Origin: Selaginella moellendorffii | Lineage: Eukaryota; Plantae; Lycopodiophyta | Direction: 5' to 3' | DNA: 64,000 nucleotides | Assembly: GCF_000143415.4 (NCBI RefSeq) | Contig: NW_003314281.1 | Location: 1,403,882 to 1,467,881, forward strand | Position numbers and translations under genes: made by a program | Part shown: positions 1 through 64,000 of the stretch, piece after piece | Numbering within the stretch: position 1 is the stretch's first letter | Layout of the letters: the number at the start of each line of letters is the position of its first letter | Notes under the pieces: model-generated | Told to the model about the DNA's origin: nothing | What the model saw: only the letters and a program-made list of their open reading frames with translations | Database searches by the model: none

Positions 1-1499
1 CCACATATAAAGATCCATCACCACCACCCAGCCGCGAGCTCTGGAGCATCGCACTTCCAGCGCCAGCTCCAACCTCGAAGCTCTTATGGGTTTTGCATGC
101 ATCCAGCAGCGCCATCCACGCCCTCGAATCCGTCTGGAATGGCATGCTCTTGATCAGCTCCTCCGCCTCACCGATCCTGCCCGATCGCCCAAGAGCGCTG
201 ATCAAACACCTGTAGTGCTCCGCCCCCGGATGAATCCCGTGATCAGATCTCATCGCCACGAAGCACTCCCAGATCTCGTCCAGCAATCCCGAGTGGCTGC
301 ACGCCCCCAGGATATTAGTGAAGGCCACCTCGTCGAGATGGATCCCCTCCAAGCACAGCGCCTGGAAGATCTCCATCGCTTGCCTGCCATGCCCGTGCTG
401 GGCATACGCCGCCACCGTCGCAGTCCAGGAGATGGTGTCCTTCATCCGATCAAACACCTCCCGTGAGGTGATCACATCCCCGAACCGCGAGATTGACGAG
501 CGTCGTGCCCACGACTGCGTCCCTGTCGAGGCTGGACTGGATCGCTCCGTCGCGAACGAGGAGGAAAGATCGCCCAAGCGCGTGCAAGCGGCGAGAACGG
601 TCGCAAGAGTGGAAGCGTTGGGTTTCACGCTGAGGATCATCTCCCTGTACAGCTCCAGCGCTTTCCTGTCGTGCCCCGCCATCGCTTCTGCAGCGCTCCA
701 GCAAAGAACATCTCTCCTAGAGATCTTTCGGAATGCCGATCGCGCACAGTTCAATCTCCCACAGCCAGTGTACAAGCTGGCGAGCGCGGTGCCGACGATG
801 GTATCCGTCTCAATCTGGGGGCCCAGCCGGGAATGGAGCAGCACTGCCTCTTCTATCGGCCCAAGCCCGCCAGCGCGTTAAGAAAGCTCGCGTACGCGAA
901 AGCATCGGGCTTCACACCACCAGACGCCATCTCCTGGTAGATCTTCAAAGATACTTCCAAATGCCCAGCTTCGGCATTTACTGCGACCATTGCGTTCCAC
1001 AACACAAAATTGCGGTGCGTCATTCGATCGAACAGCTGCTTCGCCCGATCGATTCTACCGCACTTGGCATACATCGTGACCAGAGCAGTTTAAAGGCCCA
1101 CGTCCTGTTTGATCCCTCTTTCCACGATTCGCTCGTGGATTTCCAGCCCCTGCTCCAGGCATTTCAATCTAGCGCGAGCGCGGGTGGATCTACGTGCTGG
1201 AACGGACGAGAGCTCGGTAGAGACAGAGCGCCTCTTGCTCCTTGCAGGCCCCAACGTATGCCGAGATGATGATCGCCCAGGAGAATTCGTTCCGGAGTGG
1301 CATGCTATCGAACGCCGCTCTGGCATCTTCCAGCCTCCCGCAAGCTCTGTACACCTGGACGGGCAAGTTGCCCACCGCTGTGGATAATCCGGGCATGGAC
1401 ACGCCTCCCGTCCTCGAGCAGTCTCGATCGGTCACACTTCCGGAGGATCGTCGCGTACTCCTGTCTGAGCTGAGCATACCTGGACTGTGGTGGTTCCAT
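1..1499 (-). pseudogene. Degenerate duplicate of the PPR gene at 5260-6867; runs off the window edge
   Basis: Near-identical DNA to 5294-6867 with the same MEPPQSRYAQLRQEY start at 1499. Many small deletions and frameshifts split the ORF. Confidence 0.9.
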
Positions 1500-1583
1500 C
1501 TCGATCCAGCGTGCACGTTTGCTAGATTATCTGCGAACTTGAGAAGATCCATTTCTTGGGAACTTACAAGATGAGAGTTCCAC

Positions 1584-1678
1584 TCACTCGTACTCTTCTG
1601 GAGGAGCTAGGCAATCCCGCACCAAGTATGGGTTCTCCATTGCCGCTACAACGCGCTCCTTGTCATTAAGTTGCTTGT
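1584..1678 (-). pseudogene. Orphan copy of the last exon of the AE7/CIA2 gene
   Basis: Encodes [28 protein letters not shown] and matches 6952-7058 apart from a 9-bp deletion. The splice acceptor and upstream exons are missing. Confidence 0.85.
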
Positions 1679-1929
1679 TAATGATCCATGTCGTACTTCC
1701 ATGTCGTACTTCCACGTCGTACTTGCGGCCCATTGCAAACTCGCCAGCGTGGCAGAACGCCGACAGCACGGTAATCATCGTGACGTCGCTGGGAGCCGCA
1801 CTGCCGGCCTGGATCATCCGGTGGAACACCCACAGTGTGCCGTAGTGGTTGCCATTCTGCGAATATGCCATCACCATGGTTGTCCACAGCACCGCGTCGT
1901 CATTGCACCTCTGCCGCACGCGGCAGAAG

Positions 1930-2262
1930 AGGCAGTTCTTGGGTAGGGCAAGCACGTTCCCGCCCAGAACGGGCGAGTCGGGTGTTAGCCCTGCGAGCTC
2001 ATTTTGGAGGGAATGAGTGAGCCCGTGCCCGGGAACGGCTTTGTTGGGAAACTGTTAACGGACATGTGGAAGAATGTTATTCGAGGATAATAGAGTTCTC
2101 CAGAATTGGCAGCTAGTAGCTTGGTTCTCCAGAACCTGGCAGTTGGCAGTTGGGTTCTAGAGAACCTGGCAGTTGTCAGCCACGTTCTTGCAAAGAACCT
2201 GACTCGATCCGACAGCTGCCAATAGTTGGATCAAGTTAACGGGTGAGCCATAGCCCATTAAG
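1930..2262 (+). mobile_element. Small non-autonomous element without TSD, copy 1 (AGGCAGTTC...CCCATTAAG)
   Basis: Absent from the parent gene (agaag|agctcc at 13161-13171). It is the reverse complement of 2587-2947. Confidence 0.8.
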
Positions 2263-2586
2263 AGCTCCTTTGCGTGGGGCAGGTTGTCGCACTTGGCGTA
2301 CATGTTGACCGTGCTGGTCAGTGCAACCACGTCACTTCTTTCGTACAACCCAGCCACCACAATTCCCTCCCGGAGCACGGACACCACGGCTCAGGAATCA
2401 AACACGGGCAAGAAGCTCGCCTGGTTGGGTTTGATTCCCTCCAGGTCCATGAGACGAAACACTCCCAGCACTTGCTCTACGTGCCCTTGCTGTGCATATG
2501 CTAGGATTATCTCATTCCACGTCGCCACGCCCTTGTACGGCACTATGTTGAAAAAATGCCAGGCCCCCGCAGCTGACGTACACGTC

Positions 2587-2947
2587 CTTAACAGGCTGTG
2601 GCTCGCCCGTTAACTTGATCCAGCCGTTGGCAGCCATTGGATCGAGTCAGGTTCTCTACGAGAATTTTACTGTTGTCAGCCACATTCTGGAGAACGTACC
2701 AGGTTTTGGAGAACGTGGCTGACAACTGCCAGGTTCTCCAGAACCCAGCTGCCAGCCGCCAGGTTCTGGAGAACCCTCTCATCCTCCAATAACGTTATTA
2801 CACGTGTCCATTAACGGTCTTGCCACAGCCCGTTAAGGCCGTTCCTGGGCACAGCCTCGCTCGTTCCCTCCAGAATGCGCTCGCCAGGCTAACGCTCGGC
2901 TCACCCGTTCTGGGCGGGAACGTGCTCGCCCTACCCGGGAACTGCCT
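2587..2947 (-). mobile_element. Small non-autonomous element without TSD, copy 2, opposite orientation
   Basis: Absent from the parent gene (cacgtc|catcatg at 13495-13507). Same termini as copy 1, a terminal hairpin and internal GTTCTNNAGAAC palindromes. Confidence 0.8.
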
Positions 2948-3938
2948 CATCATGTCCACAGCTCTCTGCAGATGCCAACATCGGGTATTTTCTTTCACTA
3001 TAGCTTTCCAGTGCAGCCTTTGTCCGGCATAGACTCAAACAAAAATCTTGCCCTAGAGAACATACCGTTAACCAAGTAGGCTTTGAGCATGTTTAGATAG
3101 CATTTTGGTCCCTTTTCCTTGATTGGAAAGAACACCTCCTCCACCTCTCCAATATGCCTATTTTGGGCATATGCTGCAATCATAGATGCATGAGTGATAT
3201 CACTTGGATTATAGACTTTTGTGTATGCAGTGTAAACATCTTTGATTAAGCCATACAATTTATTTAAGTAAGTAATGCCACCTACACTTAAATTGTGTAT
3301 TAGTTCTTTTTATGTCCCTCTTTAGAAATTCATTTATTAATCGCTTCATATTTATTTTCAAACACTTATTTTAGAGTTCCATTCCTGCTTTTAGCTTTTT
3401 GAATTAAAGATTTTAATTTAAATGTGTTATGCTTGTTAAATTTCTATTTAGGCCACTACTACATAACACACTTTGTGTTTAAAAGTTTATATCTTACACC
3501 AACTGTTATATCTTTGTAAAAACTCACTAAATTTTTGAGATTTTTGGATTGATGGAAATGAGTTTTAGACTTGGAGGTGATATGGATCAGCATTCAATCC
3601 ATAATTTAGGAAAACATTGTATGCATTAAAATGTTTTTTTGAGTTCATGTGAGTTTGATCCATCTTTTTGTTTTAGCTCATATTAAGAGACAATCATTTT
3701 TAAACAACATTTTAAATAGCATAGCTAATTTAGGGGGCATGTATTCTCAATAAAAAATGAAAATGATGTGAATATTACCTTAGTACAAACTCCTAATAAA
3801 TAGAAACAAAAGCAGAATTATCTCATGCCGAGTACAGCCCTTTATATATTTCTATCTATCTTGCAGCAGTTAGAGACACCTGAAGTGTGATGCATAATTC
3901 TGATCTTAATTAATATTTATATTGGAAAACCATCTAGA

Positions 3939-4838
3939 TTAAAAACATAGAATTTTTTCCTTTCTTTTAATTATATCAAATAAACATATCGATCCAGACT
4001 TTCGTATAGCTAAACAAACCCTTCCATACATATTGCAATTTGAACAAAGCTTTTTTGTTGACCATAAAATATTTTTAATGCCTTGTATAACGGCATTTCC
4101 GCTTGATTTTATTTGCAAATAGCAGTTAGTGTCTTTATTTCTTGTAAAACTTTCCCATATTACTTTTTTTGGTAAATAATTTTTATCATATAATTTAAGG
4201 TCACAATTTGATTCCATTGTCATTCTATACCTATGATTTAAGGAATGCAAACTGTTCCCTTCAGGGAGATAAGTTCCAAAAAACTGATCAGGACCACTTA
4301 TAAGTTGATAAGTATAAGGCCAACAGGTATTTGACCCAATATCAAAATTATAACTTATTTTATGGGGCGAAATTAGTGGGGGATCAATATGAGGATCTCT
4401 TGTAGCTTCTCCATTATTTATATATTCAAGCTCATAATTTTCAGAAGTAATAATAAGATGACCCCATGCATTTAGTAATGCTTCTCTTATAAATGTTGAA
4501 TATAATTCTTGTATTCCTTTATATAATTGCTTACTAGTAATTTGGATGATGGAATCAGGATTCATAGAACAACTATGATAATCACCAGCTGATTCACTAA
4601 ATGTACGAATAATAATTTTTGTATTAGGAACATTTCCAATATCACTCATACCTATTGAACCTAATTGATAATTTTCATTTCCATTGTATAATATGTCAAG
4701 CAGTAAAACAACAGTGTTTATGATAGTTTTAATATGAGAATCAGAAAGATGACCATGCTTATTACAAACTCTAACAAACTGAGACTGCAGATTATCACAT
4801 AAAATTAAAAGTAGAATAAGAACGAATGTCTTCATCAT
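3939..4838 (-). CDS. Putative secreted protein with a C-terminal bulb-type (B-/GNA) lectin domain
   Basis: Intronless ORF of about 299 aa in very AT-rich DNA with a signal-peptide-like N-terminus (MMKTFVLILLLILC). The C-terminus LPEGNSLHSLNHRYRMTMESNCDLKLYD..VIWES.T..CYLQIKSSGNAVI..ILWST fits the B-lectin pattern. Confidence 0.65.
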   Translation of the reverse strand: MMKTFVLILLLILCDNLQSQFVRVCNKHGHLSDSHIKTIINTVVLLLDILYNGNENYQLGSIGMSDIGNVPNTKIIIRTFSESAGDYHSCSMNPDSIIQITSKQLYKGIQELYSTFIREALLNAWGHLIITSENYELEYINNGEATRDPHIDPPLISPHKISYNFDIGSNTCWPYTYQLISGPDQFFGTYLPEGNSLHSLNHRYRMTMESNCDLKLYDKNYLPKKVIWESFTRNKDTNCYLQIKSSGNAVIQGIKNILWSTKKLCSNCNMYGRVCLAIRKSGSICLFDIIKRKEKILCF

Positions 4839-5259
4839 CAAGAGGTAAATTAATACCGCAATTATTTACTTCTAAACAATTATAAATGCCGAAAAACATA
4901 GAAGCCTTTTATATAGTACATGAGATGGCACCCAGATGGCAATCCACAAAGGCCTATCTTTTATCTCCTCACTCAAGAATGGCTGTCGTATAGATTGGAC
5001 ACTGCCACGTATAGAGATCCATCCACAAGCTCTACTTCCATCAGCTCCAACCTCGAAGCTCTTATAATTACTTACTAGTAATTTGGATGATAGGATCAGG
5101 ATCCATAGAACAAGTGTGGTAATGATCAGTTGATTCACTATACATCAATAGGTGTGAGAGATATTGAAATTATTCCTAATTGTAAGCAATAGAAGCCGTT
5201 TATTTAAATAATAGAGCAGATGGCAGCCTATCTTCTTAACAATGCTTATATCTGCTCGC

Positions 5260-6867
5260 TCAACAATGGCTGTCGTATAGATTGGACACTGCCACATATA
5301 AAGATCCATCACCACCACCCAGCCGCGAGCTCTGGAGCATCGCACTTCCAGCGCCAGCTCCAACCTCGAAGCTCTTATGGGTTTTGCATGCATCCAGCAG
5401 CGCCATCCACGCCCTCGAATCCGTCTGGAATGGCATGCTCTTGATCAGCTCCTCCGCCTCACCGATCCTGCCCGATCGCCCAAGAGCGCTGATCAAACAC
5501 CTGTAGTGCTCCGCCCCCGGATGAATCCCGTGATCACATCTCATCGCCACGAAGCACTCCCAGATCTCGTCCAGCAATCCCGAGTGGCTGCACGCCCCCA
5601 GGATGTTAGTGAAGGCCACCTCGTCGAGATGGATCCCCTCCAAGCACAGCGCCTGGAAGATCTCCATCGCTTGCCTGCCATGCCCGTGCTGGGCATACGC
5701 CGCCACCATCGCAGTCCAGGAGATGGTGTCCCTCGCCTTGATCCGATCAAACACCTCCCGTGCGGCGATCACATCCCCAAACCGCGCGTAGAGATTGACG
5801 AGCGTCGTGCCAACGACTGCGTCCCTGTCGAGGCCGGACTGGATCGCTCCGTCGCGAACGAGGGCGCCGGAGGAAAGATCGCCCAAGCGCGTGCAAGCGG
5901 CGAGAACAGTCGCGAGTGTGGAAGCGTTGGGCCTCACGCTGAGGATCATCTCCCTGTATAGCTCCAGCGCTTCCCTGTCGTGCCCCGCCATGGCTTCTGC
6001 CGAGATCATCGTGCTCCAGCAAAGAACATCTCTCCTAGAGATCTTTCGGAATGCCGATCTCGCACAGTCCAATCTCCCACAGCCAGTGTACAAGCTGACG
6101 AGCGCGGTGCCGACGATGGTATCTGTCTCGATCTGGGAGCCCAGCCGGGAATGGAGCAGCACTGCCTCTTCTATCCGGCCCAAGCCCGCCAGCGCGTTAA
6201 GAACGCTCGCGTACGTGAAAGCATCGGGCTTCACACCAGCAGACACCATCTCCTGGTAGATCTTCAAAGCTACTTCCAAATGCCCAGCTTCGGCATTTGC
6301 TGAGACCATTGCGTTCCACGACACAACATCCCGATGCGTGATCCGATCGAACACCTGCTTCGCTCGATCGATTCTACCGCACTTGGCATACATCGTGACT
6401 AGCGCATTTTGAAGGCCCACGTCCTGTTTGACCCCTCTTTTCACGATTCGCTCGTGGATTTCCAGCCCCTGCTCCAGGCATTTCAATCTAGCGCAAGCGG
6501 CAAGAACGCTGGAGAAGATGAACGCGTCCGCCTGGATCTCCGTGCTGGAACGGACGAGAGTTCGGTAAAGACAGAGCGCCTCTTGCTCCTTGCCGGCCCC
6601 AACGTATGCCGAGATGATGATCGCCCAGGAGAATTCGTTCCGGAGTGGCATGCTATCGAACACCGCTCTGGCATCTTCCAGCCTCCCGCAATCTCTGTAC
6701 ATCTGGACGAGCAAGTTACCCAGGAACCTGTCGCGGGTGTGGCCGCTGTGGATGATCCGGGCATGGACACGCCTCCCGTCCTCGAGCAGCCTCGATCGGG
6801 CACACTTCCGGAGGATCGTCGCGTACTCCTGCCTGAGCTGAGCATACCTGGACTGTGGTGGTTCCAT
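5260..6867 (-). CDS. PLS-class pentatricopeptide repeat protein with E domain and no DYW (PPR1)
   Basis: 535-aa intronless ORF with repeated LVxMYAKCGx..AxxVFD..RDVVSWNAM motifs and an E domain (HYRCLISALGRSGR..MPFQTDSRAWMALLDAC). Confidence 0.93.
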   Translation of the reverse strand: MEPPQSRYAQLRQEYATILRKCARSRLLEDGRRVHARIIHSGHTRDRFLGNLLVQMYRDCGRLEDARAVFDSMPLRNEFSWAIIISAYVGAGKEQEALCLYRTLVRSSTEIQADAFIFSSVLAACARLKCLEQGLEIHERIVKRGVKQDVGLQNALVTMYAKCGRIDRAKQVFDRITHRDVVSWNAMVSANAEAGHLEVALKIYQEMVSAGVKPDAFTYASVLNALAGLGRIEEAVLLHSRLGSQIETDTIVGTALVSLYTGCGRLDCARSAFRKISRRDVLCWSTMISAEAMAGHDREALELYREMILSVRPNASTLATVLAACTRLGDLSSGALVRDGAIQSGLDRDAVVGTTLVNLYARFGDVIAAREVFDRIKARDTISWTAMVAAYAQHGHGRQAMEIFQALCLEGIHLDEVAFTNILGACSHSGLLDEIWECFVAMRCDHGIHPGAEHYRCLISALGRSGRIGEAEELIKSMPFQTDSRAWMALLDACKTHKSFEVGAGAGSAMLQSSRLGGGDGSLYVAVSNLYDSHC

Positions 6868-6951
6868 CTCGATCCAACGAGCACGTTTGCTAGATTATCT
6901 GCGAACTTGAGAAGATCTATTTCTTGGGAACTTACAAGATGAGAGTTCCAC

Positions 6952-7656
6952 TCACTCGTACTCTTCTGGAGGAGCTAGGCAATCCCGCACGGTTTGAGCC
7001 AAGTATGGGTTCTCCATTGCCGCTACAACGCGCTCCTTGTCATTAAGTTGCTTGTTCACTGCAAGAATGATCCATGATCCACAAACGAAAAGCTTTCCAG
7101 GAATTTTTCTTACCCGCAGCCGCGGTAGAGTGAGAACCTGGTGCCACTCTTATATCCACCTAAGATCAAAACCACTCAAACTCGAGAAAACTGGAAGAGA
7201 AGCCATACCTTGAAGCGAGGTGGAAGAGAGTGCATGAGCTTCACTCGAATGCACAGTCCAATCAGCGTTGCCATGCTACAGTGCTGGACTGTGGGAGTAA
7301 ATGTGACCCTTGCAAATTCATCAGGCTAAACCAATCTAGAAGAAGAGAGAAATTTCTTTCGTCCATACCTCACATAGCTTTGCTTATCGTCCACTTCGAT
7401 CCCCTCTTCAGCGAGCACATTTAGCTGCTCCAGCGAGTATGGATGCTCCGGATCGCGGATATCCCTCAAGTGCTGTGCTAAAATCGTCAAGGAAACCAAG
7501 AAACCGAGGCCAAATTCTGTCCAGGCCAAGAAAAAGGATATCAAAAACCTCCAAGGCGTCGATTTCTTCCGCGGCGCTCTCGTCTCCGATAGAAGGGCGC
7601 TGCCGCCGCGTCGCCTTGCGCTCATGGATCACCGGATTCGCATTCTGGAGCGCCAT
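6952..7656 (-). CDS. AE7: AE7/CIA2 (MIP18/FAM96 family) cytosolic Fe-S assembly protein, 5 exons
   Basis: Spliced product [100 protein letters not shown]. Intron 1 is AT-AC and the others are GT-AG. Confidence 0.93.
7475..7541 (-). other. U12-type AT-AC intron (67 nt) in AE7
   Basis: 5' site ATATCCTTT, branch point TTTCCTTGAC and 3' AC. Removing it restores the conserved frame. Confidence 0.92.
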
Positions 7657-7770
7657 GACATATACCCTAGAAGAAGAGGGGATATTCCCACGGAGAATAT
7701 TCGTTAAAGCATATTCTGAGAGAATATCCTCAATTTGAAATTCTTATGAAAGTTCGCATAGAAATCTCGC

Positions 7771-9456
7771 ATGAAATGGAGGAGAGTTTGGCTCTCTCGA
7801 TCCTACAGCACCCTCCTCCTTCCGGAAGAGATCCACAGGCTGCGCAACAGCCTCGCTCACGCAGACTCGGCAACGTTTGCTCTGCTGCTCCGGCACTGCA
7901 GCAACGCGAGGGCGCTACAACAGGGCAAGTTGATCCATTCGTATATCATCGACAAAGGCTACGGTCAGGACACCTTCCTCGGTAATCTCTTGGTAAAAAT
8001 GTACTCCGACTGTGACTGCATTCAGGACGCCCAGGCGGTGTTCTCTAGCATCCGTCACAAGAACGTCTTCTCGTGGAACATCATGACTGCAGCATTTGCC
8101 CAAACGCGGGATATGCAGAAAGCGAGGAAATGCTTTGATCAGACACCGCGGAAAGACGCAGTTTCATGGACGACCATGATGTCGGCTTATACGCAAGTTG
8201 GAAAGTGCAAAGAGGCCTTGCAGCTGTTCAAGCTCATGGATCTGAGCGGTGTCTACCCGGATCAAGGCGCATTCGTCAGCGTTCTCAATGCCTGTGCTAG
8301 CGAAGCCTCGGCATCCGAGAGGAGAGAAATCCTAGAGCACCTTGAAGCTGGAGTTTCGGATCTGGATGTGGTGCTTGGAACTTCCATGGTTGGCATCTAC
8401 GGGAAGTCTGGAGAGATTGACAAGGCCCGAGCGGTGTTTCGACAAATGCCCAAGAGGAACGTTGTCTCGTGGACGGTGATGGTCGAGGCAACTGTGGAGG
8501 ATGGGAACCTCCAGAGGGCGAGGGAGCTCTTTGAGAAGATGCCGGAATGGACGACGGCTTCGTGGGTGGTAGTGATCAGCGCTTACGCAAGGCTCGGGGA
8601 ATTGCTCGAGGCCGAGAGTTTGCTTGACAGAATGCTGTATCAAAACGTTGCCGCCTGGACTGTCGTAATTGCAGCAAATGCACATATGGGGCATGTGCAA
8701 GAGGCTGCGTTTCTGTTTCAGCGAATGGATCAGGCGGGCGTGCCTCCGGATAAGATCACACTCGTCAACATTCTGGATGGCTGCGCAAAGTTTGGGGCGC
8801 TAGCTATCGCGAAAACCATCGAATCTGGAATCGCAGATACCGAGTTCATGAAGGATGACGCTGTAGTCACGAATTTAATCAACGTTCATGGCAAGTGCAG
8901 CAGCGTGAAGCACGCAATCGAGCTCTTCGAGGGAGAGGCCTTCCTCCTGGACAGTGTGATTCTATGGTCATCTACAATGGCAGCACTCGCACAGAACGAT
9001 CGAGCGCGCGAAGCGATCGAGCTCTTCCACTGCCTACAACTTTACGGGATGGAACCAACGAGGATCACTTTCAGCATCGTTCTCTTCGTTTGCAGTCACG
9101 GTGGCATGATGAAACGAGGGTGGGAGAGCTTCCTGGCTATGCAAGCTGATCACTTCCTCAACCCGGATGTTGATCACTTCGTTTCCATGATCGACCTCCT
9201 GGGAAGATGCGGATGGCTCGACCTTGCTTTCGAGCTGATCGAGACAATGCCGTTTGTGCCAGACGACGTTGCTTGGACGATCCTGCTCAACACATCCAAG
9301 CTCTACGATGAGTCGACACGAGCGCGGTTGGCGGCGAAGCACCTGATGGAACTTGGAGACGAAGACTCGGCGCCTTATGTCTTGCTAGCTGGTGTTTGCC
9401 GTTCTAGCTCTCCGCAACAAGACGAGGAACTCTTTCCCCACAGCCTCTCGCTGTGA
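7771..9456 (+). CDS. PLS-class PPR protein with E domain (PPR2)
   Basis: 561-aa ORF with PPR motifs, an E domain (HFVSMIDLLGRCG..MPFVPDDVAWTILL) and an Arg/Ser-rich presequence-like N-terminus. Confidence 0.92.
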   Translation: MKWRRVWLSRSYSTLLLPEEIHRLRNSLAHADSATFALLLRHCSNARALQQGKLIHSYIIDKGYGQDTFLGNLLVKMYSDCDCIQDAQAVFSSIRHKNVFSWNIMTAAFAQTRDMQKARKCFDQTPRKDAVSWTTMMSAYTQVGKCKEALQLFKLMDLSGVYPDQGAFVSVLNACASEASASERREILEHLEAGVSDLDVVLGTSMVGIYGKSGEIDKARAVFRQMPKRNVVSWTVMVEATVEDGNLQRARELFEKMPEWTTASWVVVISAYARLGELLEAESLLDRMLYQNVAAWTVVIAANAHMGHVQEAAFLFQRMDQAGVPPDKITLVNILDGCAKFGALAIAKTIESGIADTEFMKDDAVVTNLINVHGKCSSVKHAIELFEGEAFLLDSVILWSSTMAALAQNDRAREAIELFHCLQLYGMEPTRITFSIVLFVCSHGGMMKRGWESFLAMQADHFLNPDVDHFVSMIDLLGRCGWLDLAFELIETMPFVPDDVAWTILLNTSKLYDESTRARLAAKHLMELGDEDSAPYVLLAGVCRSSSPQQDEELFPHSLSL

Positions 9457-10476
9457 TTGTATGAGCTTCTGGACCTCGCTAAGTTTCTGCTTGAGGCCGG
9501 GGGCACTGGATGACAAAGCCATCTCAAGCATAATGTCCATAGACATCTGCGAGGCTTCAACTTTCTCAGGAGCAGCCCGAGCTGATGCAAGTCAAAAGAC
9601 TTTGGAGTACCTGCGATTCACAAAGGTTGAGAGTGTGTAGTCCGTGAGCATCTCCCTCATCTTAGTGCCTGCCTTACCAACAGGTTCCACACCAACAACA
9701 CGAGTAACTCTTTCCTTACAATGTGATTGTATGTTCAAACTCGACAAGCTGGGATTGGACATCACTCGTGTACAAGGTGGAGGACTATCACTTCGAAGTG
9801 AACGCAACTTTAGTTTATGGAAAGTAGTGTGAGTATCACCACTACAACTCCGCCTTGTATTGATCCCAAATTTCTATGATCTTGACGCATCCCTCGCATC
9901 GCCGAGAAGAGCCTCTCGTGTTTCTTAAACAGCGGCAGCATCCTGCAGGAAACACAGCCGATTTCAAGTCGAGACATACCCGGTGGGTTTCATATGCTTG
10001 CACGTTGACAAGAAGAGGAAGTAGAGCTTGAAGAACAGCAAAACGAGCTTGCTTGTTTCCCAAGTTGTATGCCATACCCAATGGTTCTAACTTCTTCTGT
10101 GAAGCTCTCTTGACGATGAGCTGCCACTTGAGACCGGCGAAAGCAAAGGCGAGCAAGAATTTGACGTTGCCATACGCACCTCACTCAGTTTGCTGGAGAT
10201 TTCGTTGGACGCCACGGTGAAGTCACGTTCGTCGGCCTTCCCTTCTCCAAGCATGAACGGGATGTCCTGGAACTGGAGCAAGAACTCGGGCCTCTTCCTC
10301 TTGCGGCACCACTTTGCCGTTTGTGTTGACATGGAATCGGTTGCGGTCTCAACTGTAGCCATTGAGAAGTAGTAGTCGGACCGGTTATCCATATCCGAAA
10401 AGCTCTTGAGGCATTGAACGATGGCATAGAAGTTCAAGAAGTTGTAATTTCGGTAGATTTTATCGTCACTTGTCAT
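9385..10476 (-). other. Unknown spliced gene or pseudogene
   Basis: Consecutive protein-like minus-strand frames (10476-10184, 10156-9842, 9807-9592, 9591-9385) with a GAG|GTGCGT donor, a KWCRKRKRP basic patch and a Cys cluster. I recognise no family. Confidence 0.3.
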
Positions 10477-10537
10477 TCAAAAATAATGGTGGAAGAATAT
10501 TCTCCACCATGAAAGCGCGGGAATGAATTGATGGTAA

Positions 10538-12591
10538 CTATGCATCATGCAACAATTCCTTACAGCCAATCGCTGTGACTGCGTGATCTTCGAACTCGCC
10601 AAGCTTTGCGAAAGCTCTTTGTCCGCGAGAGAGATCGCCTTGAAGTCCGCAAGCGCCAAGCAGAGCCACCAAGGACACCTGGTCCGGTTTGAAAGGCATG
10701 GCTTCGAGCAGCTCCTCGGCCTCTCCCATCCTGCCGCTCCGGCCCAGATGATCTACGAGGCAAGTGTAGTGTTCCTGAGACAACTTCGCACCGAAGTGAT
10801 CGTCAAGGATGGGGTGGAGGTGCGAGAACTTGGTGCCGGCGTGGCTACAAGCCGTGAGCGACGCGAGGAGAGTTACTTCATCGGGCTGGATCCCATGGAG
10901 TAGCATGCTGCAGACGAGCTCCATGGAAGCTTTGGACTCCCCGCTGTGTGCCACTGCTGCGATCATCGCGTTCCAGAGCGGAGCACTCGGCCTCGAGAAC
11001 GCCACCATTCTTTCGAACACACTCCGAGCTTCTTGGAGGCAGCCGCATTTTCCATACAAGTTCAGCACTGCGGTGCCGACTCTCAGACCGTCCAAGAGCT
11101 CGGCGTTGGCAGCGGCGACGACGAGCTTGCCGTGGACAAGATCTGGCAAGCTTGCACAGGCGTCCAAGGCAGAGACAAGCGAAATGGCGTCGTGCTGGAT
11201 TCCTTCCACGTCCATTTCGACAAACAGCTCGATCCCCCGGCGAAACTCTCCTCCGTGAAAGCACGCGGCAAGCATTGAGTTCCATGACGCGATATCTCTC
11301 TGTGGCATTCCATCAAAAACTTTCTTGGCATCAAGGTGGCGAGCGTTTCTCGCGCAAGCCGAAACGAGAGCGTTCCAGGAGACGACGTTCCTGCTGGGCA
11401 TTTGCTGGAACACAAGCACGGCATCTTCGAGCCTGCCACACTTGGCATACAAATCGACGAGCGCAGTCCCGACAACAGCATTTGAGAGTAGACTATCGCG
11501 GCAGCAAATCTCTCGGTGGATCTCACTCCCAGTTTGGAGATCCCCAACACTTCCACAGGCATCTAACACGACCACGAACGTCACCCTGTCTGCCTGGAAG
11601 CCTTCCAAGTCCATGAGCACGAAGAGCTCCAGCGCTTCTCTGGGATGCCCAGCCTGAGCATAGGCTCCGATCATCGCATTCCAGGCCACGAAGTCGCGCT
11701 CCAGAGGGATCATCCCATCGAACAAGTTCCTGGCCTCTTGGAGTCGCCCGTGACGACCAAGTACCGCGAGCATCGACGTCCACAGCACCGTGTCTCTCGA
11801 CGTGACTCTTTCAAAGCATCTCACGGCCTTGTCCAGCGATCCGAACTTCATCCCATGCAAGTTGACGAGCGCGGTTCCAATCTCGGTGTCCGATCCAAGG
11901 CCAAGCTCGTCGCTTGCAGCTTCGATCGGGCGAGTAGCCGCTGGTGTAGTGGAGCAGGCATCCAGAGCGATGAGCAAAGTCACCTTGTTGGGAGGAATCC
12001 CATCCAGGAGCAGCGCCTGGAACAGCGAGAGAGCCATCTGGGGGTGCCCGTTCTGGGCGTACGCCGTGAGGATTGAGTTCCAAGAGACGATGTTCCTCTC
12101 GGGCATCTTGTGGAACGCTAGCTCAGCGATTGCCAGTTCACCGCTCGCGGCATTTGCTGCGAGGATTGTTGTCCAGGACACCACATCTCTCTCCGGCGCG
12201 CTCACAAACACACGATCGGTTTCCAAGAACGCACTAGAATCTCTACAAGCCGCGAGCATCGCGTTCCAGGCAACCAAATTCCTGGATGGCATGCGATGGA
12301 AAACACGCTCTGCGGCCCCAAAATCTCCATTCTGGGCAAATGCGACAAGGAGGCTGTTCCACGAGAAGCTGTTCTTCGCGGCAATCTCCCCAAACGCCGC
12401 CACCGCATCGCGGACGCTACCGCAGCGCCCATACATCTGGACGAGGAGATTTCCCAAGAACACATCCCTGTCCAGCCGTCCGGATCGAGCAATCTCCGCG
12501 TGGAGGCGCCGCCCCAGGGCCAAGCTGCCACAGCCGCGAAGAACAGGCCCATAGAAGCGATGGATTGACGCCAGGCCACTCGCAATGGCAT
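10538..12591 (-). CDS. PLS-class PPR protein with E domain (PPR3), apparent 1-bp frameshift near the 5' end
   Basis: 661-codon PPR frame whose first in-frame ATG (12436) lies inside a PPR motif. The out-of-frame ATG at 12591 gives MPLRVAWRQSIAS, which joins YGPVLRGCGS if one base is added near 12553. Confidence 0.85.
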
Positions 12592-12645
12592 TTCTATCCC
12601 GAATCCAATCGATCAGCGCCCCTGGGATCGATCAATCCACTCGCA

Positions 12646-14031
12646 TCAATCCAAGCGATCAGAGCCCCTGGCATCGATCAAGCCGCGCAGGCCGGCGAGG
12701 AGAGAATACGGCGCGGAGTTGTGCGGATCACGCTCCATCACCGCCGCCGCCGCCCGCAAACCCCGGAGCCAATCGCTGCTCGTCCGGCAAGCGCTCAGCA
12801 GCGCGACCCACGCCGCGGGATCCGGCTCAAACGGCATATTCAGCAGAAGATCCTCGGCGCTGGCCAGGTCACCACACCGCGCAAAGTAGTCCACCACGCA
12901 CACGTAGTGGTCTGCGGTAACAGCCACGCCGTACTCGCGGCCCATTGCACGGAAGTAGTCCACCGCGGCAGTCAACTCACCAGCATGGCAGCACGCCGAC
13001 AGGACGGTAATCATCGTGACGTCGCTGGGAGCCGCGCCGCCGGCCTGAATCATCCGGTGGAACACCCGCAGTGCCCCACGGTGGTCGCCACTCTGCGAAT
13101 TTGCCGTCACCATGGTCGTCCACAGCACCGCGTCGTCATTGCACCTCTGCCGCACGCGGCAGAAGAGCTCCTCCGCGTGCGGCAGGCTCCCGCACTTGGC
13201 GTACATGTTGACCGCGCTGGTCAGCACCACCACGTCACCTCCTCCGTACAGCCCGGCCACCACGATTCCCTCCCGGAGCGCGGACGCCACGGCGCAGGAG
13301 TCGAACACGCGCACGAAGCTCGCCTGGTTGGGTTCGATTCCCTCCAGGTCCATGAGACGAAACACTCCCAGCGCTTGCTCTACGTGCCCCCGCTGGGCAT
13401 ATGCTAGGATCATCTCATTCCACGTCGCCACGCCCTTGTACGGCACTATGTTGAAAAAATGCCTGGCACTAGTTAGATCCCCGCAGCTGACGTACACGTC
13501 CATCATGTACTGGAAGGTCTCCAAATCCCTGTACGCCATCCTCTCAAAGTAGTCCACGGCTCTCTGAAAATGCCAACACCGGGCATTTGCTTCTACCATA
13601 GCTTTCCAGTCCTCGCAGCGCTTTTCCGGCATAGAATCAAACAAAAAGCTTGCCTTAGAGAACATACCGTTAACCAAGTAGGCTTTGAGCATGTCTAGAT
13701 AGCATTTTGGCCCCTTTTCCTTGATTGGAAAGAACACCTCCTCCGCCTCTCGAATATGCCCGTTCTGGGCATATGCGGCTATCATAGCCGCGTGAGTGAT
13801 ATCACTTGGATTATAGACCTTTGCGTACGCAGCCTCGGCATCCCTGACTAAGCCACACATTCCGTATAAGGAGATGAGAAGATTCCCGTAGTATGCCTCT
13901 TGATCGTAGCCCCTGGACGCGAGAATCTCGTGGATGCGCTTTCCCTCGTTGAGGGATCTTGCGTTGAGGAATTGCTTGAGCAAAGCGCAGTAGAGCTTGA
14001 TCTCCGAGCTTTTCTTGCGCTGGATTGGCAT
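12646..14031 (-). CDS. PLS-class PPR protein with E domain (PPR4)
   Basis: Intact ORF with first ATG at 14031, PPR motifs and an E domain (HYVCVVDYFARCG..MPFEPDPAAWVALLSAC). Confidence 0.9.
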   Translation of the reverse strand: MPIQRKKSSEIKLYCALLKQFLNARSLNEGKRIHEILASRGYDQEAYYGNLLISLYGMCGLVRDAEAAYAKVYNPSDITHAAMIAAYAQNGHIREAEEVFFPIKEKGPKCYLDMLKAYLVNGMFSKASFLFDSMPEKRCEDWKAMVEANARCWHFQRAVDYFERMAYRDLETFQYMMDVYVSCGDLTSARHFFNIVPYKGVATWNEMILAYAQRGHVEQALGVFRLMDLEGIEPNQASFVRVFDSCAVASALREGIVVAGLYGGGDVVVLTSAVNMYAKCGSLPHAEELFCRVRQRCNDDAVLWTTMVTANSQSGDHRGALRVFHRMIQAGGAAPSDVTMITVLSACCHAGELTAAVDYFRAMGREYGVAVTADHYVCVVDYFARCGDLASAEDLLLNMPFEPDPAAWVALLSACRTSSDWLRGLRAAAAVMERDPHNSAPYSLLAGLRGLIDARGSDRLD

Positions 14032-14157
14032 AGCGGAGTAAAGATTTTCTACCACCTAGATTCATGTCACACATGGTGGAAATTTTTCTTTCATCAAATG
14101 TTATCTATACACGTAACGCTAACTCGTCAAATCAAAAGTTTACAAGCTGTGGATGAT

Positions 14158-15329
14158 TTACTCGTACAAATGCTGGCTCTTTGGCCGCGCGAGGCCGATT
14201 GGAACTGGCGAAAAGGACGTGGAAGACGACGCCCAGCGATTCCCAGTGCCAGACTCATGGGCCCTGCGATTCCTTCGTGGAAGATCCTCACCAATCTCGG
14301 CTGCGCGGGGATTTCCATCGCTAACGCTCGAGTGTGACGACGACGACGAAGTCGTGCTTTGCCGCCGCGAGGTGAAAAGATTCGCGACCGATCGCTCCCA
14401 CCACCATTTCAAGCTCTTGGTTGCCACCGGGAGCAAGAGGAACGCGAGCCTCAGAGCCAGGAAGCACGCCGCGAGCGTGAGATACATGTTGCCCTCAAGT
14501 AGCTTCTCGGGAGAGATATACGGGCACATACCAGCCGGAGATCTGCCTTGGCTCGAGTGAAGGATCAGAGCTTCCGAGGATCCTTGAACTTCCGGCGAAA
14601 ATCCTGGACAGAAGCAAGAATGGATGAAGCTGGAGAGAAAGAGAGAAAGAACTGCGCAAACAAACCAACCTGTCATGTCTTTGTAGAAGCTCGCCAAGTT
14701 CTTGAGATCTTTGGATCCGTGGAAACGAGTCCTGGACTTGGAGGTGAGATGGATCAGTGTTGGGAAGCTATTCACTCCATACTTCGAGAGAACACTGCAT
14801 GCATCGAAACGTTCTTGTGAGTTTCTGTGAGTTTGATCCAGCTCCTCTTTTCATACCTCGGCCTCACGCTCGATTCCTCCACAGCGATGTGATACACCGA
14901 CGGATAGATGGAAGACATCGTGTCAAACAATGGCCTCATGAGCTTCGAGAATGGACACCACGACGCGTAGAGCAGTAGCATCGCGCTGGATTCCACCTTG
15001 GACGCCGACCACAAGGAGCTCAGCGTTTGCTCCAGAGTAGCGGAGCTCTCGTTTAGCTAGAACACAAACCAAGACCACAAAATCAAATGCGCTCTCTCAT
15101 CGTAATCCTAGGCGATCGCGATCGATCTTACCTCGAGAACCCGAGGAACAAGGCTCACGCGATTGACGAGCTCCCCGATGACGACCTCGTCGGGGGAGTG
15201 GAGAAAGATTTGCGCCAAAGAGGGGCGCTTGCAGCACGGCGCCTCCGGCAATCCATCCGACGATCCGAAAGAATGCAAGGAGAAGAGGAGGAAGAGAGCG
15301 TGTAGCAGCAGCCTGTGAGGATCGAGCAT
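14158..15329 (-). CDS. APR-like (5'-adenylylsulfate reductase-like) thioredoxin-fold membrane protein, 4 exons
   Basis: Signal peptide, LLYASWCPFS (CxxS) thioredoxin motif, SKYGVNSFPTL and a C-terminal TM segment (YLTLAACFLALRL), with GT-AG introns. Confidence 0.85.
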
Positions 15330-15410
15330 GGTCTTCTTCCCCGAAAACCCTAGGAGCTGGAATGAAAATTTAGGGCAACAAGAAATTTTTTTGGAAGGGA
15401 GAAAAGAGCC

Positions 15411-17359
15411 ATGGTCCATTTCGTGGAGAGGGAGGGGATCGAGGGCCGGATCTTCCTCGTCACCGGCGGCGCTGGCTTTGTCGGATCGGCAATCTGCCTG
15501 GAGCTCGTCAATCGCGGCGCTTCCGAGGTGCGATCGCTGGACGTGAGCAAGGCATCGCGAAATCTCCCGGCGCTCAAGGCCAATGGCGTCAAATGCATCA
15601 CAGGTATGGCGGAAATCTCCGTGAATCGAGCTGCGCAGAGACAGGAAATCGCGAATTTCGCGAGGATTGATGGAAGGATTGATGGATTGCAGGTGATGTC
15701 CGGCGGAAAGAAGCGGCAGAAAACGCGATCAAGGGCGCGCACTGTGTGTTCCATGTGGCATCGTTTGGGAGCTTGGGCAAGCAGACGCTCCAGGCCGGGA
15801 GGATCGATCAGACCAACTTGGATGGAACTTGCAACGTCATCGATGCCTGTGTCAAGCACGGCGTGGAGAGGCTCGTGTACACGAGCACCAACAATGTTAT
15901 CTTTGGAGGACAGCCTATCATCAATGGAAACGAGGCCATGTCCTACTTCTCGATCGAGCATCACTGTGATCCTTACGGCCGGAGCAAGGCACTGGCGGAG
16001 CAACTAGTGCTACGAAGCAACAACAGGCCTTCCAAGTATGCTTTCTAGATCACCGAGTTTCACTGCTACGCTCTTCCTGGTCTTTCTACTTCGTGGTCTT
16101 CCTGTTCACTGCTAAGTTCTTCGTGGTTTCCTGTTCTTTCTACTTCACTGCTAAGTTCTTGGTGGCTTTCTTGTTCTTTCTACTTCACTGCTAAGTTCTT
16201 TGTGGTTTTGCTGTTCTTTCTACTTCACTGCTAAGTTCTTCGTGGTTTTCCTGTTCTTTCTACTTCACTGCTCGTGCTAAGCTCTTCGTCGTTTTCTTGT
16301 TCTTTCTAATGATTTCTTCGTTTCTTCCCAGAAAAGCAAGCCGCAAGCTCTACACTTGCGCTGTTCGATCGCCTATTGTCTACGGACCCGGAGAAACACT
16401 CCATCTCTCAAGAGTCCTCAGCACTGCCAAGCTCGGGCTTTTCTTTTCCAGAATCGGTGAGAGCAATGCCAGAACCGACTTTATCTACGTCGACAATCTC
16501 GTGAATGCGCATCTACTGGCTAGCATGGCGCTCCTCGACGATGTTCCTGGAACTGGAGGCGTTCCCACGGCAGCAGGAAAAGCTTACTTCGTCTCAGATG
16601 GTACTTCACAGCCAATTCTCTTTTAACCATTAACACAACGAGCGTTTCTTTTTCACAGACGCGCCAACGAACTACTTCGAATTCGTCCGTCCTCTCGTGG
16701 AAGGCTTGAACTACAAATTTCCACAGAGGGAGCTGAGCGTGTCGGCTGCTTTGAGATTCGCATGGTTTTTCTGGGGACTCTATGGATTGCTATATCCATG
16801 GTTGGAGAGATCGTGGATTCCAGATCCACTCTTACTTCCTTCCGAGGTTCACAAGGTTCGCCAACTCTTATTTTTCTCTTCTTGAGTCTAAATTGTCTCT
16901 CTTGAACAGGTTGGAATCACACACTACTTTTCCTCTCTACGAGCACGCCAGGAGCTTGGCTACGTCCCGCTCATCGATCAGAAGGAAGGTCTGGAGCGAA
17001 CGCTTGCCTACTTGAAAGAGAAGAAGCACAGAGAGCTCGAAACGCCAACTTTCGGCTGGTGGATCGGCATCTTGGCGGCTATGTTTGCTTTGTTTTGCTC
17101 GGCCTTCGTGCCTGACCCCTTCATGGGACCATTCGAGTGCGTGCGGAGCCTGGGAATCCTCCTCCACGGCTCGGTCCGGAACCTCAAGCTGGTGTTCCTC
17201 ACCGCGTGCCTCGCTCACGCCGCGGAAGCTAGCTACGCCTGGAAGCTCGCAAAGTCTGTGGATCCCGAGAACGCGAAGGGATGGTTCTGGCAGACGCTAG
17301 CGCTCGGCTTCCCGTCCCTCAGGCTGTTGCTCGCGAGATCCAAGCGGAAGAATGCGTGA
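15411..17359 (+). CDS. SDR42E1-like 3-beta-hydroxysteroid dehydrogenase family protein with C-terminal membrane domain, multi-exon
   Basis: Rossmann motif VTGGAGFVG, HVASFG, catalytic YGRSK, VYGPGE, DFIYVDNLV and a hydrophobic C-terminus (HAAEASYAW..WFWQTLALGFPSL). Confidence 0.88.
16057..16310 (+). repeat. Intronic minisatellite, unit about 39 bp, 5-6 degenerate copies
   Basis: Recurring ctgttctttctacttcactgctaagttcttcgtggtttt. Confidence 0.9.
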
Positions 17360-17632
17360 AGAGATGGCAGAAAGAAGCTCCCTGGGAAGAGATGGATCGA
17401 AAGAAGTTCTCTGGGGAGAGATGGATAGAAAGAAGTTTCCTGTGAAGAGTGGGGAATTTTTCGAGAGAAGTAAAATCTTTGTTTAGAGCAGCTTGGCGAA
17501 TCAAGAAGAATGTTATGGTGGAAGTCTCTGTTCTAAGCTCTCGAAAGTAAAAGACAAAAGAGCAATCCCAATCTCCTGTGACAGTGGAATTAAAAAAACT
17601 TGGGCACGCTCATGGTCGGTTGATAGATCACA

Positions 17633-18407
17633 TCAGCCAGCGATGAGAGCGTACAGTGACAATTCCAGAGATTCCCTGGCCAAGTGCCTGATGTCCAGTG
17701 CCTGGATAGAGAAAAAGAAGTGAAGAAGAACCAAAAAGGAAACTCCAGATAATAGAAGAAAGATCTAGATTTCTTATACCTTGCTGCGAATGCAAAGACT
17801 AGCCATGGCTGGACGGTTCTTGGATCCCGGTCCCGGCGCCGATAATTCTCCTCGATCGATCGAGATGGTCGCGTCCTGAACGAGCAGCTGGTGCTGCCGC
17901 AAGATCCACAGCACGCTCAGCACCAAGCCCTGGCGCATACTGCAGCTCATGCTCAAGAACACGTCGGATTCGCAGATGTGGAGCCCCACGGGGCCGCCGC
18001 CACGATCCATCGCCGGCAGCGAGGAGCTTGCGATCATCAAATTCCTTGACTTACAGCGGCGTCGATCCTCGAGCACGGATTTCCTGAGCGCCAGCTCCTG
18101 GATTTGGCGCTGCAGTGACTGGATCAGCGCCATTGCCTCGGCGATGACCTCGCATCGATCCATCTGTACAGCAAAGAAGCAAGCAAAGCATTTAGCCCTT
18201 TCTGAGAATCCTAGCGATCGATCGAATGTGATGGATGGAGCGAGAGATTACTACCTTCCAGGAATGCGATTGGAGCGGTAGCAGCAGGCGCAGTCGATCA
18301 TACAGCTCCTGGACCTCCTTCCGCCGCTCGCGCTCCGACCAGATGTGATTGATCCGCTGCATGTAACTCCGGCTCCGCCCTCCCTGCGCCGGGATTAGAT
18401 GATCCAT
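17633..18407 (-). CDS. bHLH transcription factor with ACT-like C-terminus (bHLH1, copy A, intact), subfamily Ib-like
   Basis: Exons 18407-18255, 18163-17780 and 17701-17633 encode QRINHIWSERERRKEVQELYDRLRLLLP..K|MDRCEVIAEAMALIQSLQRQIQEL and end ALDIRHLARESLELSL. Confidence 0.88.
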
Positions 18408-18616
18408 GGCCGCGATCCTCCTCCTCTCGCGCGAAGTCTTCGAAATCTTTTGGAATAGTCAAGCACCAAAGGAATTATAAATATTCCGAACTTTCTTTCC
18501 AGGGAATCACACCGTACGCGCGGTGTTTATGATCTGTATAGAAGGCCAGACCCGTGGTACGATGCTTGCAATGCCCGTGAACGCCTGGGCGAAGTCCGTG
18601 GATCATGCCTTGGCTT

Positions 18617-19377
18617 CTACCTCATGAAGCACTGCCAGACGACGCAGCCAAGATCGCCATCCATCATAGGGCTTTGACCGTGTGATTGTAGCGATGCTGA
18701 TGATCCAGCACCAGACGTCGCCGCTGGAGGCGAGGCTGATTCTTCTGCTGGATTGCCTTGGAGGAGGTGAGTATCATGAAACTCTTCTCCTGCGGGGTCT
18801 GGAATCTCCAGCGTGGGAGGAGATGGAGATGGGTCGCTTCTTTCATGATCTTGAGAAACGGGTGAGTGGGCTACAAGTGCCTTGTTCCTGATGCGCGAGT
18901 TCCACTGGTTCTTCACATCGTTGTCTGTTCGTCCGGGAAGCTGGGAAGCAATGTAAGCCCACCTGTGATTGATATCAGTGATGAGGATAAAAAAGTGATG
19001 GTGCCGGATCAAACACCTGTTTCCAACAAGCCCATGGAGCTCGATGAGCTTTTGATTCTCCTCGTCGCTGAATTTCCCACGTTTAAGGTCCGGCCTCAAG
19101 TAGTTCACCCACCTTAGTCTACAGCTCTTCCCACTTCTTTGGAGCCCTGCAAGAAAGCAGCGAAATCGGTTCTATAGAAAACTTCGTGAGTGAGATCGTC
19201 AATCAAACCCGCAAGCTTGGGAACAGTGGTCCATACGTTTCCACACCCGTGCTGCAGTATGAAATTCAGCAATAGCTCGTCCTCTTCGGGCGACCACAGT
19301 CCCTTCCTCACGATCGAGCTCGAGCTCGTCGCGCATCCCAATTCATGATCGTCGGGTTGTTCTCTTCTCGAGACCAT
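18617..19377 (-). CDS. R2R3-MYB transcription factor (MYB1, copy A), 3 exons
   Basis: [67 protein letters not shown] with canonical intron positions. Confidence 0.92.
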
Positions 19378-20646
19378 GGATCGGTGAAGAACTTTGTGAC
19401 AAGGATTTCAAAGAAGATGAATTCATTTCAAGCTTGCTCTTTTGGTCATGGATCAAACTCATGGAAGGACAATATCAGTTGACACACATTTCTCACATTC
19501 CAACCACCATACACAAAAACATGGTAATGTTTTCATTTTTTTTCTTCTGTCTTCTTCTGTTTGTCTCAGCTTCATATTAAGAATCTCACAATAACTTTAT
19601 TTTCTACTGTCCCAAGGTACAAAGCTTGAAAGTCCTTTCCGCAAAGCTGGCCCTTTGACAGAGATTGCAAGATTGAGGCCAATGTTTTAGATCTATACTT
19701 CTGAGTACAGTGTTCACCTTTTTTGAGTCGTAATACCTTAAGATGAAAGTACTATATAAAAATAAATTCTAAAAATCCAGTTTCTAAAATCTTTTTTGTG
19801 ACAGAGAAATGATAAAAGAAATGCATTATGTCAAGTAACACATATTGGATTATAACTCATGCTTGAAAAAATTCACTTCAAAATATATACCATCTTAGCA
19901 GTATATGTCAAAACAATTAATATGCATCACAGAATGTTTTTCTTAGAAGAAACTCACTCAGCTTGAAATAATTTTAGTATTTTCTTTTGGAATTTTTTTA
20001 ACCAAGAATAGCATCATGTTTAGGTTCAGGTTTAGTAAATCAAGGAACGTTTAGGTTCAGGTTTAGGGGGTTTTAGCGATGAGTATAAGTATATTCTAGG
20101 CATCAAAAATCACCTGAGACAAGGAAATGGATTTTTTGATAAAAGGGAGAAGATGTGGAAATAGTGGTTATAGCAGCAAAGTATGGATATAGTTGCCTCC
20201 AATTTTCATGTTTGAACTTCATGTCATATATATATATATATGTGAGGGCCAAGTGTACGGCTACGATGCCGTATACTAATATTAGCGTAGTGGATTTTGG
20301 TAGCCGTCGGATTGGTTTCAATCCGGACCACTCACTCCTGTATATAAGCTAGGGTTTTTGGGTTAATTGAGATGCACATTTCTGTATTCCCTTTCCATAT
20401 TCCATACACTCACATTGGTGGAGGTGAGGGGCACCTTTGATTGTCCCTGGGGAGTGCTTGGATTTGGGATTTTGGTTTAGATCTAGCTTTTGCATTGTCT
20501 AGATCTAGTTTTTTCCATTTCCTTTCTTTTGTTCTTTCCTTTCAGGATTTTGGTTTAGATCTAGCTTTTTGCATTGTCTAGATCTACCATTTCTTTCCAG
20601 CTTTTGTCATTTCTCTTCTTTTGCTCTTTCTTTCTCATTCATTTTC

Positions 20647-21579
20647 ATGGCCGATCCGCAATCTCCTCCTTTGACTCTAGAGCAGCAGTTGGTTCAATTG
20701 CTTGATGCTATGCGCCTGCAATTGAACAACCAAACTCAGTTGATGGCGGCGTTCACGGCACATGGTACAACTCCTCCTGCTTTTGGTGCCAATCCTCGCG
20801 TTCGGCCGGAGTTCTTTCGTGGGAATCCTGGGGATGATGTGTACCATTGGTTCGATCACTTCACGGTGATTGCCACATATCATTCTTGGGATGATGCTCG
20901 ACGTTTGCGTGAGTTCCCCACATGTCTTCAAGGGACGGCATTGCAGTGGTACAATGGATTGAGCGCAGCTACTCGTGGCGATTGGAGTGTTCTTCCGGAC
21001 GTCTTCAAACGCGCCTTTGGACACGCCGACGATTGTGATGATGCCTTCCAACAATTGCATCGTCTTCGCCAAGGGCCATCTGAGTCGGTGATGCAATTTG
21101 GCGTTCGTTTCCGAAGTCTTTTGCTTCGTGCGGAGCCAAATATGTCAGAGCGGATCAAGCTAGGAATGCTGTGGCCAGCACTTCGTCAAGATCTTGTCGA
21201 ACTTGTGCATGCACTTGCTCCTGCCACTCTTGACGATGCTCTTCGCTTGGCACAACGTTATGAGACGTCGCCTCTTCCACATCTTGCTACACGTCCTTCA
21301 GCTCCACTTCCTATGAGTGATGGTCCTGTTCCCATGGAGGTTGATGCTGCTGCTACTCGAGTCCAAGGACAAGGGCGAGGACGTGGTCGTGGCCGTGACA
21401 TTCGTTGCTGGGCGTGTGATGAAGTTGGTCATACTTATCGGCGTTGTCGGCGCTTTCCGGATTGGCAACCTCCATTTCCTGGGTGGAGACCTTGGCGTCA
21501 GCAACGTCCCGTTGGTGCTGCTGCGGTGGAAGGTTTGGATACCGAGGTGCATTCGGGAAACGAGGAGTCGCGCGAGTAA
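20647..21579 (+). CDS. gag: Retrotransposon Gag
   Basis: Contains LRQGPSESV..F, GPVPMEVD and the CWACDEVGHTYRRC zinc knuckle. Confidence 0.88.
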   Translation: MADPQSPPLTLEQQLVQLLDAMRLQLNNQTQLMAAFTAHGTTPPAFGANPRVRPEFFRGNPGDDVYHWFDHFTVIATYHSWDDARRLREFPTCLQGTALQWYNGLSAATRGDWSVLPDVFKRAFGHADDCDDAFQQLHRLRQGPSESVMQFGVRFRSLLLRAEPNMSERIKLGMLWPALRQDLVELVHALAPATLDDALRLAQRYETSPLPHLATRPSAPLPMSDGPVPMEVDAAATRVQGQGRGRGRGRDIRCWACDEVGHTYRRCRRFPDWQPPFPGWRPWRQQRPVGAAAVEGLDTEVHSGNEESRE

Positions 21580-21618
21580 TGGAGGGACCTTGCGCGAATA
21601 AGTTAGTGACCCCTCCAT
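21555..21618 (+). promoter_or_regulatory. -1 programmed ribosomal frameshift signal (G GGA AAC plus H-type pseudoknot)
   Basis: Heptamer at 21555-21561, 6-nt spacer, stem 1 21568-21576/21589-21597 and stem 2 21579-21586/21611-21618. Confidence 0.85.
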
Positions 21619-23078
21619 CTTTCTTTCGGGAGTATCATCAAGGGGTTCACTCGGCACCGGTTCATCCAGTGTTTACTTTCCAAGCTCGTTTTTATAACAA
21701 GAGGTCTCCTATTCTTCTCTCCGTGTTGGTTGATATAGGTTCGAGTTTATCTTCTATTGCTCGACCTGTTGCCACACGTTGTCGTCTACACTTGCGTCGT
21801 GCGGCGGATCCAGTTTTCATTCTTTATGGCAACGGCCGTACACATGCATGTGCACGAGATGAGGCGGACCTGGTTGTGCGTGTGGGCGATCTCGAGCTTG
21901 AGTTGCAGTCGTTGCGGGTGGTGCCGAGTCAAGCTTTTGACCTCATTCTTGGTATGGATTGGTTGCAGCACAATCATGCCAAGTGTGACTTTGAGGCTTT
22001 TCCCCCTTGTCTCATACTTCCTTATGTTTCATCCATTCCTCTCACTTCCGTACCTCTTCGTCCCTCTACTTCTACCTCTGCTTCCATTACTTTTGTTCCC
22101 CCATTATTTCCTCTTGTGTTTCCATCTTGTTCTGCTCTTCCCTTTTCCGATCCCTCCGATGATCTTTGTGTTGCAGCTGTTGACCAGCTCATAAAGGAGT
22201 ATTCTGATCTCTTTGAATTTGACCTATCGTCTGGGGCCAAGATTGCCACACGTCATCCCATTCCAACCGGGGATGCTCGTCTAATCAAGGTTCCTGTTCG
22301 TCGTCGGTCACCCAAGGAGATCAAGATTTTACGTGCAAACGTCAAGGACATGTTGGAGAAGGGTGTTATTCGGAAGTCGCGGAGTCCTTGGGCATGTGAA
22401 CCTCATCTTGTGACGAAGCCTGATGAGAGTATTCGTTTCTGCATCGACTATCGTCCGTTAAATGAAGTGACGATCCCGGACGTGTACCCTCTTCCTCACA
22501 CTGCTGATCTCTTGGATCGTTTGGGGCGAAGTCGTTGGTTCACCAAGCTAGATCTTGCTTCTGGGTATTGGCAAGTACCGATGGCTGAAGACGATATTCC
22601 TAAGACTGCTTTTCGTACACCATTTGGTTTGTACGAGTTTTTGGTGATGCCGTTTGGTTTGAACAATGCTCCAGCAACTTTTCAGCGAATGATGGACGAG
22701 GTTCTTTGCGATATGCCGGAGGTGACGGCTGACTTCATTGATGATGTCTTGATCCACTCGGAGGGGACGTGGGAGGAGCATGTTCGTGATGTTTGTAAAG
22801 TGTTGGATCGGCTACGCGACGTTGGTTTAAAGCTAAAGCGGTCGAAGTGCGTGTTTGGGTCCAAGGACACAACTTATCTTGGGTACCGTATTTCTCGTGA
22901 GGGTTTGCAAGTTGATCCTGACAAACTTGTGGCTGTTCTAAAGTTCCCTATTCCGAAGTGTGTGAATGATGTGCAGCGCTTTTTGGGTAAGGTGCAGTAT
23001 CTCGGTCGTTTTGTGGATCATCTTTCCGATCGCACTTTACCATTGCAAGCATTGCTGAAGTCATCAAACCCATCTTGA
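21555..23078 (+). CDS. pol: Retrotransposon Pol (aspartic protease and RT) in the -1 frame relative to gag, truncated
   Basis: Contains LVDIGSS, DLILGMDWL, RFCIDYRPLN, KLDLASGYWQ, MPFGLNNAPATFQ and FIDDVLI. Confidence 0.9.
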   Translation, partial: GKRGVARVMEGPCANKLVTPPSFFREYHQGVHSAPVHPVFTFQARFYNKRSPILLSVLVDIGSSLSSIARPVATRCRLHLRRAADPVFILYGNGRTHACARDEADLVVRVGDLELELQSLRVVPSQAFDLILGMDWLQHNHAKCDFEAFPPCLILPYVSSIPLTSVPLRPSTSTSASITFVPPLFPLVFPSCSALPFSDPSDDLCVAAVDQLIKEYSDLFEFDLSSGAKIATRHPIPTGDARLIKVPVRRRSPKEIKILRANVKDMLEKGVIRKSRSPWACEPHLVTKPDESIRFCIDYRPLNEVTIPDVYPLPHTADLLDRLGRSRWFTKLDLASGYWQVPMAEDDIPKTAFRTPFGLYEFLVMPFGLNNAPATFQRMMDEVLCDMPEVTADFIDDVLIHSEGTWEEHVRDVCKVLDRLRDVGLKLKRSKCVFGSKDTTYLGYRISREGLQVDPDKLVAVLKFPIPKCVNDVQRFLGKVQYLGRFVDHLSDRTLPLQALLKSSNPS

Positions 23079-26000
23079 AGCCTTCGAATCCATGGCTTAA
23101 TCTTTTGAGCCTCACGAACTTCATCAAGAGAAGGTAAATATTGCTCTACGCCTTATGGACACTAAACATCAAGTACAGTAACTGCTAACGATATAAAATC
23201 CTCATCTAGAAAATCCACAGATGCTGGAACAACAAACTTATCAAAAACATGAGAAGAGAGTGGAGAAGGAATAGGAGCTCAAGAAAGGGCATTCGCATCA
23301 GCGATATAACTCCCTAGGCAATAAACAACATCAAAATCATATATCTGAAGCTTCAAAGCTTATCAAGTAGTATGACCAACTAGGTTCTTCCACTTCAATA
23401 ATGAAGTAACAGTAGTATAATCACCTTTAAGTAACGACCGAAAACTATGTAAAGTTTCTCGAAACACCAGATTGTTGCTAAACACTCCTTCTCTATCGTG
23501 GAGTAGTTAATCTCCGTTGGTTGTAATGTATGGTTTATATATGCAATAGGATGGCACTGACATGGCACACTCAAACTCTCTTGCATCAACACATCTCTAA
23601 GATGAATGTTAGAAGCATCCATGTGCAAAATAAAAGATCGAGTGTAGTCAGGATATGCCAAAACCAAAGGAGTTGTCAATAGCTCTTTGAGATCCATGAA
23701 CGCCCACTCATAATCCAGAGACTAAATGAAAGATGACATTGATCACTTCAGCAATACTCACAATAGTGCAGTGCACTCAGAAAGATGATCCACAAAATGA
23801 CCGAGATATTGCATCTTGCCCAAGAAGCGCTATACATCATTCATACACTTCGGAGTAGGGAATTTTAGAATAGCCACAAGTTTGTCAGGATCAACAAAAA
23901 ATATGGTACCCAAGATAAGTTGTGTCTTTGGACCCAAACACGCACTTTGACTGCTTCAGCTTTAAACCAACGTCGCGTAGCCGATCCAACACTTTACAAA
24001 CACTACAAACGTGCTCCTCCCATGTCCCCTCTGAGTGGATCAAGACATCATCAATGAAGTTAGCAGTCACCTTCGGCATATTGCAAAGAACCTCGTCCAT
24101 CATCTGCTGGAAAGTTGCTAAAGCATTGTTCAAACCAAATGGCATCACCAAAAACTCGTACAAACTAAATTGTGTACAAAAAGCAGTCTTAGAAATATCT
24201 TCTTTGGCCATCGGTACTTGCCAGTACTCAAAAGCAAGATCTAGCTTGGTGAACCAACAATTTTGCTCCAGACGATCCAAGAGATCAGTAGTGTGAGGAA
24301 GAGGGTACACATATGGGATTGTCACTTCGTTTAATGGACAATAGTCAATGTAGAAAAAAATACTTCTATCAGGCTTTGTCAGAAGATGAGGTTCACATGC
24401 CCAAGGACTCCACAACTTCTGAATAATACCCTTCTCCAACATTTCCTTGACGTTTGTATGTAAAATCTTGATCCCCTTGGGTGACCGATGACGAACAAGA
24501 ACCTTGATTGGATGAGCATCCCCGATTGGAATTCGATGATGTGTGGCAATCTTGGCCTTAGACGATAAGTCAAATTCAAAGAGATTAGAATACTCCTTCA
24601 CGAGCCAGTCAACCGCTGCAACACAAAGATCATTGGAGGGATCGAAAAAGGGAAAAGCAGAACAAGACGGAAATATAGGAGGAAATAGTGGGGGAATAAA
24701 AGTAATGGAAGCAAAAGTAGAAGTAGAGGGACGAAAAGGTACAGAAGTGAGAGGAATGAATGAAATATAAAGAAGTATGAGACAAAAGGGAAAAGCCTCA
24801 AAGTCATAATTGACATTATTGCGCTGCAACTAATCTATACCAAGAATAAGGTCAAAAGCTTGACTCGTCACCACCCACAATGACTACAATTCAAGCTCGA
24901 GATCCCCCACACACATAACTAGGTCTGCCTCATCCTGTGCACATGCATGTGTACGGCATTGCCATAAAGAATGAAAATTGGTTCTGCCACATGACGCAAG
25001 TGTAGACAGCAACGTGTAGTAACAGGTCGAGCAATAGAAGATAAACTCGAATCTGTATCAACCAACATGGAGAGAATAATAGGAGACCTCTTATTATAAA
25101 AACGAGCTTGGAAAGTAAACACTGGATGAACCGATGCGATGATACTCCCAAAAGAAAGATGGAGGGGTCACTGACTTATTTACACAAGGTCCCTCCATTA
25201 CTCATGTGACTCCTTATTTCCCAAATACATCTTGGTGTCTAGACCTTCCAATGCAATAGCACCAATGGGACATTGCTAACGCCAAGATCTCCACCTAGGA
25301 AATGGAGGTTGCCAATCCGGAAAACGCCAACAATGCCGACAATGCCAATAAGTATGACCAACTTCATCACACGCACAGCAGCAAATATCATGGCCATGGC
25401 CACTCGTCGCCTTTGTCCTTGGACGCAAGCAGCAGCAGCATCAACCTCCATTGGAACAGGACCATCACTCATAGGAAGTGGAGCTGAAGGATGTGCAGCG
25501 AGAAGTGGAAAAGACGACATCTCATAACGTTGTGCCAAGTGAAGAACATCGTCAAATGTGGTGGGAGCAAGTGCATGCACAAGTTTGACAAAATCTTGAT
25601 GAAGTGCTGGCCATAATTGTCGCAAATGTGACTTCAGGTATCGAAAGATACTTGTCGACCAGTCCTTATGGGCACTCTTTCCTTACTGCCATGACGGCAG
25701 GAGGTCAATACTGCTGGTTCCCTTTATTGGCCCCTCTTGTCCAAGTGTTAGTAAACTGGACTTAGCATCTGTACTTGGCCGGATGAGCATAAGGACGGAA
25801 TTCCTAAGTGTCTATTTGGCCAAGCATACTTGGCTCGGCTTTTTAGTTCTCTTTTGCTCTGTCTTGCACTGGTTTGGCAAAAACCCTCGCGTATTGAGAC
25901 TAGTCCCTCAATATTGCCAGATGATAGCTTATCGTGTTTGCCAAACACCCTCGCTATCAAGCCCTTTGTGTTGATCTCATTTCGGTCCCAAGTGCTATTT

Positions 26001-27624
26001 ATGGAAAGTGTCTAGATTCGCTCATTTGGCATGTCTATGGAATGTAGAGGTCGGCCTGAACACAATGGTGTTCGTCCCGTGTCCAAATTCTCAATTTAAG
26101 GCCATTCCATATTTAGTAAGTTTCGAACTTGTCCCAAAGACTAACTCCTGGTACGAAGGGTGGCTTGGGGTGAAAGCCNNNNNNNNNNNNNNNNNNNNNN
26201 NNNNNNNNNNNNNNNNNNNNNNNNNNNNNNNNNNNNNNNNNNNNNNNNNNNNNNNNNNNNNNNNNNNNNNNNNNNNNNTTGGGGGATAAATGGGGATAAA
26301 ATAGCCACTAAGGGCTTCTCATCAAGCAATTGCCCCTTTTTTAGTTGGCTTAAGGGGAGAAAGATAAAGTGTGTTACAAGGGGGTTGTGGGGATAGTAGG
26401 GATAGTGGTTGGAATGCATGTTAAACCACTTGAGACATTAGTTTGGCTCCTGCTGGGCTGTGTCGCTCCTTATTCTGCGTCCGGCTTGGGTCTAAGCCCA
26501 AGCTCCACATTGCTCTAGTCGGTGGGGTACCCTCCTCCTCACGTTAGGCCACCGGTATGCTAAAATGGTGTCAGACTCCGTCTGACACCATTTTGCGTGC
26601 AGGTGCTAGATACGGGGAGTTGGTGCTCGTGGGATTGTACCGGACCCTCGTTTCGTAACGCAACGGGCTTGGAGTTTGGCTCCAAATTCAGGTGCACTAC
26701 AATAACATTCCTAGCTTGATTCACTCCAACATGTTTGGCTCTGCACGAAGCAAAAAACTTCGGAAACAAATGCTAAATTGCATCACTGACTCAGATGGCC
26801 CTTGGCAAAGACAATGCAATTGTTGGAAGGCATCATCACAATTGTCGGCATATTCAAAGGCACGTTTGAAAACGTACAAGAGAACACTCTAATCCCCACA
26901 AGTGGCTGTGCTCAAACCATTGTACCACTGCAATGCCGTCCCTTGGAAACATATGGGAAACTCACACAAATGTCAAGTATCATCCCAAGAATGGTATGTG
27001 GCAATCATGGTGAAGTGATCGAACCAATGGTACACATTTCTAGGATTCCCACGAAAAAACTCCGGCTGAACGTGAGAATTGGCACCAAAAGTAGGAGGAG
27101 TTGTACCACATGCCGTGAATGTTGCCATCAACTAAGTTTAGTTGTTCAATTGCAAGCGCATAGCATCAAACAATTATACCAACTATTGCTCTAGAGTCAA
27201 AGGAGGAGATTGCTGATTTACCATGAAGATGAATGAAAAAGAAAGAGCAAAAGAAGAGAAATGACAAAAAGCTAGAAGGAAATGGTGGATTTAAACAATG
27301 CAAAAAGCTAAATCTAAACTAAAATCCTAAAAGGAAAGAACAAAATAAAAGAAAATGGAAAAAGCTAAATCTAGACGATGCAAAGATTATATTTAAACCA
27401 AAATTCTAAATCTAAACACTCCTTAGGGACAATCAAAGGTGCCCCTCACCTCCACCAATGTGAGTGCTTGGAATATGAATATAGAAAATATGCATATCAA
27501 TTAGCCTAAAAAACCCTAGTTTATATACAAGAGCAAGAGGTCTGGATTGAAACTAATCTAAGGTTACAAAAATCCCATTATGCTAATATTAGTATATGGC
27601 ATCGTAGCTGTACACTTGACCTTA

Positions 27625-27628
<4 letters not shown>
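23064..27628 (-). mobile_element. Older degenerate copy of the same gypsy family in opposite orientation (LTR 27459-27628, gag, protease, RT, RNase H)
   Basis: Reverse-complement match to 20241-23067 with many C>T/G>A changes, plus an RNase H remnant (LHMDASN..NYSTIEKECLA). Confidence 0.9.
25618..26701. mobile_element. Nested LTR-type insertion (probable solo LTR, spans an N-gap) inside gag of the second copy
   Basis: TGT...ACA termini and ATAAT/ATAAC flanks. It interrupts the sequence corresponding to gctggccacagcattcc in the intact copy. Confidence 0.65.
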
Positions 27629-27655
<27 letters not shown>

Positions 27656-28503
27656 GTATATAACATACATATGTACATACATACATATGTACATACATAT
27701 GTATATATATATATGTATATACATATATATATATGTATATGTACATATATATATGTATATATATATGTATATATGTATATGTATATATGTATATGTATAT
27801 ATGTATATGTACATATGTATATGTATATATATATGTATATATGTATATGAATATATGAATATGGACATAAGGATATGTATAAAAAATATGTAAATAAGGA
27901 AAAAAAAAATAAAAGGAAAAATGGGAAAAGGAAAAAAAAAAAAAGGGGGAAAAGGAAAAGGGAAAAAAGGAAAAGGGAAAAAAAAAAAAGGGGGGAAAGG
28001 GAAAAAAAAAAAAAGGGAAAGGGGAAAAAAAAAAAAAGGGGAAAAAGGGGAAAAAAATNNNNNNNNNNNNNNNNNNNNNNNNNNNNNNNNNNNNNNNNNN
28101 NNNNNNNNNNNNNNNNNNNNNNNNNNNNNNNNNNNNNNNNNNNNNNNNNNNNNNNNNNNNNNNNNNNNNNNNNNNNNNNNNNNNNNNNNNNNNNNNNNNN
28201 NNNNNNNNNNNNNNNNNNNNNNNNNNNNNNNNNNNNNNNNNNNNNNNNNNNNNNNNNNNNNNNNNNNNNNNNNNNNNNNNNNNNNNNNNNNNNNNNNNNN
28301 NNNNNNNNNNNNNNNNNNNNATATGTATATATGTATGGGCACATATGTATATGTATATATATATGTATATATGTATATATATATATATGTATATATGTAT
28401 ATGTATATATATATATGTGTATATGTATATGTATATATGTATATGTATATATATATATGTGTATATGTATATATATATATGTCTATGTATATATATATAT
28501 GTA

Positions 28504-28577
<74 letters not shown>

Positions 28578-28632
28578 TGTATGTGTGTATATATATATGT
28601 GTGTGTGTATATATATATATATGTGTGTGTGT

Positions 28633-28669
<37 letters not shown>

Positions 28670-28838
28670 GTATGTATATGTATGTATATGTATGTATATG
28701 TGTGTATATATATATATGTATATCTACATATATATACATACATATACATACATATATATATATATGTATGTATGTATGTATATGTATGTATAATATATGT
28801 ATATGTATATATATATATATCTGTGTGTGTGTGTGTAT
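27629..28838. repeat. (TA)n/(TATG)n microsatellite complex with a polypurine stretch and an assembly gap
   Basis: Directly visible in the sequence. Confidence 0.95.
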
Positions 28839-30132
28839 AGATCCATTGAATACATTAATTTTTAAAGTAACTGAATTAAATATATACTATTATCAAGTTC
28901 ATTTTAAGTGACAGTATAGAAATAGTTAATAAGACCCATCTTTTATTGCTTTATGTTTAGTTTTAAAGCTGATCTCTAATGTGAAGAAAAAAAACTGGTA
29001 ATTGAAATTTAAAGGCAATAAAAATGAGAAATTATATTGCTGCACAGAGGGTTTGCAATTTTAAAAAAGCAATATTCTTAATTAAAAATAATTATATTAA
29101 TGTGGGGGATGCAAAGAAATGAAAGAATTTCATAGTGTATCAAAATCCTGTAAACCAAAGTTAGTCCATATCTAATAGAATTGTCACCACCTCTATGAGA
29201 AAGCATGGACACATTAGTGGGGAATGAATCTCATTCTTTAGGACTCTCTCTTTTAGTCTTTGACCATTTATCACTTCTAGTTTTGGAAAATGATAGAGAG
29301 GAAATTCTATCACTTTATCAACTTCTGGCTCATGTTGGGTGTGTAATTAGTTGGAGCACATTATTTATATGCACGTAGATCGAGAAGCTGTCTGAGCACT
29401 TCTTCATACGTCAGTTTGCCTCAAGATCAACCTTAAGAGACCAATCGATTGCAGGTTCCATCCACCCCCAGGAGACACGGATTAAAGCACGAGTCTTTCT
29501 CAAAGCAAACCTCGACACCTGGCACCAGTTGATTCAATGCCCAGCTCTGTCTTCCAAGCTGGCTGGCATTGCATGGCAGCAGCTTTCCCTGGAAAACAGT
29601 TGGATAGGACAATCTTTTTTCACAGGATCAAGCATTTAGCTGCTTGTCAATCACTTTAATTTACATCGATCTCTTTCGATTGTGTACACTTGATCAGCGT
29701 CGATTGTGCAAACACTTCAACATTTTGGCAGCCAGCTTCTTGTTTCGAAGACCGAGCTACAAAACTTTGAAAAGTATTAACACTCAAAGTAATTTATTTG
29801 AAATTCTCCTTTCTGGAAGGAGAGTTTTATGCGTTCAAGCTGTTTTTCCTCTTTTGACACCAAGCTCTTTTTCTTTTTCTTTTTCTTCTATGGGTTCATC
29901 TTTGGAACTTTGTGATTTCTGCAAGTTCTCTCAANNNNNNNNNNNNNNNNNNNNNNNNNNNNNNNNNNNNNNNNNNNNNNNNNNNNNNNNNNNNNNNNNN
30001 NNNNNNNNNNNNNNNNNNNNNNNNNNNNNNNNNNNNNNNNNNNNNNNNNNNNNNNNNNNNNNNNNAAAATGAGTTTATGCTCCATCTGGTTCTGCGTCTC
30101 GCATGCAAATCATCGTCTCATGTTTTGGATAT

Positions 30133-30823
30133 TTAAAACTTGTTCACAAAACTTTTTAGCGATAACTCCAAAGACTCCTTGGCGAAGTGATCGATGTCCA
30201 AGGCCTGCAAATCCACAGACAAAATCCTAAGAAAATCAATGGAGAGATGGAGAAACCTTGGCACGGATGCAGATGCATGCGACGCGCGAAGCATCATCGA
30301 CCGAGACGGACGCGTCCTGAACAATCAGCTGGTGTTGGCGCAGAATCCACAGCACACTCAGCAAGAGCCTGGCCTGCATCCTGCAGCTCATGTTGACGAA
30401 CACATCCGACTTGCATATGTGCAGCCCCACGCTAGCACTCGATCTCGCTGCTGCCGCCATCGCCATCGCATTCCACTTGGGCTTGGAAGGATCCATGGCG
30501 GCGCTCTTGCGGTGCTCGAGCAGCATGGATCTCGTCGCCGACAGCTCCTGGACTTGATTCTTGAGCGATTGGATGAGCTCCATCGTCCCCTGAACCACTC
30601 CGCATCGATCCATCTTTCCCGTGCAGCGCAAACAATCATTGATGCGAGAGTGATCAAGCAAAGCACAAGTATGGATTGATCAGGATACCTTTGAGGCTTC
30701 CGTTGTTGGTAGCAGCGACCTCAGCCGATCATACAGCCCTTGCAGCTCTTTCCTTCGCTCCCTCTCCGACCATATGTGATTGATCCGCTGCGCGTACGTC
30801 CGGGTCTTTCCCTGCGGAAGCAT
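30133..30823 (-). CDS. bHLH with ACT-like domain (bHLH2, copy A), 3 exons
   Basis: QRINHIWSERERRKELQGLYDRLRSLLP..K|MDRCGVVQGTMELIQSL..CIRAK|ALDIDHFAKESLELSL. The start codon is uncertain. Confidence 0.82.
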
Positions 30824-31198
30824 CACCGGGCCCAACCCAATGCGCGGATTAATGCTAGTAGCATTCAAGGGGCAAACTCCATGACCCACAAACACGGGAA
30901 GAAACCTGATTCAAGCTTGAGCCCTCGCTCTTGACAGGCTTCACCATTGATCGTAACCTGACACTCGAATGTGGTCGTCTAGACGAGAAACTCTCGCCCT
31001 CNNNNNNNNNNNNNNNNNNNNNNNNNNNNNNNNNNNNNNNNNNNNNNNNNNNNNNNNNNNNNNNNNNNNNNNNNNNNNNNNNNNNNNNNNNNNNNNNNNN
31101 NAATCTCTTTAAAGCCAAACAATAATCGAACCACTTTATTTTGATGAAATAGATTGGCAAGAAAGAGATGCTCTTTAATCTCTCTCTCTCTCTCTCCC

Positions 31199-34100
31199 TT
31201 AGATGCTACTGCTGCGACCACTGACACTGTGGCAGAAGCTCAATTCCAGGCACTCGTCTTCCAGGTGGAGCTCAACCAGCATGCGCAGAGGACATGCCTC
31301 ACCACACACCAAGCAGTTGCCGCTAGAAGTGGTGCTTGCCACCGCCAGGTGATGATGATCCAAAAGCTGGACACCAGTGTTGCTGATGCTGCTGCTGCTG
31401 CTGCTGCTGCTCTCGTATGCCATGCCGCTGCAGGAGCTTTTCCAGACAATGCAATCCAGATCGCCATCCATCATCAATCACTGTGCTTCCTCAACTCCCT
31501 CTAAACTTTTCTCACTGTCTTGGCGAGGGAGTGCTGTTTCACTTGTGATTGAAGAACTTCTTCCACAGCTGCTAGGGCTCCTTGTTAGGTGTTAGCTTTG
31601 ACCATGTGGTTAACATTATCAAAAGGAGGCTCAAGCATGTTAGGGTAAGGGACTTAACCTACCCTAAGGCTCATAATGGAGCGGCGGTGCAGTGGAGATT
31701 TTAAGGTAACTCAGGGGTGGTTGGGTGGTGAGGAATTTCAAGAGAAGGTATAGTATAATTTAGAAAGATTAGATCTTTGTTTTTTTGGGCTGGATCTTAA
31801 CATTGATATCAGAAGTATACATTTTTTAAGCAAGCTTGTCATAATGGAAAAACACTTTCGAGTTACTTATTATTTGTTCGTGACTTGGGGGATGAAAGCA
31901 TGTGTGGGGGAAAAGTAGCAATACAAGATTCAATGAGTTTTTTTTATGTTTTTCCATCTAAACTTCCTCATGGGTTGCCTCCATTATAATGTGTGGAGAA
32001 TGGAATTATGTTGGAGTCGAGAACGCAGCCAATTTACTAATGTCCATTTCGGTTAAGTTATGTGGAGAAGCAAGAAGTTCAATGACAAGTCAAAGAGTTA
32101 CTTGAGTTTAGATTTATTTAGCCAAGTAAGTCTTTGTTTGGTGCTCCAGTTTTGCTTGTGAAAAAGAAGAACAATTCAATGCAGATGTGTATTAACTACC
32201 GTGCCTTGAACAAAAAAATAGTGAAGGATAAAATGCCGATACCGCATATGGATGATATCTTAGACAAACTTGGTGAAGCACGAGTGTTTACTAAGATTGA
32301 TTTGAGGAGCGGATATCATCAAATTGCAATGGATGATATATCTCTAAGATGGCATTCAACACAAGTTTCAAACATTTTAAGTTTATAATTATGCCATTTG
32401 GTTTGATAAATGCACCAGGCACATTTACTTGGTTGATGACAGAGGTATTTGGGCATTATCTTCATGAGTTTGTAGAGTTTTTCTTGGACGATATTTTTGT
32501 TTTTAAAAAAAATATAAAAGATCATAAAGTGCATTTGCGCAAGGTTTTTTTTGTTACTTTGTGATAGCAAACTTTATGTGAAGAAGAACAAATATGAGTT
32601 TGCAAAGTCAAAAGTGGAATATCTAATCCATATTATGATATTTAAGGGTGTCAAGACAGATCTAAGAAAGGTGGTTGTGATGAAGAATTGACCTACACCA
32701 ACTTTAGTGGCTAAATTATACAACTTTCTTGGTCTAGCTAGTTACTACTAACGTTTCCAGCATAAGTTTGCAGAGGTGGTTATTCCTTTGATACAATTGT
32801 TATGCAAGAATGTGCTATTCAAGTGGAAAAAGCCACAAGAGGAGAGTTTTGTGGTGTTGAAATGATTGTTGAGCGAGGCTCTGGTGCTTCGCATTACTGA
32901 TCCATCAAAACCTTATAAGGTGACATGCGATGCAAATGGTTATGCACTAGGAAGAGTTCTCATATAAGAGGGATAGCCTATTGCATATGAGAGTCGAATT
33001 TTGAATCCCGTAAAACAACATTATTCCCCATATGAATAAGAGTTACTCTTTATTATTCATGCTTTGCGAACATAGTAACATTATCTTTATAGTGCAGTGT
33101 TTGTAATGTTGATGGATCATAAACCAATTATGTATCTTTTTGAACAAAAGGAGTTGAACACTAAGCAAGCTCGTTAGATGGTCAAACTCATGGAGTTTGA
33201 GAAGTTTATTATTGAGCATCGTCCGGGAAAATCAAACATAGTAGTAGATGCTTTATTTCGTGTTCATCATGTGATAACATTATAAACACAATTTTGTCAT
33301 TATTTAGTAAAGTGGTTAGTGAGTTTGGGTAGTTAGTTGAGCGTGCTCAAGCTTAGGATGCTGAGGTGGCCTCTTTGCGCAACTAGATATAAGCCCCTTT
33401 CTCATAAATGGATGGGATTCTTTATTACAATGGCTGTGTATATTTACTACGAGTGGATGTGTTAATTACTCAAGTTTTATTCCACTATTATGATCGTCCA
33501 GAGGCCAGTCATTTTGGAGGGAAGAAAAAAATATGAGTTGATTAAGTGAAATTTTTATTGGAGGAATATGAATGTTGATTTCCTCAAGTATTGTAAATCA
33601 TGCAAGCTTTGTCAGCAAGTAAAGGTCCCACAGGAAAAGCCAGAGAGACTTTTGCAACCTTTACATATTCCTTAGAGCCATTGGTGTAGTATCTTTATGG
33701 ACTTCATCATTTGTTTGTCATAAACACAGAGGCAAAAGGAGCAAGTATAAGTCATAGTGGATTGGTTGACGAAGTATGTGTAGTTGTTGGCTCTTTGGAA
33801 AATTGTTACTACCTCAAACTTGGCTATAGTCTACTTGGAGAAGGTTTTTTTTTATTTTAGTTTGCCAGAGGACATCATTAGTGATTGAGATTTAAATTTC
33901 ACAAATGGATTTTGGAAGAGCTTTGCGAAGGTTATGCAAGGGACTTTGAAACTCTTGAGTGGAGATCATCCTCAGATGGATGGGCAAACCAAACATGTGA
34001 ATCAGATGGTGGAGGATATGTTACATTTTAGCGTTGATCAAAGGCAAAGACAATGGGATTTATATCTTCCATTGGTGCAATTTGCTTACAATAATAACTA

Positions 34101-35171
34101 ACACAATGGAACCAAGCTAAGTCCTTACTTTGCCATGTTTGGAAAGCATCCCTGAATAGCAGTGGAGTTGAGATTGCATTTAAGTAAGGACATTCAAGAT
34201 AAGCTTGATTCTAAGGTGATTAATCTGGCCATAGAACTTGATGAGATTTTTGGTGGTATACAAATGGAATTTGTAGATAGCTCAGGATAGAGTGGAGAAG
34301 TTTGCTAATGAGCATCGCCAATTTTGGGAATATAAGGTGGGTGATCTCATCTTTGTGCGAATGATCTTTCCGTCAAGTGAATAGTAGAACACCTTAGTGC
34401 CTTTACGAATAGGGAAGAGTGACAAACTTTCCCATCAATATGCTGGTCTATATGAAGTGTTATAGTGCATTAGTAAAGTGGTTTATTAGGTGCAGTTGCC
34501 AACTGGGGATAAAATTCATCCGATATTTTATGTCATTCAATTGAAAAGTGTACTATCTCAGAGTGACAAGCCCAATGCCTCCTTAATATATATGGCTGTG
34601 GAAGATGGACCAAGAGCTTGAGCAGTGTTCCCCAAAAAGGGTGATTACAGGTATAACTCGTCCTTGGGACAAGGACTTTGTTGAGGGGGAAGAATTGTTA
34701 AGCACCAACTTTGACCACGTGGTTAACATCGGTCAAAGGGAAGCTCAAGGGTATATTAAGGCATGTTAAGGTAAGAGACTTAACCTAAGCAGTGGTGTAG
34801 TGAAACTTTTAAGGTAGTTCAAGGGTGGTTAGGTGGTGAAGAATCTTAAGAGAAGGCATAGCATAGTTTAGGAAGACTAGATTGCACTAGATCATAACAC
34901 TCCTCCCTTTAGCCTTGAATCTAATACGGGAGTTCCAATGGTTCTTGACATCGTTGTCCATTCTCCCAGGAAGTTGAGTAGCAATGTAAGCCCACCTACA
35001 CAGTGAAGGGAGAGATGTCAATCTGAAGCCAAAAACTTGAGCAAAAGTAAAGTACCTATTTCCAACCAATTCATGCAATTGACAAAGAGTTTCCTCCTCC
35101 TGCTCGCTGAATTTTCCATGCCTCAACTCTGGTCTCATCCATCTCAGCCTGCAACTCTTGCCAGTTCTTTG
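31199..35171 (-). pseudogene. MYB2 copy A, lacking exon 1 and promoter, with exon 3 split by an LTR element
   Basis: 31199-31582 and 34900-35171 match 45096-45767. There is a 9-bp deletion in WMNYLRP, and the 5' end is replaced at the duplication junction. Confidence 0.9.
31583..34899 (+). mobile_element. Degenerate, internally deleted Ty3/gypsy element with both LTRs
   Basis: LTRs at 31583-31802 and 34696-34899 (TGTT...AACA), 5-bp TSD CTCCT, iMet-like PBS remnant and PPT GAGGGGGAAG. RT (KIDLRSGYHQI), RNase H and integrase remnants carry stops. Confidence 0.92.
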
Positions 35172-35264
35172 TTCTAAGCTCTCAAAAATAAAAGACAAAA
35201 CAACAATCCCAATCTTCTGTGATAGTGGAATTAATAAAAACTTGGGCACACTCATGGTTAGTTG

Positions 35265-38200
35265 CTCGGGGTGGTCACTCTTATATAACCATATATATCA
35301 TCTGTGTGTACGGATTAGGGTTATTTTGGGTGCAAACCATTACAAGCCTTAGGGTTGAGTTTAATTTGAAAAATTTCATACGTACAGGTAGGGGAGGAGG
35401 TGAAGCTCCTCTAGGGCTCTCTAGAGTAGCAAGCTGTAGAGGGCAATAAATTTCACATAGTAGGTATAGAGTGTGATGTTATTGTGTATGTAGAGGATGG
35501 GGATCAAAAGAAGCCTGTGGGTTTCATCAGGGTTCAGAAGGAGTGTTCTTATCATCAGCTCTGCAAAGCTATTATTTTAGACGAGATTGAGGGTCTTGTT
35601 AAGAGCGATTTTGTCTTCTTGGATGCCCTTTCCCTTGCAATGACATGTAAGAAAAAGAGATATCCATTTTTTGGAGCTGAAGTTCTGGTTCGCATGCTTA
35701 ATCTTACAGCAGTAGAACCAATTCAAGAGGGGCAATCTTCAGCAGCAACCAGTGAAGCTCATGAAGAAGATCCAATTGGATTTTTACCTAGTTTGAATTC
35801 CAAACTTGCTTCAGCTAGAGAAATACACAACTGGAAGAGATCATTCAAGCAGAATGAGAGAAAACTAAGAGCAAAAGGGAGGAAAGACAAGTTTGATTTG
35901 TTTTCATATGACCAAGATGGATGTGCTCACTTCAAAATCATGTGTCAGGAGTGTGGAATTGTTTATGGAGGAGGCCTGAAAGACACCTGTTACAATTTCG
36001 TTTCAAAACATTGCAGTGGAGCTAGGCATGAAGCAAACTACACAAAAGATCAGCTACAGCGGGAGAAAAGTGATTAGGAAAAAGCTGACACGGATAGTCC
36101 TATTGAGGGTGCTAATGAAGGTGCTAAACTTGCTAGAAGTGGAGAAGCTAATGAATGGAACCGTGGAAAGGTTTTGCGATGAAAACAATGTTTGCTTCAC
36201 TCTCTATGAACCAAGTGTGGGAAATTTTGAGAGGAGGAACAACATTCGGGTTTGTTGCAATCATTGTGAGAAGATGTTAATGCTTTTTCCTCTTGCCGGG
36301 AGTCTCCTGAACAATCTAATGGTTCACGTTTTTGGGAATAAGCACAAGAATGCTGGCCGAGAAAGAAGCATTGGAGGTCAGCCAACTAAAGTTGTAAACA
36401 CTAACAATAAACAAGGAAACCTCCTTAGCTATTTCACACAAGGTAAGAAATCGCATTCTAGTTTTTGTAAAGTTAATAATGTGTGTTGTTTAAATTTTTT
36501 CAGGAAAAGGAGTCTCATCAAGCAGTTCTTCTCAGAACTTCAAAGCATCTCCAAATGAGTCTTCAAGTAAGTAGCAATTCATATGCTTTACATGGTGTGA
36601 CTTCCTGTATAATATAATCTGTTGTAATTGATAGGAATTGAAAGACTTTGCTTTGGATACTGGCCAAATATGGCTTGAGTTCTATGAATGTTTGTCCTCT
36701 TCTCCAAGATGTAAAAGAGGGAGGTTGTTGGTTCTGTGATCCAAACTTCAAAGCAGCAGCAGATGGTGTTGTTGTCAACAGAACATTCAGATCAAACAGT
36801 GTCTAAGAGTGACAAACAATATATATGGATTCAAGAACAAGTAGTGCAAGTTTTGTATGACAATACTAGCTTGTAGTGACTTCAAAGGACGTGCTTTACG
36901 GGAAAGCAAAGTGACAATACCACAAGGACAAAGATTGAAGAGGCATGGAATGAGACTTGACTACATGACTACAACTGAGCACATAGATAGCAGTAGGCTA
37001 GTGCAAGCAGAGAATAGAAGGCTGGCATTGGAACTATTGACCACAAGATGCAGGATAGCAGCTCTTTCAGTTCATTGTCGGAGTTTAAAAGAAACTTTGA
37101 AGGAAAGCACCATTCGCAAGGATATCAGAAAATTCAGCTCTAACCTCAAACAAGCTTGGCAACAAGGCAAATTCAAGGGCAAGGAGACAGTTCTTCACGT
37201 GATGCAAGATCTGCTGTAGGGAATAACTAGGAAAAAACAAGGAATGAGGTTTTTTTTATTTATTCAAAGTTTTTTCCTTACACTCTTAATAGGTACCATG
37301 AAACCACAAAATGGATTTTGCGAGTAACAAAAATGTGGGGGGGGGGGGGGGGGGAGAGAGAGAGAGCAGGCTTAACAACTTCCTTCACTTGAACCTTGGA
37401 TTGACAAGTTTGTCGACAACAAAGCGTGACATGAGAACAAACTTTAGATACACAATAGGTTTGCAATCCAAGATATTTTTGAACCTTTCTAAGGTTTACA
37501 AGTTCAAGATGGAGAGTTTACAGCTCAAGCTAGGGAGTGTGCTTGTTTTGATTGCAAAAGACGAAACAGTTATTAAAAGGATGATCAAATGGATTGCTCG
37601 TGATGATGCTTTGCTCGGGTTTTGTGGAAAGAAGGGGGAGGGTCACAAGTGTGTGAACGGTTTTGTCGTGAAGGTTGGGAATGGAGAAGCAGGTTATGAA
37701 CAGATCACTCAGGCTTTTCTGGACAACGAGAAAGCTCACTATGCACAAGTGTTGATGGTTAATCCATTGCACAGACAGTTGCTGTGCTTGGTTCTCTCTA
37801 TTCAGCTTACTTGCAATCAGTTTACAACTTCAAATGTTCGACAACAATGGAACTCGATCCATCAAATATGGGGACAGCACCTTCAGAATGTTGTTGGCCC
37901 ACTGATTGGCCATTCATCAGATGAAGATCAAAGAAGGTGTAAACTAATGCTTGAAGACATGAGTCTGGGTGATACAACAACAGGAACTTACTTTGTACCT
38001 TGGTCAGGGTGGCTATTCTCTGGAAAGTGGATTCAACAGGGAACCTTTTGATACATGATCAAGACTATGTGCATAATGGGAAGAAGCTGATCAATCCATT
38101 GCATAGTGCAATAAGACAATTGTTTCTGAAAGTTTTCGAAAACTTCCCAAATGTCATTCAAATGCACAAACTCATCTCCCATGGTAAACACAGACTGCAA

Positions 38201-39841
38201 CTTGGGGATGTTAGGTGCTTTGATAGACAAAAGTGGGGTGCTGCTCAGCGACTTTGTAGCAGGCTAGTGCAAGTTTGTCTTTCGATTATGCAAGAAACAA
38301 CATATAGAAGACCTTCACGTACGCTGGGAACCGAAACTTATCTTGCTGTGGTGGCATTATATATTGATATCTTTTTGCACCCGTACTTGAGCCTTGGAGA
38401 GCGAGTGAGAGCTGCATCAACGGTGTCCTTCTTCTTTTGTTTATAGAGGTTGTGGATTCTGAAGGAAAGCAAGTGGAACCTGAAACACAACTTCATCAGC
38501 AAGGAAACCTTTTTGGACATTCAATTATCATGTCACTTTGTTGTCCTTCTAATCAGGTATGTTTCATATATATTTTTCTTTTGTTAATTTTGCTTTTGAG
38601 ATAGATATTTCCGGGATCACCATTCACATTTGCCTGTCCCAATTAATAGAACTTGTTCTGACATTTGCGAGAACTTTTTCTCCAAAATAGGAGGAATGAT
38701 CGGGAATGAAAGGTGTTATGATGGAGTTGACGTTGTTCATAGTGCAACTAGTATGAACATGCTAGCAGAATGCGAGGCAGTAGGTACATTGCTTTTTTCT
38801 AAAGCTCACAGGAAACAGGAAAATATTTGGGAAAAGATAGAGCATGATGGTAAGAGAGTAGTAGCGGACTTAGGGGATTACAATTTGGTGGAGATAGATG
38901 CTTTGATAGTTAATGAGCTGATTCAGGGTAAAGCCAAAGCACAAGAACTTCTTCATGGCTTTGGCATATCTGGAAGAGATTGGTGGGATAAACCTGAAGA
39001 TTTTGAGGATTTTCACAAGGTTTCAGAAAATTCCGGAGAGCATGATATAGTCAATCAGTTTGAAGAGGAACATATAGTAGGAGAAGAAGCTACTGAAGTA
39101 GCAAGTGAACTGAGGCATACTTTTGATGCTGTTTTGGATCATATTGAAAATTATGAGTCATTAAAAATGGAAGCAATAGTTTTGGTTGACAAGAAGAAAA
39201 TCTATAAATTGACCATTGTTTCTCAGCTAAATGAAAATCCATTTCTCTCCAAAGACCGGCTCACATGGGTGAGTTTGTTTGGTATGGTGGTCGAATTCTT
39301 TCCATGAGGAAAAAAGTGAACAATACTTGGACAGACACAAGGGAAGTGATTGAATTAGCCAATCTTCCAATTGATTCTGCTGATTTTCAAATGAACCTAT
39401 GCTACTATAGGGAATGTGATGCTCCTGAAGCTAATGATGAAGGGAATTCATGGTATAGATACAACGTTCTTGATAATATGCTAGTGGAACTAACAAGCTT
39501 GATTGCTTTGGCATCATTATCATATCATCCAGAAGTCGAGAGATATTTGCTTCCACAACATGATAGGGAAGTTTTTGATAATTTCATCAAAGATAAAAGC
39601 AAGAATATCAATTGTCGTAGAAGGTGAAATAAATTTTTTTATTAATGGAAATATATATATGCTTTATGCAAAAATAACCAGAATATTCCACATATATATA
39701 AGAATTAAGGGTTTATTTAAGATTTGAAAAAATGGGTATGGGGCAAATTATGAACAACAAAAAAAGTATACTAGGCCCCCTAATTCTAAACTTCCAGAAC
39801 TCAAATGATATATAATGCTTATAAAGAGTGACCACCCCGAA
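35265..39841 (+). mobile_element. 4.6-kb TIR DNA transposon with a degenerate P-superfamily-like transposase
   Basis: TIRs YTCGGGGTGGTCACTCTT (imperfect to about 40 bp), 8-bp TSD GTTAGTTG/GTCAGTTG and an empty site at about 17615. ORF fragments contain DET, GHSSD, QDYVHNGKKLIN and SDICENFFS. Confidence 0.85.
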
Positions 39842-39854
39842 GTCAGTTGATAAA

Positions 39855-40582
39855 TCAGCCAGCAATAAGAGCGTAAAGTGACAATTCCAGAGATTCCCTG
39901 GCCAAGTTCCTGATGTCCAGTGCCTGGATAGAGAAAATGAAGAGAAGAAGAACCAAAAAGGAAACTCCAGATAATGCTGCGAATGCAAAGGCTAGCCATG
40001 GCTGGACGGTTCTTGGATCCCGGTCAATCGATCGAGATGGTCGCGTCCTGGACGAGCAGCTGGTGCTGCCGCAAGATCCACAGCACGCTCAGCAGCAATC
40101 CCTCGCGCATACTGCAGCTCATGCTCAAGAACTCGGATTCACAGATGTGGAGCCCCACGGGGCCGCCGCCACGATCCATCGCCGGCAGTGAGGAGCTTGC
40201 GATCATCAAATTCCTTGATTTACAGCAGCGTCGATCCTCGAGCATGGATTTCCTGAGCGCCAGCTCCTGGATTTGGCGCTGCAGTGACTGGATCAGCGCC
40301 ATTGCCTCGGCGATGACCTCGCATCGATCCATCTGCAAAGCAAAGAAGCAAAGCATTTAGCCCTTTGTTTGCTTGGCTGAGAATCCTAGCGATCGATCGA
40401 ATGTGATGGATGGAGCGAGAGATTACTACCTTCCAAGATTGCGATTGGAGCGGTAGCAGCACGCGCAGTCGATCATACAGCTCCTGGACCTCCTTCTGCC
40501 GCTCGCGCTCCGACCAGATGTGATTGATCCACTGCATGTAACTCCGGCTCCGCCCTCCCTGCGCCGGGATTAGATGATCCAT
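39855..40582 (-). pseudogene. bHLH1 copy B, probably pseudogenised
   Basis: Basic region changes ERERR>ERERQ and QRINH>QWINH. A deletion creates a stop after ISID (40024), and the intron-2 donor is deleted. Confidence 0.78.
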
Positions 40583-40786
40583 GGTCGCGATCCTCCTGCT
40601 CTCGCGCGAAATCTTCGAAATCTTTTGGAATAGTCAGATCCAAAGGAATTATAAATATTCCGAACTTCTTTCCAGGGAATCACACCGTACGCACGGTGTT
40701 TATGATCTGTATGGAAGCCCAGACTTGTGGTACGATGCTTGCAATGCCCGTGATCTGGGCGAAGTCCGTGGATCATGCCTTGGCTT

Positions 40787-41546
40787 CTACCTCATGAAGA
40801 ACTGCCAGACGACGCAGCCAAGATCTCCATCCATCATAGGGCTTTGACCGTCTGATTGTAGCGATGCTGATGATCCAGCACTAGACTTCGCCGCTGGAGA
40901 CGAGGCTGGTTCTTCTGCTGGATCGCTTTGGAGGAGGTGAGTATCGCGAAACTCTTCTCCTGCGGGGTCTGGAATCTCCGGCGTGGGAGGAGATGGAGGT
41001 GGGTCGCTTCTTTCATGATCTTGAGAAACGGGTGAGTGGGCTACAAGTGCCTTGTTCCTGATGCGCGAGTTCCACTGGTTCTTCACATCGTTGTCTGTTC
41101 GTCCGGGAAGCTGGGAAGCAATGTAAGCCCACCTGTGATTGATATCAGTGACGAGGATAAAAAAGTGATGGTGCCGGATCAAACACCTGTTTCCAACAAG
41201 CCCATGGAGCTCGATGAGCTTTTGATTCTCCTCGTCGCTGAATTTCCCACGTTTAAGGTCCGGCCTCAAGTAGTTCATCCACCTTAGTCTACAGCTCTTC
41301 CCACTTCTTTGGAGCCCTGCAAGAAAGCAGCGAAATCGGTCCTATAGAAAACTTCGTGAGTGAGATCGTCAATCAAACCCGCAAGCTTGGGAACAGTGGT
41401 CCATACGTTTCCACACCCGTGCTGCAGTATGAAATTTAGCAATAGCTCGTCCTCTTTGGGCGACCACAGTCCCTTCCTCACGATCGAGCTTGAGCTCGTC
41501 ACGCCTCCCAATTCATGATCGTCGGGTTGTTCTCTTCTTGAGACCA
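40787..41546 (-). CDS. R2R3-MYB (MYB1, copy B), 3 exons
   Basis: Near-identical to 18617-19377 with frame and splice sites intact. Confidence 0.9.
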
Positions 41547-42855
41547 TGGATCGGTGAAGAACTTTGTGACAAGGATTTTTCAAAGAAGATGAATTCATTT
41601 CAAGCTTGCTCTTTTGGTCATGGATCAAACTCATGGAAGGACAATATCAGTTGACACACATTTCTCACATTCCAACCACCATACACAAAAACACGGTAAT
41701 GTTTTCTTTTTTTTTCTTCTTTCTTCTTCTTTTTGTCTCAGCTTCATATTAAGAATCTGACAATAACTTTATTTTCTACTGTCCCAAGGTACAAAGCTTG
41801 AAAGTCCTTTCCGCAAGCTGGCCCTTTGACAGAGATTGCAAGATTGAGGCCAATGGTTTAGATCTATAGTTCTGAGTACAGTGTTTCACCTTTTTTGAGT
41901 CGTAATGACATTACTATATAAAAATAAATTCTAAAAATCCAGTTTCTAAAATCTTTTTTGTGACAGAGAAATGATAAAAGAAATGCGTTCTGTCAAGTAA
42001 CATATTGGATTATAACTCATGCTTGAAAAAATTCACTTCAAAATATATACAATCTTAGGAGTATATGTCAAAACAATTAATATGCATCACAGAATGTTTT
42101 TCTTAGAAGAAAATCACTCAGCTTGAGATAATTTTAGTATTTTCTTTTGGAATTTTTTTAACCAAGAATAGCATCATTTCAGGAACGTTTAGGTTCAGGT
42201 TTAGTAATGGGGTTTTAGCGGTTAAATTAGTATAAGTATATTCTAGGCATAAAAAATCACCATTTTTTTATAAAAGGGAGAAGATGTGGAAGTGGTGGTC
42301 ATAGCAGCAAAGTATTGATATAGTTTCCTCCAATTTTCATGCTTGAACTTCACACCCAACACCAGCCAGAAGTTGATAAGGTGATAGAATTTCCTCTCTC
42401 CAATCATTTTCCAAAACTAGAAGTGATAAATGGTCAAAGACTAAAAGAGAGAGTCCTAAAGAATGAGATTCATTCCCCACTAATGTGTCCATGCTTTCTC
42501 ATAGAGGTGGTGACAATCCTATTAGATATGGACTAACTTTGGTTTACAGGATTTTGATACACTATGAAATTCTTTCATTTCTTTGCATCCCCCACATTAA
42601 TATAATTAGTTTTAATTAATAATATTGTTTTTTTAATTGCAAACCGGCTGTGCAGCAATATAATTTTTCATTTTTATTGCCTTTAAATTTCAATTACCAG
42701 TTTTTTTTCTTCGCATTAGAGATTAGCTTTAAAAGTAAAGATAAAGCAATAAAAGATGGGTCTTATTAACTATTTCTGTACCTTCACTTAAAATGAACTT
42801 GATAATAGTATATATTTAATTCAGTTACTTTAAAAATTAATGTATTCAATGGATC

Positions 42856-43050
42856 TATATACATATATACATATACATATATACATACACATACACACAC
42901 ACACACACATATATACATATATATATATATATACATACATACATATATACATACATACATACATATATATATATACATATACATATATGTATATATATAT
43001 ATGTATATATATACATATACATATATGTATATGTATATGTATATATATAT
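42856..43050. repeat. (TA)n/(CA)n/(TACA)n microsatellite
   Basis: Directly visible. It is the uninterrupted counterpart of the tract carrying retroelements in block A. Confidence 0.95.
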
Positions 43051-43858
43051 GACTGTAATTAGTTGGAGCACATTATTTATATGCACGTAGATCGAGAAGC
43101 TGTTTTCTCGCCGAGCATTTCTTCGTACGTCAGTTTGCCTCAAGATCAATCTTAAGGGACCAATCGATTGCAGGTTCCATCCACCATCCATGCTGCTCCC
43201 AGGACACCGTGCGATTTAACGATTCTGCTCAACGACACCTGGCACCAGTTGATTCAATGCCCAGCTCTGTCTTCCAAGCTGGCTGGCATTGCATGGCAGC
43301 AGCTTTCCCTGGAAAACAGTTGGATAGGACAATCTTTTTTCACAGGATCAAGCATTTAGCTGCTTGTCAATCACTTTAATTTACATCGATCTCTTTCGAT
43401 TGTGTACACTTGATCAGCGTCGATTGTGCAAACACTTCAACATTTTGGCAGCCAGCTTCTTGTTTCGAAGACCGAGCTACAAAACTTTGAAAAGTATTAA
43501 CACTCAAAGTAATTTATTTGAAATTCTCCTTTCTGGAAGGAGAGTTTTATGCGTTCAAGCTGTTTTTCCTCTTTTGACACCAAGCTCTTTTTCTTTTTCT
43601 TCTATGGGTTCATCTTTGGAACTTTGTGATTTCTGCAAGTTCTCTCAATTCCAAAAAGAAAACCAACCGCAATACAAATTCAATGAACTTGCTTGCCCCA
43701 GAAATACAAACACAGATATTTCAAACTGATAACTGCAAACTTGGAGGAGTTGAGAACACTCTCGTGGACTACAACATCCAAAAGAAAAGGAGTTTATGCT
43801 CCAGCTGGTTCTGCGTCTCCATGGTGGCATGCAAATCATCGTCTCATGTTTTGGATAT

Positions 43859-44541
43859 TTAAAACTTGTTCACAAAACTTTTTAGCGATGACTCCAAAGA
43901 CTCCTTGGCGAAGTGATCGATGTCCAAGGCCTGCAAATCCACAGACAAAATCCTAAGAAAATCAATGGAGAGATGGAGAAACCTTGGCACGGATGCAGAT
44001 GCATGCGACGCGCGAAGCATCATCGACGGAGACGGACGCGTCCTGAACAATCAGCTGGTGTTGGCGCAGAATCCACAGCACACTCAGCAAGAGCCTGGCC
44101 TGCATCCTGCAGCTCATGTTGACGAACACATCCGACTTGCATATGTGCAGCCCCACGCTAGCACTCGATCTCGCTGCTGCCGCCATCGCCATCGCATTCC
44201 ACTTGGGCTTGGAAGGATCCATGGCGGCGCTCTTGCGGTGCTCGAGCAGCATGGATCTCGTCGCCGACAGCTCCTGGACTTGATTCTTGAGCGATTGGAT
44301 GAGCTCCATCGTCTCCTGCACCACTCCGCATCGATCCATCTTTCGTGCAGCGCAAACAATCTTTGAGTGATCAAGCAAAGTAACAAGTGTGGATTGATCA
44401 GGATACCTTTGAGGCTTCCGTTGTTGGTAGCAGCGACCTCAGCCGATCATACAGCCCTTGCAGCTCTTTCCTTCGCTCCCTCTCCGACCATATGTGATTG
44501 ATCCGCTGCGCGTACGTCCGGGTCTTTCCTTGCGCAAGCAT
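43859..44541 (-). CDS. bHLH with ACT-like domain (bHLH2, copy B), 3 exons
   Basis: Same structure as copy A. An upstream in-frame ATG at 44664 is an alternative start. Confidence 0.86.
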
Positions 44542-44997
44542 CGCCGGGCCCAACCCAATGCGCGGATTGATGCTAGCAGCATTCAAGGGGCAAACTCCAT
44601 GATCCAGAAACACGGGAAGAAACTGACTCAAGCTTGAGCCCTCGCGCTTGACAGGCTTCACCATTGATCGTAAACTTACACTCGAATGTGGTCGTCTAGA
44701 AGAGAAACTCTCGCCCTCGAGAACTTACACTTGCTCTTACAATCAAAAGGACTTTCTCCCCTCCACCAATCTTCTCGAGCGCTCCCCCACCACCTTTCGG
44801 TGGTGTAGTTATGAAACGATCGGCGTGGATGTTGGATACTACGCAACATCTACGCCGAGCATACATTTGCTTTTGCCAGCCAGCACAAGACACGGTTATG
44901 ATTTTAACGATACACAGATAATCTCTTTAATGCCAAACAATAATCGAACCACTTTATTTTGATGAAATAGATTGGCAAGAAAGAGACGCTCTTTAAT

Positions 44998-45033
44998 ATC
45001 TCCTCTCTCTCTCTCTCTCTCGTATAGATGCCA

Positions 45034-45094
<61 letters not shown>
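44998..45094. repeat. (CT)n/(GA)n microsatellite directly after the MYB2 stop codon
   Basis: Directly visible. Confidence 0.95.
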
Positions 45095-45095
<1 letters not shown>

Positions 45096-45096
<1 letters not shown>

Positions 45097-46010
45097 TAGA
45101 TGCTACTGCTGCTACCGCTGACACTGTGGCAGAAGCTCAAATCCAGGCACTCGTCTTGCAGCTGGAGCTCAACCAGCGCTCGCAGAGGACATGCCTCGCC
45201 GCAGAGCAAGCAGTCGCCGCTAGAAGTGGTGCTTGCCACCGCCAGGTGATGATGATCCAAAAGTTGGACACCAGTGCTGCTGATGCTACTGCCATTGCTG
45301 CTGATGCTGCTGCTGCTGCTCTCGTATGCCATACCGCTGCAGGAGCTTTGCCAGACAATGCAACCCAGATCGCCATCCATCATCAATCGCTGTGCTTCCT
45401 CACCTCCCTCTAAACTCTTCTCACTGTCTTGGCGAGGGAGTGCTGTTTCACTTGTGATCGAAGAACTTCTTCCACAGCTGCTAGAGCTCCTCCCCTTGGC
45501 CTTGAATCTGACGCGGGAGTTCCAATGGTTCTTGACATCGTTATCCGTTCTCCCAGGAAGTTGAGTAGCAATGTAAGCCCATCTACACAGCGAAGGGAGA
45601 GATGTCGATCCGAAGCCAAACACTCGAGCAAAAGTAAAGTACCTGTTTCCAACCAATTCATGCAGTCGACAGAGAGTTTCCTCCTCCTGCTCGCTGAATT
45701 TTCCGTGCTTCAACTCCGGTCTCAAGTAGTTCATCCATCTCAGCCTGCAACTCTTGCCAGTTCTTTGCAGGCCTGGAACTCGAAAAGCCACACAACAACA
45801 GTCGATCATCAGAAACTTGCAAATTCCAACTCCGGAAAGCTTACCTGCAAGCTTGGGCACGGAGCTCCAGACTTGATATCCATACTGCAGGATGTGCTTC
45901 CTCAAAAGCTCGTCCTCTTCAGGAGACCAGAGTCCCCGCCGCAGTTTGCTGGACACTACAGCATCGTCTCCCTCGTACTCTTGTTTCGAGGCTGTCTCAA
46001 CTGAACTCAT
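45096..46010 (-). CDS. R2R3-MYB (MYB2, copy B, intact), 3 exons
   Basis: [71 protein letters not shown]. Confidence 0.92.
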
Positions 46011-46351
46011 CCTCCCAACTTCCAGGAAATCGGAAGCAAACACCCCGACTTCCAATCCAAGCTCTCTACGAAGGAATTGTTTCCCCTTCTGCTGTTTCTT
46101 TGTCCTTTTCCAACTTGAAAACGATCCAAGTCATGACAAGAGATCGGGTGACACACATTTCTCAGGAATTTAGTAACACGCTTCATGCAAGGCATCTTTC
46201 TCTGTGCCCCACACGGTGCCTTTTCTCTTAGCTTGTGTCTGGATGAGGCTCTGCAAAGCTGGAAAGTTCTCACCAGAAAAAAGAGTGAGAGATCAGAAAT
46301 GCGCGAGAACAACAGAACAACTTACGCTTCCGATGGTTCCTGCGTCGGCAG

Positions 46352-47510
46352 TCAGGAGCCGGACAGCTTGGAGCAGTGGCGGTCGTTTCCCAGCTTCCTG
46401 CAGTTGAAGTAACCACACCGGTTGAGCAGCTCCAAGGTTTGGGTGCTGCTAGAATTGCTCGCAGCCAGCAACTTATCGTCTTCCTCGTAGACAACGTAGG
46501 GAGCTTGCTCATTCGGCCTGGAAAGCAACCGCTCCGCTCCTTTCAGCACATGATACTCCCAGCCCTGGACGTCGACTTTCAGCAGCGAGACACGCATTTC
46601 GTCTGGGATCACGGAGTCCAGGGTCAGTGTTGCAACCGTAAACGGAACCACGTGATTGCTTTTGAAAGCAAGCTTTGCTCCTGATAGCGAAACGGCGGAG
46701 TTGTCAAGCCTCCCAATCACCTATGAGAACAACAAGGTATGTAAAGAGCTAAAAACAAAGAGTACTATGTAGATAAAGCAGCCGAAATAAGTTTAGCAAT
46801 GCAGGAAGAGGAGGTGTTCTTCTCATCTAGAAATACCATTATCACGCAATGCAGTAGTTTAGTAGTATGTTCTATCATGCAAGACAACGCAAAGAGATCG
46901 TGATCTAAGACAGTAGCACGCACTGCAAGAGCTTTGCCAAGAGAACAATCTTTCCAAGTACCTTGTGGAGCGTAATGCTTCCCGGAGTATCAGACACGGC
47001 CGCGTGAAAGAGCTTGACGAGGCTTCCAGCTCTGTTCAAGTAGACACCATCGCAGAGCTTGTTTAAGTTGTCCACCACTGGCTCAAACGCAAGAACCCTA
47101 AACCCCATCGCCGCGGCAGCGAATGCAGCCATTCCAACGTTCGCTCCCACATCCACCACGACTCCCTCGCCCGGATTCCTGCCCTCCAGAATTTTCTGCA
47201 CCGTCTCGGAGATCTCCGGCTTCTGGAACAGCTTCCCCTTGATCACGCGAAGGAAATTGCGATTCGGCCTCTCCGCGCTGCCTAAATCCGCGATCGAGAT
47301 GAAGAAGGGATACCTCACGCCTTCGATCTTGTTCGCGAACACCGGCCATCCCTGCTCCGATCTCTCGCAGGAGTACTCCGGGAATGCGCCGCCGATCCTA
47401 GGCGCCGATCGCTCCCTACCGCCCTCTAGAACCCTAAAGAAGAGATAGATCAATGCAGCGCAGGCGGCACACCAGAACACCAGAGCCTTGTGTTCTCGCC
47501 GGGCTCGCAT
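46352..47510 (-). CDS. FkbM-family (Methyltransf_21) SAM-dependent methyltransferase, type II membrane protein, 2 exons
   Basis: Exons 47510-46962 and 46720-46352. N-terminal TM segment, VVDVGANVG, LAFEP, TLDSVI and LLKVDVQGWE. Confidence 0.9.
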
Positions 47511-47656
47511 GGTATACTCTGCAAATTTAGGGCCTGTCCGGAGGATCGAACCCTCAACCAACATGATCCAACGGCTGGTAGTTAAAAGCCGTTGGATTGA
47601 CATAAGCCCTTAAAGCCCTGCGCGAAGAGATTGTAGAGTATCGAGAGATTGACGCA

Positions 47657-49683
47657 ATGCCGCCGGGTAGCGATCGCAGCGATCGGAGCCATCGCGCAGC
47701 GGATGAAGCAGTGGGAGAACAGAATTCCAATCCCTGGGGAGCGCTTGTGGCAGTGTCGGAGAGCGCCAAGCAGCGCGATCGGGTAAGATTTCTCTTGTTC
47801 TCTCGAAATATTTCGATCGGCGCTCACGGCGCGCGGGGCTTGTTAGGCGGATATGATGCTATGGCGCCCGGAGCATATGCTGGGACGCACTGTCCGCGAG
47901 AAAGAGTTCCTCTTCTCCGAGCCAGGGATCAGCGGTCTACATTGCACGATTTCCAGGAGGAAAGCCGATGGGGAGGAAGGGTTTGTGACCTACATCAAAG
48001 ATTCGAGGTAAATAGAGCGCTCTTGAGCATCGCTTGATATGGAGTGTGTGAGTTCCAGCTTGAATGGAACCAATGTCAATGGCCGGAAGCTCACGAAGAA
48101 CGTGGAAGCAGTGCTCAAAGACGGGGACTTGGTGTCTCTGTTGTACGTGTCCAACCTTTACTCGTATCTCTATCGGGATCTCGCCTCGGCAAAGCGAAAG
48201 GCCGTTTCTGGGGAGAATGACGAGAACAAAAGGCCAAAGAAGGACAAAGGCATACAAATATGTGAACCTTTGGCGGCGCATGGTGGCACTCAGGTTGGTT
48301 GGCGATTGTTTTGCTGCTTGCTGAACTAGCGACTTTCTCAGGATGCGGGACTGGAGCTACGAACAGCGGAAGAGTACAAGATGAAGCTGGAAGAAGCCTT
48401 GCGAGAGTAAGACGAAATGCAAAAGTGTCGAGCTCCATCTGAGCGCTTAACTTGTTTTGCTGTGCAGAAATGCGGCGCTAACAGAAACGCTGGAGAAGAA
48501 ACTCCAAGAGGAAAAAGAGAAATGGGAAGATGAGAAGCGCAGAGAGGCGGAGGCTCTGGAACAAAAAACTGCAGATCTTACGAAGGCAATTAACAAGGAA
48601 AAAGGCCTTTCCGATTACCTCAAAGAGGTCTGCAGGAACGATCCAAAAAGTTTGTTAACTTTGCAAATTTTTACAGGAGCTGAGAAAGATCCGTCAGCGC
48701 ATCGACGAGATCCTGGAATACGCTGTAAGACTATTTCTCAAGGCTCTTGTGCTTCTAACTTTACAATGGTGTTTCTTTAGAGGAAGACGAACAATTCAAG
48801 CGATGGCGCTGAAAATGCTGCTTCTGTTGAGGGCCAGCTGAACGAACGCGACGCTTTAAGGTTCGATTGCTTCTTTCTTCCATACTGTTTTCTAATCTAC
48901 ACCGTCACCGTCACGACCAGGGAGATTCGAGTGAACGCGCGAGGATTGGATCCCGGGATGATGGAGGCCGTCGCAGGGCCCAGCAGATACAGGGGAGAAG
49001 ATTCTTCTGGTCTACCGGGAGCCGGAGCTGCTCACGGTGATGCTGCTTTGGACGTGCGTTACAAAGAAGTCAAGCTCACGACGAGCGAGAGCATGCCGTA
49101 CGTGCCTGAGGACTCGGACGAGGTGAGAAACAAGCTCCGGCGCGCCGCAGCACCACTCACGTCGGCCGACCTCCGAGCCAACGAGAGCTTGCCGGAGACG
49201 TCCAACGACGAAGAAGCGAATGTAGGAGGCCGGGGTGGCGAGAACCTGGCTTCAGTGGCTCCAGCGGCGGCACAGGCTACGAGAAGAGGTCGTCGTCACT
49301 CGTCCGACGTGAGATCCGACGCGAGATCACCGGTGCCGGGCGACGAGGTAGTTGGCCCGATGCCAGCCGAACAGGGACAGGGAGAAGATGTCGCTCTGGT
49401 GGAAGGCCCTCGTGTTCTCCAGGCAGGAGCTGGAGTTTTAGCGGCGGCGGCAGCACAGGCCGGGCACGGTGGCAGCCAAGTCGGGAACTCGGACACACAG
49501 CCAGGGGGTGCGCATCCCGTGGAAGAGCTGCTTGGATACAGCCAGACGCAGCAGCTCGAGGAATTCACGCAGTTTGGCCCAGCTCTCCCACAGCGTCCTC
49601 CTCGTCCACGCATGATTCAGGTACTCACGGAGGAAGCGCGAACTCTGCACAGGATCATCTTCCATGGACAAGAGATGCTGTAA
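47657..49683 (+). CDS. FHA-domain protein with coiled coil and disordered SQ/TQ-containing tail, multi-exon
   Basis: PWGALVAVS..LGR..ISGLHC..IKDSSLNGTNVNG..LKDGDLVSL (FHA core GR, SxxH, NG) followed by E/K-rich exons. The 3' exon structure is approximate. Confidence 0.78.
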
Positions 49684-51064
49684 GTACGATGCTCTAGGCG
49701 GCGGGATTTTGATCTGGTACCTCGTTTTGCTTTCGGTTGTTTCTTCCCTTCTTTTAGCAGACTGATCGGTGTGGTACATACTTCTTTATAACTTCTTTCA
49801 GCGAGATCGAAAAACGAACTTTACACAGCGGGATAGGACTGATGGGCTAAATGCCTTGATAATGAAAACGGTTTTGTAACTAATTAGTAGACGGTTTTCC
49901 GATTCATGGATATAGTTTTATTCGTAAATCTCGATGTAGTGCATTCGGTTATACTTTGTGCTCAAAACTATATTGTGGTGAGATTGGTATCCAGACCGTA
50001 ATCAACCTCGGGTTGCTCAGCCACAGCATCCTTGATCACTTGGCTTGATAATAGGGGGTATTGATTTATTAATATTTATAAATTTTGGTTACTATTTGGT
50101 CTACAATATAATGATAATGACAAATTGTGACCCACCTATGGTTTAAAAATCTTAATCACCATACAATACCGGTGATTTTATGCGACTAACGGTTGCCGTC
50201 TTTACAAGTACGAGTCTGCCCCACCAGTTTACAAATATTCTTGCAAATCCGACTGCAAAGAAGCTGATATTCAAGGGTCATGTATCCAACCGCATCATCG
50301 GCCCCTCTTTCTTGGACATTTCCGAGTGAGAAAGATTCAATTCTTCTTCTCCAGTCCGAGGTAGATAGATCGAAGATGATCGCCTCCTCTGTGGGACCTC
50401 CGTGAGCATGCTATGATGCACAAAGGCTCGTTTTTTGGGTCTCATCAGGATAGCGCCATTGTGCCCAGTTTTGATAAGCTTGGCTGGTAGTTGCCTTGTC
50501 TATAATTTGGCTTTTTTGTATTCGCATAGGATTTTAAGATGAACGGATTTCTCAAACTTCCCATTCTGTGTTGCCTACTATTATTCACAACTGTTCTTAT
50601 TCTTTTGCTCTTTTGCAGCCTTGGTTTTGACGGTGACAAATTGGCTTTTGTTCTGGTAACAGGCAAAACTACAAGTTTTCAGCATTTGCTTTAAAAATGC
50701 TTTCTTACTGAGCTAGTTTAATTATTGAGTTTTTAAAGCTAGATTTACTGATATTTGTTAGCTAACCAGAAATGCAAAAAAATATTAAAATGAAAACCAC
50801 AGCAATCAAGCTGTGCTAAATGCGAAGCTCAATAATTTTGATATTTTATATCATTATGGAGTATACAATTCTTCTATTGTAAAACTATTTTATGTAAAGC
50901 TGTAAGAATAACGTCCATCATCAATCAAAATCAAGAAAAATATATATTTATCTTTAATATTTTTATCACAATATGCTTCTACTGTAAATTTTGACTTCAG
51001 AGAAAATATACCTATCTGATTAAGCTAACAACAAGGAAAATTAATTAATGACAGAAACTATATT

Positions 51065-52869
51065 CCCACATTCTAAGCACTCACATTAGTGGAAGTGAGG
51101 GGTCTTAAAATTTGTCCCTGGAGGGCAAAGTTTTTTGATGGTATAAATCCACTTTAAGAAAAGAGAATATTAAATTTTGTAATAGAAATATAATAAGGAA
51201 AATTTTAAATAAGCTAAGATTAAATTTTAACTTAAAGAAAAGTCAAGCTTTAAAATTTCACTAACATTTCTATCTTAATTTCACCTTATAAATAAAAAAT
51301 AATATTAACAATTGGGGAAAAGGGGGTGCACTTTTTTAGCATTTGGATTGGGATGGTTATTTACCGTCTTTTCGATATATATATGTTATAGGGGTGCAGA
51401 GTTCTATTGGTGCTTCACCATATAAACTCTTATATGGTCATGATCCAATATTATCAACAGAGTTGCCTTTACCTTCGCGATTGCAACGAGCTGCCAATGC
51501 TAGGTCGTGGGATTAGTATTTGACGAGCATCCTTCCACTGGTCCGAGCAGAGTCTGCCGAACACTTAGGCCGTGTACAAGTGGGACAACAACGGCAGTAC
51601 AGCTCCTATCATCATCCACCTGCAGAATACAAAATGGATGATTTGGTGTTAGTCTGTTTTCCCCATCTTACGGTACGTGGTTTATTTAAGGGGCTCCTTG
51701 TGCAGTGGAAAGGACCGTATCGAGTGTTGTGGCAAGTTGGACCACAAGTTTATGAGGTTCGGCATGACATCTAGCAGGCCAATCCTCTAGAAATTATGTA
51801 TGTGCAGTAGTTGAAATGCTTCATATAAAGGGATCAGGAGCAATTAATACCACCTACAGATCTACCGATGCCTCCTCCTAACGTTCCTGTAGATCCCGAC
51901 TCATCTACAAGAGAACCCTAATGGTCTTCCATTATTCTAAGAGGAGGGGATGATGTGAGGGCCAAGTGTACGGCTACGATGCTATATACTAATATTAGCG
52001 TAGTAGCCTTCTCTTGATGAGGTTCGCGAGGCTTAACAGATTGAGCCGTGGATTCGAAGGCTTCGAGATGGGTTTGAGAATCCTGCATCACTTGCTGATG
52101 ACTTGCCTTTCCGGCATTTACATTCTCAATATCGCCTTGAAGATGGCTTTCTTTATTTTGTGGGGACGGATCCTGATGATCATTTACAACTGATGGTGCT
52201 TTCTATCTTTATTCTAAAGTTTCTCCATGCCTACCATGATTCTCCTATTCTAGGTGGGCATATGGGACATTGTCGTGTAACTGAGAAGCTGCGCAGGTCT
52301 TTCTATTAGCCGGAGATGCGACGTGATATTATCCGGTATATGCGTAGCTGCGTTTGGTGCCAAGCTCATAATACTCCCCCTCGGGCTGCAAAAGGACGGT
52401 TGGAGTCAATTTCAGTTTCCCGTTCATTTGAGTTAGTGGTCTTTGATCTTATGGGACCTTTTCCACGGTCAACTACTGGCAATGAGTATGTTATTGTTGC
52501 TTCTGACTACTTGACTCGTTGGGTGAAAGTTAGTGCTCTTGCTAGTGCCTCTACAACTGCTGTTAGATACTTCCTCCTCAATCATGTGGTGTTCTATCAT
52601 TTTTGTCTAGAGCGGATTCTTTTGGATAATGGTCCCGCATTTATGGCTGAGTCATTTCATGTTTTGACATCTCGGTTGGGGATACGCCACACTTTCACGA
52701 GTGCTTATCATCCATAATTAGACAATCTGGTGGAATGGCTCGTTCGGACATTCAAGGGGATGATTGCGAAGTATGTGAACTTGTTCATAGGCCCTTTTTT
52801 TTCTATATTTGAACCCCTATGAATCGTCTCTCGAGTTGTTCCCTTTGGTCTTACAGTTTGATTTAAAAT

Positions 52870-52905
<36 letters not shown>

Positions 52906-53046
52906 TATATATATCTGTGTGTCTGTGTGTGTGTGTCTGTGTGTGTGAGTGCTTGGAATATGGAAAGGGAATACAGAAAATATGCATATCAATTAACCCA
53001 AAAACCCTAGCTTATATACAAGAGCGAATGGTCCGGATTGAAACCA
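51065..53046 (+). mobile_element. Scrambled remnants of the 20241-type gypsy family (LTR end and PBS, integrase C-terminus, PPT, partial LTR, integrase core, inverted LTR piece)
   Basis: tgtgagggccaagtgtacggctacg at 51954 follows a PPT. Integrase H..GH..CVWC and DLMGPFP..DYLTRW motifs are present, with a reverse LTR fragment at 52943-53046. Confidence 0.82.
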
Positions 53047-53819
53047 GTATGAAGAAGAAAGTACACATTTGGGATAGTTATAATGTTTAATGGATAATAG
53101 TTGATGCAAAATTGAATATTCCCATTATAATTTATTATAATGTAAGCCACAAATTTTTCCTTTCCAATTTGCTAGCTTACCTCGTCTATCTGACCAACTC
53201 TGCTTCGGCTTGTGCTAAGTTCCCTCGCCAAGGTTCTCGCCTATGGTACCAGCTCCTACTTGGTCCTACTTGGTTTCAACTACTCACTGCATAAGCAACG
53301 GAGTGTTAGCTATCCATCTACGGATTCCCAAATCTCTCCCAATCCCCCTCCCCGAGTTAGACTGGACTTAAGGTTCCACTACACTCCCCACAGGCACAAG
53401 CAGCCAAGCACACCAAGCCTCCAGATTCCTAACACCCCTTGGTACCACAAGGCTTGATCATGGGACCCTCTAAATCCCAAGCCTTGGGTGCAGCACTTGC
53501 TTCGGGACGTCGGGGCGAAACACCGTGGCCTAACGGCCCGGTATGGGTACCTCAACCCCCCCACTTCCATCCCGAAGGGAAGGCCCAAGCCCCTAGGAAG
53601 GGCAAGGACCAATGAGCCACAAGGTACTCAAGTGGGGCACCACTCCACATGAGNNNNNNNNNNNNNNNNNNNNNNNNNNNNNNNNNNNNNNNNNNNNNNN
53701 NNNNNNNNNNNNNNNNNNNNNNNNNNNNNNNNNNNNNNNNNNNNNNNNNNNNNCCCCCCCCCCCCCCCCCCGGGAGACACACGCTTTGGGCTTTCACCCC
53801 TTGAGTTGTATTAGTATGT

Positions 53820-54092
53820 GGACTTAGTCTCAGAATCGATCTCAGACTCGATCTCGGACCCAACTTCGGACTCAGTCTCGAACTCGATCTTGGACTCGAT
53901 CTCGGACCCGATCTCGGACTCGACTTCGGACTCGACCTCGGACTCGGTCTTGGACCCGATTTGGATCTCGGACTCCGTCTCGAACTTGGTCTCGAACTCG
54001 GTCTCGATCTCAGTCTCCGATTCGGCCTCGGCTTGATCCCGGACCCTATCTCGAACTCGGTCTCAGAGTCGGTCTTGGACTCGATTTTCGAC
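53820..54092. repeat. Degenerate hexamer tandem array (CTCGRA/CTCGRT), probably part of another LTR-type insertion (about 53290-54182)
   Basis: Repeated ctcgga/ctcgat/ctcgaa units. The GC-rich segment ends in ..TTACA next to AT-rich retroelement debris. Confidence 0.75.
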
Positions 54093-54189
54093 TTGGTCCC
54101 ATCCGATAAACTCTTTGTCATTTCGGTCAAGCTTTCGGGGATCTTTTAGCCTACGACATCTCGGGGAGTCGGTTCCTTACACATAAGAT

Positions 54190-57000
54190 ATGATTCATAT
54201 ATGAAATATATTTGTCACATGCCTAATAACCATTTCTTTCTCTAAGGTCCTTATTACCCAAAGTCTTTTAGACTTTTGGGCAACACCTTTTTCTAACATT
54301 TCCTTGATATTTATCTGTAATATTTTAATGTACTTTAATGATTGACTTTGAGTAGAAATCTTGACTAAATGAACATCCCTAGTTAGAATAGGATGATAAA
54401 TTGCAATCTTAGACCTAGTTGATAGGTCAAAATCAAAGAGATCAATATACTTCTGCTCTAGTTGATTAATTATTGCAACATAAAAACTATATAAGGGATT
54501 TAAAGAGGGAATAAAAAATCAAGAAAGAAAAATAGATAAGGAGACAAAAGTGGTAGAAGTAAAAATGAACCCTAAATATCACAAAATGATGCATTTTTAT
54601 TATAGACCTTTTCTGTTTATATTTAAACCCTTATGGATCATCTTTTGAATCCCTTTGGTTGCTTACATTATAAGTGTTTTTGAATTTGAATAGTACTAAG
54701 CTAAGTGACCTCCCAAAAAGTCCAAATTCAAGAGTTTACATTTGGTATCAGATAGGTCTTGGATCCGACTTTATTGGCTAAGTAGTGAAATCACACTAAG
54801 TTCAAAAGTTTACAAGTAGAAGTAAAAGGATAATATAGGATAAAAATGAGAAAAATGGAAGAGAGAAGAAAGAATATAAGATAAGAGGGAGAAATTTCAA
54901 AATTACATTTGGTATAATTGTGTTACCACTAATCTATATTAAAGATAAGGTCAAAAGCTTGACTTGGCATCACTTAAAATGATTGAAGCTTAAAGCTTGA
55001 GATCATCTATACACACAACCCTCATATAATGCCACTATAAATGGTAACATATGGCGATAGAGTGAGCAATAAAAGATTAAATGCATGTATATGATTGTTG
55101 CCATAATGAATGAAAATTAACTTTCGTTTAATGCAACTATAGATGGCAATAAACTAAAAAAGAAACCTTAAAGTTTAGCATATACTAAAGATGAGGTCAA
55201 AAGCTTGACTTAGCACCATTTACAACAATTAAAGCTTAAAGCTTAAGATCATCTATACATACAACTAAGTCCTCCTTAAATGTATATATATGGTTGTTGC
55301 CATAATGAATGAAAACTATAGATGGCAACAAATTGAGCAATAGAAGATTAACTCAAACAGTATTTATTAATACAAAGAAGATAATAGAGATTCTTAAACC
55401 AGAATGAAAATTAGCTCTTGTACAATGTAATTATAAATGGCAACATGTGACAATAGGTTGAGTAATAGAGGATTAACTCAAACCAATATTGATCAATATA
55501 AAGAGGACCTTTTGCTATAAAAATTTGAAAAGTGAACTAAATAAATTAGTGCTAAATAAACCCTTTGATGGTACTTTTAAAAGAAGGATGGAGGGGTCAT
55601 TCATTTATTCATGCAAGGACCTCCACTACTTGCTTTTTATTTCCTAGAAGAATCTTTATGTTAATATTTTCCACCTCAACAACACTAACAAGATGTTATT
55701 AACACCAAAACCTTCACCCAAGAAATGGAAGATGTTATTCTAGGAAACCTTGACAATGTCAATACATATGATAAATAATATCACACGTCTATTAGTAAAC
55801 ATCATGGATGTGATTACATTTTCATTGCCCTTGAATACAAGTAGCAATAACATCAATTTCATCATAACAAAAGCATCTTCCATGGGAAATAGAGTTGAAA
55901 CATATACAATTACAAATGGGAAAGGTGATGTTTTATAACATTATATCAGTCAAAGAACTTCGTTAAGGATGGCTAGGGAAAATGTATGCACAAGTCCCAT
56001 AAAATTTTAATGAAATGTTAATTACATGATTCTAACTTAATTTGCTCCAAAATATTTGGCTTTGCATGAAATAAGAGGCTTTAGAAGCAAAGACTAAATT
56101 ATATAATTAACTCAGATAACCCTTGATGAAAATAATGCAATTGTTAAAAAGGCATTATCATAGTTGTTAACATGTCTAAATGTACACTTAAAGATATTTG
56201 GGAAAATGCTTTAATTCATATGAGTGGCTACATATAATACCACCCTTTAGAGACATATGGGAAACTTATGCAGATATGGGTATCATCTCAAGAATGATAG
56301 CTGGAAATCACTATAAAGTGATCAAATTAATAACACACATTATATCCAAAACTCCCATGAAAGAAATTTGGTCAAATGCAAGGATTGGTTAAAAAAGCAC
56401 CATATGCTATGATTGCCGCTATCAATTGAGTTTAATTATTCATCTATAATTGTAGAGCATCAAGCAACTGCACCAATTGTTACTCTAAAGTCAAAAAAAG
56501 ATGTATAAATGACAAAAAGGAAAAAGAAAAAAGGAATACATAGAAAAGTTATAAGAATAAAAGAAATCTAGATAACACAAAAGTTATATTAAAACCAAAA
56601 ACACAAATCCAAACACTCCTTAGGGATAATCAAAATTTCCCTTTATCTTCATCATTATGAGTATAGAAATATATATATTCAATTAACCCAAAAACCATAG
56701 TTTATATATAAAAGTGACTGATTTGGATTGAAACCAATTTAATAGTTATCAACTACTATATTAATAATAGTATATAGGATGATAGTCATACACCTGATCT
56801 CATATCATCTTTTTCTCTTAAAAGGATTAAAAGCAGTTAAGGTGCTTTTGTTGATGGGTCAGGATTTAAAAGAACATCAAGAGGAGGCATTCATAGATTT
56901 ATAAGTGGTGTAATTTGTTTTTAATTCATATATATAAAACTGTTATATATGCATAATTTTTAGAGGATCAGTATGTTGAATATTGCACTAAAGTTCATAA
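54190..57000 (-). mobile_element. Highly decayed AT-shifted copy of the 20241-type gypsy family (integrase end, PPT, LTR, PBS, gag, 5' pol)
   Basis: Collinear similarity to 24340-27628, for example gatggaggggtca at 55587 and aattaacccaaaaacc at 56681. 56800-57000 matches the reverse complement of 51760-51955. Confidence 0.75.
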
Positions 57001-58386
57001 CTGATTTATGACATATATTTAAAAAATCAATATTAAATAATATTACAATAATAACTAAAGTGAGAAAATGATTAAAATATCTGTTTTGTGCTTATAAATT
57101 TACAAATTTATTTTACATATTTTAATATAAAAATGCTAAAATTTAAATCATAGAAATAAATAAACCACTTATAAGAGGATAAGATTAATATTGGTTTATT
57201 TATACTTATGATAAAGAATAACAGGATAAGATTCCTGGGATAAGAGCATAATCATATCCTCTTATCTATTAAACTGATTAATATTAAACCAATATTAATC
57301 TTAATTGTAGGAGACAATAATAGTATACTTCACACAAAGTGTTAGCTACGTTGACAGGGTGTTATGGTGATAAATGTTTTAAGATGTCTTGACTCTTCAT
57401 ATTTTAATAATAATATATTAATATATTTATGATTTATAAATTTTAATCATTTTAATCTTTTTGGTTTGCTTAAGCAAACATGTAAGGACTGAGGTGGTAG
57501 TGGATATACTTAGAATATGTGTGAATATTCTGGGATATTCTATCATCTAAAGGTTGTTATTCATTTAGAATGATTTTGTCTTTATAATTTATAAAATTTC
57601 TTCGAAAATTTCTAGTATCTTCTAGTTTATTCTACAATCTATCTGTTGATATGCAATAAGATTAATATTTTATTTATAAATTATAAACATGTTTATAATT
57701 TTAAACTTCTGATTAATTAATTGAATTAATGAATCATACTAGATATTATATTATATCCCAAAAGACATAATTGCTCACTCAATGTATTCTTCATATATTA
57801 ATATGTTTAAAATTTATATATTTATATATTTTTTAGCTAATGGTTAAATTGTAAAACTTTATATTAAAAGTTAAATTATATAAGGTTTCATAGGAAAAAA
57901 TAAACATGAGCATGTGCAGGGATTTATCTCTCCTCTCTTCAAGCTTTGTTAGGACTGTGCATGATAGCTTATCTCTAGCATACCTTGAGACTCTTTTCCT
58001 TTAAGTATATGGTTTCCAATATCATGGATAGAATTTCCTTTGTTAATCTCTATGAGAAAAGCTAGAGCTCTTGGATTCGATTACTTTCCATACTCTTAAG
58101 CTATAGTCTGTCACGCTTGCACCACAGGAACTAGTGAACTCTCAACTCTTTGCGTTAAATTCTATTTTCGAGAGTTCCTACTGGAAGTAGCCGTCCACCG
58201 CATGGAGGTATCTTCCTTGATCGCAGCTGGATTCCACACCTTCTCTTTAATCGTGGAGAAGAAAGATGGATTGTAAAACTCCATTCTTCCCGTTCGCAAC
58301 ATGGCTCGTTCATCCCTAACACCCGTTTACAACCTTTCTTGAAATTAAATAATGCAAACTATTAGGGTTTTTGCTAATAGGGGGGA

Positions 58387-59083
58387 ATGGCGCTGGCTGG
58401 GGCTGCAGCGATGGCGCTCGCACCTCGAATGCGGCCAGGGAGTCTTGGATTTTCGCGCAGCTGGAGCGGCCACCGTCTGAGAGCAATGTGCTCGATTGAG
58501 CGCGTGAACAAGACGGAAGAGGAATGGAGAGCCGTGCTGAATAGCGAGCAATTCCGGATATTGCGAATGAAAGGAACCGAGTAAGGTGTTTTTGGATAAT
58601 ATTTCCCATAGGCGATGCTGCATCTTTCTTGCATGATTCTACATGAGATTTCCTTTGGCGATACTGTGTTCTTGGCGGGACGACAAATTATGATAGTCTT
58701 TGTCTGTGACTGTGCAGGATGCCAGGGAGTGGCGAGTACAACAAGTTCTACAAGGACGGAGTGTACAACTGCGGGGGCTGCGGAACACCGCTCTACAAAT
58801 CGACAGCAAAGTTTGATTCCGGATGTGGATGGCCAGCGTTTTTCGAGGGTCTTCCCGGAGCAATCAACAGAACAGTGAGCACTTTAGCTGTAGGCAGCAC
58901 CGAGAAATGTGTTTTCCAATGCAGGTAGACGCTGATGGCTATCGCACTGAGATTACGTGTGCTGCTTGTGGAGGACACCTCGGTCACGTCTTCAAAGGCG
59001 AGGGGTTTCCAACTCCGACGAACGAGCGCCACTGCGTGAATAGCATATCGCTCAAATTCGCTCCGGGCGACCAGGACAAGTGA
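58387..59083 (+). CDS. MSRB: Peptide methionine-R-sulfoxide reductase B with transit-peptide-like N-terminus, 3 exons
   Basis: [58 protein letters not shown] and RHCVNS. Confidence 0.95.
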
Positions 59084-60911
59084 GCTGTGTGGATGGCTTC
59101 TGCCAGGTACGCTCTCGAGCTCTGTTTTGTTAAGAAAAAACCAATTTTTGTTGGTACTTCTGCAGGTGACGGAAGTGGATTGTATTTGTCTGGAAAAATA
59201 AAAATCCCTCGTTTGTGGAAACGCTGTATTCGCTATTCACTGCAAGTTGCATAGATTTTTTGTCGTCGTTTATCCGAGGACGAGGCAAGGTCTTTTGCGG
59301 TGGACAGATGCCGACAAAATGCATTTCCAGTAAGAAATTCTCGCTGCTTTTGCAGTTTGATACCGCACTGAGATCATGCGTGGAGGAGGACAAAGTGGCA
59401 ACGCTTTCTTCTAACATTTTGAAGGCTGTAGAATAAAAACAGGTAATCTAGAATGGGACCCTCTATATTCCTCTCTACCGAGCTCCTGTGAATATTTTCC
59501 TGGTTGTTTTCTAACAGCAAACGAACACGTGCACGATTTGGAGATAGCGAAATCCCTCCTCGGGTGAAGTCGGGCTATCCTTACGCAGTGTTCGTGTTAC
59601 CACCTTTTGGAAACTTAGAGATCATGCTGGTTTTGTGCAGGTTTGACGAGGCAGTGGCGCAAAAGAAATCGACTGTGGTCCGTAATTGCATATTCTGGTT
59701 CGGTACTTGGATCCGCCTTTTGCTGCTTGTCTAAGATAACTCGGCGTTTTTCTCAGATTGGCGAAGAAAAGCAATGACGGGTCACATCTCAGCTCTCCTG
59801 TTACAATAAAGAAGAACACACGAGAATGTAACTGGAAAGCGATTGGGTACGAAAGCGTAGGCCACGCGAACGAACTTCCAACAGCGTTTCTCGGAATGTC
59901 AACGGAAGAGCCATGATAAACAGAGCCTCTACAGGTAAGATCCTTTCATGGCGTGGGATTTTGCTTGACTAAGTATATAGCCAGTGCGTGAGGCTACCTC
60001 CTTTCTTTCTAGACTCTTGTGATATGACTTGGTTGTCTTCCTACCAACAGGTAACAACATCAGGTCTCGCACAAGAAACAAAAGCAAAGGCGTGATGCAA
60101 CAGCAACAGGTGCAATCTCTCACTTTGATTTAGTTTTTCTAACGTCTTGAGCTTGTGGTCTTCTTTCCAGACGCGGACGGGTATCTCGCAGCATGAAATC
60201 CAATTTGGAAAAATCTATTCGCTAAGCAAAGGATCTGCGTAATCTTTGGCACCCCAAACAAGGAAAGGTTCGTGTTTGCAGATCGTATCGTATTTGGATG
60301 AACAGGGATAACATGAGGTTTGCAGCGTTGATCAGCCGATGACATAATCTCGCAACATCGAGGCCAAGAACCACAGTGGAACAAAAAAGATCTCTCGGCC
60401 GAGAGAAGAGATACCTATGGCTGCGCATAGGTGAACGCTCAATAGCATGCTGATGCAATCTACAGGCCTACAAGCGCAAAAAAAAAAAAAAAAAGAAGAG
60501 GAAAACCACGCACTCAGTGCCGTGCTTTTCAACATAAATACTCTCCCAGTGCCTCCGCTGTATCACCAAAACGACCACCTTTGGCGCTTCGAGAGAGGTG
60601 AGTTGAGCTGCATTGCACTCTCACATCTTCTAAAAATCTCTCTTTTCTTGTTGCAAGATCGCCACAGCGCTCGCATCTCTCCTGTGTCAGAGCTGAAAGA
60701 AGAATCTTTGTGTGGCGAGAAGAAGTGGCCAACGTTTTTAAGCGTGTGTACGTAGAGCTTGATTTCCTGGTTTCGTGCGTAAGATGGCGCCGTGAAGCTC
60801 TCTCTTCTCTTCGCTGGATCGATCGATCAAATTCTCAGTGATCTTTCTTTCTCTCATTCTCCCTCGAGAGGAGACGATCGTCCAAGAGAAAGGAGGAGAA
60901 GATCGAAGATC

Positions 60912-63403
60912 ATGGCATGGGCAGCACCTTACAAGGTGGTGCTTGGGAGCTTCGCGTTCCTCATCTTTTGGACGCTGGCCACCTTCCCGGCGGTCCGATG
61001 CCTGCCCGTCGGACGGACCGCAGGAGCTCTCCTGGGAGGAACGCTCATGGTCGTCTTCCAGGTCCTCTCTCCAAACCAGGCCTTCGCGGCGGTGGATCTT
61101 CCCATCCTCGGCCTCCTCTTTGGCACCATGGTCATCAGCGTCTACCTCGAGCGCGCCGATCTCTTCAAGTACCTCAAAATGGTGCTCTCATGGCGCTGCC
61201 GCGGCGCCAAGGACCTGCTCGTCCGCGTGAGCGTCTTCTCGGCGCTGGCCAGCGCGCTCTTCACGAATGATACCATCTGCGTGATCTTCACCGAGTTCGT
61301 GCTCAATCTGTGCAAGCAGCACAACCTCCCGCCGGAGCCATTCCTCCTGGCGCTCGCCTCCAGCGCCAACATTGGCTCCGCCACCACGCCCATCGGCAAC
61401 CCCCAGAACCTCGTCATCGCGATCGAGAGCAAGATCCAGTTCGGCAAGTTCCTCATCGGCGTCCTCCCCGCCATGATTGCCGGGATCGTCTTCAACATCC
61501 TCTTCCTCCTCGCCATGTACTGGCGGCCGCTCTCGCAAGGCCTGGCCGCCGCCGATGCTCCGCCACCCCTCCCCGCCCCCGCCGATGCCACCAGCGATCC
61601 ATCCTCCGCCATGGAGCTGGGCGCGATCAAATCCATCCAAGTCGTCTCCCCACACAATCACCACAGCCCGCGACGGTCGCCGCTCTCCTACGAGCGCCTC
61701 CACAGCGGGCCACTGAGCGCCGCCGCCGTGGGGGAATATCCCACCGCCGCCGCGGCGCCGCCATCGCCCATCGCGGAGGAGGACGACAAGCCCACGCCGC
61801 TCTACTCCTCCCGCGTCTACTCGCCCGTACACCCCATCGCCGAGAAGCAGCACCAGCTCTACTCTCCGCGGGTCCACTCCCCCGGGATGTCGCCCGCGGG
61901 GATGTATTCCCCCGCGTCGGGATATTCTCCCGCGCAGGCCACAGCGGCGAGGTTCTACTCCGGGCGGGAGGGCCAAGCCCACCACGCCCACCACCACGCT
62001 GCGGCGCCGCACAGGGAGATAAACGAGCAGCACCACCACAGGGCGCAGCTGCGGGAGCACCTCACCACGCCCAAGGGCGGTAAAGATGTCACCGCGGACT
62101 ACCCCGAGAAGCTGCCGCAAGAGGGCACCGGGAAGGAGGAATATGCGCCGTGGTACCGGTGGGGTCCCAAGCTCCGGCGCAAGGCCTGGATGGCCGCGGT
62201 GTACGGCGTCACCGCAGGGTTCCTGGCGGCGCTTCTCTCGGGGCTCAATCTCACATGGAGCGCGCTCACCGCCGCCGTGGCGCTCATGGTGCTGGATTTC
62301 TCCGACGCTGGCCCCAGCTTGGACAGGGTAAGTGCCACCCTCGATCAATCATTCCCCCCTCCTCTTTTCGTTCGATCGATTCGATCGATTCTAGGGTACC
62401 ATCATCTTTGCCCTTTTTCCTCGATTCGATTGCTTCTTTTCCCTTTTTTCTTTGTGCTTCTCTGACCCGCAAATCTGATCGGGCATCCGGAATTCCTTCT
62501 CGCGAATTCCTCTAGGGCGGCCTCACGCTCTTTACAGTTCTCTCGGTTCATAGGCAGGCTTTTGTGCCGAGCATGCTTTCGGTGTGTGTTGCCTACCAAC
62601 ATGGCGACATGGATGGATCTCTCATCTTTTTCTCTTCCTTTTTTCTCGCGTTCGCGGTACTATGGAGACTATGGAGACTAAAGCCTTGATTTCGTTCTTT
62701 GCTCTTTCTTTGTTCCAGGTCTCTTATTCGCTGCTCGTCTTCTTTTCCGGGATGTTTATCACCGTGGATGGATTTAACAGCACTGGCGCTCCAGGCCAGT
62801 TCTGGAACGCTGTCGAGCCCCACACTCGAATCGATTCTGCAAAGGGGGTGGCCATCTTATCCCTCGTGATTCTCATTCTCTCCAACGTCGCATCCAACGT
62901 TCCAACTGGTGAGTCATTTGATCCTTGTTCCCTCTTTTTGGAGCTCTCTCCTTTCACTCATACTCGTACTCTTTTTGAGAGATCCTTGTTTCCTCCTTTT
63001 TGAGCTCTTTCCTTTCAGTCACACCAGTGCGTACTCTTACTCTTTGTTGTTCCTCACAACTTTTTGCCTTTACTCCCACTCACATCCATCGTTTCTGCTC
63101 GTTGTTTCTCACATCCTTTTCTTTCTTTTCTCTGCAGTGCTGCTTTTGGGAACACGGGTGGCGGCATCGGCCGCGGCGATTCACGGGGCCAGCGTTACAA
63201 GATCGTGGCTTTACCTGGCATGGGTGAGCACAGTGGCTGGCAACTTCACTCTCATCGGCTCCGCTGCGAATCTCATCGTCTGCGAGCAAGCCCGGCAAGC
63301 AAAGCCCAACAGTTACAACCTCACCTTCTGGGCTCATCTCAAGTTCGGCATTCCTTCGACGTTGATCGTGACGGCTCTCGGGCTTCCGCTCATTCAAGGC
63401 TGA
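60912..63403 (+). CDS. LSI2: Lsi2-like silicon/arsenite efflux transporter (ArsB/CitMHS family), 3 exons
   Basis: Exons 60912-62327, 62719-62908 and 63138-63403. Contains [50 protein letters not shown] and [19 protein letters not shown]. Confidence 0.92.
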
Positions 63404-63863
63404 AACTTTGCGGGCTGGTCACTTTCGTTGATCCCTTCGCTGGAAGCTTTCGGGGGTGTATAGTATGACGCATATGGATGGATACGTAGCAAGCAGCAGA
63501 CAGCGGCGTTGATCGTGCCAAGCAAGGAACGCAAGAAAAAAAAGAAAGAAAAAAATGAAAGTCTTCAGTGCCTTGCTTTTGAAGTAGCTCCTCTCGAGGC
63601 CTCTGAAGTGCAGGCTTTCGTTGGGCTTTTTCTGTACAATAAAAAGATTTCTTAGTTGTGAACAAAGATTTCTTCTGTGAAAACAAAAAATCGTTTTCTT
63701 TACCTGGCCAAAGTCTTGATTTTTCGGCAGAGAAAATCTGACAGAAGAAATACTTCGTGGAATTTGGAGCAAAGTTGGAGACGTTTCTGGTCAACTAGTC
63801 AACCATCGAAGTCAAAGCCTCGAGGTCTGATCGGACGGCCAAGGGAGAAAATTTCAACGACTA

Positions 63864-63945
63864 CGACGTGTCCAAGTGGCATCTCAAGCCGCCAACCACG
63901 TGTCTATATATATACATTGACTTGCAGACACGTGGCAAAATATCA
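63864..63945 (+). promoter_or_regulatory. Cluster of three ABRE/G-box motifs around a TATA-like run
   Basis: GACGTGTC (about 63865), CCACGTGTC (63896) and GACACGTGGC (63927), with TATATATA at about 63905. Confidence 0.55.
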
Positions 63946-64000
63946 AGCCCGCCATCTGAAAGCTCAAACGTCAAGCCGCAAAGCCTCTCTTCCAGGTTGG

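What the first reader, a model, noticed from the sequence alone, without database searches (positions are those of the whole stretch)
17633..46010. Repeated MYB>bHLH gene pairs: a physically linked, non-canonical MYB-bHLH regulatory cluster
Seen: four times an R2R3-MYB lies directly upstream of a bHLH-ACT gene on the same strand (MYB1 stop to bHLH1 ATG about 205-210 bp; MYB2 to bHLH2 about 380-550 bp), while successive pairs are kilobases apart. MYB1/MYB2 and bHLH1/bHLH2 are diverged paralogues, so the pair was the unit of an older duplication, and the 4-gene block duplicated again recently. Established: MBW complexes use IIIf bHLHs with an N-terminal MYB-interaction region and MYBs carrying [DE]Lx2[RK]x3Lx6Lx3R, and those genes are normally unlinked. 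These bHLHs are short Ib-like proteins (HIWSERERRK, as in ZHOUPI/bHLH95) with no such region. The MYBs lack the motif and both have the unusual GNRWAYIA. Inference: a co-inherited, co-expressed two-factor module, either dimer partners or a cascade.
Basis: partly seen in the sequence, partly recalled or inferred. Interest (0 to 1): 0.8.

Follow-up and report, generated by a model that had tools for sequence, protein, structure and literature searches.

The report
Tandem MYB-bHLH gene array in spikemoss
In the spikemoss Selaginella moellendorffii an adjacent MYB gene and small bHLH gene were copied together several times into a decaying tandem array, but nothing found here shows that the two factors work as a pair.

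Summary
The window is Selaginella moellendorffii. All the genes lie on the minus strand.

**What is there**
- There are two diverged MYB>bHLH pairs. A unit of about 6 kb holding both pairs was then duplicated in tandem.
- The duplication junction lies inside exon 2 of MYB2, so the second MYB2 was born truncated. A retroelement later split it.
- Only two of the four adjacencies join two intact genes: MYB2-II>bHLH2-II and MYB1-I>bHLH1-I.
- bHLH1-II has a premature stop, has lost a splice donor and carries R13>Q in its basic region. bHLH2-I has a 1-nt frameshift.
- The other haplotype carries three units.
- None of the four assembly gaps touches a coding exon, and their flanks are collinear.

- MYB1/MYB2 and bHLH1/bHLH2 are sister paralogues.
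- The MYBs lack the bHLH-interaction motif.
- The bHLHs are short bHLH plus ACT-like proteins with a ZOU-like basic region.

**What does not**
- RNA data show separately spliced transcripts, and bHLH1 has its own TATA-like box and 5' end.
- No read-through was seen, and depths within a pair are unequal.
- The nearest bHLH relatives in Selaginella and moss have no MYB neighbour.
- Physical or regulatory coupling remains untested.

The scan had already noted this array on other pieces of the same genome (s1-341424, followed up; s1-375055; s1-398977).

The parts
45096..46010 (-). MYB2-II, an intact R2R3-MYB of 260 aa. Exons are 46010-45845, 45772-45643 (the canonical 130 nt) and 45582-45096.
   Evidence: The model is identical to P0004, XP_024533622.1. 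Both introns appear as joints in RNA data. Pfam Myb_DNA-binding hits twice, 112 bits.
43859..44664 (-). bHLH2-II, an intact bHLH plus ACT-like protein of 228 aa. Exons are 44664-44407, 44339-43983 and 43930-43859.
   Evidence: It differs by 1 aa from P0001. Introns of 67 and 52 nt appear as joints. Pfam HLH scores 34 bits.
44665..45095 (-). The 431-nt spacer between MYB2-II and bHLH2-II, containing (GA)n repeats.
   Evidence: Sequence read. Depth is 0 at 44820-45019, but reads are skipped at the repeat 44992-45126.
40787..41547 (-). MYB1-II, an intact R2R3-MYB of 214 aa. Exons are 41547-41379, 41316-41187 and 41132-40787.
   Evidence: The model is identical to P0010. Both introns appear as joints, and a contig carrying the copy-II/A letters is present.
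40583..40786 (-). The 204-nt spacer between MYB1-II and bHLH1-II. It holds a TATA-like box (TATTTATAA) at 40656-40648.
   Evidence: The bHLH1 contigs have 5' ends at 40584-40622. One ends in adapter letters at 40622, and depth is about 0 at 40620-40819.
39855..40582 (-). bHLH1-II, a degenerate copy. It has R>W and R13>Q in the basic region and a 3-nt deletion. A 21-nt deletion creates TGA at 40026-40024. A 29-nt deletion removes the intron-2 donor.
   Evidence: Alignment to bHLH1-I. The RNA contigs laid on this copy carry the letters of the terminal unit (h1_I / h2_C) at the sites that tell it from copy II, including the ACG insertion and the 21-nt stretch. They therefore come from the intact terminal copy, not from this one.
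35265..39841 (.). A DNA transposon inserted just 3' of bHLH1-II. It has 16-nt terminal inverted repeats and an 8-bp target duplication (CAACTGAC / CAACTAAC).
Evidence: It is absent from the other haplotype, where L001 runs straight from about 39842 to 35258.
35150..35264 (-). The tandem-duplication junction. The 3' flank of bHLH1 is joined at about 35171 to MYB2 exon 2, about 7 nt into the exon.
   Evidence: Three-way comparison with 17640-17490 and 45860-45730. The same junction is present in the other haplotype at L001:14721-15079 and L009:12211-12569.
34900..35171 (-). MYB2-I pseudogene, 5' piece. It holds exon 2 with a 9-nt deletion, intron 2 and the start of exon 3. There is no exon 1 and no promoter.
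31583..34899 (.). A retroelement fragment with a reverse-transcriptase ORF, inserted into exon 3 of MYB2-I.
   Evidence: Self-comparison and the RT-like ORF at 32134-32388. It is shared with units B and C of the other haplotype.
31199..31582 (-). MYB2-I pseudogene, 3' piece: the C-terminal part of the last exon, with its stop at 31201-31199.
30133..30947 (-). bHLH2-I. A 1-nt insertion at about 30905 shifts the frame after codon 13, with a stop at 30857-30855. The bHLH and ACT parts are otherwise intact. An in-frame ATG lies just before the basic region.
   Evidence: The NCBI model P0002 starts at exon 2 and runs into retroelement gag sequence.
20227..28840 (.). Two inverted gypsy-type retroelement fragments (gag, protease, RT) plus a TA/CA-rich microsatellite. 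Together they separate bHLH2-I from MYB1-I. The stretch includes the gaps at 26179-26278 and 28059-28320.
   Evidence: The same insertion sits in units B and C of the other haplotype.
18617..19377 (-). MYB1-I, an intact R2R3-MYB of 214 aa with 15 aa differences from MYB1-II. Exons are 19377-19209, 19146-19017 and 18962-18617.
   Evidence: Against MYB1-II, dS is 0.035, dN 0.031 and omega 0.87.
17633..18407 (-). bHLH1-I, an intact bHLH plus ACT-like protein of 201 aa. This is the expressed bHLH1 copy. Exons are 18407-18255, 18163-17780 and 17701-17633.
   Evidence: The model is identical to P0003. The RNA contigs carry its diagnostic letters. The AF2 model has pLDDT 85.6 and an ACT-like C-terminal fold.

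Best explanation
This is a lineage-specific tandem array that evolves by birth and death of copies.

Proposed history:
1. One founding adjacency placed an R2R3-MYB directly upstream of a short, ZOU-like bHLH plus ACT-like gene.
2. That pair was duplicated once, long ago, giving MYB1-bHLH1 and MYB2-bHLH2.
3. A unit of about 6 kb was then duplicated in tandem. It runs from inside MYB2 exon 2 to about 100 nt past bHLH1. This haplotype has two units and the other has three.
4. Since then transposons have invaded the array and redundant copies have been decaying.

Each gene is its own transcription unit. The repeated MYB>bHLH adjacency is a by-product of how segments are copied. It is not shown to be maintained by selection. 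Whether the MYB and the bHLH act together is open. The default partner for a ZOU-like bHLH with an ACT-like domain is another bHLH, of the ICE1/SCRM type.
For: **Shown**
- The organism and the gene models are established.
- The duplication structure comes from the self-comparison.
- The junction is exact, lies inside MYB2 exon 2, and is shared by both haplotypes.
- The other haplotype carries three units. Window copy II is allelic to its unit A (0.9-2.0% divergence). The MYB1-bHLH1 part of copy I is allelic to its unit C (1.7%).
- The lesions in MYB2-I, bHLH2-I and bHLH1-II, and in bHLH1 of units A and B, are documented.
- Recent copies show relaxed constraint, with omega up to about 0.9-1.5. 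The old paralogues show omega 0.17-0.33.
- Seven introns are confirmed as RNA joints: all six of MYB2, bHLH2 and MYB1, and intron 1 of bHLH1. The stranded run places the RNA on the minus strand. bHLH1 contigs end 5' 26-34 nt after a TATA-like box, and there is no coverage across the MYB1-bHLH1 spacer.
- bHLH1 and bHLH2 are sister genes (99/96). MYB1 and MYB2 are sisters by identity and by private motifs.
- The nearest bHLH relatives are Selaginella P0127 and Physcomitrium P0130 and P0276. None has a MYB within 10 kb.
- Short intergenic distances are general in this region. The upstream methyltransferase gene ends about 340 nt before MYB2. A convergent epimerase gene lies about 280 nt after bHLH1.

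**Inferred**
- The order of events.
- That the adjacency itself is neutral.
Against: - All four genes of the old duplication have been kept under purifying selection at dS above 1. For dosage-sensitive partners this is what gene-balance arguments would predict.
- In each pair type at least one intact MYB>bHLH adjacency survives in each haplotype.
- With about 15 2R-MYB genes (PMC4603784), about 100 bHLH genes (PMC2839125) and roughly 22,000 genes (my recollection), a founding MYB>bHLH adjacency is expected only about 0.03-0.13 times by chance. That estimate does not correct for the many other family pairs that would also have caught the eye.
- Expression was sampled in only four runs. Three of them are assembled contigs, whose depths are unreliable.
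- Orthologues in other lycophytes could not be found, so conservation of the adjacency within the group is untested.
Confidence: 0.75

Rival explanations
1. The MYB and the adjacent bHLH plus ACT-like protein form a real two-factor module. They would be either a non-MBW heterocomplex or a MYB-to-bHLH cascade. Adjacency would be kept because copying both together preserves their stoichiometry or shared regulation.
For: - The pair was duplicated as a unit and all four old genes were retained with omega 0.17-0.33.
- Divergence of the two families is similar.
- The spacers are short, 204-431 nt.
- All four gene types are transcribed in runs X1 and X2.
- MYB-bHLH contacts outside the MBW type are known in plants (my knowledge, not tested here).
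Against: - The transcripts are separate, and bHLH1 has its own TATA-like box and 5' end.
- In the raw-read run MYB2 is covered and bHLH2 is not.
- MYB1 copies stay intact and expressed next to broken bHLH1 copies.
- The MYBs carry no bHLH-interaction motif and the bHLHs carry no MYB-interaction region.
- No MYB-core, AC or G-box site lies in the MYB1-bHLH1 spacer.
- The nearest bHLH relatives have no MYB neighbour.
Confidence: 0.17
2. The apparent tandem repeat is an assembly artefact. Two haplotypes or collapsed repeats would have been joined across the N gaps.
For: - Four gaps lie inside the span.
- The public assembly holds both haplotypes as separate scaffolds.
- The copies differ by only 2-8%.
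Against: - The duplication junction at about 35171 is read through without any gap. It recurs on the other haplotype scaffold, twice.
- Allelic relations (II = A, I = C) are closer than paralogous ones.
- Copy-specific lesions and transposon insertions distinguish the units.
- RNA contigs carry letters specific to different copies.
Confidence: 0.03
3. Each MYB and its downstream bHLH are co-transcribed as one read-through or bicistronic RNA.
For: The MYB1-bHLH1 spacer is very short (204-209 nt) and has no AATAAA.
Against: - No contig or read bridges 40620-40819. The bHLH1 contigs stop at 40584-40622.
- A TATA-like box sits 26-34 nt upstream of that end.
- The earlier follow-up s1-341424 reached the same view on other DNA. 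That is a lead, not independent proof.
Confidence: 0.03

Closest known systems
MBW complexes (R2R3-MYB with a IIIf bHLH such as maize R, GL3 or TT8, plus a WD40 protein)
   Same: A MYB and a bHLH with a C-terminal ACT-like domain. The predicted ACT-like fold of bHLH1 matches the solved maize R and GL3 ACT-like domains best (TM 0.83-0.84 by target, rmsd about 1.9).
   Different: The bHLHs have only 11-50 residues before the basic region, so they have no MYB-interaction region. The MYBs lack the R3 motif [DE]Lx2[RK]x3Lx6Lx3R. MBW genes are not reported as adjacent (my knowledge).
bHLH subfamily Ib(1), ZHOUPI/bHLH95-like, which heterodimerises with ICE1/SCRM
   Same: The basic region NHIWSER[EQ]RRK is shared with Selaginella P0127 and with moss 'bHLH95-like' proteins, which are the best profile hits. 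Both have the bHLH plus ACT-like architecture. ZOU is placed in Ib(1) in PMC2839125.
   Different: bHLH1 and bHLH2 sit on a long private branch. Their helix 1 and loop are diverged, and they lack the roughly 150-aa N-terminal part. The tree does not resolve their link to the moss clade (17/80). No orthologue outside S. moellendorffii scored better than E 1e-17.
Homotypic transcription-factor gene clusters made by tandem duplication, such as the BIS bHLH cluster of Catharanthus (PMC7833464)
   Same: Transcription-factor genes are amplified locally by tandem duplication, and the copies diverge or decay.
   Different: Here the repeated unit is heterotypic, with a MYB and a bHLH alternating. No link to a pathway or trait is known.
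Earlier scan finding s1-341424 (same genome, another piece; followed up)
   Same: It describes a tandem array of MYB-bHLH pairs in S. moellendorffii, transcribed as separate genes and not as an operon.
   Different: This report adds the junction inside MYB2 exon 2, the pseudogene lesions, the difference of 2 versus 3 units between haplotypes, the identity of the expressed copies, and the lack of MYB neighbours at the nearest bHLH relatives.

Membership tests
R2R3-MYB | Two adjacent Myb repeats (R2 and R3) with regularly spaced tryptophans | tested here: met
   Pfam PF00249 matches two stretches, at 112 and 109 bits against a cut-off of 24.4, in P0004 and P0010.
R2R3-MYB | Canonical gene structure: three exons with a conserved 130-nt exon 2 (the size is from my knowledge) | tested here: met
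   Exon 2 is 130 nt in MYB1-I, MYB1-II and MYB2-II. All introns are GT..AG and appear as RNA joints.
MBW-type (bHLH-binding) R2R3-MYB | The R3 motif [DE]Lx2[RK]x3Lx6Lx3R | tested here: not met
   A regular-expression search found it in none of the three intact MYB models.
bHLH | A basic region followed by helix-loop-helix, with His5-Glu9-Arg13 for G-box binders | tested here: met
   PF00010 scores 34 bits against a cut-off of 20.7 in P0001 and P0003. H-x3-E-x3-R is present in the intact copies. Arg13 is replaced by Gln in bHLH1-II.
IIIf bHLH (MBW partner) | An N-terminal MYB-interaction region of about 200 residues (from my knowledge) | tested here: not met
   The basic region starts near residue 12 in bHLH1 and near residue 50 in bHLH2. 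No N-terminal domain hit was found.
Plant bHLH with an ACT-like domain | A C-terminal beta-beta-alpha-beta-beta-alpha ACT-like fold | tested here: met
   Pfam PF22754 scores only 20-22 bits, below its cut-off of 27.6. The AF2 model (pLDDT 85.6) has the order E-E-H-E-E-H. Its best PDB matches are the maize R and GL3 ACT-like domains, at E 7e-5 to 1e-3 and TM 0.78-0.84 by target.
bHLH subfamily Ib(1) (ZOU-like) | Groups with bHLH95/ZOU-type proteins in a phylogeny | tested here: inconclusive
   The basic-region signature is shared and these proteins are the best profile hits. The joining branch has support of only 17/80. No Arabidopsis ZOU sequence was available for the test.
Tandem segmental duplication | Head-to-tail copies with a definable junction and collinear content | tested here: met
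   Shown by the self-comparison. The junction lies at about 35171 (equivalent to about 45765). It is found in both haplotypes.
Operon-like or bicistronic gene pair | A single transcript spans both coding regions | tested here: not met
   No contig or read crosses 40620-40819, and bHLH1 has its own 5' ends. For MYB2-bHLH2 the spacer repeat was skipped by the tool, so the test there is inconclusive.
Co-expressed regulatory module | Correlated expression of the cognate MYB and bHLH | tested here: inconclusive
   All four gene types are present in runs X1 and X2. Raw-read run X14 shows MYB2 at 2-6x and bHLH2 at 0. The depths in X5 are confounded by contigs merged with neighbouring genes. Only four runs were examined.

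The most novel reading that the evidence does not exclude
A short ZOU-like bHLH plus ACT-like protein and a private R2R3-MYB clade form a previously unknown MYB-bHLH partnership that does not use the MBW interface. On this reading, their genes stay adjacent and are co-amplified because joint duplication preserves their dosage balance.
Probability: 0.12. Interest if true: 0.6.

Novelty: new member of a known kind. Interest (0 to 1): 0.3.

Why it matters
If the two factors did act together, this would be a rare plant case of heterotypic transcription-factor partners inherited as one block. It would offer a natural test of dosage-balance ideas.

As it stands, the locus is a clean, datable example of tandem segmental duplication in a compact lycophyte genome. 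It has an exact breakpoint, a gene born truncated, transposon invasion, decay of redundant copies, and a copy-number difference between the two haplotypes.

It also corrects one RefSeq model. P0002 (XP_024533700.1) fuses bHLH exons with retroelement gag sequence.

Tried and rejected
- **NCBIfam scan of the four proteins.** No hits. The library is prokaryote-oriented, so this is uninformative.
- **Word-based homology search with bHLH exon 2 and with the full-length protein.** Only Selaginella proteins, one unnamed transcript and two Prunus ORG2-like proteins came back.
- **Profile search of 1.84 billion representative proteins.** No orthologue outside S. moellendorffii scored better than E 1e-17, so adjacency in other lycophytes could not be tested.
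- **P0124, the closest protein from an unnamed organism.** It sits on mRNA-like contigs of about 2.2 kb with no neighbours.
- **Sphagnum P0131.** It could not be located on a contig.
- **Motif scan of spacers and upstream regions for G-box, E-box, AC elements, MYB core, TATA and AATAAA.** Nothing supported a cascade, and the power of the scan is low.
- **Literature searches for a described MYB-bHLH adjacency in Selaginella or elsewhere.** None was found.
- **Assembly artefact and read-through transcription.** Both were considered and rejected, as set out under the rival explanations.
- **Handling of spliced models.** Exons were joined only inside scripts. The identical database proteins P0001, P0003, P0004 and P0010 were used as references after that.
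- **AlphaFold-Multimer.** Not available, so no complex was predicted.

Full report
**Identity and layout**

The window is Selaginella moellendorffii. Proteins translated from it are identical or nearly identical to RefSeq proteins of that species.

All MYB and bHLH genes lie on the minus strand. Pair 1 is MYB1>bHLH1 and pair 2 is MYB2>bHLH2.

A self-comparison shows two head-to-tail units:
- Copy II, at high coordinates, is MYB2-II (46010-45096), bHLH2-II (44664-43859), MYB1-II (41547-40787) and bHLH1-II (40582-39855).
- Copy I is a MYB2 remnant (35171-34900 plus 31582-31199), bHLH2-I (30947-30133), MYB1-I (19377-18617) and bHLH1-I (18407-17633).

The exon models that I read from the sequence all have GT..AG introns. 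They translate to P0004, P0010 and P0003 exactly, and to P0001 with one difference.

**Gaps**

None of the four N runs inside the span touches a coding exon.
- 31002-31101 is intergenic and replaces a (GA)n stretch.
- 29935-30065 begins 67 nt after the bHLH2-I stop. Its length fits the 134-136 nt found in copy II and in the other haplotype.
- 28059-28320 lies in a microsatellite.
- 26179-26278 lies in retroelement sequence.

For three of the gaps the flanks are collinear with copy II and/or with the second haplotype. For the microsatellite gap (28059-28320) the matches on the two sides overlap in repeat sequence, so nothing can be said there.

Two limits follow. The MYB2-I to bHLH2-I distance cannot be measured. 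And because three gaps lie between bHLH2-I and MYB1-I, the number of units in this haplotype is not fully secure.

**How the array arose**

The junction between the units can be read through without a gap. The 3' flank of bHLH1 is joined at about 35171 to sequence that starts about 7 nt into MYB2 exon 2. MYB2-I was therefore born without promoter, exon 1 and intron 1.

The same junction occurs on the other haplotype scaffold, GL377627.1, once in L001 and once in L009. That scaffold carries three units over about 57 kb:
- unit A, with a full MYB2;
- units B and C, each starting with the truncated MYB2.

Window copy II is allelic to unit A (0.9-2.0% divergence). The MYB1-bHLH1 part of copy I is allelic to unit C (1.7%). 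Unit B has no counterpart in this window.

Retroelement insertions in the truncated MYB2, and between bHLH2 and MYB1, are shared by copy I, B and C. They therefore predate the B/C split. A DNA transposon at 35265-39841, with 8-bp target duplication, is private to this haplotype.

**Decay of copies**

| Copy | State |
|---|---|
| bHLH1-II | R>W and R13>Q in the basic region; a 3-nt deletion; a 21-nt deletion creating TGA at 40026-40024; a 29-nt deletion removing the intron-2 donor |
| bHLH1, other haplotype | unit A has an R>W change in the basic region; unit B has many changes and has lost its stop; only the terminal unit C is intact |
| bHLH2-I | 1-nt insertion that shifts the frame after codon 13; the three bHLH2 copies of the other haplotype are intact |
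| MYB1 | all five copies intact |

Between recent copies dS is 0.02-0.10 and omega reaches 0.9-1.5, on small counts. The old paralogues show omega 0.17-0.33.

**The older duplication**

- bHLH1 and bHLH2 form a 99/96-supported clade on a long stem. They share both intron positions.
- The R2R3 domains of MYB1 and MYB2 are 74% identical to each other, against 64-69% to the best angiosperm hits.
- Among the 120 best hits, only these two carry GNRWAYIA and the C-terminal MMDGDLGC[IV]VWQ motif.
- dN is 0.39-0.41 for the MYBs and 0.375 for the bHLHs. dS is saturated or nearly so, at about 2 and 1.1.

**What the proteins are**

The MYBs are ordinary R2R3-MYBs. They lack the bHLH-interaction motif.

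The bHLHs have a canonical H-E-R basic region and HLH (34 bits). A predicted structure with pLDDT 85.6 has a C-terminal E-E-H-E-E-H domain. Its best PDB matches are the maize R and GL3 ACT-like domains. There is no room for an N-terminal MYB-interaction region.

Their nearest relatives are a third Selaginella bHLH (P0127, 'ORG3-like', E 2.7e-30) and moss 'bHLH95-like' proteins. These share the NHIWSER[EQ]RRK basic region. ZOU/bHLH95 is placed in subfamily Ib(1) in PMC2839125. The tree does not resolve this link, so 'Ib(1)-like' remains a lead.

**Expression**

Reads or contigs from four runs were laid on 40020-46015.
- Seven introns appear as joints: all six of MYB2, bHLH2 and MYB1, and intron 1 of bHLH1.
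- The stranded raw-read run places all RNA on the minus strand.
- The bHLH1 contigs carry the letters of the intact terminal copy at every site that tells it from copy II. This includes the 3-nt and 21-nt stretches that copy II lacks. The broken copy was not detected.
- Both MYB1 types are represented.
- The MYB2 reads of run X14 carry exactly the letters of the other haplotype's allele.
- bHLH1 contigs end 5' at 40584-40622. One ends in adapter letters. That end is 26-34 nt downstream of a TATA-like box.
- The bin 40620-40819 is essentially empty, so no MYB1-bHLH1 read-through was seen.
- The (GA)n spacer of pair 2 was skipped by the tool.
- In X14, MYB2 has depth 2-6, MYB1 and bHLH1 have depth below 1, and bHLH2 has depth 0.
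- The depths in X5 are not usable. The MYB2 contig runs 1143 nt further upstream and the bHLH1 contig runs 1931 nt further downstream, probably into the neighbouring genes, though I did not map those extensions.

**Is the adjacency special?**

- The four adjacencies descend from one founding event.
- Short intergenic distances are the local norm: about 340 nt before MYB2 and about 280 nt after bHLH1.
- The nearest bHLH relatives, Selaginella P0127 and Physcomitrium P0130 and P0276, have no MYB gene and no MYB-like sequence within 10 kb.
- With about 15 2R-MYB genes (PMC4603784), about 100 bHLH genes (PMC2839125) and about 22,000 genes (my recollection), one MYB>bHLH adjacency is expected 0.03-0.13 times by chance. 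That is before allowing for the many family pairs that would have looked equally interesting.
- In favour of a functional link stands only the long co-retention of both old pairs under purifying selection.

**Verdict**

The structural observation is real but overstated. The evolutionary reading (pair duplication, then block duplication) is right, with a corrected unit boundary. The functional reading (co-expressed partners or a cascade) has no support here and some weak evidence against it.

The scan had already noted this array on other pieces of the genome. I found no paper that describes it.

Noticed in passing
window 25239-25625 and 30133-30661: RefSeq model P0002 (XP_024533700.1, 'uncharacterized protein LOC112347280') is a chimera. 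It joins exons 2-3 of the frameshifted bHLH2-I to a retroelement gag fragment about 5 kb away.
   Followed up: partly
L001, L009, L008 (GL377627.1, about 222-280 kb): The other haplotype carries three units of the array where this window has two, so copy number differs between haplotypes. Alternatively, a unit is hidden in this window's gaps.
   Followed up: partly
window 35265-39841: The DNA transposon has 16-nt terminal inverted repeats (CTCGGGGTGGTCACTC type) and an 8-bp target duplication (CAACTGAC / CAACTAAC). The empty site is visible at 17620-17613 and in the other haplotype.
   Followed up: partly
window 46011-47200 and 15700-17632: In run X5, the contig that holds MYB2 continues 1143 nt upstream, where a Methyltransf_21 gene lies on the same strand. 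The contig that holds bHLH1 continues 1931 nt downstream, where a convergent epimerase/3-beta-HSD-like gene lies. I did not map the extensions. If they do reach those genes, transcripts of neighbouring genes overlap or are merged in this compact region.
   Followed up: no
window 27560-28840 and 42850-43055: A long TA/CA-rich microsatellite lies downstream of bHLH2 in both units. It is expanded in copy I, where it holds an assembly gap.
   Followed up: no
window 1-1679 vs 5292-7056; 1738-3230 vs 12974-13832: Further dispersed repeats at 88-91% identity lie outside the finding. The region is near a composite Helitron noted earlier (s1-421049).
   Followed up: no
L003-L006 (Logan contigs of runs SRR27216358, SRR27216420, SRR27216394, SRR27216422): An unnamed organism expresses a 355-aa bHLH (P0124) that falls inside the moss bHLH95-like clade in the tree. 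The species was not identified.
   Followed up: no
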